NCBI RefSeq assembly: GCF_963921235.1
Contig: NC_086097.1
Coordinates: forward strand, 173,354,001 to 173,418,000
DNA length: 64,000 bases
Direction: 5' to 3'
From: Mobula hypostoma
Lineage: Eukaryota
In this document: positions 1 through 64,000 of the stretch, piece by piece
Layout: every line of letters begins with the position of its first letter
How positions within the stretch are numbered: the stretch's first letter is position 1
Made by a program: the position numbers and the translations under genes
Notes under the pieces: generated by a model
The model's input: only the letters and a program-made list of their open reading frames with translations
Databases searched by the model: none
Told to the model about the DNA's origin: nothing

Positions 1-2959
1 AAAAATATCCTATTCATTAATGCATCACAGCTGCAACTTGTGTTACTTCATTTTTCCATGGTAACGTCCTTTCTGTTTCAAGGATCTGATTTCAGTTTGG
101 TAGCAACGTATCCCTCCATCAATATTGAACACATTCATGTGTTAAACATAAAGAGTTATTGCAAATTCCTGAAATAGAATCATTTCTTTTTAATTATGGT
201 TACATCAGAACTTGTAAATCCCAAATATATCATGTTCGTCATTTTCTTATATATGTTACGGTTGGAATTATATCTACTGGCAGGTGACTTAATCATATTT
301 TCAGCCTTTAATAGGAAATTAATTTAATTTCAAATAGTGCTAGTTTTTCATACTCTAAACATAGTCTAAAATTCCATTCTTTCATTAAAAACATTTTGTT
401 CATAATATAAATAACTTGTTGAGAATAGATCTGATTTCAACAAGCAGACTTCTACTCAATAACTACTCATTCACAATCCACTAATCCCAGCAATTGCATG
501 CCATATTAATTAACACGCACTTGGAAAGACTTCTCAATGCTGCCTAACTATTGTAATCAAATGTAACAGGCACAACTAAAATAGTGCTTTGTTCGATGCA
601 GTACAAGAAGTACTTGTAACATGATGGCTAACCAAAGATAATGAAGCAGAAGCTGCCAAAATAGTTTAAGAGCTGAAGCATAAACATTAAACTATTCTCA
701 ACTATCTGACAAGTTGGAAAATAACGGATGATAAAAGTTTTGGGAAAACTAAAGTAAAATAAGGAATATAAGATATTAACTGTTGCCACCCAACTACTCA
801 AAATGTGAATTAAGTTCAGAAGAATTTGAAGTAGACAAAATAATTATTTCATTAATTTGAAAATTGAACAAAAGGATTGAGCATCAATTCTACTTTGAGT
901 CACCTTTTGCTGCAAATGAAGTCTTTAACCAATGTCTTTTTGTCAGAAAATATGACCTACCATTAGCAATGTAGGTTATAAATTTCAGGATAGTACTCTT
1001 TGTAGTTTAGTTGATAATTATAACAATCTAACTAGTAATGTGAATATTATCCATTATACCTTGCAAAGAAGTTCTTTTTTACTATTTGAATGAAGCTTTG
1101 TAAAGTGATGCTGTAGTCACCCAAAAACCCTCTTGCAGCTGGCAACAGTGTCCTCAGCGGCAGTATGGTTAAGCCAGTGAAACAAGTTCACAGTCTCTGA
1201 AAAGTTATCTCTGTCACTGCTGAGACCTCTCAAGGGAAGGGCATCTTGATAATAATTTAATTATGGCTAGTGAAACCCATTTTTTTTGTCACTGGCCAGA
1301 AAGATGGCAAATATCCCTGCATACGAGGTGGCTAATACCAAATAAACTTGACTGCTAGTTTGGAATATCTAATTCAAGTCTTGCCTACACTAGGTTTAAC
1401 ATTATGAAATTAACATTTATCTAAATGAATAAAAATAAACATGAACTTGTCCAAACTTCTGCCAAGACCAACGACAGTTATACCTATAACTAGGCAATTC
1501 CAGAGTGGAGTGTTTATGGCAGCCTTCTGCTCACCCAAGTGGGGAGTTCTACCTTGGCCTTCTTGTGGAATCTGAGGATGCAGCATGAATAGAGACTCAC
1601 AAGCTGAGTAAGTTTGACAATAGGTGACACAGGGCCACATCACTGTCTTTGTCACTTCAGACAACCTCAAGCACTGGCAAAAGTGCAACCTTGAGTCTTG
1701 TTAATATGCTGGAAACTGAGGTAACCTAGCTCAGCAAAACATCTGTGATGTTGGAAATGTGAAGGAAAAAAATTCTTCACCAGTGAACAAGAACAAAAGA
1801 TAGTCATGTCTTAATTTCATTATTACTACTCGACAGCATCATTGGATATTTCTCTTCCTAAAATGTACAAAATTCCATAGCAAATATCTATCTAAAGTTT
1901 TGGATGCCCTTGAAAAACAAGGGTAGTACGTCAATCAGGCAAAATGGTATATCAACACTGTGTCTAATATTTCTCTATACAAAATCTGTCATTGCCAATA
2001 TTAGTATTACATTTTGTCTAGTTGATTGGCTATCACTGGGGACAGTATGTAGGAAAGCCACTGTAAAATTCCATAAGAGTGTCATCAGGAATGGAGCTCC
2101 AACAAACTTTGGGAATAGAGAGAACTAAATGCAAAGAAAATAAATGTAACTCATAACGTGGCTCTTGGTTGGTATAAATGATAAAAGTCTTAATAGAGAT
2201 TGGGAATTCACTGAATTTGTTTACCTATTTTGAAGGTTCAGTCATTACAAGTGTAAACTATCGTTCTCACAATCTGGTCTTTTGCTCCACAATCAATCTG
2301 AAATCACCATGCTTCATAAAAGTGACTGACTTTTAAAATGACTGACATCTGATGAGATATACTCCACATTATTTGCAACATTTTAATGATTAATGATAAA
2401 GTCAAGGAGGCTTCTAGTAAATCCAATTATAAAGACTTTTGTAGGACCCTAATCATATGTATCACACAAATGATTTTTACTTAAAACTCAATCATGTACA
2501 CAAACATAGAATTCACTCCCTAATGTTCATCCAGGGCCTTCCATGCATCATTCATCAGAGACAGGGATGGGATTGAGAAGCATTCATCATATATTTGGAG
2601 AATATTTGTGTAAAATTCTTTTGTACAACAGAGTTCCACATTTGATATGGGCCACTCACACCAAAGTAGGCTTGAACTGGAGCACTGGCCTTGTTTCAGT
2701 ATTCACCAAAGTACAGTGACCTTACACAGTGTAGGCCAATGCATACACAGACCTGTAGATAGTTCTGTCCACTTGTAGCTATGAACATCCTTGGATCTAC
2801 ATTTAGCATACCTACTCAACCATTCCCCAATAGACCACGAGCCAACTGACTATCAACTTATGAATCAAAATAATCTTATGAGCTCCATAAGTTTGATTGC
2901 ATGAACAAACCCATAGGCTCTCAATGGCCCCTTTTGCAGGCATGATCATAGGGAGCACA

Positions 2960-3250
2960 GGGAGCATACAGCACTACAATGCAGAAATAGTCCTTTCAGA
3001 CTACAATGTCTGAGCCAAACACGATGCCAAATTAAACAAAATCTTATTCCTATACATAATTCTTATACATCCATCCCCTGCATACTTGTCTGTCTACATG
3101 AAAGCCTTTTCAATGAGATTGTATTTGCATCCAATACTAACTGTGGCAGCTTATTCCAGACACACATCACTCTCTGTGTAAAAAAAAATCTTGCCCTGTA
3201 CACTTACTTTAAAATTTCCCTCTCTGGCCATAAATAAACATATCAGCCTC
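2960..3250 (-). mobile_element. decayed CR1 LINE 3' end
   Basis: Resembles the reverse complement of the CR1 3' tails seen elsewhere in the window (e.g. 47100-47308); heavily diverged. Confidence 0.45.
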
Positions 3251-3284
3251 TGACACTTCAGTGAAAACATCACAGAAAACTTCA

Positions 3285-3645
3285 GAGATGATGCCTCCTC
3301 ACTACTACCATCAGGCAGGAGGTACAGAAGTCTTGGCTCCCAGACCACCAGATTTAGGAACAGTAATTATCCTACAACCTTCAAGCTCCTGAACCAAAAT
3401 GTATTCATTCACCACTGCTCTGAAATGATTGTATGATGTACAAACTCACTTTCAAGAACTCCTTACATTTCATGTTCACAGTTTTATTTTTATCTGCACA
3501 ATTTGTCTTCTTCTGCACATTGGTTGTTTGTCAGTCTTATATTTTTCATAAAATTCTATTGCAGTTCTTTTTTCCCCTGTAAATGCCTGCAAGAAAATGA
3601 ATATCAAGGTTGTACTTAGATTGTGAATAGGTTGTATCAAGGTTG
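3285..3645 (+). mobile_element. Rex1/Babar-like LINE 3' fragment; its tail appears to resume at ~4714-4750 after the HERO insertion
   Basis: ctaccatcaggcaggaggtacagaagt (LPSGRRYRS), as in other Rex1 3' ends in this window, followed by a 3' UTR. Confidence 0.55.
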
Positions 3646-3653
3646 ACATTTAT

Positions 3654-4713
3654 CTTGGAATGTTCTGTGGCAGATGGAACCGCTCCGCATTTCTTTTCTA
3701 TGCAGAGCAATGTACGATCTGCTCCCAACACCTGCCAACCTCAGCACCTGGTATGAAGATAAGACAGACAGGTGTGCTGCTTGTGGCAAGAAGGGAACAC
3801 TTCAACATATTTTGAGTGCATGCAGTGTCAATCTTTCCAGCAGCATGCACACTTGGAGACATAACAAAGTTCTCAAAGTTGTGACAGAAGCGATTGAGCA
3901 GAGAGTGCTGCAGCACAACTTATCTCATGCCCCATGCTGCACAGAACATCGCATATCATTTGTGAAAGAAGGCTCCAAGTCAAGGGTGTACAGTGTAGGC
4001 TCACGATCAAGCATACTTTCTTCAGCCAATGATTGGTGTGTCAAGGCCAACATGGATGGGAAAGACAGTTTCCCGGAGCAAATAGCTTTCACAACATTGT
4101 GTCCAGATATAATCGTATGGTCTGACAGCAGTAGAGAAGCGGTTATTGGTGAACTCACAGTCCCCTGGGAAGACAACATCGATGAAGCCCATGAGCGCAA
4201 GTTCACCAAGTATGCAGAATTAAGATCAGAGTGCAGAGACAGAGGGTGGAAGGTCTCAAGCTATCCATTTGAAGTAGGCTGCCGTGGGTTTATTGCGTTC
4301 ACTCTCCAGAAGTGGCTGCGTGACCTTGGCTTCACTAGAAGAAAGATCAAGTCAACCAGCAGGGCTGTAGCTGAGGCAGCAGAGAAAGGATCAGTATGGG
4401 TGTGGACCAAGTACGTCCAGAGGGGCAGATAGTCAGACAGTGTATACCTATCTTGCAAACCCTTCAGTAGTTGCATAGACACCTGAAGAGCAGACTATCT
4501 GTTGGATGGAAGTGACTGATAGAGGCAGATGCCAAGTTTTTAAGCTCACCAGTGGGAGGTGGTGCTTTAGCACTGCTGGCCCATGCCTTGAGGGAGTCTT
4601 GATCATAAGCGGGCCAAAACTCCTGAAGCCAGGTGGCAGATCAACTGATGATCCCACTGGTGATAGCACAGGACAGTTAACACCTTAGTCCAAGTGTATT
4701 TTTAACTCTAGTA
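3654..4713 (+). mobile_element. 5'-truncated HERO-like non-LTR retrotransposon (R2 group, restriction-like endonuclease)
   Basis: Contains ORF 3674-4432 plus a ~280 bp 3' UTR; flanked by ACATTTAT at 3646-3653 and 4714-4721. Confidence 0.8.
3674..4432 (+). CDS. C-terminal part of a HERO-like polyprotein (CCHC knuckle + RLE endonuclease); truncated remnant, RT absent
   Basis: YDLLPTP; CAAC-x7-H-x4-C; WRHN; CPDIIVW (family RPD); ELTVPWE; RKFTKY; FEVGCRGF. Confidence 0.8.
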   Translation: MEPLRISFLCRAMYDLLPTPANLSTWYEDKTDRCAACGKKGTLQHILSACSVNLSSSMHTWRHNKVLKVVTEAIEQRVLQHNLSHAPCCTEHRISFVKEGSKSRVYSVGSRSSILSSANDWCVKANMDGKDSFPEQIAFTTLCPDIIVWSDSSREAVIGELTVPWEDNIDEAHERKFTKYAELRSECRDRGWKVSSYPFEVGCRGFIAFTLQKWLRDLGFTRRKIKSTSRAVAEAAEKGSVWVWTKYVQRGR

Positions 4714-4800
4714 ACATTTATATACACAATGATAAAAAAAATTCTTTGAACAAAAGGTTGTCCAGTTTCTTCTTATAGTTCATACCATTGAATCCTGACA

Positions 4801-5370
4801 ACATCATAGAAACATAGAACATAGAAAACGTACAGCACAGTACAGGCCTTTCAGCCCACAAAGCTGTGCCAAACATGTCTCTACCTTAGAACCATCTAGG
4901 CTTTACCCATAGCCCTCTATTTTTCTAAGCTCCATGTACCTATCCAGGAGTCTCTTAATAGACCCTATTATTTCCGCCTCCACCACCGCCGCTGGCAGCC
5001 CATTGCACGCACTCACCACTCCCTGACATCTCCCTCTGTACCTGCTTCCAAGCACCTTAAAACTATGCCCTCTCATGCTAGCCATTTCAGCCCTGGGGAA
5101 ATGCCTCTGACTATCCAACGATCAATGTCATCCTGGGAAGACCCTTCTGCACCCTTTTCAAAATCTACATATCCTTCCAATAACGAGGTGACCAGAACTA
5201 AGCAGCCAAACAAAACGTTTGCATTAAAATGTAACGTGACTTCCTTACTCTTACAGCCATTGCTCGCACCAATGAAGGCAAGCAAGCCATAAACTTTCAT
5301 TACCACCCTATCTACTCATGTGGCCACTTTCGGAGAGCTTTTCGACTTGCACCTCATGATCCTTCTGCAA
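4801..5370 (-). mobile_element. CR1 LINE 3' fragments
   Basis: (ACATAGA)n tail; minus ORF DSQRHFPRAEMASMRGHSFKV matches the CR1 ORF2 C-terminus (cf. 32577, 47000). Confidence 0.75.
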
Positions 5371-5514
5371 ATCAGTGCTGTTAAAAGTAAAGTTATTCAA
5401 GGCATTCTTTCCCCTTACACAAAGTCAACTACACATAATTGCTCACACTCATATTCACAACATCTCCACCCAACCCATCCCATGAACTACAGACAATGTA
5501 ATCACCTACATTAA

Positions 5515-6565
5515 GGCTACGTCCACAGTACGCCAGATAATTTTGAAAACGAAGCTTTTTCTCTTCGTTTTGACCCTCCGTCCGCACTAAAGTGGTGTTT
5601 TCATCCCTGGAAAACGGAGATTTTCAGAAACGGTCTCCAGAGTGAATAAATCTGAAAACGCCTAATATCTGTTGTAGTGTGTACGGGGTAAACAGAGAGA
5701 TTTAAAAACGCTGTCATGACAACACCACAACAACAATGCTTTTTCTGCTTCTGCTTGGTACTGCGCAAGCAGTGCCGTACGGCTGTTATAACGCACAGTC
5801 GGTGTGAACGGCGTGAGAATTAAATTGTAAAGTGAGCTTTTTTGACTATTTAAAAACGCTGTCACGACGTGCCGGAACAGATGGCCGCAGCGCGGCATTT
5901 CGTTGTTTTCTTGAACGCAACCCCCACATAACCAAACAATTTCAGAACAGACGGCAACGAGACTGAAGCCAGAAGAGTTAGAAATGTACTCACCAAATAC
6001 TTTGACCCATAGTTTACTGAATAAATAAGTATACTCACTTTGCCCTGTTTTCTGTCCTTGCTTACATGAAGCTGGTTTACCTATTTATGCAAGTACTTCT
6101 CTGACAATAGATGTGTAACAGCCTAATGTAACGTTATATGGAAATACAAGATAACACTGATGCAGACATGTTTTATACATTTAACAAGGTGATTTATTAA
6201 TGTAACAGAGTTAGTCAGTTTTTCAATGTTCGTCGTCAGCCAGGTCATACTGTCCCTGAACTCCCTGTCGGTTGCCTCCATACGCTCCAGTATTTGTTTT
6301 TTTTAGTTTTAAGTCCTCCTGCGCGACAGCCAACAGCAATTCCTTTTAAGTTTTTCTATTCTGTAACTGGACAAATGCGCACTAGTATACCGTTTCCTCT
6401 TCGCTTCTTTTCTGTGTGTCCTGCGCGTGCCCAGTGGAGGACATTCGCCCAAGTATCCGTGTTAGTGTGGACAGAGATAGTTTGAAAAACGCTTAGTGTG
6501 CACGCCTGTCGTTTTTACTCGAAACCGGTGTTTTCAAAATTATCTGGCGTAGTGTGGACATAGCC
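5515..6565. mobile_element. non-autonomous PIF/Harbinger DNA transposon (1051 bp)
   Basis: 36-bp TIRs GGCTACGTCCACAGTACGCCAGATAATTTTGAAAAC / revcomp GGCTATGTCCACACTACGCCAGATAATTTTGAAAAC (2 mismatches); TAA TSD at 5512-5514 and 6566-6568; CpG-rich interior. Confidence 0.9.
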
Positions 6566-7909
6566 TAAACCTCAAATAAAACTGAATTTCATTGCTGATT
6601 CCCTTCCCAACATTGTTTTATCATGGTTTAACTAGCCTTCCACAATATTGGTCCCTTTGTATTCTGAATACAAATGTGTGGTAGAAAAGCAAACCAAAAA
6701 GAATATCTTAAGAACGAAAAAATGAGAGAACAATGAACATCAAAGATTTACAAACATGGATTTGTCTGTGAAGTGTCACTGAATTTGCAAAGAATTCTTA
6801 AGGCTGAACATGAAGGAAACAAGATTCAAACTTCAGTCCAATTGGACCACAAATAAGCAGAAATATCATCACAGTCAAGTATCAATGTGGGCCACGTCTC
6901 TGCTTGGCAGAAAAGGACTTGCAGCTGTGAAACCATCTCAGACTCTGTAGTGGTTGTACGTGTTGACTCCAGGACTACAGGATGCAGTTCTGACAGCTCT
7001 GGCCACATTTCTTTTACAATTGACACTGCTCTTCTCAACTGGTTGATGTGTTGTAGATAATATCAGGTGCAATTCCACTGTGTAGGAGAATAGTCTACTC
7101 TTTATGAGAACCCACTTTTGATCACCTCTGTAGTTCTTCGCCAGGACTGCCTGTCCAGGAGTGAAATATCAAACCTCCTTATTTTAGGAGCCTTCAAATT
7201 GTCTCAGCTGCTTGTCCTGTGTATTGTTTCTGAGACTGGGTTTGAGGAGATCCAAGCGTGAGCACAATGGACTACACAGGAGTAGCATTGCTGGAGGGGT
7301 GTTGGTTGTGGAGTGTGCTGCATTGCAATATGCAAGGAGAAAAGTAAAGACCTTCTGATTCAGAGTCAGTGTAGTATGTTCTGCTGACATTGTTCAAAGT
7401 GCATCTTTAGACTCTGGATAAACCTTTCTGTTAAGCCATTTGTAGCTGTGTGGAGTAGCACAGATGTAATATGTCTTATTCCATTCATTTTTAGGGATGA
7501 GTGAAACTGTTGCACAACAAACTGTGGTCCATTGTCACTGACTAAGTATTCAGGAACACCAATCCTTGAGACTTCTCAACACATCAACAGTGCACGAGAC
7601 TACAGTGGAGGCTATTAGGGACACTTCTGGCTACTTTGTAGCTGCATCCACTACTACCAAGACATTTGTACCCATGAAAGGTCCAGACATTTGTACCCAT
7701 GACATTTGTACCCATGAAATCCACATGAATCCTCTGCCAAAGAAATGCAAGCAATTCCCAAGGAGAGATGCTGCTCTAAGAATTTTCTGGACGTATTAGC
7801 ATCCCGAAGAGTGCATAGCAAGCAGCTCAATCTGCTGATCTATCCCAGGCCACAAGACAAAGCTTTGAGCCAATGCTTTCATTTTGATCACACCTAGATG
7901 AGCAGTATG

Positions 7910-8327
7910 GGCCCCACCTCCCCCTCGTACCCCATCTTTTTATGCACACATTCTTTCTCTCACTCTCCTTTTTCTCCCTCTGTCCCTCTGAATATACCTC
8001 TTGCCCATCCTCTGGATCCCCCCCCCCTTGTCTTTCTTCCCGGACCTCCTGTCCCATGATCCTCTCGTATCCCCTTTTGCCTATCACCTGTCCAGCTCTT
8101 GGCTCTATCCCTCCCCCTCCTGTCTTCTCCTATCATTTTGGATCTCCCCCTCCCCATCTAACTTTCAAATTCCTTACTCACTCTTCCTTCAGTTAGTCCT
8201 GACGAAGGGTCTCGGCCTGAAACGTCGACTGCACCTCTTCCTACAGATGCTGCTTGGCCTGCTGCGTTCACCAGCAACTTTGATGTGTGTTGCTTGAATT
8301 TCCAGCATCTGCAGAATTCCTGTTGTT
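7910..8327 (+). mobile_element. Penelope-like element 3' end (pLTR) with hammerhead motif
   Basis: Same sequence as that following the GIY-YIG C-terminus at 17210-17638; perfect 15-bp TSD TAGATGAGCAGTATG at 7895-7909 and 8328-8342. Confidence 0.85.
8195..8230 (+). ncRNA. minimal type-I hammerhead ribozyme motif, core intact
   Basis: AGTC|CTGACGA|A|GGGT-CTCG-GCCT|GAAA|CGTC|GACT; helix I AGTC/GACT, palindromic ACGT helix III, predicted cleavage after GUC at 8226. Confidence 0.8.
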
Positions 8328-9045
8328 TAGATGAGCAGTATGTAGCTCCTCCAACACTTTAGAACTCAGCTTGGATGATACAACAACTCTCAATGCCCAC
8401 ATAAGGCAACCTCCAACAGGGGCAAGTTTATCCTGGCTATGGTAAAATGAGGGAGTTGGAATATCTGCTACATATTTCAGCCATTTTGAGTTGTCATGTA
8501 CATTTCAGACATTGTGGGGTCTTTACTGGTTTCCCTTTGGATCTTCTCTGCTGTAATAGGAAGACTTTCGATTTGCATAAGGAAGAATATGTTAAGTGTT
8601 CTATTTGGTAGAATTTTTCCAGCTATTTCCTTTCCCAAGGGTTAAAAGCACAATCCATCAGCCTTTCCATGATTAGTTGTCCTCTTGAATTTGATCTTGT
8701 AAATGTGCCCTCCAAGAAACAGAGCCCACCTCTGCATTCTTGCTGCTGCTGTTTGTGGAACACCCTTCCGTGGATTAAAAATGCACACTGGTGGTTGATG
8801 ATCAGTCACGAGGATAAACTCTCTCCCATATAAGTACTTGTAGAGATGTTTCACATCCCAAATCAGATTCAAGGTCTCTAAGTCAATCTGTGCATAATTT
8901 TTCTCTGCAGAAGTAAGGAAAGGTGATACAGAGGCTGTGGGGTGTTCACTTCCATTATTCATGAAACATGACCTGACTGCACCTATACCATAAGGCGAGA
9001 TGTCACAGACAAGATTCATTGGACAATGTGGAACATAATGTGTGA

Positions 9046-10902
9046 ATATCAAAGTGGATGGTAAAAGTTTTTTCAAGTATGTTAAAAATAAAAGAGAAAT
9101 GACAGTGGATATAGGACCGCTAGAAAATGAGGCCGGAGAAATAATTACGGGGGACAAGGAGATGGCTGATGAACCAAATGAGTATTTTGCATCAGTCTTC
9201 ACTGTGGAAGACACCAGCAGTATGCCTGATGTTGTCATGTGTATAGGAAGAGATAAGGGTGCAGTTACTGTTACAATAGAGAAGGTGCTCAAAAAGCTGA
9301 AAGACCTAAAGGTACATAAGTCACCCGGACCAGAGGAACTGTACCCTAGGGTTCTGAAAGAGGTAGAGATTATGGTGGCATTAGAAATGATCTTTCAAAA
9401 ATCATTGGACTGGGCTTGGTGCCAGAGGACTGGAAAATTGCAAATGTTACTCCACTCTTTAAGAAAGGAGGAAGGCAGCAGAAAGGAATTATAGACCAGT
9501 TAGCCTGACCTCAGTGGTTGGGAAGACATTAGAGTCAATTGTTAAGGATGAGCTAATAGAGTATTTGGCGACACAGGACAAGATAGTACAAAGTCAGCAT
9601 GGTTTCCTTCAGGGAAAATCCTGCCCAACGATGCTGTTGGAATGTTTTGAGGAGATTACAAGTAGGATAGATAAAGGGGATGCAGTGGATGTTATATATT
9701 TGGACTTTCAGAAGGCCTTTGACAAGATGCCACACATGAGGCTGCTTACCAAGTTAAGAGCCCATGGTATTAGAAGAAAGTTACTGGCATGGTTAGAGCA
9801 TTGGCTGATTGATAGGAGGCAGCAAGTTCAAATAAAAGGATCCTTTTCTGGTTCGCTGCCGGTAACTAGTGGTGTTCCGTAAGGGTTGGTGTTGGTACCG
9901 CTTCTTTTTATGCTGTATATCAATGATTTAGATGATGGAATAGATGGCTGTGTTGACAAGTTTGCAGATAATATGAAGATAAGTGTAGGTGCAGGTCGTG
10001 TTGAGGAAACAGGAAAGCTGCAGAAGGACTTAGACAGGTTAGAAGAATGGGCAAGAGAGTGGCAAATTAAATACAATGTTGGAAAATGCATGGTCATGCA
10101 CTTTAGTAGAAGAAATAAATGTGCAGACTATTTTCTAAATGGGGAGAAATTACAGGAATCTGAGATGCAGAGGGCCTTGGGAGTCCTTGTGCAGAACACC
10201 CTGAAGGTTAACTTGCGGGTTGAGTCAGTGGTGAGGAAGACAAATGCCATGTTAGCATTCATTTCAAGAGGTCCAGAAAACAAGAGCAAGGATGTGATGC
10301 TGAGGCTTTATAAGGCACTGGTGAGGCCTCACTTTGAGTATTGTGAACAGTTTTGGGCCCCTCATCTTAGAAAAGATGTGCTGGCATTGGAGAGGGTCCA
10401 GAGAAGGTTCACAAGGATGATTCCAGGAATTAAAGCGTGATCATATGAAGAACATTTGATGGCTCTGGGTCTGTACTCACTGGAATTTAGAAGGATGAGG
10501 GGGATCTCATTGAAACCTTTCGAATGTTGAAAAGCCTAGACAGAGTAGAAGTGGAAAGGATGTTTCCTATGGTAGGGGAGTCTAGAACAAGAGGGCACAG
10601 CCTCAGGATAGAGGGCTGCCCTTTCAAAACAGAGATGCAGAGAAATTTCTTTAGCCAAAGGGTGGTGAATTTGTAGAATTTGTTGCCACGTGCAGCTGTG
10701 GAGGCCAAGTCATTGGGTGTATTTAAGGCAGAAATTGATCAGTTCTTGATTGGCCATGGCGTCAAAAGTTACGGGGAGAAGGCTGGGAACTGGGGTTGAG
10801 GAGGAGATAGAAAAAAAGAATCAGCCATGATTGAATGGCGGAGAAGACTCAATGGGCCAGATGGCCTAATTTTGCTCCTATGTCTTATGATCTTATAGTC
10901 TT
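9046..10902 (+). mobile_element. 5'-truncated CR1 LINE (RT region with stops/frameshifts)
   Basis: KSPGP, YLDFQKAFDK, SGVP, KFADN, RPHFEYC motifs; (TCTTATG/A)n tail; Gypsy sequence resumes on both sides. Confidence 0.9.
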
Positions 10903-12269
10903 ATACTCTGTCTGAAATCCCATTTCCTTTACCTTGTTCAAAGCCTCCTGACATAACTTTGACCATTGCCATTTCTTCTCCCAATCTGTAGAAATGAGTT
11001 CAAGGTGTACAGCACGGTAGCCAAATTTAGCAGCAATCTGTTACAATAATTGAGAAATCCTGAAAAGGAGCACAACTGTGACATGTCCTTTGGCCTTGGG
11101 GCATCCACCATTGTTTGAATTTTCAAATGTCATCCTTGAACACTGTTGTGACATCATTCAGTCCCTTTCCTAATTCACTTGTAGATGACTCTACTGCAGG
11201 GGATGTGGCATGCAAATTGTGGATGGATCGCCAATCAAGTTGTGGTTGTCTCAGCCAATCACAAGCCCAAAATGATGGCCCTCCTATTTTTACCCCATAC
11301 AAACCCAATATGGCTTGTTGGTTGTTGTATTTCACTGGTACGAATGTCATTTTCACAGGAATTATCTTCTAACCCGTATAAGTTCTTAGTCAAATATCAG
11401 CAGGCTTCATTTCAGTAACTTTGAAATGCCATTCAAACTCATGTTGTGGAATAACTGAAAAAGCCGAGCCAGTGACCAATTCCACTGTAATTAATTGGAA
11501 ACTTTTCAAAACTGGATCTTGACTTTTTATCATTTTTTTCTTCCCTGTGCAGTCCAATAATTTTTGTACCCCTGACATGCTCTTTGCATGTGTCCTACTT
11601 TGCTGCATTTTCTACAAGTTCCACCTTTAACCCTGAATTGGTCTGATGTACATGGGCCTCTGCCACAACGGTAACACAATTTTGTTCATGCTCACTTTCA
11701 TTCCTGAGTGCAACTCAATTGCACCTCTATCTGTAGTTTCCATTGGTGCAACTACTTCAACTCCTCTTTCAATTGTGAGTTGTGCTTCAGTTAGCAGATG
11801 TTTTTGAATACTTTCTTGTAAGATTTCACGAACTAAACAAGCTCTCAGTGCACCATTATGCTCATCACTAAATTGATAATGCTCAATTTTTTCAATTCAG
11901 CCATGTACAGTACGTTGAAATGGGACTCCCCTTCCTTTTCATTAGCTATTTCATTTGCTTCAAAACACAGCTCAATTTGTTAAGTATGCATATTCCACTT
12001 ACTTCTTGCACAGTCTTGTACCTTTCTTTCCAATGTAGTCAGCCATTTCTGCTTCTTTACTATTTATGATTATCATCATCTGGTACTCACTGTTTATGAA
12101 CCCGTGAGCTAGTCTGTATTCTGTCTTTTTTTCACTCGACTGTCTTCTCCTCATTCAAGTATAACAGTATTTATGCATAATTTTCTATATGGGACAGTTA
12201 ACTTTTGTTTTAGTTGCAGAATGTGGGCATCCCTGATAAGGACAGAGTTACCAATATCACTAAGCCTGA

Positions 12270-12735
12270 AAAAGTGCAGAGAAAATTTACAAAAATGTTG
12301 CAAGACGTTAGGACATGAGTATAGGGAAAGATTGTATAGGTTAGGACTTCATTTCCTGGAGCACTGAAGAAAGAGGAGAGATCTATAGAGGTACACAAAA
12401 TTATGATGGGTACAGGTAAGGTGAATGCACGCAGGATTTTTCCCCTCAGGTTGATTGAGATTAGAACTAGAGGTCATAGGTTTTGGGTGAAAGGTGAAAT
12501 ATTATGGGGAATCTCAAGGGATACTTCTTCACTCACAGGGTGGTGAGAGTGTGGAATAAGCTGCCCTCGGAAGTGGTAGATGTGGGTTCAATTATAACAT
12601 ATAAGTTTAGATAGGCACATGGGCGAGAGGGGTATGGGGTCTATGGTCTGGGTACAGGTGGAGGGGACTAGGAAGCAGACCAGGTCAGCATGGACTAGAG
12701 GGGCCAAAGGGCCTGTCTCTGTGCTGTAGGCTGTA
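12270..12735 (+). mobile_element. decayed CR1 3' end
   Basis: YRERLYRLGL-type C-terminus and the CR1 3' tail (gggccaaagggcctgtctctgtgctgta). Confidence 0.7.
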
Positions 12736-12989
12736 CGACTCCTACAGCACAGAGACAGACTCTAGCTGTCCAATGGTTAGATGGCAGTGAACCAGCTTCT
12801 AAAACCACTGTAGTCTGTCCAAGGAACATAATTACTTCTAGTACTGGCCAGAGGACGCTTTAAGATTTGGAAAGAGAGATAACAAAGATAAGTGTGACGT
12901 GCAGTGTAAATGTGCAAAATTTGAACCTATTTGTGATTAGCAGCATAGTATTTGGATAAAACAAATATTTCTGCTTTATACCTGACCAC

Positions 12990-13262
12990 GTGTGGCACAT
13001 GGCCAAGTGGTTAGGACGTTGGGCTCACGATCTGAAAGTTGTGGGTTCAAGTCTCGGCCAAGGCAGCATGTTATGTCTTTGAGCAAGGCAGTCCACCCAG
13101 CTGAAAATGGGTACTGGCAAATGCTGGGGGTGAACCTCGCGACAGACTGGCATTCTATCTGGGGGGGGGGGGAGGGTGGAGTCTAATACTCTCAGTCGCT
13201 TCACACCACAGAAACCGGCATAAGCATCAGCCTGATGGGCCACTAGGCTCGGGACAGACTTT
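12990..13262 (+). mobile_element. tRNA-derived SINE
   Basis: A box TGGCCAAGTGG (~13000-13010), B box GGTTCAAGTC (~13044-13053), ~270 bp body with GTCCACCCAGCTG..AATGGGTAC core and a distinct 3' tail. Confidence 0.75.
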
Positions 13263-13984
13263 GAATTTGACAATTCACTTGTAGAATTGGGACCTTAGAT
13301 ATCTGGGCAAATGCAGCAATATCAAATCCTGCTGAACACCTGTGACGAGGTACAACATACTTCAATCCAATGACCAAAGCTTATATAGCCCTTTTTAGCC
13401 AAATATCCAACGGCTAAATGTGGCTATGTAATTTGGTCTCTTACACATCTTCCTTTGTTTTCTCTCTATCATTTTGGGCATGCAAATGAAAGAATCAGGT
13501 ATGTCTGGCAACCAAACAACTAAAGGGATTAGAGAATTAGTGTCTGAGTATCAGATGTGACCCTTGGTTGGTGGTTTGAGATCAAGATTTCAACAGGGAG
13601 CAGAATTGGAAAGTCTGGGAGACACGGACATGCAGTTGGAAAATAGGGCATTTGGGCAGTCAGGAAGAATGCTGAACGATCAAAAGAAGGCAAGAGAGAA
13701 GTTGGTCAGTGGGGGGAAGATGGGTGGTGGAAGTGGTGAACCTGAGTAGTACACCCTATTGGAAATTGCCCAAAAACAGGTATGTCTTATAACAGCCGCA
13801 ACTCAGAAACTTCGAAGCCTCTCTGAGTCTGCTAATTTATTGCCCAAGCTGAATCATTTCACCTGCTAAGCCAGTTCCACCATCCAATGAGAGTACGGCT
13901 GATCCATAATTCTATAAATGCACCTCTCCACTCCCTTGCCATTGCCAACTGCCCAAATGCTATTCACATCAGGAAAAAAAATAT

Positions 13985-14090
13985 AAAAGCAACACACATG
14001 AAATGCTGGAGGAACTCAGTAGGCCAATCAGCATCTTTGGAAAAGAATACAGTCAACGTTTCAGGCCGAGACCCTTCAGTAGGATCATTT
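13985..14090 (-). mobile_element. PLE 3' fragment with mutated hammerhead (14051-14086; CTACTGA core)
   Basis: Reverse complement of the 8195-8290 motif block. Confidence 0.7.
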
Positions 14091-14796
14091 GGAGCTGAAT
14101 GCTTAAAATTACTATATTTTTCAGGCACCACTGACATAGCACAATTATCACAATTTGAGATTTAATAATCCTACAAAAAGCACCTTCAGAGACTGAATAA
14201 GTGTTTAAAACAAACATCTGTGAATACATGACAGTTTTGAGTGAATGAAAATCTTGAAAACCACCTTCCAGGTATGAAAAGAACTCCAAATAATTCAAAA
14301 TGCATGTCCTCGGAAATTACACTAATGAGAGATCATTCTTTTGGTACAATTCAGTCTGCTTACTTACTAATTTCAACTTTTCATCGTGCATATTACCATC
14401 CTTCAGCTAGAAAAGAGTACAGTTTCTGTCACTACTCATTCACTGTAATACTTAAGTACCCAAGCAATGCTTGCTATTGGAATTTGAGGGGATGAGGGTC
14501 ACCTATGAAGTTTAAATCATGTGTAAATGGATTTGCATTCATCAAAGCTTGCCAATACCAAGACTCTGGGTTCTGATTTACAACAAATCATCAATGCGTT
14601 AACTGTTCTACAAGTAAGACTTCCAAGCCACCTGATGTCAAAGTTCAAAGAGGACATAGAGCACTACAGAAAGAATTAGATTTACATCATGCTTCCTTAA
14701 GGTCTGTCAGCTCATGGCATTTTATAGCAAAGTAAATACATATATCTTAAGTGTAGTCACTATGTTAAGAAACACAGCGACCAACTTGCGCACAGC

Positions 14797-15303
14797 TTGG
14801 GTGATCTGTGCTCAGCCACGAGGGGTGATGCTGATCTTCCCATTTCATGTCACTTTAATTCTCAATCCCTCCCGCATTCTGACCCATCTGTCTGTGGTCT
14901 TCTCCAGTGCTTTAGAGAGGCCTGACATACACAATAGAAACTTGCAACCCTTGGAATAAATACTGAATTCTCCAACACTAGAGAAATTGCATTCATAATT
15001 TCCATTATGTTCCATGTTCAATGTTCTATGCTTGTTATCATACCCAAGTCTCTTTCATACATAATTTCTTTAAAATCTCTTGCTAACAACACTTGATCTA
15101 TCTTAACCAATCTCCTTTTAGACTCTTGTCTTACACCTCACTCCTTCCCCTAAGCGCCCCTTTGGAAAGTGTAAACCCTCCACTCTCTCCCTAGTTCTGA
15201 GGAAGGGTAGCTGACCTGAAACATTAAATTGTTTCCCTGGCTGAGCTATTCAAGCATTTTCTGCTTTTGTTTCAGAACCCAACACTCTGCAGTTTTATTT
15301 GTT
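14797..15303 (+). mobile_element. older PLE (GIY-YIG C-terminal relic + pLTR, hammerhead relic 15193-15229) inserted in a DeuSINE-like fragment
   Basis: CHFNS..HSD-like relic; CTGAGGA-A-GGGT..ACCT-GAAAC; near-TSD TTGCGCACAGC (14786-14796) / TTGCATACAGC (15304-15314). Confidence 0.6.
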
Positions 15304-15790
15304 TTGCATACAGCAAGCTCCACAAACATCAAATTTTGACATTAGTTTTAATATTGGTTTGTTATTATCATATGTACCAAGAAACAGTGAAAATCTGGTT
15401 GTGACTACTATTTATACAAATAAAATCATTACATGGTGCATTGGACTAGAATAGGGTAAAACAATAACAATGCAGAATTAAGTGTAAAAGTTCCCAAAAA
15501 GGGGCAGTATAGGTAAACAATGAAATGTAAGATCATATTGAGATAGATTGTGAGGCCAAGAGTACATCTCATCAGACAACAGGTCCACTCAAGAGTCTGG
15601 TAACAGAAGGATAGAAACTGTCAAGCCTCATGGTACATGCTTTCAGGCTTTTGTATCCTCTGCCTGATGGGAGAGGAGAGAAGAGAGAATGACTGGGATG
15701 GATGGGGGGGTCATTGATTCGTATGGTCTTACTAAGGCAGCAAGAAGTAGAGAGTTATTATTGAGGAGGTGGTTCTTGTGATGTGCTGAG

Positions 15791-16693
15791 TCAGCATACA
15801 GAGAGAAGGTGCAGGGCTAACGGACTGGTGCAGAGCCAACAACCTGTCTCTGAATGTGAACAAAACAAAAGAGATGGTTGTTGACTTCAGGAGAGCACGG
15901 AGCAACCACTCTCCGCTGAACATCGATGACTCCTCCGTAGAGATCGTTAGGATCACCAGATTTCTTGGTGTTGACCTGGCGGAGAATCTCACCTGGTCCC
16001 TCAACACCAGCTCCATAGCCAAGAAAGCCCAACAGCATCTCTACTTTCTGCGAAGGCTGAGGAAAGTCCATCTCCCACCCCCCATCCTCACCACATTCTA
16101 CAGAGGATGTATCGAGAGCGTCCTGAGCAGCTGCATCACTGCCTGGTTCAGAAATTGTACCGCCTCGGGTCGCAAGACCCTGCAGTGGATAGTGAGGTCA
16201 GCTGAGAAGATCATCGGGGTCTCTCTTCCCGCTACTACAGATATTTACACCACACACTGCACCTGCAAAGCTAACAGTATTTTGAAGGACCCCACACACC
16301 CCTCACACAAACTTTACTCCCTCCTGCCATCTGGCAAAAGGTACCAAAGCATTCAGGCTCTCACGACCAGACTGTGCAACAGGTTTTTCCCCCAAGCTAT
16401 CAGACTCCTCAATACTCAGAGTCTAGATTTATCCTCTACTGTGCCTATTGTCTTATTTATTAATTATTGGACTGCCCTGCACTTTATGTAGTCCTGAGCA
16501 GGTCTGTAGTCTAGTGCAGTTTTTATGTTGTTTTACGTAGTCTAGTGTAGCCCTGTGCTGTCTCACATAGTCTAGTGTAGTTTTGTGTTCTTCCATGTAG
16601 CACCAGGGTCCTGGAGGAACATTGTTTCATTTTTACTGTGTACTGTACCAGCAGCTTATGGTCAAAATGACAATAAACTTGACTTGACTTGAC
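15791..16693 (+). mobile_element. 5'-truncated Rex1/Babar LINE (post-RT C-terminal region, ORF 15856-16491)
   Basis: [56 protein letters not shown]+(CTTGA)n tail; CTGAG on both sides. Confidence 0.85.
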
Positions 16694-16806
16694 CTGAGCT
16701 GTGCCCATAATTCTTTGCAGCTTCTTAAGATTCACATGCAGAGCAGTTGCCATACAAAGCCATTATGCATCCATACAGGCCAGGCAGCATCTCTAGGAAG
16801 AAGTAC

Positions 16807-16842
16807 AGTCGACGTTTCGGGCCGAGACACTTCGTCAGGACT
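16807..16842 (-). ncRNA. minimal hammerhead ribozyme motif, core intact, one helix II mismatch
   Basis: Minus strand AGTC-CTGACGA-A-GTGT-CTCG-GCCC-GAAA-CGTC-GACT. Confidence 0.7.
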
Positions 16843-17506
16843 AACTGAAGGAAGAGCTAGTAAGAGATTTGAAAGTGCGAGGGGGAGGGGGATATCTGAA
16901 ATGATAGGAGAAGACAGGAGGGGGAGGGATGGAGCCAAGAGCTGGACAGGTGATTGGCAAAAGGGATATGAGAGGATCAGACTGGGAGATCGTTTTGCAA
17001 AACACCTACGCTCTGTCCGCCAGAGAAAGCAGGATCTCCCAGTGGCCACACATTTTAATTCCACATCCCATTCCCATTCTGATATGTCTATCCACTTCCT
17101 CCTCTACTGTAAAGATGAAGCCACACTCAGGTTGGAGGAACAACACCTTATATTCCGTCTGGGTAGCCTCCAACCTGATGGCATGAACATTGACTTCTCT
17201 AACTTCCACTAATACCCCACCTCCCCCTCGTACCCCATCCGTTATTTATATACACACATTCTTTCTCTCTTTCTCCTTTTTCTCCCTCTGTCCCTCTGAC
17301 TATACCCCTCGCCCATCCTCTGGGTTTTCCCCCCATCCCCCTTTTCCTTCTCCCTGGGCCTCCTGTCCCATGATCCTCTCATATCCCTTTTGCCAATCAC
17401 CTGTCCAGCTTTTGGCTCCATCCCTCCTCCTCCTGTCTTCTCCTATCACTTTGGATCTCCCCCTCCCCTTCCACTTTCAAATCTCTTACTAGCTCTTCCT
17501 TCAGTT

Positions 17507-17542
17507 AGTCCTGACGAAGGGTCTTGGCCCAAAACGTCGACT
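17507..17542 (+). ncRNA. hammerhead motif with catalytic GAAA mutated to AAAA (probably inactive)
   Basis: AGTC-CTGACGA-A-GGGT-CTTG-GCCC-AAAA-CGTC-GACT. Confidence 0.6.
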
Positions 17543-18642
17543 GTACCTCTTCCTAGAGATACTGCCTGGCCTGCTGCATTCACCAGCAAATTTGATGTGT
17601 GTTGCTTGAATTTCCAGCATCTGCAGAATTCCTCGTGTTTATGCATCCATACAGAATGCTTTCTATGACTCTTCAATAAAAAATAGTAAGTTGCTGGAGA
17701 CAAAGGGATATGCTGAATTTCTTTAGCCTCCTGAAGAAGTTGGTGAGCTTTCTTGGGCGTGACATCAATATGGTTGGGGCAGGACACCTGGAAATTTGAA
17801 GCTCTCAACCTCAATACCACTGATGTTTCCTGATGTCAATGACCAGCTTTTTTGTTTTGTTAACATTGAGGGAAAAGTTGATATCATGACACCATGTTAA
17901 GTAAGCTCTCTATCTCCTTTCTGTACTCATCGTCCTTTAAGATATAGCCTACTACAGTGGTATCATTAGCAAACTTGTAGCTGGAGTTAGAGCAGAATCT
18001 AGCTTCAGAGGCATGAGTATACAAGAAGTACAGTTGGAGGCTCTATTCTTTTCATCCATTACTGGTGTACTAAATGGGCATTCTGTTGTGCCTAGCTCTA
18101 ATTCAGGAGCTACCAAAATAAATGACACAATTGGAACAACTCGGCTTTAAGAAATTACTCCTGAATTTATGATCAAGAATATTAATAGCGCATTCACGTA
18201 TGGCTGCTGCTTGTTGGCCATTGGGAGCCAAGTTCCTGTTGTTGCAGTTAACTCTTGCGGCAGCCACGGAGCCTGACAACAAGATACAGCTAAATGGAGA
18301 TGGAGGGGGTAAATTGGTCTGGTGAAAGGTTAAATAGTACAGCATGATACCTGATCAACTGGCTATAACTAGGCACATATATAAACTTCCAAGTATTATG
18401 GGGCTGATACAAGATTGAGAGGGTTAAGGCCAACAGCTAAATATAAAATTGTGAATTTTAAAATCAAGGGAACGCTGGACCTGAATCTGATACAGATCAG
18501 GGTCCTCAGGAATGATGCATGATTCACACATGGAGGATTTAGGATGAAGGTAGCAGAATTCTTGCTGAAAGAAACCACTTCTATTATTTATTAAAGACAA
18601 TAAACAGCATATCTGTCTGAAGTTTGGTTTGGCACAACACAC

Positions 18643-18767
18643 CTGAACTGTTAGGCGTTTGACAGCATCCCAGACTAATCCAATAAACTCTTTCATTCGT
18701 TCTTCTGGACTGCTCCATTCTTCACAGCTTTGCATTAGTTTGATTGGTACAGAGAGTGGTCTGGACT
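18643..18767 (-). CDS. candidate host-gene coding exon (125 nt, phase 1 to 0): SRPLSVPIKLMQSCEEWSSPEERMKEFIGLVWDAVKRLTVQ
   Basis: Non-repetitive DNA; CTAAT branch-like site, pyrimidine tract ctctcctttgtttttgtccaag|, donor CAG|gtgtgt; open, protein-like frame. Confidence 0.55.
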
Positions 18768-18899
18768 CTTGGACAAAAACAAAGGAGAGTTGCAATTAGG
18801 AAAGCAAATATGGGCAGCGTTACAATATCCACTGCAAGTAAACTGAAGGTTTTGTAAATCCCACCAATTAAATTCTAAGCTGCAATAAGAAAGACTTAC

Positions 18900-18912
18900 C
18901 TTTCAAATTCAT
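18900..18912 (-). CDS. candidate start-codon exon end (ATG AAT TTG AAA G|gtaagt) in phase with 18643-18767
   Basis: Consensus donor AAG|GTAAGT; upstream in-frame TAA at 18936-18934; splicing gives MNLKESRPLSVP. Confidence 0.4.
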
Positions 18913-18954
18913 TTCAATACATTCCAAAACAGTTTACAGGAAATGAAATACAAC

Positions 18955-19170
18955 TGAAAAAGCAAAGTGCTTCAGGGACACAGCTTGCCAGGCAGCATCT
19001 GTGGAGGGAAATGTACAGGGAATGTTTCTGGTCTGAAACTTCATCTGATGAAAGGTCTCGATCCAAAACATCAACTATCCATTTCCTTCCACAACTGCTG
19101 CTTGACCCACTTAATTCCTCCAGCACTTTGCTTGTTACTCCAGATTCCAGCATCTGCAGTCGCTTGTGTT
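18955..19170. mobile_element. decayed fold-back PLE fragment (minus copy joined to plus copy at the hammerhead core)
   Basis: caggcagcatctgtgg...cttcatc|tgatgaaaggtctcg...ccagcatctgcag. Confidence 0.6.
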
Positions 19171-19749
19171 TGCAACTATATGATCATTATTGTAATGGAA
19201 AAAATGCAGCAGCTACTCTGAGTATAGTAAGCTCTGACAAAAAATAAAATGGTAATACCCATTTAATACTTCCCCTATGTTGATTGAGTAATAGGTTTTG
19301 GCCAGATCACTAAGGAGAATACCCGAGACAGCATTTTTTCCACTCACTGAGAGGGTGCATAAAGGCTTCAGGTAAGGTCTCATTTTCTCTGAACGTGAAG
19401 GACTTCCTCAGAAATGAATTATAGTGATAGCTGTGAGTAGATTCACAGTAAGGATTCAAAACATGTTTTAATTTGTTGTTTTATATATATATCTCTGGCT
19501 CTAAGTAGATTTGTATCATGTTGTTAATGTTAATGTGGTGACCAAATCATAATTCACAAACTTCACAAAAAATACTTGAAATACACATAGTATCAAAACT
19601 TGTACATCAAATATATCCCTCTATTTAGTTCATTGTGTGAAGCAAAATTAGTTTGGAGTTTAGGCATTAAGACGTAAAACCCAACAGTCCAGGATGACCT
19701 TCAAAAGAAATTACAGATGCATTGAAGGGAAAACCAATAAAACTGCAGA

Positions 19750-20172
19750 AACAGCACACACAAAATACTGAAGTAACTCAGCAAGTCAGGCAGCATCTAT
19801 GGAAAAGAATAAACAATCAACATTTCAAGCCAAGACCTTTCTTCAGGACTGGAAAGGAAGGGGGAAGAAGCCAGAATAAAATGGTGGGAGGAGGGGTAGG
19901 GGACTAGCTAGAAGGTGATAGGCAAAGCCAGGTGGGTGGGAAAGATAAAGGGCTGGAAATGAAGGAGGGGTACCAGAGGGAGGTGATAGGCAGGTGAGGA
20001 GAAAAAGAAAAAAGCTATAGTGGGGAATAGAAGCAGAGGGAAGGAGGAGGGGAAATGATCATCGGAAGGAGAAATCGATATTCATGTCATCAGGTTGGAA
20101 GCTACCTAGACGGAATAAGAGATGTTGCTCTGCCACCCTGACAGTGGCCTCATTGTGGCAAAAAGAGGAGGC
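19750..20172 (-). mobile_element. PLE 3' part (GIY-YIG C-terminal relic + pLTR; hammerhead motif 19815-19850)
   Basis: Minus strand AGTC-CTGAAGA-A-AGGT-CTTG-GCTT-GAAA-TGTT-GATT; LLFRLGSFQPDDMN-like relic. Confidence 0.75.
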
Positions 20173-20186
20173 TAAGTGATACTTAC

Positions 20187-20230
20187 TCCTATTGTGGTTA
20201 TCTGCAGGTCTACTGCAAGAACCAGTGGAT
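20187..20230 (-). other. candidate 44-nt host exon
   Basis: tcttttttccttatctcggactag| acceptor and GGA|gtaagt donor; one reading (STGSCSRPADNHNR) ends in phase 1, compatible with 18767. Confidence 0.3.
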
Positions 20231-20844
20231 CTAGTCCGAGATAAGGAAAAAAGACTGCAAGATTAAGGAGTGGCAGAAGTGAGACAAGTAACCCAGAACT
20301 CAAAAAGTCTCCCAAAAAACAACAGCGGGACAATCTAGTCCCTTGCATCAGAGCCCTGATATTGCATGACCAACAATATTGTAATTTTAATAGGGTATAA
20401 TGAATAAAGTATTTCTTTTTTGTAGAACAGAGACTCAAAATGCAACTGACAATCAGTAACTTAAGTAAAAAATTAATCACCCTTCTCAGGTTCAAGCTTA
20501 CTTTCTAGTGACCTAAGCAGAAAAAAAATGGCGCCAAGCTTCATGGAACTCCAACATTGTGGGACCAAGATGAAAATGTTCCTTTATCTTTTTGATTTAG
20601 CCTGCTACTCATTACGAATTAAGAATTCAATTTTCAGCTTTACCAAGGATTTATAAAATAACACTCCTGTCTTGATTTTGTTATTCAAATTTATCATCAC
20701 TTCCCCATATAACAATAATTATGATTTCTCACTCCGTCACTGTAAATAAACTCTGCAATAAAGGTGCAGTCCAAAGGAAAAATAACAGAGAACCCTGCCC
20801 CCTCAGAAGATCTGCATCATGAAAAGAGGCAAAGAGAGAGGTGA

Positions 20845-22345
20845 ATATGAGAGCATCCCGCTCCCTCCGGACGAACCGGACCCGGTGGCATCAAGTTTCA
20901 TCGTCACCGAGGAGGACGTTAGAAGAGCCTTCCTGAAGATAAATCCAAGGAAGGCGACCAGCCCAGATGGCGTCCCGGGACGGGTTCTCCGGGCCTGTGC
21001 AAGCGAGCTAGCTGGAGTGTTTGCTGACATCTTCAACTGCTCCTTGCTTCAGTCTAAGATCCCCTCGTGTTTTAAGAAGGCAACGATAATCCCAGTGCCG
21101 AAGAAGAGCAAGGTGACATGCCTGAATGACTATCGACCTGTGGCTCTGACATCAATTGCTATGAAGTGCTTCGAGAGATTGGTTTTGGCACACATCAACC
21201 ACAGCCTACCGGTCAACCTCGACGCTTTGCAATTCGCCTACCAGAGCAGCAGGTCAATGGCAGATGCCATCTCTCTGGCCCTACATTCCTCCTTAGAACA
21301 CCTGGAGAATAAAGACGCATACGTAAGGCTCCTTTTCATTGACTACAGCTCTGCCTTTAATACCATCGTTCCAAATAAACTGAGTCCTAAGCTCCGGAAC
21401 CTGGGCCTTAGCACTCAGATCTGAAGCTGGATCTTCAGCTTCCTCACAGACAGGACCCAGGCTGTAAAAATAGGGGACAAGCTCTCCTCTACAATCACTC
21501 TGAGCACCAGTGCCCCACAAGGCTGTGTACTCAGCCCCATGCTGTACTCACTGTACACCCATGATTGTGTAGCCAAGTTTCCATCAAACTCAATATATAA
21601 GTTTGCTGATGACACAACAATTATAGGGCTGTATCTGGGGTAATGATGAGTTTGAGTACAGAGAGGAAATTACGAACCTGGTGGCATGGTGCAAATCTAT
21701 CCCTCAACATCAGCAAGACGAAGGAATTGGTTGTGGACTTCAGAAAGAGTTGCAGACCGCATGACCCAATCTACATCGGTGGTGCGCAAGTGGAATAGGT
21801 CAAAAGCTTTAAGTCCAAGACCGAAAGAAGCTGCAGAAGATCGTGAACACGGCGCAGCACATCACACAAACCAATCTTCCGTCCGTGGACTCACTTTACA
21901 CCGCACGCTGTCGGAGCAGTGCTGCCAGGATAATCAAGGACACGACCCACCCAGCCAACACACTTTTCGTCCCTCTTCCCTCCGACAGAAGGTTCAGGAG
22001 CTTGAAGACTCATATGGCCAGATTTGGAAACAGCTTCTTTCCAACTGTGATAAGACTGCTGAACGGATCCTGATCCAGATCTGGGCCATACCCTCCAAAT
22101 ATCCGGACCTGCCTCTCGGTTTTTTTGCACTACTTTACTTCCCATTTTTCTATTTTCTATTTATGATTTATAATTTAAATTTTTAATATTTGCTAATTTT
22201 AACTATTTTTAATATCTTTAATATTTAATATTTGTAATCCAGAGAGTGTGAAGCGCAGAATCAAATATCGCTGTGATGATTGTACGTTCTAGTACCAATT
22301 GTTTGGCGACAATAAAGTATAAAGTAAATACAAAGTAAAGTAAAT
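20845..22345 (+). mobile_element. 5'-truncated Rex1/Babar LINE (RT region with stop, frameshifts and an internal deletion near 21815)
   Basis: [45 protein letters not shown]; (TAAAG)n tail. Confidence 0.9.
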
Positions 22346-23339
22346 AAATATAGGAGGGAAGATAAACCTGCAAATTCTGACCCAAATCACTCAGGCAATC
22401 AAGCTCTAAGAGATCTTGGCTGCACTCAACAAACCACAGATTCAGATGACTAACGATTCACCACCCATAACTGTCTATGTCATCTACTTCCTGAACTTGT
22501 TCGTACCTTTAAAGGTCAAAAGAAGAGTGCGTACTAACAGTAACATAAGAACAGGAGTGGGTCATTCTGCTCCCTGACCCAGTTCTCCATTCGATTAGGT
22601 CACGGTAAACTTTGGACCTGTAGCCCAAGGCACAGTTCTGAGCTTTGATACAAAGATAAATAATTAATTCTGTGTATCCAAGTTAACTATTCTCCTGCAG
22701 CAGTTATAGACATGATCCCTACCTTTTTCAATTATTTCAATCATTTATGGGGTGACAAAGACATTAGTAATGCCAAAATTTGTTGTCCGTATCTTATTGT
22801 TCCTCATATTAGGAAGGAATTAAGGGTAAACCTCAGTGCTCTGACTGAAGTCACATATGAATCACAACAGATAAATGCAACTGATTGCCTGCCTTACAGG
22901 ACAAGAGTGAACCAGATGGTTTTATTTACAACAATCTAACTTCATGGTCACCATTAAAGAGTTAGCTTAATTTAAACAAGTATTTATTTTTAAACTTTCC
23001 AGTTGTTACGGTGGGATTCAAGTCTATATCGATGGATTAACATTACAGAACTCCAAATGCTAGCTGAGTAATTTAACCATGCTTTATTCTTATTAGCACC
23101 CACTAAAACCAGGCTTACATTTTCTTTGAGGAAATAACAGAACTAACTGAAAATGTAAATGTTATATTTGTTGTGCATGTGAATTTTCAAAACTGCTTTT
23201 TTGTTTATGAGGTGCCACATGACAGGCAGACAAACTGGAATAACAATGGAGTAAGCAGTGGAACTTTGATTATACAACAGAGCAATGCTTAATGGATGCA
23301 ATTTTGAACTTATGGCCTATAAACAGAATTCAGCATTGA

Positions 23340-23800
23340 ATCTGCTCCCACCATCCTTTCAAGCAGCACATTCCAGATCATAATAGCTCACCACATGATT
23401 ATTTTTTCCTCATGTTGCCTATAGTTACTTTGCCAATTACCTTAAATCTGTGTCCTCTGGTTACCGAATCTCCTGGTACCGAAAATATTTACTCTATCAA
23501 AACCATTCATGAAATCTCCACTTAACTCTTCTCTGCGCTGAAGAAAATAACATTAGTTTCTAAGGTCTTGCCATGGAACAGAAATCTTTAATCCTTCCAA
23601 TAAACTACTTCTGTACCCTCTCAAAGTCCCTTTCCCTTGACATCCTTTTGAAAATGTAGTGCCCACAATACTCCAGCTGGGTTGGACCAGCATTTAAAGA
23701 AATATTCAGTATAACTTCCTTGTTTTTATACTCCATATCATTGCATATAAAATGAAGGATCCCATATGCCATATTAGCAGCTTTCTCACCCTGCACTCTG
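23340..23800 (-). mobile_element. decayed CR1 3' fragment
   Basis: Minus ORF AYGILHFI..MEYKNKEV..QLEYC. Confidence 0.6.
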
Positions 23801-23869
23801 ATTTCGTGACACCACAGATGATAGTATAAAATCTAACTGCTAGCTCTGTATAGTAATAGGGGAGTGTTG

Positions 23870-24155
23870 TGCTTCAGAATTGCTGTGTTTTAGTTCTGAT
23901 AGTTGATCAAAAGTGGGATAAGATTCCATGGTGCTATTCAAAAAGTAAAGGATTTTCTCCAAATGTACTGACCTGCATTTAGTCCTTAACTAATACTAGG
24001 CAGATTATCTTGTCACTTATTTCATTGTCTGATGTGAGAGCCTACAGTGAAATAATTGGAATCACATACTCTAGACTATGGCTGTTCAAAAGTACTTACC
24101 TAATTAGTAAAGCATTTTCTGAAGTACAGAGATTGTGAAAGGCACAATACAAGGA
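23870..24155 (+). mobile_element. ancient DeuSINE-like (AmnSINE1/SacSINE1-type) fragment; similar relics at ~19275-19445, ~42150-42255 and ~52140-52350 (minus)
   Basis: Recalled similarity (ccatggtgctatt...cagattatct...aaagtactt...gtgaaaggc); not database-verified. Confidence 0.4.
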
Positions 24156-25641
24156 AAGAAAATAATTTACCAGAAATAATTTTTATGAGGAACATTTAAA
24201 ATTGCTCCCACATTGGTTAAAAATTAACTACAGTCCACCTGGTTTAATGGCCCTATTGATACTTATTCAAGCAATTAACTATGCTATTTTGATCATTCCA
24301 GTGCCAAAGCAATTCTGATATGCTCAACTGGTTTTTTATTTGTTCATGGCTGCCAATTATCTTTGGAAACCCCTTTAATGTTCAAGAATCTTTGCTGGGT
24401 ATTGGTTAATTCTTCATGTTTAAAAAAAATCTTTAGCTAACTTTCTATCTTACTTGACGTTGTAAATATGATGTCTGCTGAAAATGCAATAGTAATTCTG
24501 CCTGCCAAACCGTACAAGTGAATTCACCAAAGTTTCGGGGCTTGATTCAAATTTAGTTGGACTCCAAGAATTATATGAACCTACTCACTAGGATCCTAAC
24601 AATTTGCAGGTAAGAGGAAAATTACTGCTGTAGGATTTAATGGTTAAATGGAAAGGAATACCAACAGAAAATAAGATAGGACTTATGAAAGGGAAATCAT
24701 AAAGGACAAACATGTTTGGATGATTTTGAGATTGCAATGAGCAGAACAGATAAACAAATAGATTAAAGAGAAACTGTGGATGTCATTTGCAATCCACATC
24801 AAACATTTGGACAAGAGGATCAAAGTATATGCTACAGAACTTTGCTAATCATCAATGTGGCATTATGGACTGTGAAAAAAAGATTCAGGGAGGTTTCAGA
24901 GTGGATAGGAAATGACACGGCAATTTGAAAATAATAACTAAATACTTAACATTATCCACCATGGCTGAAAAAAAGGATAATCAGGTCAAGCTTATCATTG
25001 TACAGAGATTTTTCCACCACCTTCCAGAAATAGCTGTATATAATTGAGTGAGTGGTAAAATAAGGGAGTATCTGAAACATTTCCTGTCCTCAAATTGCCC
25101 AAAATTGAGTAGCTACTCATTGCAGGATCTAAGTTTCACTGTGCAGATTTACAGGCTGATTTCATGAGTTCAACATTCATCTATGACAGAAAAAAGTGAT
25201 CTTGAAATGGGAGAAAATTGCAAGCCATCAACAATGCCACAATCATAAAGTTAGTGATCACAAAATTACATCATTTTAGTGAGGTATTTCTTCCTGGCCT
25301 CATACCATGCCAAGTATAGGAAAAATATTCAGATAAAAGAGTGGCTCCAAGTTTATATGGAAAATCACGTAGATTCCCTTTCAGACCTATCTGATTTTCT
25401 TGATGTTGCATGCCCCAGCAACCCAATACGCCCAGGTGTAATACCCTAATAAATCTGCCATCATGTCTACAAATTGAATTCATTTTTTTTGCATTTTTGT
25501 TTCTTCTTAGTTCATCCAGACCATTGTTGAAAGTGGAAAAAAAAACAAATAAAAGTGACACACTAATGCCAGTAACTCCCAATGTGTAATCCAAAACTAG
25601 TCTGTTTCACATTCACTCAGAATTTAGCAAGTAAAGAACCA

Positions 25642-25808
25642 AAAAATGAAATCAAATCATTAGAAAGAGGTGACATAAGGTTGGAAGGAGTTGAATCATT
25701 ATGGATTGACCTGAACTGCAAGGGTAAAAAGACCCTGATGGGAGTTATATACAAACCCCCAAACAGTAGTAAAGATGTGGCCTGCACCTCATGGTTGAGC
25801 CCACTAGG
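25642..25808 (+). repeat. 167-bp exact copy of 27148-27314 (CR1 endonuclease fragment)
   Basis: Base-by-base identical by eye, offset 1506 bp. Confidence 0.9.
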
Positions 25809-26577
25809 CTGCACTGGGAAAGCTGGTCTCATTGCAATTACAAAGATACTTCCTACTCAATCAAGCTACAAACAGTGATGGTAACTAAATCATATTTCAA
25901 ATGAATTCTCTGCCATAAATATTGGAATTATTACTGAAGGAAAAAATTCTTGTCCTCTCCACATACTTTTACTTATACAACCTTTTTATTAAGTTCTTAT
26001 GTAATATTGTGTCTCTGCCCTTCAGCAAGAGAATATACAGTTCTGTGAAATATTCCTTATTATAACTCCGGTCAAGATGGTCCCAGCAAACAATGATACC
26101 TCAGGTGACATCTTCCATATAGTCGATTATTTCAATTTTTCTACAAATTTTACTTATTCTTTTTATCTTGACTTTCCGTTTGGAACTATTAAAGCCTGTG
26201 ATTTACAGTCTGTAGTTCAATTAAGTGAGCTAGTGCTCTGCTGTCCCCGAGAAAACTCCAGTGAGAAATTCAAGTATGAGCTTCCACAAGGAGAAGCTCA
26301 GAGATGAGACAAGGGGCTATGATCAACAACATTTCTTGCTGATTAAAGTGTTGAAGAACATTGAAACACTGAGGTAAGTGTGGAGGAGAGCGAGTGGTTC
26401 TCGGAGAGGCCGCTGATTCGAGTCCCTGCCCTCAGAGGGCCCGCTGGATCCCAATTCTCTCAGAGAAGTCATCGAAATTCTGAGATATACGGATTGGACT
26501 GTAGTTCATATTGGCCTCCTTCATTTCTATGTTTTATTTTCATGTTCTCACCTATTCTTTCTTTCTTGTTGTCCACG

Positions 26578-29492
26578 AGGGACTAATTTCCTAGTGGGAA
26601 GATCTATTAATGCTGCAGGAAAGGGCTTAAACAAGTTGCAGGGGGATGGTAACCAAAGTGCAGAACAGTTAGTAGAAAGGTTGTGGAGGCTGATGTTGGT
26701 AAGACCTCAGACAAAGTTAGGAATCAAAACATTAAGCATGGTGCAACTGGTGCGCTGAGCTGCATTTCAATGCAGTAAGTATCATTGGAAAGGCAGATAA
26801 CAGTGCTGAACATGAGGTAGATGGTTTACAAACAGAGGCAATGTGTAGTGAGGAGAGGCTGTTGATACGGCAAATTTGCAGTCAACAAGATGAGTTGCAA
26901 TGTAAAAGGCAGAAAAAAAAATCAAATTTGGTGAATAGAGGACTGAAGATGTTATATTTAATGCCGCAGTATATGGAATAAGCTAGATGAACTTGCAGCA
27001 CGGTTGCAGATGGACAGGTATGATGTTTTTGGCATCGCTGAATTACGGCTGAAAAAAGATTGTAACTGGGAACTTAATGTCCAAGGGTACGCATTGTATC
27101 AAAAGGACAGGCAGGAAGGCAGAGAGGATGGCATTGCTCTGTTGGTGAAAAATGAAATCAAATCATTAGAAAGAGGTGACATAAGGTTGGAAGGAGTTGA
27201 ATCATTATGGATTGACCTGAACTGCAAGGGTAAAAAGACCCTGATGGGAGTTATATACAAACCCCCAAACAGTAGTAAAGATGTGGCCTGCACCTCATGG
27301 TTGAGCCCACTAGGGTATCAGCTTTTCTGGATTAGGTGTTAGTGCAATGAACTGGAATTGATTAGCGACCTTAAGGTAAAAGAAGCCTTAGGGGCAAGTG
27401 TAGTATGATCAAATTCACCCTGAAATTTGAGAAGGAAAAGCTAAAGTCAGTTGTGTCTTTATTACAGTGGAGTAAAGGGAATTACAAAGGCATGAGAAAG
27501 GAGTTAGCTGGAATTGATTTGAAACGAACACTGGCAAGGATGATGGCAGAACAGCAAAAGCTAGAATTTCTGGAAGCCATTCAGCACAGGATATATACAT
27601 CCTAAAGTGGACGAAGTATTCTAAAACAAAGATGATACAACCATGGCCAACAAGAGAACTCAAAGCCAACATAAAAACCAAAGATTGGGCATAAAATAGA
27701 GCAAAAATTAGTGGGAGGTTAGAGAATTGGCAAAATTTTAAAAACTAATACAGGGCAACTAAAAATGTCATTAAGAAGGTAAAGATGGAATACGAAAGTG
27801 AGCTAGCCAGTAATGTTAAAAAGGATACCAAAAGTTTCTTCAGATACATATAGTGTAAAAGAGAGGCAAGAGTGGATATTGGACCATTGGAAAATGATGC
27901 CGGAGAAGTAGTAATGGGGGACAATGAAATGGTGGATGAATAAGTATTTTGCATCTGTGGAAAACACTAACAGTATGGATGGAAGTTCCAGGTATCAGTG
28001 GGCTTGAAATGTGTGAAGTTATCATTCCTAGAGAGAAAGTTCTTGAGTAACTGAAAGAATTGAAGGTAGATAAGTCACCTGAACAAGGTGGTGTACACTC
28101 CGGAGTTCTGAAAGAGATGGCTGAAGAGATTGTGGATGCATTCATAATGATCTTTCAAAAGTCACTAGGTTCTGGAAGACTGTAACATTGCAAATGTCAT
28201 TCCTCTCTTGAAGAAGGGAGAAAGGCAGAAGAAAGGAAAATATATACCAGTTAGTCAGACCACTGTGGTTGGGAAGATGTTGGAGTCAATTGTTAAGAAT
28301 GTGGTTTCAGGGTACTAGGAGGTACATGATGTTGGGTACTTGGATTTTGAGAAGGCTTTTGACAAGTTGCCACACATGAGGCTCCTTAACAAGCTACAAG
28401 CCCATAGTATTACGGGAAAGATCCTAGCATGGATAAAGCAGTGGCTGATTGTTAAGAGGCAAAGATTGGGAATAAAAGGAGCCTTTACTGGCTGGTTGCC
28501 AATGACTAGTGGTATTCCACAGGAGTCTGTGTTGGGACCGATTCTTTTGGTCAATGATTTGGATGATGGAATTTTTGCAGATGATATAATGATAGGTGAA
28601 GGGGCAGGTAGTTTTGAGGATGTAGAGAGGCTACAAAAGGACTTAAGACAGATTAGGAAAATGGCCAAAGAAATGGCAGATGGAAAACAGTGTCAGGAAG
28701 TGTATCGTCACGGTAGAAGAAAATTAAAGTGTTGACTATTTTCTAAATGGAGAGAAAATACAAAAATCTGAGGCATAAATCTGAGATATGAGAGTCCTTG
28801 TGCAGGAATCCCTAAAGATTTATTTGCAGGTTAAGTCTGTGATTAGGAAGGCAAATGGAATGTTAGCGTTCATTTCAAGAGGACTAGAATATAAAAGCAA
28901 GGATCTAATGTTGAGACTTTATCAAGCAGTGGTGAGGCCTCACTCAGAGTATGGTGAACAGTTTTGGGCCCCTGATCTTAGAAAGCATTGCTGAAACTGG
29001 AGAGCACTCAAAGGAGATTCACAAAAATAATTCCAGGATTGAACGGTTTGTCATATGAAGAGTGTTTGATGGCTCGGGCCTGCATTCAGAAGAAAGACAG
29101 GTGACCTCATTAAAACCTGTCGAATGGTGAAAGACTTGACAGAGTGGATGTGGAGAGGCTGTTTCCTATGGTGGGAAAGTCTAGGGTCAGAGGACACAGC
29201 CTCAGAATGGAGGGATGTTCTTTTAGAACGGAAATGACAAGGCATTTCTTTAGCCAGAGAGTAGTGAATCTGTGGAATTCTTTGCCGCCGGCAGCCATGG
29301 AGGCTAAGTCTTTATATACATTTAAGGCAGAGGCTGATAAATTCTTGATTGGTCAGGGCATGAAGGGATATGAAGAGAAGGCAGGAGACTGGGGCTGAGG
29401 GGAAAATTAGATCAGCCACGATGAAATGGTGGAGCATACTGGATGGGCCAAATGGACTAATTCTACTCCTATATCTTATGGTCTTATGGTCT
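26578..29492 (+). mobile_element. decayed CR1 LINE (ORF1 end, APE endonuclease, RT, 3' tail) with internal deletions
   Basis: GVIYKPPNS, DFEKAFDK, GIPQESVLGP, FADD; (TCTTATGG)n tail. Confidence 0.85.
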
Positions 29493-29791
29493 ACACTCTC
29501 GTTTCTTGACGTCTCTTGATACCTTTGATACTGAATTAATCACTACCTGCCAATGTTTTGCGTATTCTCCCAAAACTACACATTCATCCCAAACTTTAAA
29601 CCTCTTGTTGCCATTACATTTACTTTTTTAAAACTGGATTTTAATTCTTCCATAAGACTGCTACTGTGCATACTCAATTTTTTATTGATCTCAGTCTTAA
29701 CTGCAACCAAAAACCAACCCATTTTGTTGTTAGTGTCAATCATATATAACAGTGCAGCATCAATTCCCTTTATTTACTACATAATGGTATA

Positions 29792-30331
29792 CACTCAGTG
29801 GCAACTTTATTTGGTACATTTGTACACCTGCTCACTTATCAGCCAATCACGGGGCAGCAGTTCAATGCAGGAAAACATGCAGACATGGTTAAGAGATTCA
29901 TTTGTTTTTCAGAAGAAATATCAGAATGGAGAGGAAATGTGATCTCAGTGACTGTCTGTGGAATGATTGTTGGTGCCTCAGTATCTCAGAAATTTCTGAT
30001 CTGGGATTTTCATGTAAAACAGTCTCTAGAGTTTACAGAGAATAGTGCAAAAAACAAAACAGATCCAGTGAGCTGCAGTCATATGGGTGAAAGTGCCTTG
30101 CTAATGAGAGAGGTCGGAGAAGAATAGGCAGACTAGTGCAAGTTGACAGGAAGGTGACAATAGCTCAAATAGCCATGCGTTACAACAATGGCACACTGAG
30201 AAGAGCATCTCTGAATGCACAACACATCAAAACTTGAAGTGCATGGGCTATAGCAGCAGAAGACCACAAACATACACTCAGTGGCCACTTTATTGGGTAC
30301 AGGAGATACCCATTAAAGTGGACATTGAGTG
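29792..30331 (+). mobile_element. Tc1/mariner deletion derivative
   Basis: TA-flanked TIRs CACTCAGTGGC(A/C)ACTTTATT.GGTAC; relic of the N-terminal transposase (CGMIVGA, KCMGYSSRRP). Confidence 0.8.
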
Positions 30332-30786
30332 TATCTTATTATCTCTTCCAGATTTCCTTCTACTCACAAGCAATCATTCTGGAAAGAGTTGAATTGTACC
30401 CATACTTCAGATATTAAAAATATCTCAGAGTCAGGAACGCAAAGAAAGATCTTTATTCCAATCAATGACAAATGTGTGAAGTACAGAGAAATCTTGCTTT
30501 TGTTCTGCATCAGTCACAAAAAGAATCACAATGAACCACAAGTATTGTTACAATTTTGTAGTGTCCTGGTGAGGCCCTATCCAGAGAACTGAATATAGTT
30601 TTGGTCCCCTTATTTAAGAATGGATATAATAGAATCTGAGACTCAAATGAGATTCATTGGACTAATTTATGGCAGGAGAGGGTATAACAAGAAGTTAGAT
30701 CTGTATTCTTTGGAGTTGAGACAAATGATGAGAGACCTCATTAAATGACTTGAGTATAAGGGGACATGGCACAGTATATCCTGAGA

Positions 30787-31648
30787 TAACCATATAACAA
30801 TTACAGCATGGAAACAGGCCATCTCGGTCCTTCTAGTCCATGCCAAACGCTTACTCTCACCTAGTCCCACCGACCTGCACTCAGCCCATAACCCTCCATT
30901 CCTTTCCTGTCCATATACCTATCCAATTTTTTTTTAAATGACAAAATCAAACCTGCCTCTACCACTGCTACTGGAAGCTCGTTCCACACAGCCACCACTC
31001 TCTGAGTAAAGAAGCTTCCCCTCGTGTTACCCCTAAACTTCTGCCTCCTAACTCTCGACATGTCCCCTTGTTTCAATCTCCCCTACTCTCAATGGAAAAA
31101 GCCTATCCACGTCAGCTCTATCTATCCCCCTAATAATTTTAAATACCTCTATCAAGTCTCCCCTCAACCTTCTGCGCTCCAAAGAATAAAGACCTAACTT
31201 GTTCAACCTTTCTCTGTAACTCAGGTGCTGAAATCCAGGTAACATTCTAGTAAATCTTCTCTGTACTCCCTCTATTTTGTTGACATCTTTCCTATAATTC
31301 AGTGACCAGAACTGTACAAAATACTCCAAATTTGGCCTTACCAATGCCTTGTACAATTTTAACATTACATCCCAACTCCTATACTCAATGCTGTGATTTA
31401 TAAAGGCCAGCATACCAAAAGCTTTCTTCACCACCCTATCCAGATGAGATTCCACCTTCAGGGAACTATGCACCATTATTCCTAGATCCCTCTGTTCTAC
31501 TGCATTCTTCAATGCCCTACCATTTACCATGTATATCCTATTTTGATAAGTCATACCAAAATGTAGCACCTCACACTTATCAGCATTAAACTCCATCTGC
31601 CATCTTTTAGCCCACTCTTCTAACTGGCCTAAATCTCTCTGCAAGCTT
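30787..31648 (-). mobile_element. young 5'-truncated CR1 3' end nested in an older plus-strand CR1 (~30520-31945)
   Basis: ORF 31048-31692 WQMEFNADKCEVLHFG, LVRPNLEY, RRRLRGDLIEVFKI; GTTATATGGTTAT tail. Confidence 0.85.
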
Positions 31649-32574
31649 TTGTGAGTGGGAGACTCTCGAATGTGGGTGGGAAAAGCATGCAAAGATAGGA
31701 ACAGCAGTCGGTCAGCTGGTCCTCAAGTCTGTTCCACCACTCAGAAATGTGAATCTCTGGAATTTTCTACCCCAGGTTATTGTGATACTCTGAATCACCA
31801 GAGGTATTTAAATCAGAAGTAGATACATTTTAAAAATCCTGGGCAACCAAGGCATATAGAAAACTAGGTCAGAAGAGTAGCAGAAGCCTTGATTATTGTG
31901 AATAGCAGGCAGGCTTAAGAAGCCAGGTGGCCTACTCCTGCTCACACTATGTTTGTTGAGGAAAATTTCCAGCCTAATCCCACCATCTAGCAGTTAACCC
32001 AGAGTGCTGCAGGTCACAACTCTTCAAGTACATACCAAAGTATTTTTTAAGTGTGATGAGGGATCCTGTCTTTCAGGCTGTAATTTCCAGACTCTCTACC
32101 ATTCTCTGGGTGGGGAAACTTTCTCACCTCCACTCTAATCCTTCCAAAAAAAATCTATAAATTTTTGACCCCTAGCTTTTGACCTTTCTGCCAAAGAAAA
32201 AAGATAATTTACAAACAATGCTACGTCACAGTTATCATGACATGTCTAAAATTAAATAATACTGAATCTATGAAAGGATGGTGTAAGGCTTGTAGTATAT
32301 TCTGACTGAAAACATTATATTTTCAGCTATCAGCAGATGAATGTAGCCTTCAATAAGCAGAAATACATTAGTTCCATGGCTTTCCCTACTATACGAAAGA
32401 GCTGAGTATAATGTATTCAAAATTACCGCTGATTGACCCAACACAAAACTGCCCACTTGACTAGCACTTCATCCTTCATTGCAAGACTAACATCATGATA
32501 ACAACTGCAGTGGTTCAAGGAAGCAGCTCAGCACTACTTTCCCAAAGGAAACTCAAGAAGGGCAATAATTCTTC

Positions 32575-32905
32575 GTGTGGATAGTCAGAGGCTTTTTCCC
32601 AGGGCTGAAATGGTTGCCACAAGAGAACACAGGTTTAAGGTGCTGGGGAGTAGGTACAGTGGAAATGTGAGGGGTAAGTTTTTTACTCAGAGAGTGGTGA
32701 GTGCGTGGAATGGGTTGCCAGCAACGGTGGTGGAGGTGGATACGATAGGGTCTTTTAAAAGACATTTAGATAGCTACACGGAGCTTAGTAAAATAGAGGG
32801 CCATAGGTAAGCCTAGTAATTTCTAAGGTAAGGACATGTTCAGCACAACTTTGTGGGCTGAAGGGCCGGTACTGTGCTGTAGGTTTTCTATGTTTCCATG
32901 TTTCT
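32575..32905 (+). mobile_element. CR1 3' end
   Basis: FFTQRVVSAWNGLP; (TTTCTATG)n tail. Confidence 0.8.
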
Positions 32906-33179
32906 AATAGTTGAAGCTTTGCCAAAAATATACAGAAATGATTCTCTCTGCCAGACAAGACAAGAATAAATCAAACACCATCCTTGGCCAGCTGTACAAT
33001 AATGCAAGGAACATCCACAATATCTTGGCCAAAGCAGTCCATCTGATCAGCAACCCATGCAACAATTTAAGTGTGTACTTCTCCCAGCACAAGTACAGCA
33101 TAGTTTAGAGCAAGTACAATCCAGAGAATGCATTACAACTTGTCTTCACGGTTTTTCCTTACTTAATGCTTTGCAAAAC

Positions 33180-33598
33180 TTATTTACTGCACATTATGCT
33201 GCTGGCTCTTAGGGCAGTAATAAAGGTTTTCCATCTCTGGCCGTGTTCAGGGCTTCCTTCATTGTGTGTGTAGCTTCCTCTCAGTTTTCACTACTGTTGT
33301 CATGCAAGTCCTGGGTGGAGACTCCGCAATACCGTCGCACTCAGATGTAGAAGGATTCTTCATTGCTGTTTCCTTACAATTTGTTTTACCAGTCAGGGTT
33401 GTTAGCCCTGAGCTGAACCCCCTAACATGGAGCCCCAGTGGACCACTCTTTGTCTGACCTCCATTCTTTGACCTTTTTGGCATAGGTGACCCTACCAAGA
33501 GCCAAAGCATAAAGCCCTGACTCCAGTCAACATACCTCTCCAGATAACTGAGGCATGCAATCCTCTAAACCACGACAAGGTTGTGGACCTCTTGGAGG
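33180..33598 (-). mobile_element. bipartite non-autonomous RTE-clade element (5' UTR fused to 3' end)
   Basis: Minus strand ACAACCTTGTCGTGG...GGTAGGGTCACC...CAGGGCTAACAACCCTG 5' motifs and RWKTFITAL-like 3' end; TSD GCTTTGCAAAAC (33168-33179) / GCTTTACAAAAC (33599-33610). Confidence 0.7.
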
Positions 33599-33684
33599 GC
33601 TTTACAAAACATATGTATATTTTTCATGGTACAAGAACAAGAGCTGAGCCAAACATCCTTTTGACTTACATGAATATCTCTGTG

Positions 33685-34470
33685 CAACACAGACAAAATG
33701 TGAGAGGAAATCAGCAAGTCAGGCAGTATTTACAGAGGGAAATAAACCATCAATGTTTTGGGCTGGGGCCCTTTGTCAAGACTGAGAAGCAAGGGGCAGA
33801 AGCCAAAATAAAATGGTGGGGTAAGGGGGAGAAACACAAGCTGCTAGGAAATAGGTGAGTCCAGGTGAAGTCTGTCCACGGCCTCCTTTACTGCAACTAT
33901 GAGGTCTGACCAAGGTTGGAGGAGAAACACTTCATATTCTATCTGACATGAACATCATTTCTCTAACTTCTAGTAACCACTCCCCTTTTTCCCCCACACC
34001 TCTCCATCCCCACCACCACCTTTTGTTTTCCCTCTTCCTGATAGTCCTTTCACTTCTTTTCTTCCCCTCCCTTGCTGTCATGACCTGTCCATTACCTACC
34101 TCTGATTCCCCACACCAATACCCTTTATGTCTTGGTCTACTGTCCTCGGCTGTCAGATTCTTTCTTCTTCAGCTCTCTGCCTCTTCCACCTATCATCTCC
34201 TAACTTCTCACCTCATTCCCTTTGATTCTCCCTCTCCCACCTATCTACTTTTGCCCTCTCACCTGGACGCATCTACTTCCTACCATCTTGTGCTCTTCTC
34301 CTTCCCACTACTTTTTTTTTATTCTGGCTTCTGCCCCCTTTCTTTCCAGTTCTGATAAAGGGTGTCAGCCCAAAACAATGACTGTTAATTTCTCTCCATG
34401 GACCCTGCCTGACCTGCTGAGCTCCTCCAGCAATTTGTATGTGTTGCTCAAAATTTCCAGGATCTGCACA
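33685..34470 (+). mobile_element. decayed PLE with inverted 5' pLTR (~33685-33868) and 3' pLTR (hammerhead relic 34348-34383)
   Basis: Same architecture as 16779-17638 but more diverged. Confidence 0.7.
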
Positions 34471-34694
34471 ATCTCCTATATCTATCTACTGTATATCTTT
34501 GCTCCTTCTTTACTCATAGACAATGAAGCACTTCACATAAGGCACTAGGTAGCACCTTTCCCAAACAATCTGTAGTAGTTCGAGATAGTAGTCCACTTCC
34601 ATTTTCCTAGATGTCCCAGGCAGTGGAAAAGTGCTGACTTTGTCAGTGACATCCACATCCCAAGGACGATAGTTGAAAACTGGAATAAGAGAAG

Positions 34695-35095
34695 ATGCTA
34701 GAGACTGTAGATGCTGGAATCTGGAGGCAAAAGGAAATTGCTAGAGAAACTCAGATGGTCAGGCAGCATCTGTTTGGTTGGGGGAGGGTGTGGTAACGCA
34801 TTTGACATTTCAAGTCGAGATCCTTCAACTGGACTTGTCTTCAGCCAAAATGCAGACTGCTCTTTTCCCTGACAGATGTTGCCTGACTTACTGAGATCCT
34901 CCAACAGTTTATTGACTGCAAATTTCAGCAGGTCTCTCCATTTTAGTACTCAACTGCCAAAGCTGTCAAAGTATGCCCACTTTCAAGATATCCTCCAGTC
35001 CAGATGAAGACACTCAACTCGAAATACAACTGCCCATTTCCTTCAGCGGATGCTGCTTGACCCACTGAGTTCTTCTTGCAATTTGTTTTACTTTA
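34695..35095. mobile_element. decayed fold-back PLE fragments
   Basis: gatgctggaatctgg...caggcagcatc followed by cagatgttgcctgacttactgag, then another plus fragment at ~34995-35090. Confidence 0.55.
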
Positions 35096-35339
35096 CTTAT
35101 TGATGAGTGCACCACATCAGTTTTTCCTCGAGAAAAAAATACATGGAAAATAGCCAATAATTGGCTTAATTTCTTAGTTTAATCTTTTCTTTGGCTGATA
35201 TACAAGGGATTAGTGTAACTCAACATCAGTAATGCAATTAGTTTGACAGACCACCACCAGCCGATGGCTGCATTGTTCTAGGTTCTAAATATTAAGTTTA
35301 TATATATAAAACTTAATGGCAGCACCCTTAACAGCACTA

Positions 35340-35998
35340 ATGTACAGAACAATTTTGGAGTCCAGGTCCATAGTTCCTGAAAGTGGCCACACAAATAGAT
35401 AGTGGTAAGGAAGGAATATGGCATACTTGTCTTGATTGGACAAGGCATTGAGTATAAGAGTAAGGAAGTCATATAGCAGTTTATAAAACCTTGGTTTGCT
35501 CACACTTGGGAGTATTGTGTACTATTCTGATTGCCCCATTACAGGAAGGATGTAAAGGCTTTGGAAAGGGTTCAGAGGAGGTTTATCAGGATGCTGCCTG
35601 AATTAAGGGATATGAAATATAAGGAGAGCTTGGATAAAAACATTGTTTTGTTTGGAGCTTCGGAGGCTGAGGGGAGACCCGATATAAATTTATAAAATTA
35701 TAAGAAGCATAGATAATGCTGACAGAGTCATTCACCAGATTAGAAATATTAAACACGAGAAAACATGCATTAAGGTGAGAAGGGGAAACACAAGGCATGT
35801 TTTTTTTCTTACCCAGAGAGGAATGCGTCCTTGGAACAGACTTGGAATTAAATACATAATGGTATTTAAGAGCTTTCATTTAGACACATTAATATACAAG
35901 GGAATGGAAGGCAGAAGAGATTTAGTTTAGTTTGGCACCATGCTCAGCATAAACATGGCAGGCTGAAGGGTCAGTTCCTGTGCTTTACTGTTCTATGT
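35340..35998 (+). mobile_element. decayed CR1 3' region
   Basis: gagtattgtgt...tggaaagggttcagaggaggttt and the CR1 tail. Confidence 0.7.
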
Positions 35999-37241
35999 CC
36001 CATGGCCCATTAAATCTACAATATCAGCACTTAGAACAGAACCTCTGCTTTGAGAAACCAGGCATCAATATCAAGCAAGCTCCAAATTGATACTGTTCAG
36101 CAACAGGCAAAATATAATTCTAACGACATGCGTGAAATCAAGATGCAGAAAGGCATTCTTAGTGCACTGGCATGAGCTTTTCCATTTCCTATCAGCTGTC
36201 TTTCTGGCCTCTCAGGTTGATTGCCAATCTGCAGTTAATTTTCGGCAATTTTCTGTTGTAGGTCAGGTAATGGGGAAATGAGCTGTGGCTGCCCAAACTC
36301 ATTTCACTAGGGCCCTTCCAGCTGGCAAAGAGAGGTCCTGCATACTGTTAATATGTGTTTAATTTCAGTCTCAGTCAGTGATGAAAGGACAGCATCTCTT
36401 TACTGCAAACCTCTTATTCCTGGACATCAAAACCAAAGCTGCATTTCACAGACTGGTTTGAGTCTGCTTCAAATGATTAGCAGCTGATGGCCATCAGCTA
36501 ATAGCACTCAAAAATAGGATCAGTAACTAAACTACTGGTCTTTTTGACATATATTAATGATCTGGGACTTGGATATATGGGACTTAATTTCAAGGTCTAC
36601 AACCAGAGGAAATTTAGTTATGGTAAATAATGAGATGAATATTAACAGATTTCAAGAGTACTTAGAAAGGCTGATGGAAAGGCCAGATGCAGTCTGAAGC
36701 AGAGAATTGTGAAGCGATGTGTTTTACAGTGAAGAGTTAGGGGAGAGAAGTAGAAGGTACAATTATAAAATTACAGCAGCAGCGGATCTTGTGAAATAAG
36801 TGCAAACAGAAGACAAAAGTTCAAACAGAAGAACCAAATTTTAAAAAGGCTTTTTATTAAATCTTGGAATAGAAAAGCAAGGAAGTTATGATAAACCTTG
36901 ATGTTCCATATCAGATGGACTATTGCTCAATTTCAGGCACCACATTTCAGGATTGATGTCAAACCAATCCACTGAGTGTGTTGTAAGAACATCACGACCT
37001 TCGGGCTTCCCTCTGAGTCAAAAGGCAAAAAGGAATATCTGAGAGGTAAGCTTTTGAAGTTGGTAGTTACCTGGAATGAAACTGTCAGGAGATATAGTAG
37101 AGGCAAATAAAATTGCAACATTTAACAGCCATTTGGACAGGAGCTTAGATAGGACAACCATTTGAAGATACAAAGCCAAATGCAGACAAAAAAGATCACT
37201 AACACACTTACTTCCTCAGGAAGCTAAAGAAACTTGGCATA

Positions 37242-37402
37242 GTTGCTGGTGAACGAAGCTAGTCCTGACGAAGGGTCTCGGCCTGAAACGTCGACTGTAC
37301 CTCTTCCTAGAGATGCTGCCTGGCCTGCTGCGTTCACCAGCAACTTTGATGTGTGTTGCTTGAATTTCCAGTATCTGCAGAATTCCTGTTGTTTGCGTTT
37401 TT
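37242..37402 (+). mobile_element. minimal ~160-bp PLE insertion (short inverted leader + hammerhead + 3' tail)
   Basis: AGTTGCTGGTGAACG is the reverse complement of 37331-37345; TSD GAAACTTGGCATA (37229-37241) / GAAATTTGGCATA (37403-37415). Confidence 0.8.
37261..37296 (+). ncRNA. minimal type-I hammerhead ribozyme motif, core intact
   Basis: Identical to 8195-8230. Confidence 0.8.
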
Positions 37403-38869
37403 GAAATTTGGCATATCCCTGTTAACCTTTAATAATTTTAATCAATGCATCATAGAAAGTATTGTCTGGATGCATGACAGATTGGTATGGCAACTGCTCT
37501 GCACGTGATCACAAGAAACTGCAGAGGGTCATAGACACAGCTTGTCATATCACAGCAACTAACCTCCCCTCTATGGACCCTCTGCCTCAGTAAAGCAGCC
37601 AACATAATCAGAGACCCCACTACCATAAACATTCTCTCTTCTCCTCCTTCATCGGTCAGAAGATACAAAAGCCTAAAAGTCCATGCCATGAGGCTCAAGG
37701 AAAGCATTTAGCCCACTGTTATCAGACTCTTGAAAGCACGTCATGTGTGATAAGATGGAATTTGATCTCACAACCTACTTCATAATGATCTTGCAATTTA
37801 TTGTTTACCTGCACTGCACTCTTTCGGTGGCTTTTCCATTTTACTCTGCAATGTTATTGTTTTGTGTTATTCTACCCAGTGCCCTGTGTAATGATTTGAT
37901 CTGTATGAATAGTAGGCAAGACAACCTTTGCATTGAGTACTGGTACAAGTGACAATAATAAACTAACATTAATGCCAAGAAGCAAAAACCTCAAAGCATG
38001 AACCACCAATCTCAAGGATATCTTCGACCCTGCTGTTAGAAGATTATTGAAGAGTCCCCGAATAGACGTACTCTTGACCTCACAATTTACCTCATTATGA
38101 CCTTGCACCTTATTGTCTGCCTGCACAGCACTTTCCCTGTAACTGTAACACTTTAATCCTCATTCTGTTATTGTGCACTGATATGAAATGACCTGGATGG
38201 ATGGGGTGAAAAACATAGTTTTTCACTGTATCTTGATATATCACATTAATAAACCAATTTATCAATTTAAATGAGATAAGCATAAATAGGCATCACAGAT
38301 GCCATGAACAAAGTACCCCTTATGTGCCAGTTTCTGTGCAGTATGATTCTATGATTTAGTAATTAAGGCAAACGAGCATGGCAGATCTACTCATTCATAA
38401 TAAATCTCTTCTTCTCTGCTGCATTGCAGGTTAGGACACTAACCATTTCCTATTCCGCTGAAGGTACTGTAACTGATCAAAATAACTCTCTTCACCAATG
38501 CTGTCTGTGCTGATAATTATTTTCAATATTTGTTGTTTTCTGATTTTCAGCATTTGCAGATTTTTTTTCCTTTCAATAAAGAAATTAACATTTGTTTTGG
38601 TCTGGTAGCTAAGGCTGACAGTTTTGTTTCAAGATATTCCTTGAGGTTTCATCACATGAGGCCACTGTTGTTTAAAACTACAAACCTTCAGATGTACACA
38701 TGTGTATTTTTCTCTAGGTTTGTTTATAGTGTTGCAAAGGTACCACTACCATGGGAAACAGATTCTGACCATCTGCCCTGTCCATGCTTCTTTTAAGTTG
38801 AGGCCTATAAAAGATACAGAGAAAGTAGCTTTCCAACATCTCTCCACAACTAAGTTCTACCATGCTGGT

Positions 38870-41050
38870 GAATCTCTACTGCACTCTTTCTATGTGCAGG
38901 ACTGTACACAATATTCCAAGTGTGGTGTAACTAGCCTTTTGTAAGGTAGCAACATAATATACATTCAGTACTCTAATATATGATGGCTATTATCCCTTCT
39001 GCCATCTTCACCACCTGTCTACCTGTGGTGCCATTTTCAGGCAATGATGGACTCTAACCTCAAAGTCCTTCTGTTCATCAACAATCCTTGGTGCCCTCCC
39101 ACTTATTGTATTTCTTATATCTATTTGACTTGGCAAGTACATCACAAATAAAAAAAGAGTCCCAGAACCAATTCCTGCAGCACACACTAGTCACAGATTT
39201 CCAATCAGAGAAGCATCCTTCCAACATCACCGTTTTCCTTCTATCAGCAAGGCATTTTTGAATCCAATTAGCCAGCTTACCTTGAATACCATGTGCCGAA
39301 AACTTCTGTGGACATTCAAATGGATATTGTCAAGTTCATTACACAGGTCTACTTTCCCTACTCTTGCCAATCATTTTAGTTACCACTCTGGCCCTTTGAA
39401 CAAAAAAAGTGTGCTTTATCCGACAACTCTGATTTTTGTCTGAACCCTGAACTTTAGCAATTCCTGCCCAATGTCATTTTCAAAATTAATTATGTGAAGA
39501 GTTTTCCAAGAACATCAACCTGGTACCTTAAAAGCATACAATACAGAAGCAGAATTAAGCCATTTGGCCCATCGAGTCTGTTCCTCCATTTCATAATAGC
39601 TGATCCATTTTCCCTCTCAGCCCCAAGAATCTATCAACAGCTGCCTTAAATATACCCAAAGGCTTGGCCTCCACAATCACCTGTGGCAATGAATTCCACA
39701 GATTTGCCACTTTCGGTTTAAAGAAATTCCTACTCATCTCCATTCTAAAAGGACACCCCTTTATTCTGAGGCTGTGTCCTCTGGTCTTCAACTTCCACAC
39801 CATAGGAAAATTCTCTCCACATCCACTCTATCATGGCCTTTCAACATTCAATAGGTTTCAATAAGGTCACCCCTCATTCTTCTGAATTCAAGTGAATACA
39901 GGCCCACAGTCATCAAACACTCCTCATGTGACAAATCCTTCAATCCCAGAATCATTTCTGTGAATCTCCTGTGAACCCTCTCCAATGTCAGTACATCCTT
40001 TCTAAGATCCGGGGCCCAAAACTCCTCACAATACTTCAAGTGAGGTCTCACAAATGCTTTATAAAGCCTCAAGAATACAACCTTGCTTTTATATTCCAGT
40101 CCTCTTGAAATGAATGCTAATATTGTATTTGCCTTCTGACTCAACCTGACAATTAACATTTAGAAAATCCTGCTCGAGGACTCCCAAGTCCTTTTGCCCC
40201 TCAGATTTTTTAAAAATTGTCTCTTCATTTAGAAAATAGTCTATGCTTTTATTTCTTCTTCCAAAGTGCATGACCATACACTTCCTCACACTGTATTCCA
40301 TCTGCCTATTCTTTGCCCATTCTTCTAATCTGTCTAAGTCCTTTTGTAGCCTCTCTATTTCCTCAAAACCACCTGCCCCTCTACCTATCTTCGTATCATC
40401 CGCAAACATGGCCACAGAGCCATCGATTCCATCATCCAAATCACTGACATATAACGTAAGAAGAAGCTGCCCCAGCACAGACACCTGTGGAGCAGCACTA
40501 TTCACCAGCAGCCAATGAGAAAAGACTCCCTTTATTCCCACTCTTTGCCTCCTGCCAATCATCCAATGCTCAATTTAATACCTCTGGTATCCTACCCCTT
40601 CCCTTTCTTCCATGGCCTTCTGTCCTCTCCTATCAGATTCCCCCTTCTCCAGCCCTTTATCTCTTTCACCAATTGACTTCCCAGCTCACTACTTCACCAT
40701 TCCCCCCTCCCAGTTTCACCCATCACCTACCACCTTGTATTTCTTCCTCCCCTCCTCCCCACCTTATTATTCTGACTTCTCATCTTTTTTCACCAGTCCT
40801 GTTGATGGGTCTTGGCCCAGACTGTTGACTGTTTACTCTTTTCCATAGATGCTGCCTGACCTGCTGAGTTCCTCCAGCATTTTGTGTGTATTGTTTGAAT
40901 TTCCAGCATCTGCAGATTTTCTCTTGTTTGTAATGCTCTATCCACGTTAGCAGTTTTTCTGTAGTAACATGAGCTCTTAACTTGTAAAGTGTGGCCTTCT
41001 GAAAATCCCAGTACACACCATCAACCAATTTTTCTTTGTCTATCCTGCTT
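38870..41050 (-). mobile_element. CR1 fragments (older 38870-39430; younger 39530-41050 interrupted by a PLE)
   Basis: Minus ORFs PQVSVLG, MFADDTKIG, RPHLKYC. Confidence 0.8.
40575..40931 (+). mobile_element. PLE pLTR with degenerate hammerhead (40795-40830)
   Basis: Near-TSD AATGCTCAAT (40565-40574) / AATGCTCTAT (40932-40941). Confidence 0.7.
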
Positions 41051-42399
41051 GCAAAGTTTTTATGCCCTGTGAGATTTAATTTTAATTAGAAATAAGGGAT
41101 AATTGAAAATTCTATATTTCATTTGAGTTGCACAATGTTTTGGTCTCCTTCAACATAGGCATTAAACTACCTCTCCTTCTGACCCCCTACCATCCCTGAT
41201 CAAACTCCCAGCTCAAACATGTAGCTTCAATTGTTGTCCCCCAACTCCTGACAACATTTGTAATCCAACCCAAGAACAATTAAATCCCCAAACTAACAAC
41301 CCCACTATCACTTTCTTCCACCTACTAAGTCTATATTACTGAATACAAAGGCATGTAAATCACTCAGCCAGCAGCTACCATCACCATACAATCCTTTCAC
41401 TAATGATAATCAATGTTGTACATCCCTGACCTTGATCCCCAAAGAAAGTCTCAAACTGACTACCAGATCTTATCTCCATCTACCATCAGGAAGCAGAGCT
41501 TTATCCTGGCAATTGGATACCATTCCTAGCTCTCTCCCTGCCATAATTACAGGCTCTTTCCCACAACCCCTAAAATCTAGACACAATTGAAAAAGGCATG
41601 TGCAATTCCTTTCAAGAAAGTGCCTTAAGTAACAAGAACTTCACTCACAATTTTTCAGGGGTAAGCACATGAATAAAACATATATCAGACTCTAAACAAA
41701 TGGACACATTTTTGGACAAACATGTCCCCCATAAAGAAGGCATGTGAATGAGTCAAATGCATGTTTTGCACTTAGCTTGATTCAGTCATTCAAATGAGGC
41801 CGACGGCAATCATTTTCTGAAGAGCTCTGGCAAGGCATCAACAACATGAAAGGAACCTAATCCAGAGAACCATTCTATGATTGGAGTTAGTTCAAATATT
41901 CTGTCACTTTTATTTTAAAAAATGTAGGTCAAATTAAGCACGTTCCCGTGGCTTATGTGGGATTAAACACTGAGAACATAACAGTTGTTCGTAGAGAAAC
42001 AAGTCAGCATTCAAAGTCAAGATGGCAAAGAAAGACTTTTAGGCTAATTAGGTTTAGTAAATAAACAATGAACAAGTGAAAATAGAACTAATACTTTAAA
42101 ATAGACTTAAAGAACTTCATGTCTTTTGAGCAAACCATTGAATGGACATTAAGTTACTTTTTGAAAGCTAATTCCTTGCTCATATGTAATTGCTGTGGCG
42201 ATGGAGAAAACTCAACAGCTCATTTGCACCCAGCAAGATCCCCAAACAGCTTTGAAAACTACATAGTTGTGTCATATTTGCAACATCCAGGCAGTATCTA
42301 TGGAAAGAGAAACAGGAGTTCAGTTTGATGATCTACCATCAGGTTTGGGATAATGGTCCCTGCTTTTCCAGATCAATTATTAATGATTGTTTGAAGTCA

Positions 42400-43555
42400 T
42401 TTCCAATGCACTAGTGTAAAGGTGAACAAAATAATTATTACTCCAAATCCAATATAGCACAAAATCACAATAAGATAAAGAACACAATAATAAAAAAACA
42501 CAACAAATATAAATACAAAAGACAGCTTATATACAAAAATTGATTGCATGTCCATAAAATGACACTAGTACAGGAGTGTCTGTACATAAGGTGACTCTTA
42601 CAGGAAGTGGTAAAGTAGTGCTGGTGGGGTGGGCTACTGGGAGAAACTGTTTTTCAGCCTTACTGTTTTGAGGAAGTAATTGTTTTTGAGTCTGCTTGTC
42701 CTGGCATGGATGCTATATTACCTCCTTTCTGATGGGAGTGGGCGAAACAGTCCACAAGCAGGGTGTGCGGGATCCTTCATGATGTTTCTGGCCCTTTCCA
42801 GCACTTTTCTGTATATATGTCCTTGATGTTGGGTAGGCTGGTGCCGGTGATGTATTAGGCAGTTATGAAAGTAAATAAAGCAACAGAATGTACAGAGGAA
42901 TCTCAGCCTGCAGGTCCATGGCTCCCCAAAAGTGGCAATGCAAGGAGATAGGTTGGTAGAGAAGGTGCATTACGGAAAATTTGACTTCATCACTCAGGCT
43001 GTTGAATATTAAGTCAGGAAGTCAAGTTGCACTGTATAAAAGTTTGATTTGGTCACATTTAGAGTACTGCATGTAGTTCTGGTCATCCCATTACAGGAAG
43101 GATGCACAGGCTTTGGAGAGGATGCAGAAAAGGATCGCCAGAATGCTGCCTAGATCAGAGAGAAGTAGCTGTCAGGAGAGATTGGAAAAAACTTGGCTTG
43201 TTTTCCCTGTTGCATCAGAGTCTGAGGAGTGACCTGATCGAAGTTTATAAAATTATGAGAAGCATACACAGGATGGATAGTTAAGATTCCTTTCCTTGTG
43301 GTGGAAATGACAAAGGTTTAAGATGAGAGGGGCAAATGTAAAGGAAATTTACATAGGGAGTGATGGGTGCAGGAATGCGCTGCCAAGAGGGGTAGGGAAA
43401 GCACATTTGGAAACAACATTTAGCAAGGCTTCAGAAAGGCAAGTGTGCAGGCAGGGATAATAAGGAAATATACATGCAGTTGTGCAGTTTAAATTGGGAT
43501 CTCGATTGGGATAGATATGTTGGGCTGAAGGGCCTATTCCTGTATTCTACTCTTC
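42400..43555. mobile_element. Rex1 3' end (minus, ~42400-42865) abutting a decayed CR1 3' region (plus, ~42870-43555)
   Basis: IMKDPAHPA..PLPSERR (minus); LRSDLIEVYKIMR (plus). Confidence 0.6.
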
Positions 43556-44100
43556 CAAAGTAAAATCAAATGGATCCTAGAAAACATAGCTTCTCATGGA
43601 AAGGGGTTAAGCTGGCCAACTAATCTTCTCTTTATAACTTGGCTTGGTGCCTTCCTGGAGGGTTCCAGACTGAACTACAAGCATCTTTGCTACAGCACTA
43701 CAGACGCCGGGAATCTATTCTTCAGTCAACAAGAATTCCTCACCAAACACTTTCAAAAATTAAACTAATTTGTTTCAACTGCTGTTGAGATATCTGTGTA
43801 GAAAGTGCTTTCCATATATTCCGACAATAATGATTACCCTTCAAAAAGCAATTCAGTGGCAGTTCAGTGACATCAAACAAATTCTAAACATTGTTTCAAT
43901 TTTCATTATCATTTATTTACTAAATATATTTATAACAGCAATTTTAAAACACATTCAATGGCCTAAACCATAACCAAGAAATATACATTTCAATACTATC
44001 ACAGCAGCTGAGGAACTTAAATTCAATTGAAATAATCTGAAATAAATAACTGTAAATAAGAAACACCTGGATTATTGTAGAAAATCTAATTAGGTTACGT

Positions 44101-44310
44101 GACAGTGATGGTAAGAATTGGAGGAGATGGGAGTTGAATGCGTGGCTGAGGAGTTGGTGCAGGGAGCAGGGTTTTAGATTTTTAGATCATTGGGATCTCT
44201 TCTGGGGAAGGTGGGACCTGTACAGATTGGATGGGTTGCACCTGAACTCGAGGGGGAGCAATATCCTTGCAGGTAGGTTTGCTAGCATGGTTCGGGAGGG
44301 TTTAAACTAA
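44101..44310 (+). pseudogene. CR1 ORF1 C-terminus (SGNH/GDSL-type esterase)
   Basis: LNAWLRSWCREQGFRFLDHW..DGLHLN..REGLN*; DxxH motif. Confidence 0.85.
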
Positions 44311-47245
44311 TTTGTGAGGGGGATGGGACCCAGAGCGATAGAGCAGTGAAAGAAGTGCATGGAGTAAAGCCAGATCTAACATACAGAGAGGCTTTGAGGA
44401 AAGAGAAGCAGAATAAACAGTGTAAAGACAGTAAGGTAGAAGGGCTGAAATGTGTGTACCTCAATGCAAGAAGCATCAGGAACAAAGGTGATGAACTGAG
44501 AGCTTGGATACATACATGGAATTATGATGTAGTGGCCATTACAGAGACTTGGCTGGCACCAGGGCAGGAATGGATTCTCAATATTCCTGGATTTCAGTGC
44601 TTTAAAAGGGATAGAGAGGGCAGAAAAAGGGGACGAGGGGTGGTATCACTGGTCAGGGATACTATTACAGCTACAGAAAGGGTGGGTAATGTAGCAGGAT
44701 CCTCTTTTGAGTCAATATGGGTGGAAGTCAGGAACAGGAAGGGAGCAGTTACTCTACTGGGGGTATTCTATAGGCCCCCTGGTAGCAGCGGAGATACAGA
44801 GGAGCAGATTGGGAGGCAGGTTTTGGAAAGGTGCGAAAATAACAGGGTTGTTATCATGGGTGACTTTAACCTCCCTAATATTGATTGGCACCTGATTAGT
44901 TCCAAGGGTTTAGATGGGGCAGAGTTTGTTAAGTGTGTCCAGGATGGATTCCTGTCACAGTATGTGGACAGGCCGACCAGGGGGAATGCCATACTAGATC
45001 TAGTACTAGGTAATGAACCGGGTCAGGTCACAGATCTCTCAGTGGGTGAGCATCTGGGGGACAGTGACCACCACTCCCTGGCCTTTAGCATTATCATGGA
45101 AAAGGATAGAATCAGAGAGGACAGGAAAGTTTTTAATTGGGGAAAGGCAAATTATGAGGCTATGAGGCTATAAGGCTAGAACTTGCGGGTGTGAATTGGG
45201 ATGATGTTTTTGTAGGGAAATGTACTATGGACATGTGGTCGATGTTTAGAGATCTCTTGCGGGATGTAAGGGATAAATTTGTCCCGGTGAGGAAGATAAA
45301 GAATGGTAGGGTGAAGGAACCATGGGTAACAAGTGAGGTGGAAAATCTAGTCAGGAGGAAGAAGGCAGCATACATGAGGTTTAGGAAACAAGGATCAGAT
45401 GGGTCTATTGAGGAATATAGGGAAGCAAGAAAGGAGCTTAAGAAGGGGCTGAGAAGAGCAAGAAGGGGGCATGAGAAGGCCTTGGCGAGTAGGGTAAAGG
45501 AAAACCCCAAGGCATTCTTCAATTATGTGAAGAAAAAAAGGATGACAGGAGTGAAGGTAGGACCGATTAGAGATAAAGGTGAGAAGATGTGCCTGGAGGC
45601 TGTGGAAGTGAGCGAGGTCCTCAATGAATACTTCTCTTCGGTATTCACCAATGAGAGGGAACTTGATGATGGTGAGGACAATATGAGTGAGGTTGATGTT
45701 TTGGAGCATGTTGATATTAAGGGAGAGGAGGTGTTGGAGTTGTTAAAATACATTAAGACAGATAAGTCCCCAGGACCTGACGGAATATTCCCCAGGCTGC
45801 TCCACGAGGCGAGAGAAGAGATTGCTGAGTCTCTGGCTAGGATCTTTATGTCCTCGTTGTCCACGGGAATGGTACTGGAGGATTGGAGGGAGGTGAATGT
45901 TGTCCCCTTGTTCAAAAAAGGTAGTAGGGATAGTCCGGGTAATTATAGACCGGTGAGCCTTACATCTGTGGTGGGAAAGCTGTTGGAAAAGATTCTTACA
46001 GATAGGATCTATAGACATTTAGAGAATCACGGTCTGATCAGGGACAGTCAGCATGGCTTTGTGAAGGGCAGATCATGTCTAACAAGCCTGATAGAGTTCT
46101 TTGAGGAGGTGACCAGGAATATAGCTGAGGGTAGTGCAGTGGATCTGATCTATATGGATTTTAGTAAGGCATTTGACAAGGTTCCACACGGTAGGCTTAT
46201 TCAGAAAGTTAGAAGGCATGGGATCCAGGGAAGTTTGACCAGGTGGATTCAGAATTGGCTTGCCTGCAGAAGGCAGAGGGTGGTGGTGGAGGGAGTACAT
46301 TCAGATTGGAGGATTGTGACTAGTGGCGTCCCACAAGGATCTGTTCTGGGACCTCTACTTCTCGTGATTTTTATTAACGACCTGGATGTGGGGGTAGAAG
46401 GGTGGGTTGGCAAGTTTGCAGACGACACAAAGGTTGGTGGTGTTGTAGATAGTGTAGAGGATTGTCAAAGATTGCAGAGAGACATCGATAGGATGCAGAA
46501 GTGGGCTGAGAAGTGGCAGATGGAGTTCAACCCGGAGAAGTGTGAGGTGGTACACTTTGGAAGGACAAACTCCAAGGCAGAGTACAAAGTAAATGGCAGG
46601 ATACTTGGTAGTGTGGAGGAGCAGAGGGATCTCGGGGTACATGTCCACAGATCCCTGAAAGTTGCCTCACAGGTGGATAGGGTAGTTAAGAAAGCTTATG
46701 GGGTGTTAGCTTTCATAAGTCGAGGGATAGAGTTTAAGAGTCGCGATGTAATGATGCAGCTCTATAAAACTCTGGTTAGGCCACACTTGGAGTACTGTGT
46801 CCAGTTCTGGTCGCCTCACTATAGGAAGGATGTGGAAGCATTGGAAAGGGTACAGAGGAGATTTACCAGGATGCTGCCTGGTTTAGAAAGTATGCATTAT
46901 GATCAGAGATTAAGGGAGCTAGGGCTTTACTCTTTGGAGAGAAGGAGGATGAGAGGAGACATGCTAGAGGTGTACAAGATAATAAGAGGAATAGATAGAG
47001 TGGATAGCCAGCACCTCTTCCCCAGGGCACCACTGCTCAATACAAGAGGACATGGCTTTAATGTAAGGGGTGGGAAGTTCAAGGGGGATATTAGAGGAAG
47101 GTTTTTTACTCAGAGAGTGGTTGGTGTGTGGAATGCACTGCCTGAGTCAGTGGTGGAGGCAGATGCACTAGTGAAGTTTAAGAGACTACTAGACAAGTAT
47201 ATGGAGGAATTTAAGGTGGGGGCTTATATGGGAGGCAGGGTTTGA
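44301..47245 (+). pseudogene. CR1 ORF2 (APE endonuclease + reverse transcriptase), broken by one 8-bp duplication at ~45153-45168
   Basis: LNARS, ITETW, YRPP, MGDFN, SDH; NYRPVSLTS, DFSKAFD, GVPQGSVLGP, KFADD; removing TATGAGGC joins ORFs 44346 and 45191 in frame. Confidence 0.92.
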
Positions 47246-48282
47246 GGGTTGGCACAACATTGTGGGCCAAAGGGCCTGTACTGTGCTGTACTATTCTATG
47301 TTCTATGTTTATTTTCTAATCCAGATTTACTGATAAACCACTTCAGATTCACTGGAAATCCAAGATGGGCAATAAATTTCAGTCTTGCCAGTGACATCCT
47401 CATTGTACAATTTTATAATGTGTCATACTACAGCAAAGAGTACCAGACAGACATATCCCAAACACAATGGGCATATCCCTCCCTATCATCGGTAATATCT
47501 ATCGGAGTAACTGCCTCAAGGAAGCAACGTCCATCATCAGAGTTCTCTACCATCTGGGCCATGTCATCTTCTCACAGCAACCACCAAGCCAGAGGTACAA
47601 AACCATAAAGTTTCACACCACCACATAAGAACCACAACCTTCATCCAACCATTTGTTTCTTGAACCAACCAGTATAACCGTAATCACCATAGTTTAGCAC
47701 TTCTATGACTACTTTGATTACTTTGCACTAAAATGAACTTCTTTGTTTTATTTGTGTTTTTTCTTGCAAAAATTGTAAAACTTATGGTTTTTGTTTGCTG
47801 CCAATGTGATGCCAAGTGTCTGCGATACTGCTTCAAAATTCTGTCATTGCCAATGTGCTTACATGTACTGTACTTGTGCATACAATAAGTTAATGAACTC
47901 ATCAAGAAAAAACCCAAGCAGAACAAAAGTCAGAACACTTCAAAATATCTGATATGGCAAGGGGAATCAACATAGCAAATAAAGAAAAGGGAAAATGCAA
48001 ATGAAAACAGAAAATAGTGGCAGAACCAGAATCCAGTTAGTCAATTCCATGGAAGTTAGAAATACAACTTCACCTCCAATTCTGCTGTCATATTTCAATT
48101 TGTTTATGTTTGCTCCATCAGTCAATATCAAATGAAGAAAGATGATAAATCCAAATTTGAAAATAGAAGCCCATCATGCTGAAATTCAAATAATTATTCA
48201 CTTTGGATAGTCTCAGCAAGCCCAGCAGCATCAGTAAAGAGCAAAACAAAATTCATATTTCAGACTGATTACCTTTTATAAG

Positions 48283-48754
48283 CAACACACATAAAATTGC
48301 TGGTGAACACAACAGGCCAGGCAGCATCTGTAGGAAGAGGTACAGTCGATGTTTCAGGCTGAGACCCTTCATCAGGACTAACTGAAAGAAGAGATTTGAG
48401 AGGGGGAGGGGGAGATCCAAAATGATAGGAGAAGACAGGAGGATGGAGCCAAGAGCTGGACAGGTGATTGGCAAAAGGGATATGAGAGGATCATGGGACG
48501 GGAGGCTTAGGGAGAATGAAAGGGGGAGGGGGGAAGCCCAGAGGATGGGCAAGGAGTATAGTGAGAGGAGCAGAGGGAGAAAAAGGAGAGAGAGAAAGAA
48601 AAAATAATAATAATAATAATAAAATAAATAAATAACAGATGGGGTACGAAGGGGAGGTGGGGCATTAACGGAAGTTAGAGAAGTCAGTGTTCATGCCATC
48701 AGGTTGGAGGCTACCCAGACGGAATATAAGGTGTTGTTCATCCAACCTGCGTGT
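48283..48754 (-). mobile_element. PLE 3' end (GIY-YIG C-terminus + pLTR)
   Basis: 11-bp TSD CCTTTTATAAG at 48272-48282 and 48755-48765; EQHLIFRLGSLQPDGMN. Confidence 0.85.
48344..48379 (-). ncRNA. hammerhead motif, core intact, AUC cleavage triplet (helix III palindrome lost)
   Basis: Minus strand AGTC-CTGATGA-A-GGGT-CTCA-GCCT-GAAA-CATC-GACT. Confidence 0.65.
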
Positions 48755-48864
48755 CCTTTTATAAGTGGAAGTTCTAATGAGATATCATCTAACTGAAACA
48801 TTAACCCCATTTCTCTCTATGATACATAACCTACTAAGTAGCTCCAATGTTTTCATTTGTATTA

Positions 48865-50250
48865 TTGAATTAAATTTAATTGAATTGACTTTATTACTTA
48901 CATTCTTCATATACATGAGTAAAAAATCTTTACATTACGTTTCCATCTAAATGTGCAATGTGCAATTTATAGTAATTTACAATAAATAGTGTGTACAACA
49001 TGATAGTCAATATAACATAAAAATACAATTTAATCAGTATGAATTAATCAGTCTGATGGCCTGGCAGAAGAAACTGTCCCGGAGCCTGTTGGTCCTGGCT
49101 TTTATGCTGTGGTACCGTTTCCCGGATGATAGCAGCTGGAACAGTTTGTGGTTGGGGTGACTCGGGTCCCCTTCACGCCTTTTATACACACCTGTCTTTG
49201 TAAATGTCTTGAATAGTGGGAAGTTCACACCTACAGTTGCACAGGGCTGTCCGCATCACTCTCTGCAGAGTCCTGCGATTGAGGGAATTACAGTTCCCAT
49301 ACCAGGCAGTGATGCAGCCAGTCAGGATGCAGCCAGTCAGCTAGTTCTTAATTGTGCCCCTGTAGAAAGTTCTTAGGATATGGAGGCCCACACCAAACTT
49401 CCTCAACCGTCTGAGGTGAAAGAGGTGCTCTTGTGCCTTTCTCACCACACAGCCAATACGCACAACCATGTGAGATTCTCGGTGATGTTTACGCCAAGGA
49501 ACTTAAAGCTGTTCACCCTCTCAACCCCAGATCCATTGATGTCAATAGGGGCTAGCCTGTCTCCATTCCTCCTGTAGTCCACAACCAGCTCCTTTGTTTT
49601 TGTGACATTGAGGGAGAGGTTGTTTTCTTGACACCACTGTGTCAGGGTGATGACTTCTTCTCTGTAGGCTGCCTCATTATTATTTGAGATTAGGCGAGTG
49701 TAGTGTCCTCAGGAAATTTAATTAGCAGTTTGGAGCTATGGGTGGCGACACAGTCATGGGTATACAGAGAGTAAAAGAGGGGGCTTAGTATGCAGCCCTG
49801 AGGGGCACCTGTGTTGAGGGTCAGAGGGGCAGAGGTGAGGGAGCCCACTTTTACCATCTGCCGGCGCTCTGACAGGAAGTCTAGGATCCAGCTAAACAGG
49901 GCAGGGTGAAGGCCGAGGTCTCTGAATTTCTGGTTAAGCCTGTTGGGAATTATGGTGTTGAATGCTGAATTGTAGTCCAATAACAGCATTCTCACATAAG
50001 CATCCCTCTTCTCCAGTTGTGTAAGACCTGTGTGTAGAGCTGTGGCTATTGCGTCATCTGTCGATCCGTTGTGTCGGTAGGCAAATTGTAGGAGGTTCAA
50101 TGTGGATGGTAGCAAGCTGCAGATGTAGTCCGTGACCAACCTCTCAAAGCATTTGCTTATTATTGAGGTAAGTGCAACAGGATGCCAGTCGTTCAGACAT
50201 GTTACCTTGGTCTTTTTAGGTACAAGAACAATGGTGGATGTTTTGAAGCA
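48865..50250 (-). mobile_element. 5'-truncated Rex1/Babar LINE (RT region)
   Basis: [30 protein letters not shown]; (ATTGA)n-type tail. Confidence 0.85.
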
Positions 50251-53200
50251 TATTAATTCATATTTCTAATATCTGCAGTACTGCAGTATTAAGTTACCTT
50301 GGACAGATTTGTGAAAACTGCACCCAGGGTAAAATCAGAGGGATTAAACCTGCAATGTGTGTATTTTACCTAATGCCTGAAACAAAAAGGCTTTGATTAG
50401 TACAAAGAAACAGGTACTGTTTTTCAACTTATCACCTTAGATTTATACATTCCTACTGTTTCAGAATGTATTTTGTTCCTAATTTTCTTTTTCTCAGCTC
50501 TCTTTCCTGATTGTACATGATCTTTTTCCATCTTGACCTTCTAATGACTTCTTCATATCCTAAACCTCAAATGGTGATCATATGCATATCATAGAGGGCT
50601 TCTGCAGTCATTTATATTGTCAATCAACATAGTTGTCTGCTCGCCAAAAGTGGAACTGGGCATTATTCCCTTTGCATAACCTCTTTAAGGCTCTTCATTA
50701 TAGAAATACTGTTTGTATTTAAATTTGAAAAATTTCCCCGACTGTAAGAGAATATTATGCATTATTTTAAAACAAACATCAAGCTAACCAGCACAGTAAG
50801 TATTTGTCTTATCGCTGTACCAATTCCAGTACAACATTCTTAATGCTATGTTTGTAATGCAGATATTTGTCATGTTTTCAGCTTTGTTTAAAACAATCTA
50901 AAGTAAATATTTCTTTGATCATTGCAATTTTCCTCCAAAAATAAACATCAATGCTTTCCCAATCTTACCCTGACAGTCCACCCTCCCAAACCTCCATGCA
51001 CAAAGTGACAACCAAAGTTTTCAATTTATTCAAACACAATACAGATGCAAAACATTGATTCCACTACTACTAAGCAATATTATCAACAATGTGTTTTTTT
51101 AAGGCACGAGTCTGGCTTTTTAAGGCCCTTTGGCAAAACAAGATCTTTTAAATGACTAACCTACACCTCTTTAGGAAGGGGGGGACAAAACTGAAAAACT
51201 CTGAAAACCCACACAGCCACAGAGAGAAAATGCCAACTTGGCACAGCACCAGAGGTTAGGAATGAACCCAAATGAACTATGAGGCCGCTGTACCAGTATT
51301 GATGTTCTACTGTGGGTTGAACTTAAACTCTGTTCAATGCATGTGGACAAATAAGCATCTTCCATACAGGTGGAACTTATACAATCAGTTGCATTGCATT
51401 GGTCTCACTAGGAGTGGCCTGGTCCGTTCCATTCAAGTATTTTGAAACCTGTTTCAACATACATTTTTGATCTATTAAAGAACCAACAAAAAAAACAAAC
51501 CAAGTTTTCTTTCTCATATCCTTAAAATGACTGGAGAAGAAAACTTGAATTACTTGCATTCTGTGCTACAACAGCATTGAACCTAGATTCTTCCTTTATT
51601 CTAATGCAAACTGTAAAGGCTGAGAGTCACAGAGCATGGAAACAGGCCCTTCGACCGCACTCATCCATGCCAACTGTATTGCCTAACAAGCTAGTTCCAT
51701 TTGCCAGCATATGGCCCATAGCCCTCTCCAATCCATATCCTTATCTGGATGGCTTTTGGATATTACTAATGTGCCTGCCTCAATCATTGTTCCTGATGTC
51801 TCACCCTTTGCATGAAGAAACTGCCCCTTATCTCCCTTTCAAATTGCAGGGTGAATTTTATCGCATTATAATCACTGATCCCCTAAGGGTTCCTTTACCT
51901 TAAGCTCTCTAATCAATTCTGGTTCATTGCACACCACCCAATCCAGAATAGCTTATCTCCTCATGGGCTCAACTACAAACTGCCCTAAAAAGCTGTCTTG
52001 TAGCCATTCTACAAATTTTCCCTTTGAGATCCAGCACCATCCTGATTTTCCCAATCTACCTACATATTGAAATCCGCCATGTATAACATCTATTTGACAT
52101 GCATTCCTATCTATTAAATATACTCAAAAAGGGACACTGGCATTTATACAACACTTTGAATATCCATTCTTGAATATACCAAAATGCTTCAGAGTCAACA
52201 AAGTAGTTTTATAATCTTGTGACTGTTATAATGTGGGAAAAGCGACAGCCAATTTGCACACAACAAGTTCTCATTATGAGCAATGAACTAACCATTAGAT
52301 AATCTTTCAGAAATATTAACTTACCTATTAATATTGGCCAGAAGACCAAAAATAAATTCTTAAGCTTGAAAGAAATCAGTCTTAAGTGTTTTTGCATGCA
52401 CTTTTCTTAATTATTAATTAATAAAGCAAACAACAAAGTCAATGAGCACCCTTAAAGTGTAAGAAGCAGAGGAAAATACATCCTTAACTTATTTAGTCGT
52501 TTAATTTACTTCACCAGAAACTTATAGGGTACTTATTTTTTTGGCAAGGAGCTCCAAATGTATTATGTGCCAATGGATTTCTGTTATTTGGTAACTAAGA
52601 AGTTCGAATGCAGCATTACTCTCCCATCTGGCGAGTTGATCAGCAAATGAAACATTTATGACCAACAGAAACAAAAGGAACAAGAGGAAATTGCAAGTGT
52701 ATGAATCACTGTGGATTCCATGGGCCAGATAGCCATGATTCACAAACCGCACATGATTTGTGGGCCACAGTTAGGGTACATCAGTTAGAGGTAAATGAAA
52801 ATGTGGATATGAGCGTGCAATTAAAGACGTGGCAGTTAAGGTGAGGCACAGATTGGGGAGGGGACAAACGGCAGAGCAAAGAGATTAGAGTACGACATCT
52901 TACAAAGAAGCTAAACTGCTCATGACAAAGTTTAGGAACATAAACAAAAGAAAAATATTTGAGAAGTCAAGGGACAAAGGCAATGACTAGGGTTTTGGCA
53001 GCGGCAAAGCAGAAAAAATAGTCACACAATATTCTGGAGATAAAACAAGACAGACTTGGTATCTGGCCAGTTGTGGGACAAAGTGGTCACATATAGGCCA
53101 AATAGAACGTCAAGGCTAAGTGAGCAGCTAAGGCAATTCACAGCAAAATCTGAATCTTGATTGTCTGTGGTGAACTGAGTGTACCTGATTCAGTCAGGGT

Positions 53201-54377
53201 GGTACTGTATACACAACTAAATAGCAAATCAACAGCATTTGTTAGGCAATGATATTGATGTCTATGTATAAGGGCAAATGAATGGAGTAAAAATGAAAGT
53301 TAACTGAAATATGAGTGAATGGTAAAGCAGCTTCAAGAGGCTAAGCAATCAACTTCTAAGACTACATGCCTTCTTATATTTTGATGCTGGCATTAAAAAA
53401 GTGAATGTTCTTTATTACATTTATTCCATTCTTGCTGAGTAACTCATGGAAGGATGACAAATTGACAGTATAAATGTGCAGCTTCTTGCGGAGAAAAGTA
53501 CATGCATCCCACTCTGTCTTACTTTAATGATAAAATTCAAGCAAAGGGCATTAATAATAATTATCCTTTATCAAATTAATTTCATGTTGGCACTTACTCG
53601 AGATCTCATCTTTTCCTGATTTCCCTAGAAAGCACAAGATTCAAGTTCAACAGCATATCCGGCCATAATTAAGGCTAAAGCTACAAATGGAATTAGTCAT
53701 CAGTACTACGAACATAAAAAAATCAAGATTTTCTGAACTGAAGTAACAAAATATTGACTTTGTTCATAAGATGTGCAAGAATACTATCAGCTGATTGTTG
53801 TTCTTACATGGCGAAATAAGATTTGGTGAACATTGACTTTTATAAGCTTCTTCATCTGACAATGTTCCTATCTTGTGAAGAGACTTCTTTTTCATTAACA
53901 AGTATCTGATACTTCATCAGAGAAACAGTTACAACTTAACAGCAGTTTATGCAAGAGTGGATGCACGTGTATAATCAGTGGTTGGTCACTGGACAGAGCA
54001 GTGATTCAGGCCAAATTAAACCTTCCTGAACATCACCAGGGTTGTACATTCATTGGAGGCACTGCAGTCATTCAATAAGTCAGCTGACTACTTGTGTGAA
54101 CAACTGAGAAAAAGCAACTAGTGCTATCCTTGCAAACAACATCCATGCCGTGAGGAAATAAAAATAATTTGAAATACAAAATTAAGATGCCATTTACACT
54201 CCACACTTAACATTTTTAATAAATGAATTCATAAAGCAAAATCCAACAAAACTCATGGGCAGGTTCACTGTACCAAAAAAAAACTGCTGGAGGTATTCAA
54301 CGGGTCAGGCAGCATCTATGCAGGGAAATAGACAGTCGATGTTTTGGGACAACATCCTTCAACTTTGGACCTTTGTC

Positions 54378-56599
54378 AGACCACCAATAAGAATGCCTAC
54401 TGTGCTATTCCATGCCCTCACTTCGGAAAGTCTGATCACCTAGCTGTACTTCTACTCCGTGAGTATAGGCAGAGACTGAAGACTGCAGCACTGGGAGTGA
54501 GGACCAAGAAGGTATGGACAAGGGAAGCACAGGAGCACTTACAGGACTGCTTTGAATCAGTGGTCTGGACGGTATTCAGGGATTCATCTTCAAATCTGGA
54601 TGAATATGCTGCAGTTATTATCGACTTCATTAAAACCTGCGTGGATGAGTGTGTGCCCACAAAGGCTTACTGTACATTCCCAAACCAAAAGCCGTGGGTG
54701 AACCAGGAGGGACGTCATTTGCTGAAGGCTAGATCTGTGGCATTCAAAGCTGGTGACCCAGGTCTGTACCAGAAATCTAGGTATGACTTGCGGAGGGCTA
54801 TTTCAAGGGTGAAGAGAAAATTTCAAATGAGGCTGGAGGGAACAACAGAGGTACAACAACTCTGGCAGGGTTTGCAAGACATTACTTCCTAAAAACAAAA
54901 CCCAATAGCATGAATGGCAGCAATGCTTCACTATCAGATAAACTCAGAATGCCTTCTATGCCCACTTTGAAAGGTAGAATATTACTACAGCTGTGAAGAT
55001 CCCTGCTGCACACTGTGACCCTGTGATCTCTGTCTCAGAGGCTGATGTCAGGGTGTCTTTAAAGAGGGTGAATCCTCACAAGGCGGAAGCCCCTGACAGT
55101 GTATGTGGTAAAGCTCTGAAAACCTGTGCCAACCAACTGGCAGGAGTATTCAAGAACATATTCAACCTTTCACTGCTACAGGTGGAAGTTCCCACTTATT
55201 TCAAAAGGACAACAATTATACCAATGCCTAAGAATAATAATGTGAGCTGTGAGCTGCTTTAATGACTCACATCTACAGTGATGAAATACTTTGAGAGGTT
55301 GGTCATGACTAGACTGAGCTCCTGCCTCAGCAAGGACCTGAATCCACTGCAATTTGCCTATTGCCACAATAGGTCAATAGCAGACGCAATCTAAATGGCT
55401 CTTCACACAGCCTTAGATCACCTGGACAATACATACACCTATGTCAGGATGCTGTTCATTGGCTATAGCTCAGCATTTAGCACCATCATTCCCACAATCC
55501 TGATTGAGAAGTTGCAGAACCTGGGCCTCTGTATCTCCCTCTGCAATTGGATCCTCAACTTCCTAGCCGGAAGACCACAATCTATGCGGATTGATGATAG
55601 TATCTCCTCCTCGCTGACAATCAACACTCAGGAGTGTGTGCTTAGTCCACTGCTCTTTTCTCTCTATACCCATGACTGTGTGGCTAGGCATAGTTCAAGT
55701 ACCATCTATACATTTGCTGATGATACAACCATTGTTGGTAGAATCTCAAAAGGAGACGAGAGGGTGTACAGGAGCGAGATATACCAGCTAGTGGAGTGGT
55801 GTTGTAGCAACAACCTTAAACTCAGTGCCAGAAGGACGAAAGAATGGATTGTGGACTTCAGGAAGGGTAAGATGAAGGAACACATACCAATCCTTATAGA
55901 GGGATCAGAACTGGAGAGAGTGAACAGTTTCAAGTTCCTAGGTGTCAAGATCTCTGACGACCTAACCTCGTCCCAACATATCGATGCAGCTATAAAGAAG
56001 GCAAGACAGTGACTATACTTCATTAAGAGTTTGAAGAGATTTGGTATGTCAACAAAAACACTCCGAAATTTCTATAGATGTACTGTGGAGAGCATTCTGA
56101 TAGGCTGCATCACTGTCTGGTGTGGGGAGGGGTGGGGGGGGGGCTACTGTACAGGACCGAAAGAAGCAGCAGAGGGTCATAAATTTAGTCGGCTCCATCT
56201 TGGGTTGTAGCCTGCAAGGTACTCAAGATATCTTCAAGGAACGGTGACTCAGAAAAGCAGCACCCAGGACATGTCCTTTTCTCATTGTTACCATCAGGTA
56301 GGAAGTACTGAAGGCACACACTCAGCAATTCAGGAACAACTAGTTCCCCTCTGCCAGCCGATTTCTAAATGGACTTTGAACCCGTGAACACTACTTCACT
56401 TTTTAAATATATATTATTTCTGTTTTTGCATGATTTTTAATCTATTCAATATACACATACTGTAATTGATTTACTTATTCATTTATTTGTTATTTTTTCT
56501 CTTCTATGTTATGTATTGCATTGAACTGCTGCTGGTAAGTTAACAAATTTCACTACACATGCCAGTGATAATAAACCTGATTCTGATTATGATTCTGAT
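54378..56599 (+). mobile_element. decayed Rex1/Babar LINE, next to or inserted in a PLE fragment (~54280-54370, minus)
   Basis: [21 protein letters not shown]; (CTGATT)n tail; TSD CTTTGTC at 54371-54377 and 56600-56606. Confidence 0.85.
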
Positions 56600-57029
56600 C
56601 TTTGTCGAAACTCTTGTGTTCAGCTGAATTCACAATCAAATCTACTCACCACTTGCCCTCCATTTTGTGCTAGGGAAGCAAAGCAGTTTCTACTTTGACA
56701 CAAGTTAACTGGAGATCAACGGCTTAACTACAAAAACAATCACACCAAAACACAATGCAAAAATAAAGAAAATGAAACACAGAATAATACTTAACTATTC
56801 AAAAAAAAAGAGCAATTCCACTACTGCAAAATTCTCAAGTAAAGTGACAAAGCTGGAGGTCATAAAAGGTTTAGCGTGCAGGTGACTGTGTAAGAGATTA
56901 GTTTAGATCATTCATATTTTCAAGATGATGTGAACCGGGGAGAAAGATTCAAGCTCCTGGGTAAGAACGTCACTAATAGACGCCCTGTCCAACCATGTAG
57001 GTGCCATGACTATGAAAGCCCACCAGCAC

Positions 57030-57605
57030 CTTTACTTACTAAAGGGGCTGAACAAATTTTGGGTATCCCATTTGACTGTCACCAATATTTATCAATGCAC
57101 CATAGAAAGCAACCTATCTGGATACATCACCACTTGGTACACTGGTTGCCCAGGACTGCAAAAACTTCAGAGCTAGGGACACAGCTCAGCACATCATGGA
57201 AACCAGCCTCCTCTCCATGTACTCTAGCTACATTTCTAGCTGCCTCACTAAAGCAGCCAAAAATTCCATCGACCCAAGACATTCTCTCTTCTCATCCCTC
57301 CCAATGGGTTGAAGATGCAAAAGCCTGAAATCATATCCCACCAAGCTCAAGGACAGCTTCTATCCTGCTGGCATGAGACTACTGAACAGTTTGCTAATAC
57401 AATAAATTGAACCTTGACCTCACAATCTATCTCATTATGCCCTTGCATCTTTTTGTCTGCTGCATTGCACTTTCTCTATAACTGTAACAGCTTATTCTGC
57501 ATTTTCCCTCAATGCACTATTGTAATAAAATGATCTACATGATGGCATTCTAAACTAAAATTTTCACTGTACCTTGGTACATGTGACAATAATAAACTAA
57601 TTTAC
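57030..57605 (+). mobile_element. decayed Rex1 3' end
   Basis: Similar to 37205-38270. Confidence 0.6.
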
Positions 57606-59592
57606 CTATTGTAGTTCTGTGAAAAGTACTCTAAGATTTTTTAGGCACATCTAACGTGGGCCAATCAAGAATGCAAAGGTGTGCGAGAAAGTAATGAATA
57701 TTGAACTTCAAAAACATGGTGATCTAAAATGTATGACTCCATCTACCACAGAACAGCTATGTTCATGCTGGGCTGGAATGGATAGCATCAGGAGAGTAAA
57801 ATAGGGCTGATTGAGTGAGTGTTCTTGGAATATTAAGACATGACTGGAGTATAATGAAAGAGACCCATTAATGCAGACAGAGACAATAGTGTTGTCCAGA
57901 AACACCAAGCTCTTAAAGACTGTTGCAAAAAGATATTACAGTTGAAAACACTGGAGAAGTCAGAGTGGGAAATTGATACACAGTACATTAAGGAATGAAG
58001 AATTTTGTACAGATGGAGATCAGGAAAGAAAGGGGCATGATAAAAAGGTACTGATGAGAAGAAGACTGCAGAAAAACAGCCAAAATGCTGCACTATCAAA
58101 ATACTGTGATCCCCTTATTGAAAAATGCTTGTGAACAGGTTCTTTCCTCAGTTGCCCTCAATACACTTTAATTTGAGAGGTCAGAGTAATCATGTAATTC
58201 CCTTTCATAAATTTTGCCATGAAAATAGAAGCAGCCAACTGAAACAAAATCCTCTAAAGTGCAATTACTAATTTTAAAACCTTTCCCTGTTACTCCTATT
58301 GCAAATTTTCAAACCCCTGTGTGCAATTCATCACATGACCTAAATATCTAATATACTGAGTTTAACAAAACAAGTGATGTAAGGCTACAGAAGACCAATC
58401 TGAAAGCGATGTGCAATTTGTTTCTTATGCACCCAGATCCAACAAACCTCAGCAGACAATGTGCCAAATGCTAGCAGCATGAAACTAAGCTGCTGACCTT
58501 AGGCTTTAGAAATTTGTGTGAAAGCTCTTGGCAGCTGCTACAACCCATAACCAACGTAAAATTGGACGTTTCTATGAAGAAACACATGATTATCATTAAA
58601 AGATTTATTACAAATGTCAGATTGATATTAACTGAAGTCTTTTAAGCTTTATCGTGGCCAAGCATAATCATTTATCTTTATTTATCCAAATGGTGAACAT
58701 GCTCAAAGCTTGAAGTGTAAACTGGCAATGTTCTACAGTGCAACATTTGAAATACACTAACCATTTTGATTCTACAAGCAGAATTACAATGAAATCACAA
58801 GCAACTGAATAATCTGATGTGCTCTGTCCAAGAGATAGTGCTCAAAGGTGCTCAAACCCAGTAAACAAGGTCACTCTATATTAGCAGCATATTTAGTGAT
58901 CTTATATCCCAGTGGAGCCCCAGTCAATGGCAAACAGAGGTATCCAGACCTAAACTGAATATTGAATCTAATAGCTCTGGTTTGCAAGCATCTACCTGTG
59001 CACTTATAGCACAACAAGGAATTATGAAGTTACTTCATTGTTACCAGGACCGTAATGGGCTTACATTACGACAATTATTTCATCTCAGTCAGTCTTAGCT
59101 TTGATATATGATATAAAATTCTATATTAATAGGTTCATCTCTTATACGTTTACTTCACTGCACAAGATCTGACAGATGTCAACACTCGCATATACATGAC
59201 CAAACTATCATAATTTGGATGGGTTCAAATACCATAAACTCTTGTACAAATAATCTTTCCTCTGGTGCTTTGTTTGCTATGCTTTCTTCTGCTAACCCTT
59301 TCAAAAATTTTGATATAAAGTTTTGAACTCATTCCTGTATTTACTGCTGTAGTTATTAGTACCTACGCTGTGACCTTGATGCAACCAAGGAATTTCATTG
59401 CATCCAAGTGTATATGACAATAAACAAATCCAAACTCTGACTATGGAATATAGTGAATAATTATCTAATTTTAAAACAAATAATGCAAGCATACGGTATC
59501 TCACAGTATGTCAGACAATTTCCTCCACATTCAATCCTAATTATAAATGATGCTACAACTTACAAAGACAAAGAGCTCACAGTGGGGTATCT

Positions 59593-62450
59593 CAGAATCA
59601 GAATCGGGTTTAATATCATTGGCATATATTGTGAAATTTGTAATTGTGCAGCAACAGTACGTTGCAATACAAATAATCAAAACAAATGACAATATACATA
59701 TAAATAAATTAAATAAGCAGTGCAAAAAGAGAAGAAAAATAGTTTGGTCGTATTCATGGGTTCATTGTCCATTCAACAATCTGATAACAGAAGGGAAGAA
59801 GCTGTTCCTGAAACATTGAATATGTGTCTTCAGGCTCCTGTAGCTCCTTCTTGATGGTCTCAATGAGTGGAGAGTAAGTCCTTGATGATGGGGTCCTTAA
59901 TAATGGATGCCACCTTGCATTGCCTTTTGAAGGTGTCCTCGATGCTTGGGAAGACAGTGCCCATAACGGAGCTGGCTGAGTTTACAACTTCATACAAATT
60001 TTTCCAATCCTGTGCAGTGGCCCCTCCATACCAGACAGTGATGCAACTGGATAGAGTGCTCTCCACAGTACATCTGCAGAAATTTACAGGAACCTTTGAT
60101 GAACCACCAAGTTTCCTCAAACTCCTTATGAAATATAGCCGCTGTTGTACCTTCTTTGCAACTACATCGATATGTTAGTCCCAAGAAAGATCTTTGGACA
60201 TCCAGGAACTTAAAACTGCTCACCCCTTCCACTCAACTAGTATGAGTTCTCTCAAATTACCCTTCGTGAAATCTATAATCAATTCCTTTGTCTTACTGAC
60301 ATTGAGTTCAAGGTTGTTGTTGTGACACCACTAAACCAGCTCACTCCTAAACTATCTCACTCCTACACACCTCCTCGTCACCTCGTCAGCCAACAGTACT
60401 TAGGTCATAAGCAAACGTACAGATGGCGTTTGTGCTGTGCCTAGCCACAGAGATACATGTGTGGCGAGATTAGAGTAGTGGACTAAGCACACAACCAACT
60501 GGCTATTGACAGTCTGCGAGGAGGAGATGTTACTTCCAATCAGTACTGATTACAGTTACCCCATGAGGAACACAAGGATCCCAGTTGCAGAGGGAGATAC
60601 CGAGGCCCAGATTCGGGAGCTTTTTGATTACAACTGAGGAAATGATTGTGTTAAACATTGAGCAGTAGTCAATAAACAGCAGCCTGAGGTAGGTATTGCT
60701 ATTGTTCAGATGATCTAAGGCCAAGTAGAGAGAGCTAATGAGATTACATTTGCTTTAGACTTATTATGGGACAGACAAATTGCAATGGGTCCAGGTCCTC
60801 ACTTAGACAGGAGCTGATCCTGGCCATGACAAACCTTTCAAAGCACTTCATCACAGTAGATGTGAGGGCAACTGGGCAATAGTCATTGAGGCACCTCACC
60901 CTGCTCTTCCTGAGCACTGGTGTGATTGTCACCCTTTTGAAGTAGGTGAAAATACCTGACTGCAGCAATGAGAGATTGAAGATGTCTTTGAACAATCCTC
61001 CCAGTTGGTTGGCAGAAGTTTTCAGTGCCCTGCCAGCTACACCATCGAGACCTAATGCCTTGCGACGGTTCACTCTCATGAAAAATATTCCAACATCAGC
61101 TTCCGAGACAGAGATCACAGGGTCACCACATGCTGCAGAAATTCACACAGATGTACTTTTATTCTCCTTTTCAAAGCAGGTATAAAAGACTTTGAACTTA
61201 CCTGAGAATCCTTCTTACCTGAGAAGGAAGCATTACAGCCATTCATGGCGATGGGTTTCACTTTGTAGGAAGTAATAGCCTGCAAACCCTGCCAGAGCTG
61301 AAGTGCATCGAATTCCGTCCCGAACCTCAACTAGAATTGTTTTTTCACTCATAAGATAGCCTTCCATAGGTCGTGCCTGAATTTCCAGTACAGTTCTGGA
61401 TCACCAGTCTTAAATGCCACAGATCTAGCCCTCTGGTTCATCCATGGCTTTTGGTTTGGCCATATCCAGTAATTTCTCAAAGGCACACAATCATCCACAC
61501 ACGACTGTTGAAGTCAGTGACAATGCAGTGTATTCATTCAGATCCAAAGATGAATCCCTGAATAGTGTCCTGTCCACCAACTAAAAGCAGTTCTGTAAGT
61601 GCTCCTCCACTTCCCAAGACCATACCTTCTTGGTCCTCACCAATGGTGCTACAATCTTTAGTCTCTGATGGTATGCTGGGAGTAAAGTACAGCCAGGTAA
61701 TCAGACTTTCAAAAATATGGGCGTAGAATGGAACGGTAAGCATTCTTGAAGGTGGCATAACAGTGGTCAAGTTGGCTCCATGGGATCCACAGGTGGTAGT
61801 TGTTCATAAATTTCTTCAAGCTCAATTGGTTGAAGTCCCATGCAATGATAGGGAAGTTACCCAGGGGTGCTGTTTTATGACTGCTGATCATGGTGCCCAG
61901 CTCCTCCAGTGGAGCTTGACAGTGGCCTTAAGTGAAATGTACTTTGCTCGAGGGGTGATAGCAGAAAACTCCTTTGGCAGATGAAAACAATGACATTTGA
62001 CCATCAGATGTTCCAGGTTGGATGAGCAGGATTGAGACAGAATCACCACGTCTGTGCACCACAATCAATTAATCATAAAGGTTACTCCATTTCCTCTACC
62101 TTTAAAAGACTGAGCTGCCCTGTCTTTGTGAAGGATGGTGAAGCCATCGGGCAGCAGTGCTGCATCCAAAATGGCAGAAGTTAGCCATGCTTTCATAAAG
62201 CAAAGTACACAACAGTCCTCAATATTTCTCTGGTACTGCAATCTTGCTCTGAGGTTTTCAGTTTTATTTTCCAGAGACAGCACATTTGCCAGCAGGATAG
62301 TTAGGAGTGAGGGTCTTAAGCTTCTGTGTTTCAATTGTACCTGTAGATCTTTCCCGCTTCTGTTTTTTAAAGGAGAACTATACTCACGATCTGAGTCTGA
62401 AATCTGGGATCCACTGATATTGAGCATCAATAGATCTTTTTTTAAACATC
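59593..62450 (-). mobile_element. near full-length decayed Rex1/Babar LINE (APE + RT)
   Basis: ILLANVLSLENK, CCVLCF..WL, NDYCPVALTS, FIDYCSMFNT; (CAGAAT)n tail. Confidence 0.85.
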
Positions 62451-62699
62451 TTAAAACAACATTGCTTGCTAATGTACCCATGTCTGTAACTGTGGACCCT
62501 GGAATGATAGGGCTGAGGATGGGGAGTTGATATACAAGTCAATGCAGGTTATCTAGACCCCAATGAATGACAAACTTGTAACCTACAGGATTTTCAGTTT
62601 GAAAAACAAATAGCTAAACAATGTAAAACAACAGTAAATCAGAATCAAAACAACAAGAGAAATGGACAGAAAGAAAAGAATGAATACCCTGTTGTGTTA

Positions 62700-64000
62700 C
62701 CCTGGACATAATTCAAGAGCCAACGAGTGTTTTAATAGCTGCGAAGGAATGTACAAAAAGTGTATATTCATGCACTAGAAATGGTCAATACCAATATTAT
62801 TGCAGGCAGGTTTGCTGAAGCTGCTGGGAAGGTCTTAAACTAATTGGGATCTCTTCTGCTAACACCTTGTTGAGATCACTCCATTTTCCTCACATTCATG
62901 TGCCTATCTAAGTGTCTCTTAAAAGTCTCTAATGTTTCTACATCTACCACCACCCCAGGCAGTGCATTCCAGCACATTCTGATAAACCTCAATCAGATCT
63001 CCCATCAGCCCCCGCTACTCCTGAGAAAATGGCCCAAATATGTCCAAACTCGGATCCAGGTAATAATCTCGTAAACCTCTTCAGCATCCTCTCTGAAGTC
63101 TCAATATCCTTCCTATAATGGAGTGACTACCTGTATGCAATACCCCAGCTGTGGCCTAAATAGAGTTTTACAAAGCTACAACATAACTTCCTGAATTCTG
63201 AACTCAATGCCTTGACTAAAATGTAGGTGCCTTGTGGGAAGTGTTAAAAAACCACAAAGGTGGAAAAGACCCTGATGGGAGTTATATACAGGCCTCCGAA
63301 CAGTAGCAGGATGTGGGGTATAAATTATAAAGGGAGATAAAAAGGCATGTAAAAAGGGAAACGCTGCAATAGACATGCAGGATTTCAACAGGCAGGTAGT
63401 TTGGGAAAATGAGGGGGGTACTGAATCCCAAGAAAGCGAATTTGTAGAATGTCCATGAGATAGCTTTTTAGAGCAGCATGTCGTTGAGACTATTCTCTAT
63501 TGAGTGTTGTGTAACAAACCAGATTTGATTAGGAAGCTGAAGGTAAGGAACCCTGAGGAAGCAATGGTCACGATAGAATTCACTGTAGTTTGAGAAGGAG
63601 AAATAAAGTCATATAGGGGGCAGTGATCATGATAGAATTCACCCAACAGTTTGAGAAGAACTAAAGTCATATGCGTCAATATAAAGAGAATTACAGAGGC
63701 ATGAGAGAGGAGCTGGCCAAAATTGATTACGGTAGCAGGGATGGTGACAGACCAACAATGGCTGGAGCTCATTGGAGCAATTCAGAAGGCACAGGATAGA
63801 TACATCCCAAAGAAGTAGTAGTATTCTAAAAGGGAGAATGAAGCAACCATGACAAACAAGGGAAGTCGAAGACAGCATAAAAGCAAATGAGAGGGCATAT
63901 TATATAGCAAAAAAATAGTGGAAAGTTAGAGGATTGAAGAGCTTCTAAAAAAGCCACAAAGAGAGAAAAGATAAAATATGAAAGGAAGCTGGCCAATAAT
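62700..64000. mobile_element. mosaic of decayed CR1 pieces (ORF1 end +, 3' region -, endonuclease region +), running off the window end
   Basis: accaatattattgcaggcaggtttgct...ttaaactaa; TLMGVIYRPPNS. Confidence 0.65.

Follow-up and report, generated by a model that had tools for sequence, protein, structure and literature searches.

Minimal hammerhead ribozymes (min-HHRs) occur in the pLTRs of metazoan Penelope-like elements (PLEs), including Xena, Poseidon and Neptune elements of fish and PLEs of other vertebrates (Cervera & de la Pena 2014, PMC4209133). The searched portions of that paper and two supplementary files name no cartilaginous fish, one chondrichthyan is included in a 2026 survey of PLEs and retrozymes (Li et al. 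2026, 10.64898/2026.07.22.740005), and our literature search found no paper on PLE hammerheads in sharks or rays. In vitro, the Poseidon element PAc of Anolis carolinensis uses two internal starts, cuts both strands and shows protein-assisted ribozyme cleavage, and its insertion is independent of that cleavage; the same authors suggest that the transcript is a multi-copy tandem (Frangieh et al. 2024, PMC11167929). For Penelope elements of Adineta vaga, self-priming on an antisense template has been favoured, with sense templates left open (Arkhipova et al. 2013, PMC3846280). The link between hammerheads and Penelope elements is itself already published, and what was found in our window (the whole 64-kb stretch of DNA analysed here) is ordinary as first written. 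The new part rests on copy number, which gives access to the pairing of starts in head-to-head insertions and to A>G marks shared between arms.

The carrier of the window's motif is, as the earlier note had supposed, almost certainly a young Penelope-like retrotransposon with a minimal type-I hammerhead in its pLTR. The unit is 3,515 nt long, with one RT + GIY-YIG frame and a hammerhead in both repeats. In every full-length copy mapped (20/20), each of the repeats flanking the frame carries the motif in sense orientation, and the two hammerheads are 3.5 kb apart, exactly one unit and not a short tandem. All 20 loci also have an open frame of 1,043 codons and an upstream arm of 53-3,369 nt, a partial tandem that creates the pLTRs. 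The start codon is conserved and lies about 140 nt past the cut site. The protein has PADKG, YIDD and YIG motifs and 310 homologs with RT domains, and its matches to RVT_1 (E 1.5e-5) and GIY-YIG (E 7e-4) are both below the Pfam cut-offs. A CX2-5CxxC linker ahead of the endonuclease (residues 910-918 of the L053 frame) and CCHH residues (CxxC 953-956, H975 and H991 of the same frame) suggest a Neptune-type protein; Nematis has the same linker. The inverted 5'-truncated arm and a 30-40-bp tail at one end, a trait of EN+ PLEs, are present as well.

An nhmmer profile search gave 19 matches in the window and none in a reversed-sequence control (Table 1). All 11 sites claimed by the earlier note (8195+, 14051-, 15193+, 16807-, 17507+, 19045+, 19815-, 34348+, 37261+, 40795+ and 48344-) belong to the family, 15193 as a weak match (E 6.6e-5). 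The 36-nt motif said to recur at these sites is exact at 8195 and 37261 only; six further sites fit it at ≤6 substitutions, and 15193, 19045 and 40795 fall outside. The proposed mixture of young intact copies (8195 and 37261) with damaged or decayed ones is borne out, and the cleavage site after C8226 was correctly placed in the predicted hammerhead. The statement that the motif always follows a GIY-YIG C-terminus fails for single copies: tblastn places endonuclease code upstream of 5 of the 11 (17507, 48344, 19815, 34348 and, weakly, near 15193 at E 1e-5). The 8195 copy starts directly past the stop codon, and the 37261, 14051, 16807 and 19045 copies are too short to include it.

Table 1. Penelope-like copies and their hammerheads in the window (positions of the whole stretch).
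Feature	Position	Strand	Details
Young 5'-truncated PLE copy, pLTR and long tail	7910..8327	+	15-bp target duplication, 7895-7909 / 8328-8342
Pyrimidine-rich strand upstream of hammerhead	8180..8192	+	Folding prediction only
Intact minimal type-I hammerhead	8195..8230	+	Motif match and folding; predicted cut after C8226; helix I 8195-8198/8227-8230, CUGACGA 8199-8205, extra A 8206, helix II 8207-8218, GAAA 8219-8222, ACGU palindrome
Short older relic, damaged core	13984..14091	-	
Old relic	14740..15273	+	Weak GIY-YIG similarity 14740-14982; degenerate hammerhead 15193
Single head-to-head insertion	16779..17638	both	16-bp target duplication, 16763-16778 / 17639-17654
Inverted arm of this insertion	16979-16779	-	Hammerhead 16842-16807, helix II G>T
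Plus arm of this insertion		+	GIY-YIG C-terminus 16940-17206; hammerhead 17507-17542 with G12>A
Old head-to-head pair, very short arms	18949..19160		Join inside hammerhead
Older-subfamily copy	19749..20163	-	GIY-YIG end; decayed hammerhead 19850-19815
Old inverted pair	33677..34470		+ arm with GIY-YIG trace and decayed hammerhead at 34348
Three extra short old relics	34727..35096		Absent from the earlier list
Tiny young insertion	37242..37402	+	14-nt inverted stub, then arm starting at hammerhead 5' edge; intact motif 37261-37296; long tail; 13-bp target duplication with one mismatch, 37229-37241 / 37403-37415
Older-subfamily pLTR	40579..40930	+	Decayed hammerhead at 40795
Truncated copy	48283..48754	-	GIY-YIG end; hammerhead 48379-48344, ACGT palindrome lost; short tail; 11-bp target duplication, 48272-48282 / 48755-48765
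Further old relic	54263..54363	-	Beyond the earlier note's range

The very high copy number suspected from the window holds for the genome, which is likely that of a cartilaginous fish: its 3.48 Gb contain 57,914 exact matches to a 34-nt hammerhead core (control, 0). Profile matches number 49 in 264 kb, 19 in the window and 30 in another 200 kb (half of it adjacent to the window), which by extrapolation gives a genome total of roughly 0.5-0.6 million relics.

We mapped 100 arms in genome order and numbered copy positions relative to the predicted cut site. Arm ends form two clusters 35-40 nt apart (about +64 and +102), with 52 at +59..75, 47 at +95..117 and a single one at +257. Head-to-head pairs bring these ends together in a regular way: 82 of 97 are short+long, none is short+short or long+long, and 15 have one arm unclassified. 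Target duplications of 13-15 bp flank 70 of the 97. We also considered fold-back copying of a single cDNA as the source of such pairs, and this is ruled out because 32 of the 82 short+long pairs are not nested.

The copy ends show no sign that cut RNA served as template or that copying ran off at the cut site. Full-length 5' ends never fall at +1 (0/20 and 0/26, the 26 being those of 40 loci that reached the mapping anchor), and solo junctions at +1 were seen in 1 of 30 loci versus 5 of 30 at the +4 control. Pointing the other way, 3 of the 100 arms start exactly at +1, and +1 junctions are about threefold over +4 if inverted-arm joins are counted, mostly with GAC microhomology. Four of 22 sequencing runs, all 22 of them assembled contigs, were also aligned; starts and ends did not pile up, and among the joints listed no GT..AG joint ended at the hammerhead, an outcome that weighs neither for nor against cutting. 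Stops at -36..-27 are seen in 20 of the 100 arms. In 3,193 copies the base preceding helix I is not T, and 29 of 30 of these that were checked proved to be true junctions. Because of these stops and non-T junctions we considered a capped start at -31; an untemplated G at this putative start shows no clear excess, and of 46 full-length 5' ends just 2 lie between -26 and -31.

Outside the window, the genome contains rare copies with ADAR-like clusters of A>G changes, on the sense strand only, and these clusters are likely scars of RNA editing. Among 213 arms not picked for edits (a strand count that excludes L123-L168), A>G clusters are found in 4, from three insertions, and T>C clusters in 0. 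Genome-wide, we counted 26 double A>G cases against 24,858 unchanged, and 0 double T>C cases at a single control site. The 5'-neighbour bias of the marks is mild, with U and A enriched and G not strongly avoided. Marks are largely shared within an insertion: 10 inverted pairs have 43 marks common to their arms, of 51 and 52, and independent insertions have a mean Jaccard index of 0.12 (maximum 0.30 over 102 pairs). This count left out two selected sites and four subfamily sites; the poly-C tract at -215..-195 and CpG transitions were dropped as well. Tandem arms behave similarly in L384, where 19/19 marks are common to arms 3.5 kb apart. Less in line with sharing, the L059 tandem arms have 10 marks in common, of 12 and 15, with the 7 differing marks interleaved; in L149 only one arm is marked, and the arms of L158 share marks only in part. 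Three of 20 loci (L161, L167 and L168) were below the 88% cut; a re-run at 80% gave 31 A>G in L168 and no cluster in L161, and the L167 arm was not recovered. Examination of 19 further full-length loci gave no new marked case. Since the marks are A>G on the sense strand and common to the arms of one insertion, it is quite probable that the same sense RNA was read twice per insertion.

Altogether, we give a probability of roughly 0.6 to the reading that these marks record Penelope copying in vivo, with priming from both nicked strands at two fixed starts on one sense RNA, which is re-read one unit later to rebuild the upstream repeat, and with the ends bridged at the hammerhead. The element protein would nick both DNA strands about 14 nt apart, and synthesis primed by each nick would begin at one of the two starts, which lie close to the 5' end of the ORF. 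The two cDNAs would be copied from the same RNA molecule, and their joining would give the inverted form; a processive cDNA jumping between both repeats of that RNA would rebuild the upstream partial tandem. The first-pass jump may lie near the hammerhead and the second-pass jump at the transcript start, at about -285 to -190, with the transcript start and both jump points placed from allele patterns. The one sense RNA copied from two internal starts and re-read would probably be uncut at the ribozyme; cleavage by the hammerhead may need a dimer or the element protein and could serve, for example, to free the 3' end. That the template was an uncut linear RNA traversed by jumps, rather than a circle, is a tentative preference that we hold at somewhat less than even odds.

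Polymorphic alleles are common to the arms upstream of -190 (40/48) and after the cut site (21/22), but between -190 and -33 in only 16/35, and this discordance is also present in L384. A circle route has been proposed for hammerhead PLEs (PMC4209133); here the two hammerheads, acting as an intramolecular dimer although 3.5 kb apart, would both cut, after which the unit would be circularised and the RT would run round more than once. We regard this as possible but unlikely. It is consistent with hammerheads exactly one unit apart in every full-length copy, with the fully shared marks of the L384 repeats, with the agreement of alleles after the cut site, and with second-pass 5' ends scattered from +93 to -3,368. 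However, a circle should make arms identical everywhere, so the disagreement between -190 and -33 argues against a plain circle, as do the marks that differ between the L059 tandem arms, the arm stops at -36..-27 instead of at the join, and predicted folds that shut the catalytic core. Where the arms disagree, the allele is often that of an older subfamily, and the disagreement could stem from conversion by older copies or from a template switch to them; the allele sites are not independent.

It is decidedly unlikely that the shared marks came from a parent copy that already carried them in its DNA, or were spread between arms by gene conversion, in which case they would be silent on RNA re-reading. 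Marks can pass through DNA, since L154 and L155 carry one common three-mark pattern; the L059 marks could consist of a fixed set to which new ones were added, and source copies may be missing from this assembly. However, the L059 pattern is found only in that locus's own three arms, heavily marked insertions have no siblings (the Jaccard maximum above), and marks follow the sense strand of the element in inverted arms too. A parent marked in both repeats would, moreover, need the same double copying one generation earlier.

It is improbable that the motif no longer cuts and persists as a structure for protein binding or pairing that joins the two repeats for the template jump. The motif has the CUGANGA and GAAA boxes, NUH triplet, extra base after A9, 4-5-bp helix I and palindromic 15-16 positions of min-HHRs; Rfam hammerhead families give no match at gathering score in the window. 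Loss of cutting would fit a helix II with only two Watson-Crick pairs and the 10.1/11.1 pair, which is G-U in the dominant young variant (77 of the 100 young copies listed) and G-C in the other 23 and in older subfamilies. It would also fit the predicted folds, in which alternatives are favoured over the hammerhead by 4 kcal/mol in the monomer and 19 kcal/mol in the dimer. Single-strand folds do not exceed shuffled sequences in stability (z -0.12 to -0.98), and the lone RNA is predicted to be folded shut. Folding also predicts base-pairing of the strand at 8180..8192 with the catalytic core, at a probability of about 0.9, which would switch the ribozyme off in read-through RNA. Conservation was measured on 31 old copies chosen without motif picking, replacing a biased count on motif-picked loci (L400, its 3' part replaced by an older pLTR, was left out here and in the allele analysis). 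In line with loss of cutting, the downstream block (86%) is nearly as conserved as the core (90%); the helices are at 82%, +5..+16 at 65% and the upstream flank at 53%, and helix pairs change on one side only (G-U/G-C, U-G/U-A). Against loss of cutting, the catalytic boxes are constant in all subfamily majorities while the flanks change, and the related motif of Anolis cleaves in the presence of added protein (PMC11167929). Finally, an independent non-coding retrozyme or SINE family is hardly credible as the source of the short copies: 60 of the 100 arms are under about 180 nt, but they have their ends, duplications and sequence in common with full-length coding elements, a continuity that refutes this reading for the window copies, and tandem arrays of the unit are absent from the window.

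With about 58,000 near-identical young copies, many with full-length open frames, edited insertions can serve as molecular barcodes for the template strand, for the origin of inverted arms and partial tandems, and for the role of ribozyme cutting or circles. We found no paper that uses RNA-editing marks in this way in PLEs, in a search that left most subscription journals outside. Double copying of one RNA per jump would help settle how these elements multiply. If true, one-RNA re-reading would take the place of both antisense self-priming and the multi-copy transcript, and this genome could be used to test whether circles are made by the ribozyme.

As in described min-HHRs (PMC4209133), the element has a type-I core, an unpaired base between 9 and 10.1, a 4-5-bp helix I and a palindrome in place of helix III, and it occurs mostly as single truncated copies; it differs in its short 4-bp helix II and the G-U at 10.1/11.1 of its dominant variant. 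Its 57,914 exact copies compare with about 4,000 in coelacanth and 9,000 in Xenopus, counted by a different search method. Like animal non-LTR retrozymes, it has a type-I hammerhead of the kind derived from PLE pLTRs, but its copies are truncated coding elements and not short tandem non-coding units (10.64898/2026.07.22.740005). The C-terminal GIY-YIG, CX2-5CxxC linker, CCHH residues, partial tandems, inverted 5'-truncated arm and tail at one end are those of Neptune clade EN+ PLEs (Craig et al. 2021, PMC8557442), whereas the long N-terminal region with a Pro/Ser-rich stretch is not. Penelope elements of Adineta vaga likewise form head-to-head inverted pLTRs that share one target duplication and may have a tail; in contrast to the proposal made there, the A>G-only marks point to a sense template and thus against antisense self-priming (PMC3846280). 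As in Anolis PAc (PMC11167929), two internal RT starts 30-40 nt apart lie downstream of the hammerhead and give the tail, both strands would be cut, and there is no sign of cut RNA use. Unlike PAc, this element has its start codon outside stem II and encodes a protein with a Cys linker. Where that work proposes a multi-copy transcript, the marks here suggest one unit that is re-read, and the genomic insertions show one start per DNA strand.

An earlier note had described a 36-nt hammerhead motif recurring at 11 sites in the window; only the copies at 8195 and 37261 are exact, and six further sites carry the motif within 6 substitutions. A profile made from the window copies recovered all 11 sites and 8 additional matches in the window; it also gave 30 matches in other stretches totalling 200 kb and none in the reversed sequence. 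Key hammerhead positions are gone in several window copies, and an Rfam hammerhead search of the window returned no matches. The motif was said to lie always in a pLTR that follows a GIY-YIG C-terminus, which holds for 5 of the 11 sites, those with endonuclease code upstream. Exact target duplications flank three window insertions (15, 16, and 11 bp), and a fourth has a 13-bp duplication with one mismatch. The expectation of a very high-copy family is borne out across the 3.48-Gb genome, where the 34-nt core is matched exactly 57,914 times (control, 0) and helix II variants with another base add 2,887 (control, 14).

Using the GIY-YIG end from the window as the query led to long frames and then to many frames of 1,043 codons. 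At 20 of 20 loci with such a frame, a sense-strand motif precedes the frame by 88-93 nt, and a second one follows it after about 295 nt. The element unit is 3,515 nt, and its copies are 98.4-99.9% alike. Residue 28 is the first fully conserved Met (giving 1,016 aa), and the protein has weak Pfam matches to RT and GIY-YIG, as well as PLE motifs, a CX4CxxC linker, and CCHH residues. Its top homolog is a bamboo-shark protein (72%); the remaining homologs, mostly unnamed or invertebrate proteins, are at 33-56%. These matches make a cartilaginous fish the likely host. One young full-length element (L400) ends in ~460 nt of older-subfamily pLTR and is either a chimera or an insertion into an old copy.

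Positions of features in the window and, in the last row, at an element locus elsewhere in the genome
Feature	Position	Strand	Observation
Hammerhead motif sites	8195, 15193, 17507, 19045, 34348, 37261, 40795	+	
Hammerhead motif sites	14051, 16807, 19815, 48344	-	
Edge of helix I	8176-8199		Pyrimidine tract, AG, and an initiator-like TTAGTCC at the 5' edge
Two overlapping long frames	44286-47245	+	295 and 695 aa; presumably endonuclease and RT of a CR1-type LINE; many older pieces across the window
261-aa frame	3647-4432	+	Probably similar to the end of an R2/NeSL-type non-LTR element (Cys-His, restriction-like endonuclease)
Perfect 167-bp direct repeat	25642-25808, 27148-27314		1.5 kb apart
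Inverted 1.8-kb pair	54360-56132, 61774-60021		Old LINE copies, 70% alike
GT..AG joint (L053)	3103-3333		Within endonuclease code; contigs of three runs; short side only 20 nt; possible cryptic intron

From one subfamily to another, loop II and the flanks vary but the hammerhead boxes do not. Among 31 old copies chosen without regard to the motif, constancy is 90% in the core, 82% in the helices, and 53% and 65% in the flanks; a downstream block is likewise 86% constant, and the helix pairs show one-sided changes only. Folding predicts that the hammerhead core is shut, with GACG pairing with CGUC in the monomer (-11.0 versus -7.0 kcal/mol for the open form) and a double-hammerhead fold at -11.5 versus -30.3 for the best predicted dimer, energies that ignore tertiary contacts and protein. 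With upstream sequence added, a predicted hairpin captures the core with a probability of about 0.9.

Copy ends were mapped in the first 100 of 64,048 genomic matches to a tail 31-mer; positions count from the predicted cut, with the C of GUC as 0. The 3' ends of these arms fall at +59 to +75 (52 arms) or +95 to +117 (47 arms), and 60 arms stop within -60 to +29, including 20 at -36 to -27 and 6 at -5 to +5. The 20 at -36 to -27 stop where helix I begins on its 5' side; in D. virilis Penelope, an intron ends at helix I (PMC4209133). Full-length copies pass the cut site a second time, and none of their 5' ends is at +1 in two sets (0/20 and 0/26). Genome-wide, a purine precedes +1 in 992 matches and +4 in 528. 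Among 30 inspected +1 matches, 16 are point mutants, one is a solo junction (versus 5 of 30 at the +4 control), and the rest are mostly inverted-arm joins at GAC microhomology or small deletions. Because full-length copies cross the cut site, none starts at +1, and solo +1 junctions are rare, the template is continuous there, whether it was left uncut or was rejoined.

Among the 97 head-to-head insertions, a short end is paired with a long one in 82, two ends of the same kind never occur together, and one arm is unclassified in the other 15; the target duplication is 13-15 bp in 70, and in 32 of the 82 neither arm is contained in the other. A one-sided tail is already known (PMC8557442, PMC3846280); the strict count of one start per strand comes from the present data. 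Clustered A>G changes (marks), first seen in loci L059 and L006, occur in 4 of 213 arms (3 insertions) chosen without regard to marks, and clusters of T>C, G>A, or C>T are absent from these 213 arms. Genome-wide, there are 26 instances of a double A>G motif versus 24,858 unchanged, and a double T>C control motif never occurs. From their clustering and strand, we infer that the marks are ADAR edits.

These marks are shared between sister arms. Ten inverted pairs carry marks in both arms in element-sense orientation, 43 being shared of 51 and 52; between independent insertions, the mean Jaccard overlap is 0.12 (maximum 0.30; 102 pairs). As exceptions, L149 is discordant, L158 is partly so (with + arm marks reaching -1349, farther than in other copies), the arms of L156 overlap without marks, and L154 and L160 have few marks. 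In L059, L157, L159, and L160, neither arm lies within the other, so each was copied from RNA. As for direct tandems, 19 of 19 marks recur 3,515 nt apart in L384, and 10 are shared of 12 and 15 in L059, whose marked 35-mer is confined to its own three arms. A recurrent mark at -327 hits a stop codon in L384 and several marked copies, lengthening the open frame (1,073 codons in L384). L154 and L155, 4 Mb apart on one contig, have three marks and one further variant in common, as parent and daughter or as sisters, so marks can also pass via DNA. Overall, the shared marks favor a sense template that was read more than once, and they argue against the antisense self-priming proposed in PMC3846280.

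How was the template read again? Arms of one insertion diverge by 0.63% versus 1.20% across insertions, and their informative sites match in 137 of 144 cases (96.9 expected). At 39 loci, the two arms of an insertion both carry a shared non-CpG allele in 40 of 48 cases on the upstream side of -190, in 16 of 35 at -190 to -33, and in 21 of 22 past the cut site (Fisher p 1e-5, although the sites are not independent). All three zones fit a linear RNA with two jumps, as we infer: the RNA would start at -285 to -190, priming would occur near its 5' end, the cDNA would switch at the hammerhead into the 3' repeat, and a second jump would follow at the 5' end of the RNA. Such a start is plausible given that D. 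virilis Penelope has its promoter, with a short intron, within the pLTR (PMC2377424). Alternatively, the middle zone could reflect exchange with older copies. A plain circle as template would make the arms agree everywhere, but in the middle zone they do so in only 16 of 35 cases.

In the literature searched, which excludes Repbase and most subscription journals, we found nothing on this PLE family in sharks or rays and nothing on editing marks in PLE insertions. The mechanistic record in sister copies adds value beyond finding the motif itself. The CX4CxxC linker and CCHH residues are as reported for Neptune/Nematis (PMC8557442), and the motif has all the min-HHR features of PMC4209133 except one, a G-U at 10.1/11.1 in the dominant young variant. 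Likewise, the two clusters of 3' ends resemble the pair of RT starts in Anolis PAc (PMC11167929).

Follow-up and report, generated by a model that had tools for sequence, protein, structure and literature searches.

A conserved, in-phase U_UUA_AAC heptamer at the ORF1/ORF2 junction of CR1 LINEs suggests −1 ribosomal frameshifting

The locus described here raises the question of how ribosomes reach the second open reading frame of a CR1-type LINE that has no AUG ahead of its endonuclease domain. The window (64,000 nucleotides of Mobula hypostoma, assembly GCF_963921235.1, contig NC_086097.1, positions 173,354,001 to 173,418,000, forward strand) contains one such element, the ORF2 of which carries APE endonuclease and reverse transcriptase domains (Pfam PF03372, PF14529 and PF00078). 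An SGNH esterase domain (PF13472) was detected on the ORF1 remnant of the window copy, and the full ORF1 of 313 amino acids is present in copies L030, L016 and L019. A 3′ microsatellite tail and interspersed, 5′-truncated copies are also found, as in canonical CR1 LINEs, and the vertebrate canonical CR1 elements described in the available part of PMC13343379 share the same esterase ORF1, APE and reverse transcriptase ORF2, microsatellite tail and 5′ truncation. On this architecture, and on a by-eye likeness to CR1-labelled rows in the accessible part of Table S2 of that survey, the element appears to be a canonical CR1 LINE; its closest named ORF1 relatives come from rays. In copy L030 the element was inserted behind a 27-nt tandem array, which lengthens the ORF1 frame upstream.

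The features of the window are as follows.

44096..44310, + strand: 3′ remnant of CR1 ORF1 (SGNH esterase C terminus with the DGLH block; PF13472, E 1.4e-7)
44283..44285, + strand: TAG closing the −1 (ORF2) frame, five codons 5′ of the heptamer
44298..44304, + strand: G_GGT_TTA, second overlapping heptamer, incidental (7/14 lineages)
44301..44307, + strand: T_TTA_AAC, candidate −1 slippery site (14/14 anchored lineages)
44307..44462, + strand: AUG-less −1-frame linker from the slip site to the endonuclease
44308..44310, + strand: ORF1 stop, adjoining the heptamer (TAA in 9 lineages, TAG in 5)
44318..44328, + strand: G-rich motif (five G, two bases, three G, A), candidate stimulator
44463..47245, + strand: ORF2, APE endonuclease and reverse transcriptase (PF03372, PF14529, PF00078)
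45153..45178, + strand: 8-nt tandem duplication breaking ORF2, private to the window copy (absent from L012, L017 and L025)
47294..47318, + strand: 3′ microsatellite tail, (TTCTATG)n
26626..26645, + strand: decayed junction of another CR1 lineage (C_TTA_AAC, stop lost, G-rich motif kept)
62834..62843, + strand: decayed ORF1 end (C_TTA_AAC TAA), ORF2 not directly behind

The initial annotation had described an ORF1 ending in GAG GGT TTA AAC TAA (44296-44310), and re-reading of the sequence bore this out, including the correct phasing of both overlapping heptamers, G_GGT_TTA and T_TTA_AAC, in ORF1. The placing of ORF2 in the −1 frame was likewise confirmed: this frame opens at 44286, just past the TAG, and at the junction encodes the APE endonuclease (PF03372), with the reverse transcriptase coming next. 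The first ATG of ORF2, at 44856 (MGDFN), lies past the codons for the endonuclease Asn (44463) and Glu (44544), as had been claimed, and stands 185 codons beyond the heptamer and 170 beyond the GTG at 44346. A further ATG at 44323, inside the G-rich motif, was rejected as a start codon, being in the ORF1 frame and unconserved. Among the contigs of four sequencing runs, taken by guess to be RNA, one spans 44205-44563 without a gap and is uninformative on translation.

The window copy is itself dead, as it is 5′-truncated at about 44096 (a boundary set by comparison with copy L016) and its ORF2 is broken, and it cannot be expressed as an intact element. It belongs to a young family with 874 candidates in the 3.48 Gb genome, of which the 40 that were scored are 98-99% identical. 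The TTTAAAC word is kept in 28 of the 30 young-family copies fetched, and in the copies that are open far enough the first shared Met lies 185 codons past the heptamer. Counted from the slip site, ORF2 would contribute 976 residues.

Words of the form X_XXY_YYZ are common, with 534 on the two strands of the window and eight on the sense strand of the element, and the junction 12-mer, at two mismatches, occurs six times in the window against 7.0 expected. Because such heptamers are common, the case rests on conservation, and what stands above chance is the position of the heptamer, its phase and its retention across lineages. The persistence of TTAAAC in decayed copies, pointed out in the initial annotation, holds for the hexamer (26627-26632 and 62835-62840) but not for the heptamer, which reads C_TTA_AAC in both; as the first of them also lacks the stop, these copies add little. 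Elsewhere in the window, a stretch of CR1 endonuclease sequence with its flank, about 200 nt long, is found at two places about 1.5 kb apart (25600-25800 and 27090-27300).

Conservation was assessed across lineages of the same genome. Esterase-family and protein searches, plus 40 stretches picked from their lists, gave 169 loci, and 165 were kept after one failed the profile filter and three proved to be duplicates. Clustering on ORF1 minus its last ten codons gave 15 lineages, with six singletons merged by hand into neighbouring lineages. The esterase His motif served to anchor 14 lineages, 12 of them with five or more copies and two as single copies; the unanchored one holds two copies (L052 and L055), both of which show TTTAAACTAG. 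The search queries themselves end in LN, and a slight ranking bias is possible.

In every one of the 14 anchored lineages ORF1 ends in NNT TTA AAC TAR, at an identity between lineages of 55-91% (mean 71%) that falls to 63% at the third positions of shared degenerate codons. The codon before Leu specifies Ala, Asp, Val, Cys, Gly or Thr, and ends in T every time. By comparison, none of ten control columns with an invariant amino acid has an invariant codon, and four other all-Leu columns use three to five codons each, indicating that synonymous change, raised beforehand as a possible source of disruption, has left T_TTA_AAC intact. At the level of single copies, TTTAAACTAR is exact in 136 of the 165, counted over all lineages. 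Single invariant sites are not rare, since third positions are also invariant at 4 of 47 controls and at codon −4, and from codon −10 to codon −4 third bases are well conserved too. The heptamer G_GGU_UUA is the slippery site of L-A virus; G_GGT_TTA, put forward as a second site at this junction, is present in 7 of the 14 lineages only and was rejected as a conserved slippery site. Copy L138 (G000:C1:254391300-254393300) has a 27-nt tandem duplication holding the whole heptamer and the stop.

It could be that the motif is kept for another reason: ORF1p may need a C-terminal Leu-Asn, or the sequence may serve in RNA packaging, in ORF1p binding or as a palindromic site in the DNA. ORF2 would then be reached by internal non-AUG initiation. 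The well-conserved third positions upstream would fit this, as would the near-cognate codons of the linker, the occurrence of TTTAAACTA in the 5′ regions of two dogfish CR1 consensuses in the part of PMC13343379 available, and the IRES-type route that has been proposed for LINE ORF2 (PMC3894237, in the sections available). However, a constraint on the protein cannot fix TTA among six Leu codons, nor the T that precedes it, L2-type esterases fold without LN, and the −1 frame is open from the heptamer itself. This explanation is considered improbable.

In 12 of the 14 lineages a stop closes the −1 frame within the five codons that precede the heptamer. Downstream, the linker from the heptamer to the endonuclease Asn is 49-110 codons long and diverges freely between lineages, and its 775 codons in 11 lineages contain one stop in the −1 frame versus 65 and 95 in the other two frames. 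The earlier claim that no AUG precedes the endonuclease is correct for the lineage of the window: among the 12 lineages in which the Asn was located, this is one of the four without a Met before it. The claim does not extend to the other eight, where an in-frame linker Met occurs at the unconserved positions 3, 9, 15, 18, 18, 38, 38 and 52. Since the Met positions vary and the −1 linker stays open, no start codon is conserved and translation from the heptamer region is.

These linker AUG codons also bear on a second explanation, termination-reinitiation, in which the heptamer and the G-rich motif would hold the ribosome after it stops, and translation would resume in the −1 frame from an AUG or non-AUG codon close by, a route put forward for L1 and demonstrated for SART1. 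The Met at codon 3 overlaps the ORF1 stop as UAAUG, with the AUG in the ORF2 frame, in one of the 14 lineages (not that of the window), and UAAUG is the arrangement used by SART1 according to the available parts of PMC3894237 and PMC10275272. In the lineage of the window an AUU overlaps the stop, and AUG-independent initiation is given as the accepted view for mammalian LINE ORF2 in the accessible text of PMC5009743. Nevertheless, the codon that overlaps the stop is unconserved (ATG, ATT, GAA, GAT, AAT, AGT and others across the 14 lineages), and reinitiation leaves unexplained both why the junction is an exactly phased X_XXY_YYZ word and why QGN ends, described below, fit a second such word. 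Reinitiation, the main rival of frameshifting, is judged unlikely, if less so than retention of the motif for another reason.

The lineage ending in EDLN (L073-L084 and L142) has UAAUG as in SART1 and keeps the slippery heptamer, and provides a natural test case for frameshifting versus reinitiation. Copies L031-L060 and L073-L084 differ in their ORF1 ends, but past about codon 10-27 the linker and endonuclease of ORF2 are nearly identical in the two, a pattern that suggests swapping of ORF1 by recombination near the junction. In L061, L072, L116, L118 and L119 the linker of the window family stands behind another ORF1.

A third explanation would join the frames at the RNA level, by transcriptional slippage, splicing or editing, after which ordinary translation would yield either the fusion or ORF2 by itself. 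Short runs abound at the junction, and four copies (L070, L113, L124 and L149) have a frame-fusing insertion. If ORF2p prefers its own RNA, a preference described for LINEs, corrected RNAs should dominate among the copies, which are reverse transcripts of mobilised RNA; in 128 of 163, however, the junction shows no net indel. Joining at the RNA level is the least credible of the three explanations, with very little probability attached to it.

The junction was also followed outside this genome. Searching 1.84 billion protein representatives with a profile gave 150 best matches, of which 146 were examined, and 102 of these distant ORF1 representatives had a natural end (a His block 20-45 residues from the terminus). 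Distant esterase ORF1 proteins end in xLN or QGN, which are compatible with U_UUA_AAC or G_GGA_AAC. The final tripeptide fits X_XXY_YYZ in 30 of 33 vertebrate-CR1-type proteins, 22 of 47 others and 1 of 22 L2-type proteins, against a background of about 5%. The residue before LN lacks a T-ending codon in 1 of 45 cases versus a 16% background (p 0.004); p-values here overstate significance, as the proteins, like the lineages, are related to one another. Every one of the seven GN ends is QGN, and the heptamer in this group would, judged from protein only, be G_GGA_AAC. Named ORF1 proteins ending in xLN come from snake, tortoise, turtle, frog, stork and monitor lizard, and two predicted proteins (P0025 and P0092) slip into the −1 frame with FKL at the junction spot.

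Published vertebrate CR1 consensuses in the accessible part of PMC13343379 bear the same junction as the window element. In Table S2 of that paper, searched over the first 400 characters per cell, 17 of the 23 matches to TTTAAACTA are ORF1/ORF2 junctions by eye, a search that cannot count exceptions as it selects by the motif. By their prefixes, these rows in the available table derive from alligator, crocodile, bowfin, bullfrog, coelacanth, elephant shark, sharks, rays and halosaur, and in those of alligator and crocodile the G run again stands behind a 10-nt spacer. Six guessed esterase codon strings, independent of the heptamer, matched one row of the same part of the table, and a search for other heptamers plus a stop revealed no junction in the places displayed. 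The SquAca_CR1-18 and SquAca_CR1-3 entries, as given there, also have TTTAAACTAR upstream of ORF1, in the 5′ region, with a GGGAAAC word after it. In the part of the PMC4316615 supplement available, matches were to the 3′ end of ORF2 only, in two passages.

A metagenome scan gave five loci, two of them inspected (L085 and L086), and a scan of prokaryote genomes gave 21, of which seven were inspected and one was a LINE-like contig (L178). The distant single copies L085 and L178 have G_TTA_AAC and G_AAT_TTT, respectively, and in both the frames overlap in −1 and a Met precedes the endonuclease; with these imperfect heptamers they do not confirm the rule. The L178 contig (JBEVXT010000007.1, filed in a bacterial MAG), which has an esterase ORF and then an APE endonuclease ORF, is likely to be mis-binned animal LINE DNA; L177 and L179 are similar, and P0017, named Pseudomonas, looks like contamination of the same kind. 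The viral contigs scanned held nothing useful on the junction. A search for longer natural ORF1-ORF2 fusions returned 13 proteins, which were gene-model chimeras with no clean single-ORF lineage among them, and this is weak evidence.

The sequence 3′ of the heptamer was then considered as a source of stimulation. No hairpin conserved across lineages was found on folding 50 and 90 nt downstream of the heptamer without an explicit pseudoknot model. Folding z-scores were near 0 in most lineages, that of the window alone reaching −1.8 to −2.7, and the stimulatory stem-loop sought here following the initial annotation was rejected. What is conserved instead is a G-rich primary-sequence motif that starts 10 nt 3′ of the heptamer and keeps a fixed register, with G in 14/14 lineages at +12 to +15, +18 and +19, in 13/14 at +11 and in 12/14 at +20. 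The conserved G residues include third bases of Gly codons and the first bases of codons that vary, so it is the nucleic acid that is constrained.

Other structures involving this motif were explored. In several lineages its top pairing partner lies about 635 nt upstream, in a C-rich stretch of ORF1. When partners were swapped among 11 lineages the pairs scored no worse than the cognate ones (permutation p 0.78), and such long-range pairing was rejected. By eye, the G tracts do not yield the four conserved runs of a G-quadruplex, which was also rejected, and an Rfam scan gave one chance match only (E 0.66). Among copies of two lineages (L090-L099, L157-L171, L108, L111 and L113) the length of the G run that follows the stop is unstable, often breaking the ORF2 frame.

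One interpretation of these data, and the one we hold to be likely on comparative sequence grounds, is that −1 frameshifting at U_UUA_AAC gives an ORF1-ORF2 fusion in this CR1 LINE family. The gag-pol-type fusion first proposed for the locus is retained in respect of U_UUA_AAC, for which there is comparative support, and not in respect of G_GGU_UUA (7/14 lineages) or a hairpin, which is unconserved. Most ribosomes would stop at the end of ORF1 and release a 313-residue ORF1p, and a minority would slip back one base on U_UUA_AAC, tandem slippage of tRNA-Leu and tRNA-Asn carrying them into ORF2. The predicted product would be an esterase-linker-endonuclease-reverse transcriptase fusion of about 1,290 residues. 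The G-rich motif would act as the stimulator, most likely as a protein-binding site by comparison with the arterivirus C-rich motif, and slow termination at the adjacent stop may help. The outcome would be a high ratio of ORF1p to ORF2p, as for gag versus gag-pol. In the available part of PMC5009743, U_UUA_AAC, G_GGA_AAC and A_AAA_AAC are among the most shift-prone heptamers on mammalian ribosomes, and U_UUA_AAC is the slippery site of IBV.

A wider proposal can be made only tentatively: all esterase-type CR1 elements and many invertebrate relatives may make their reverse transcriptase as a gag-pol-like −1 fusion, switching between U_UUA_AAC, G_GGA_AAC and A_AAA_AAC, with a structure-free G-rich stimulator read by a protein (a host G-tract binder or ORF1p). 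Although this is somewhat doubtful, such a stimulator would, if real, be a new class of frameshift stimulator.

Translation of LINE ORF2 is presented as an open question in the available parts of two reviews (PMC3894237 and PMC5009743), and in most vertebrates the main retrotransposon is CR1. Should ORF2p be made as an ORF1-ORF2 fusion, annotations of CR1 ORF2 from its first Met would be wrong, 'AUG-less' CR1 copies would not be defective on that account, and assays of reconstructed CR1 would need the native junction, a compact signal of about 60 nt. A membrane-binding esterase would also be tethered to reverse transcriptase, as Gag is to Pol.

A proposal of frameshifting for CR1 was not found in the literature searched; the original CR1 papers and Repbase notes lie outside it, and an earlier remark there is possible. 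The available part of the CR1 survey PMC13343379 does not address the route of ORF2 translation and had no matches for 'frameshift', 'slippery', 'start codon' or 'overlap'. In the accessible portions of the others, PMC5009743 had no match for CR1 and PMC3905857 none for 'frameshift', and nothing relevant stood in PMC11835228, PMC4255032, PMC6609765, PMC2734521 or PMC11303007. The routes to LINE ORF2 set out in the sections of PMC3894237 available are stop-start, reinitiation, IRES and 2A, and frameshifting is not discussed in them.

The junction signal itself is real and deeply conserved, and is best read, from its sequence, as a new CR1 case of −1 recoding. Its layout is that of retroviral gag-pol and coronavirus ORF1a/1b, with a phased X_XXY_YYZ heptamer, the structural ORF first and the polymerase in the −1 frame, but those sites have a stem-loop or pseudoknot 5-10 nt downstream (PMC7939443, part available), and folding showed none conserved among the CR1 lineages of this genome. 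Non-canonical protein output is known from other LINEs, namely ORF2 reinitiation in SART1 and, as a proposal, in L1, the 2A-bearing LINEs and the gag frameshift of HeT-A (described in the available part of PMC5009743). As far as the sources extend, those elements make separate proteins or shift within one ORF, and none has a conserved slippery heptamer at the ORF1 stop. Also comparable are Dictyostelium TRE5-A and TRE3-A, APE-type non-LTR elements whose ORF2 is said to need a −1 frameshift (PMC5911963, in the part available), although they belong to a different lineage, have a different ORF1 and target tRNA genes. A parallel for the candidate stimulator is the −1/−2 frameshift in nsp2 of the arterivirus PRRSV, which, in the accessible text of PMC7939443, likewise has a slippery site, no predicted structure and a short conserved motif about 11 nt downstream. 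The PRRSV motif is C-rich and is bound by nsp1beta and PCBP, whereas the CR1 motif is G-rich and is a candidate protein-binding site only.
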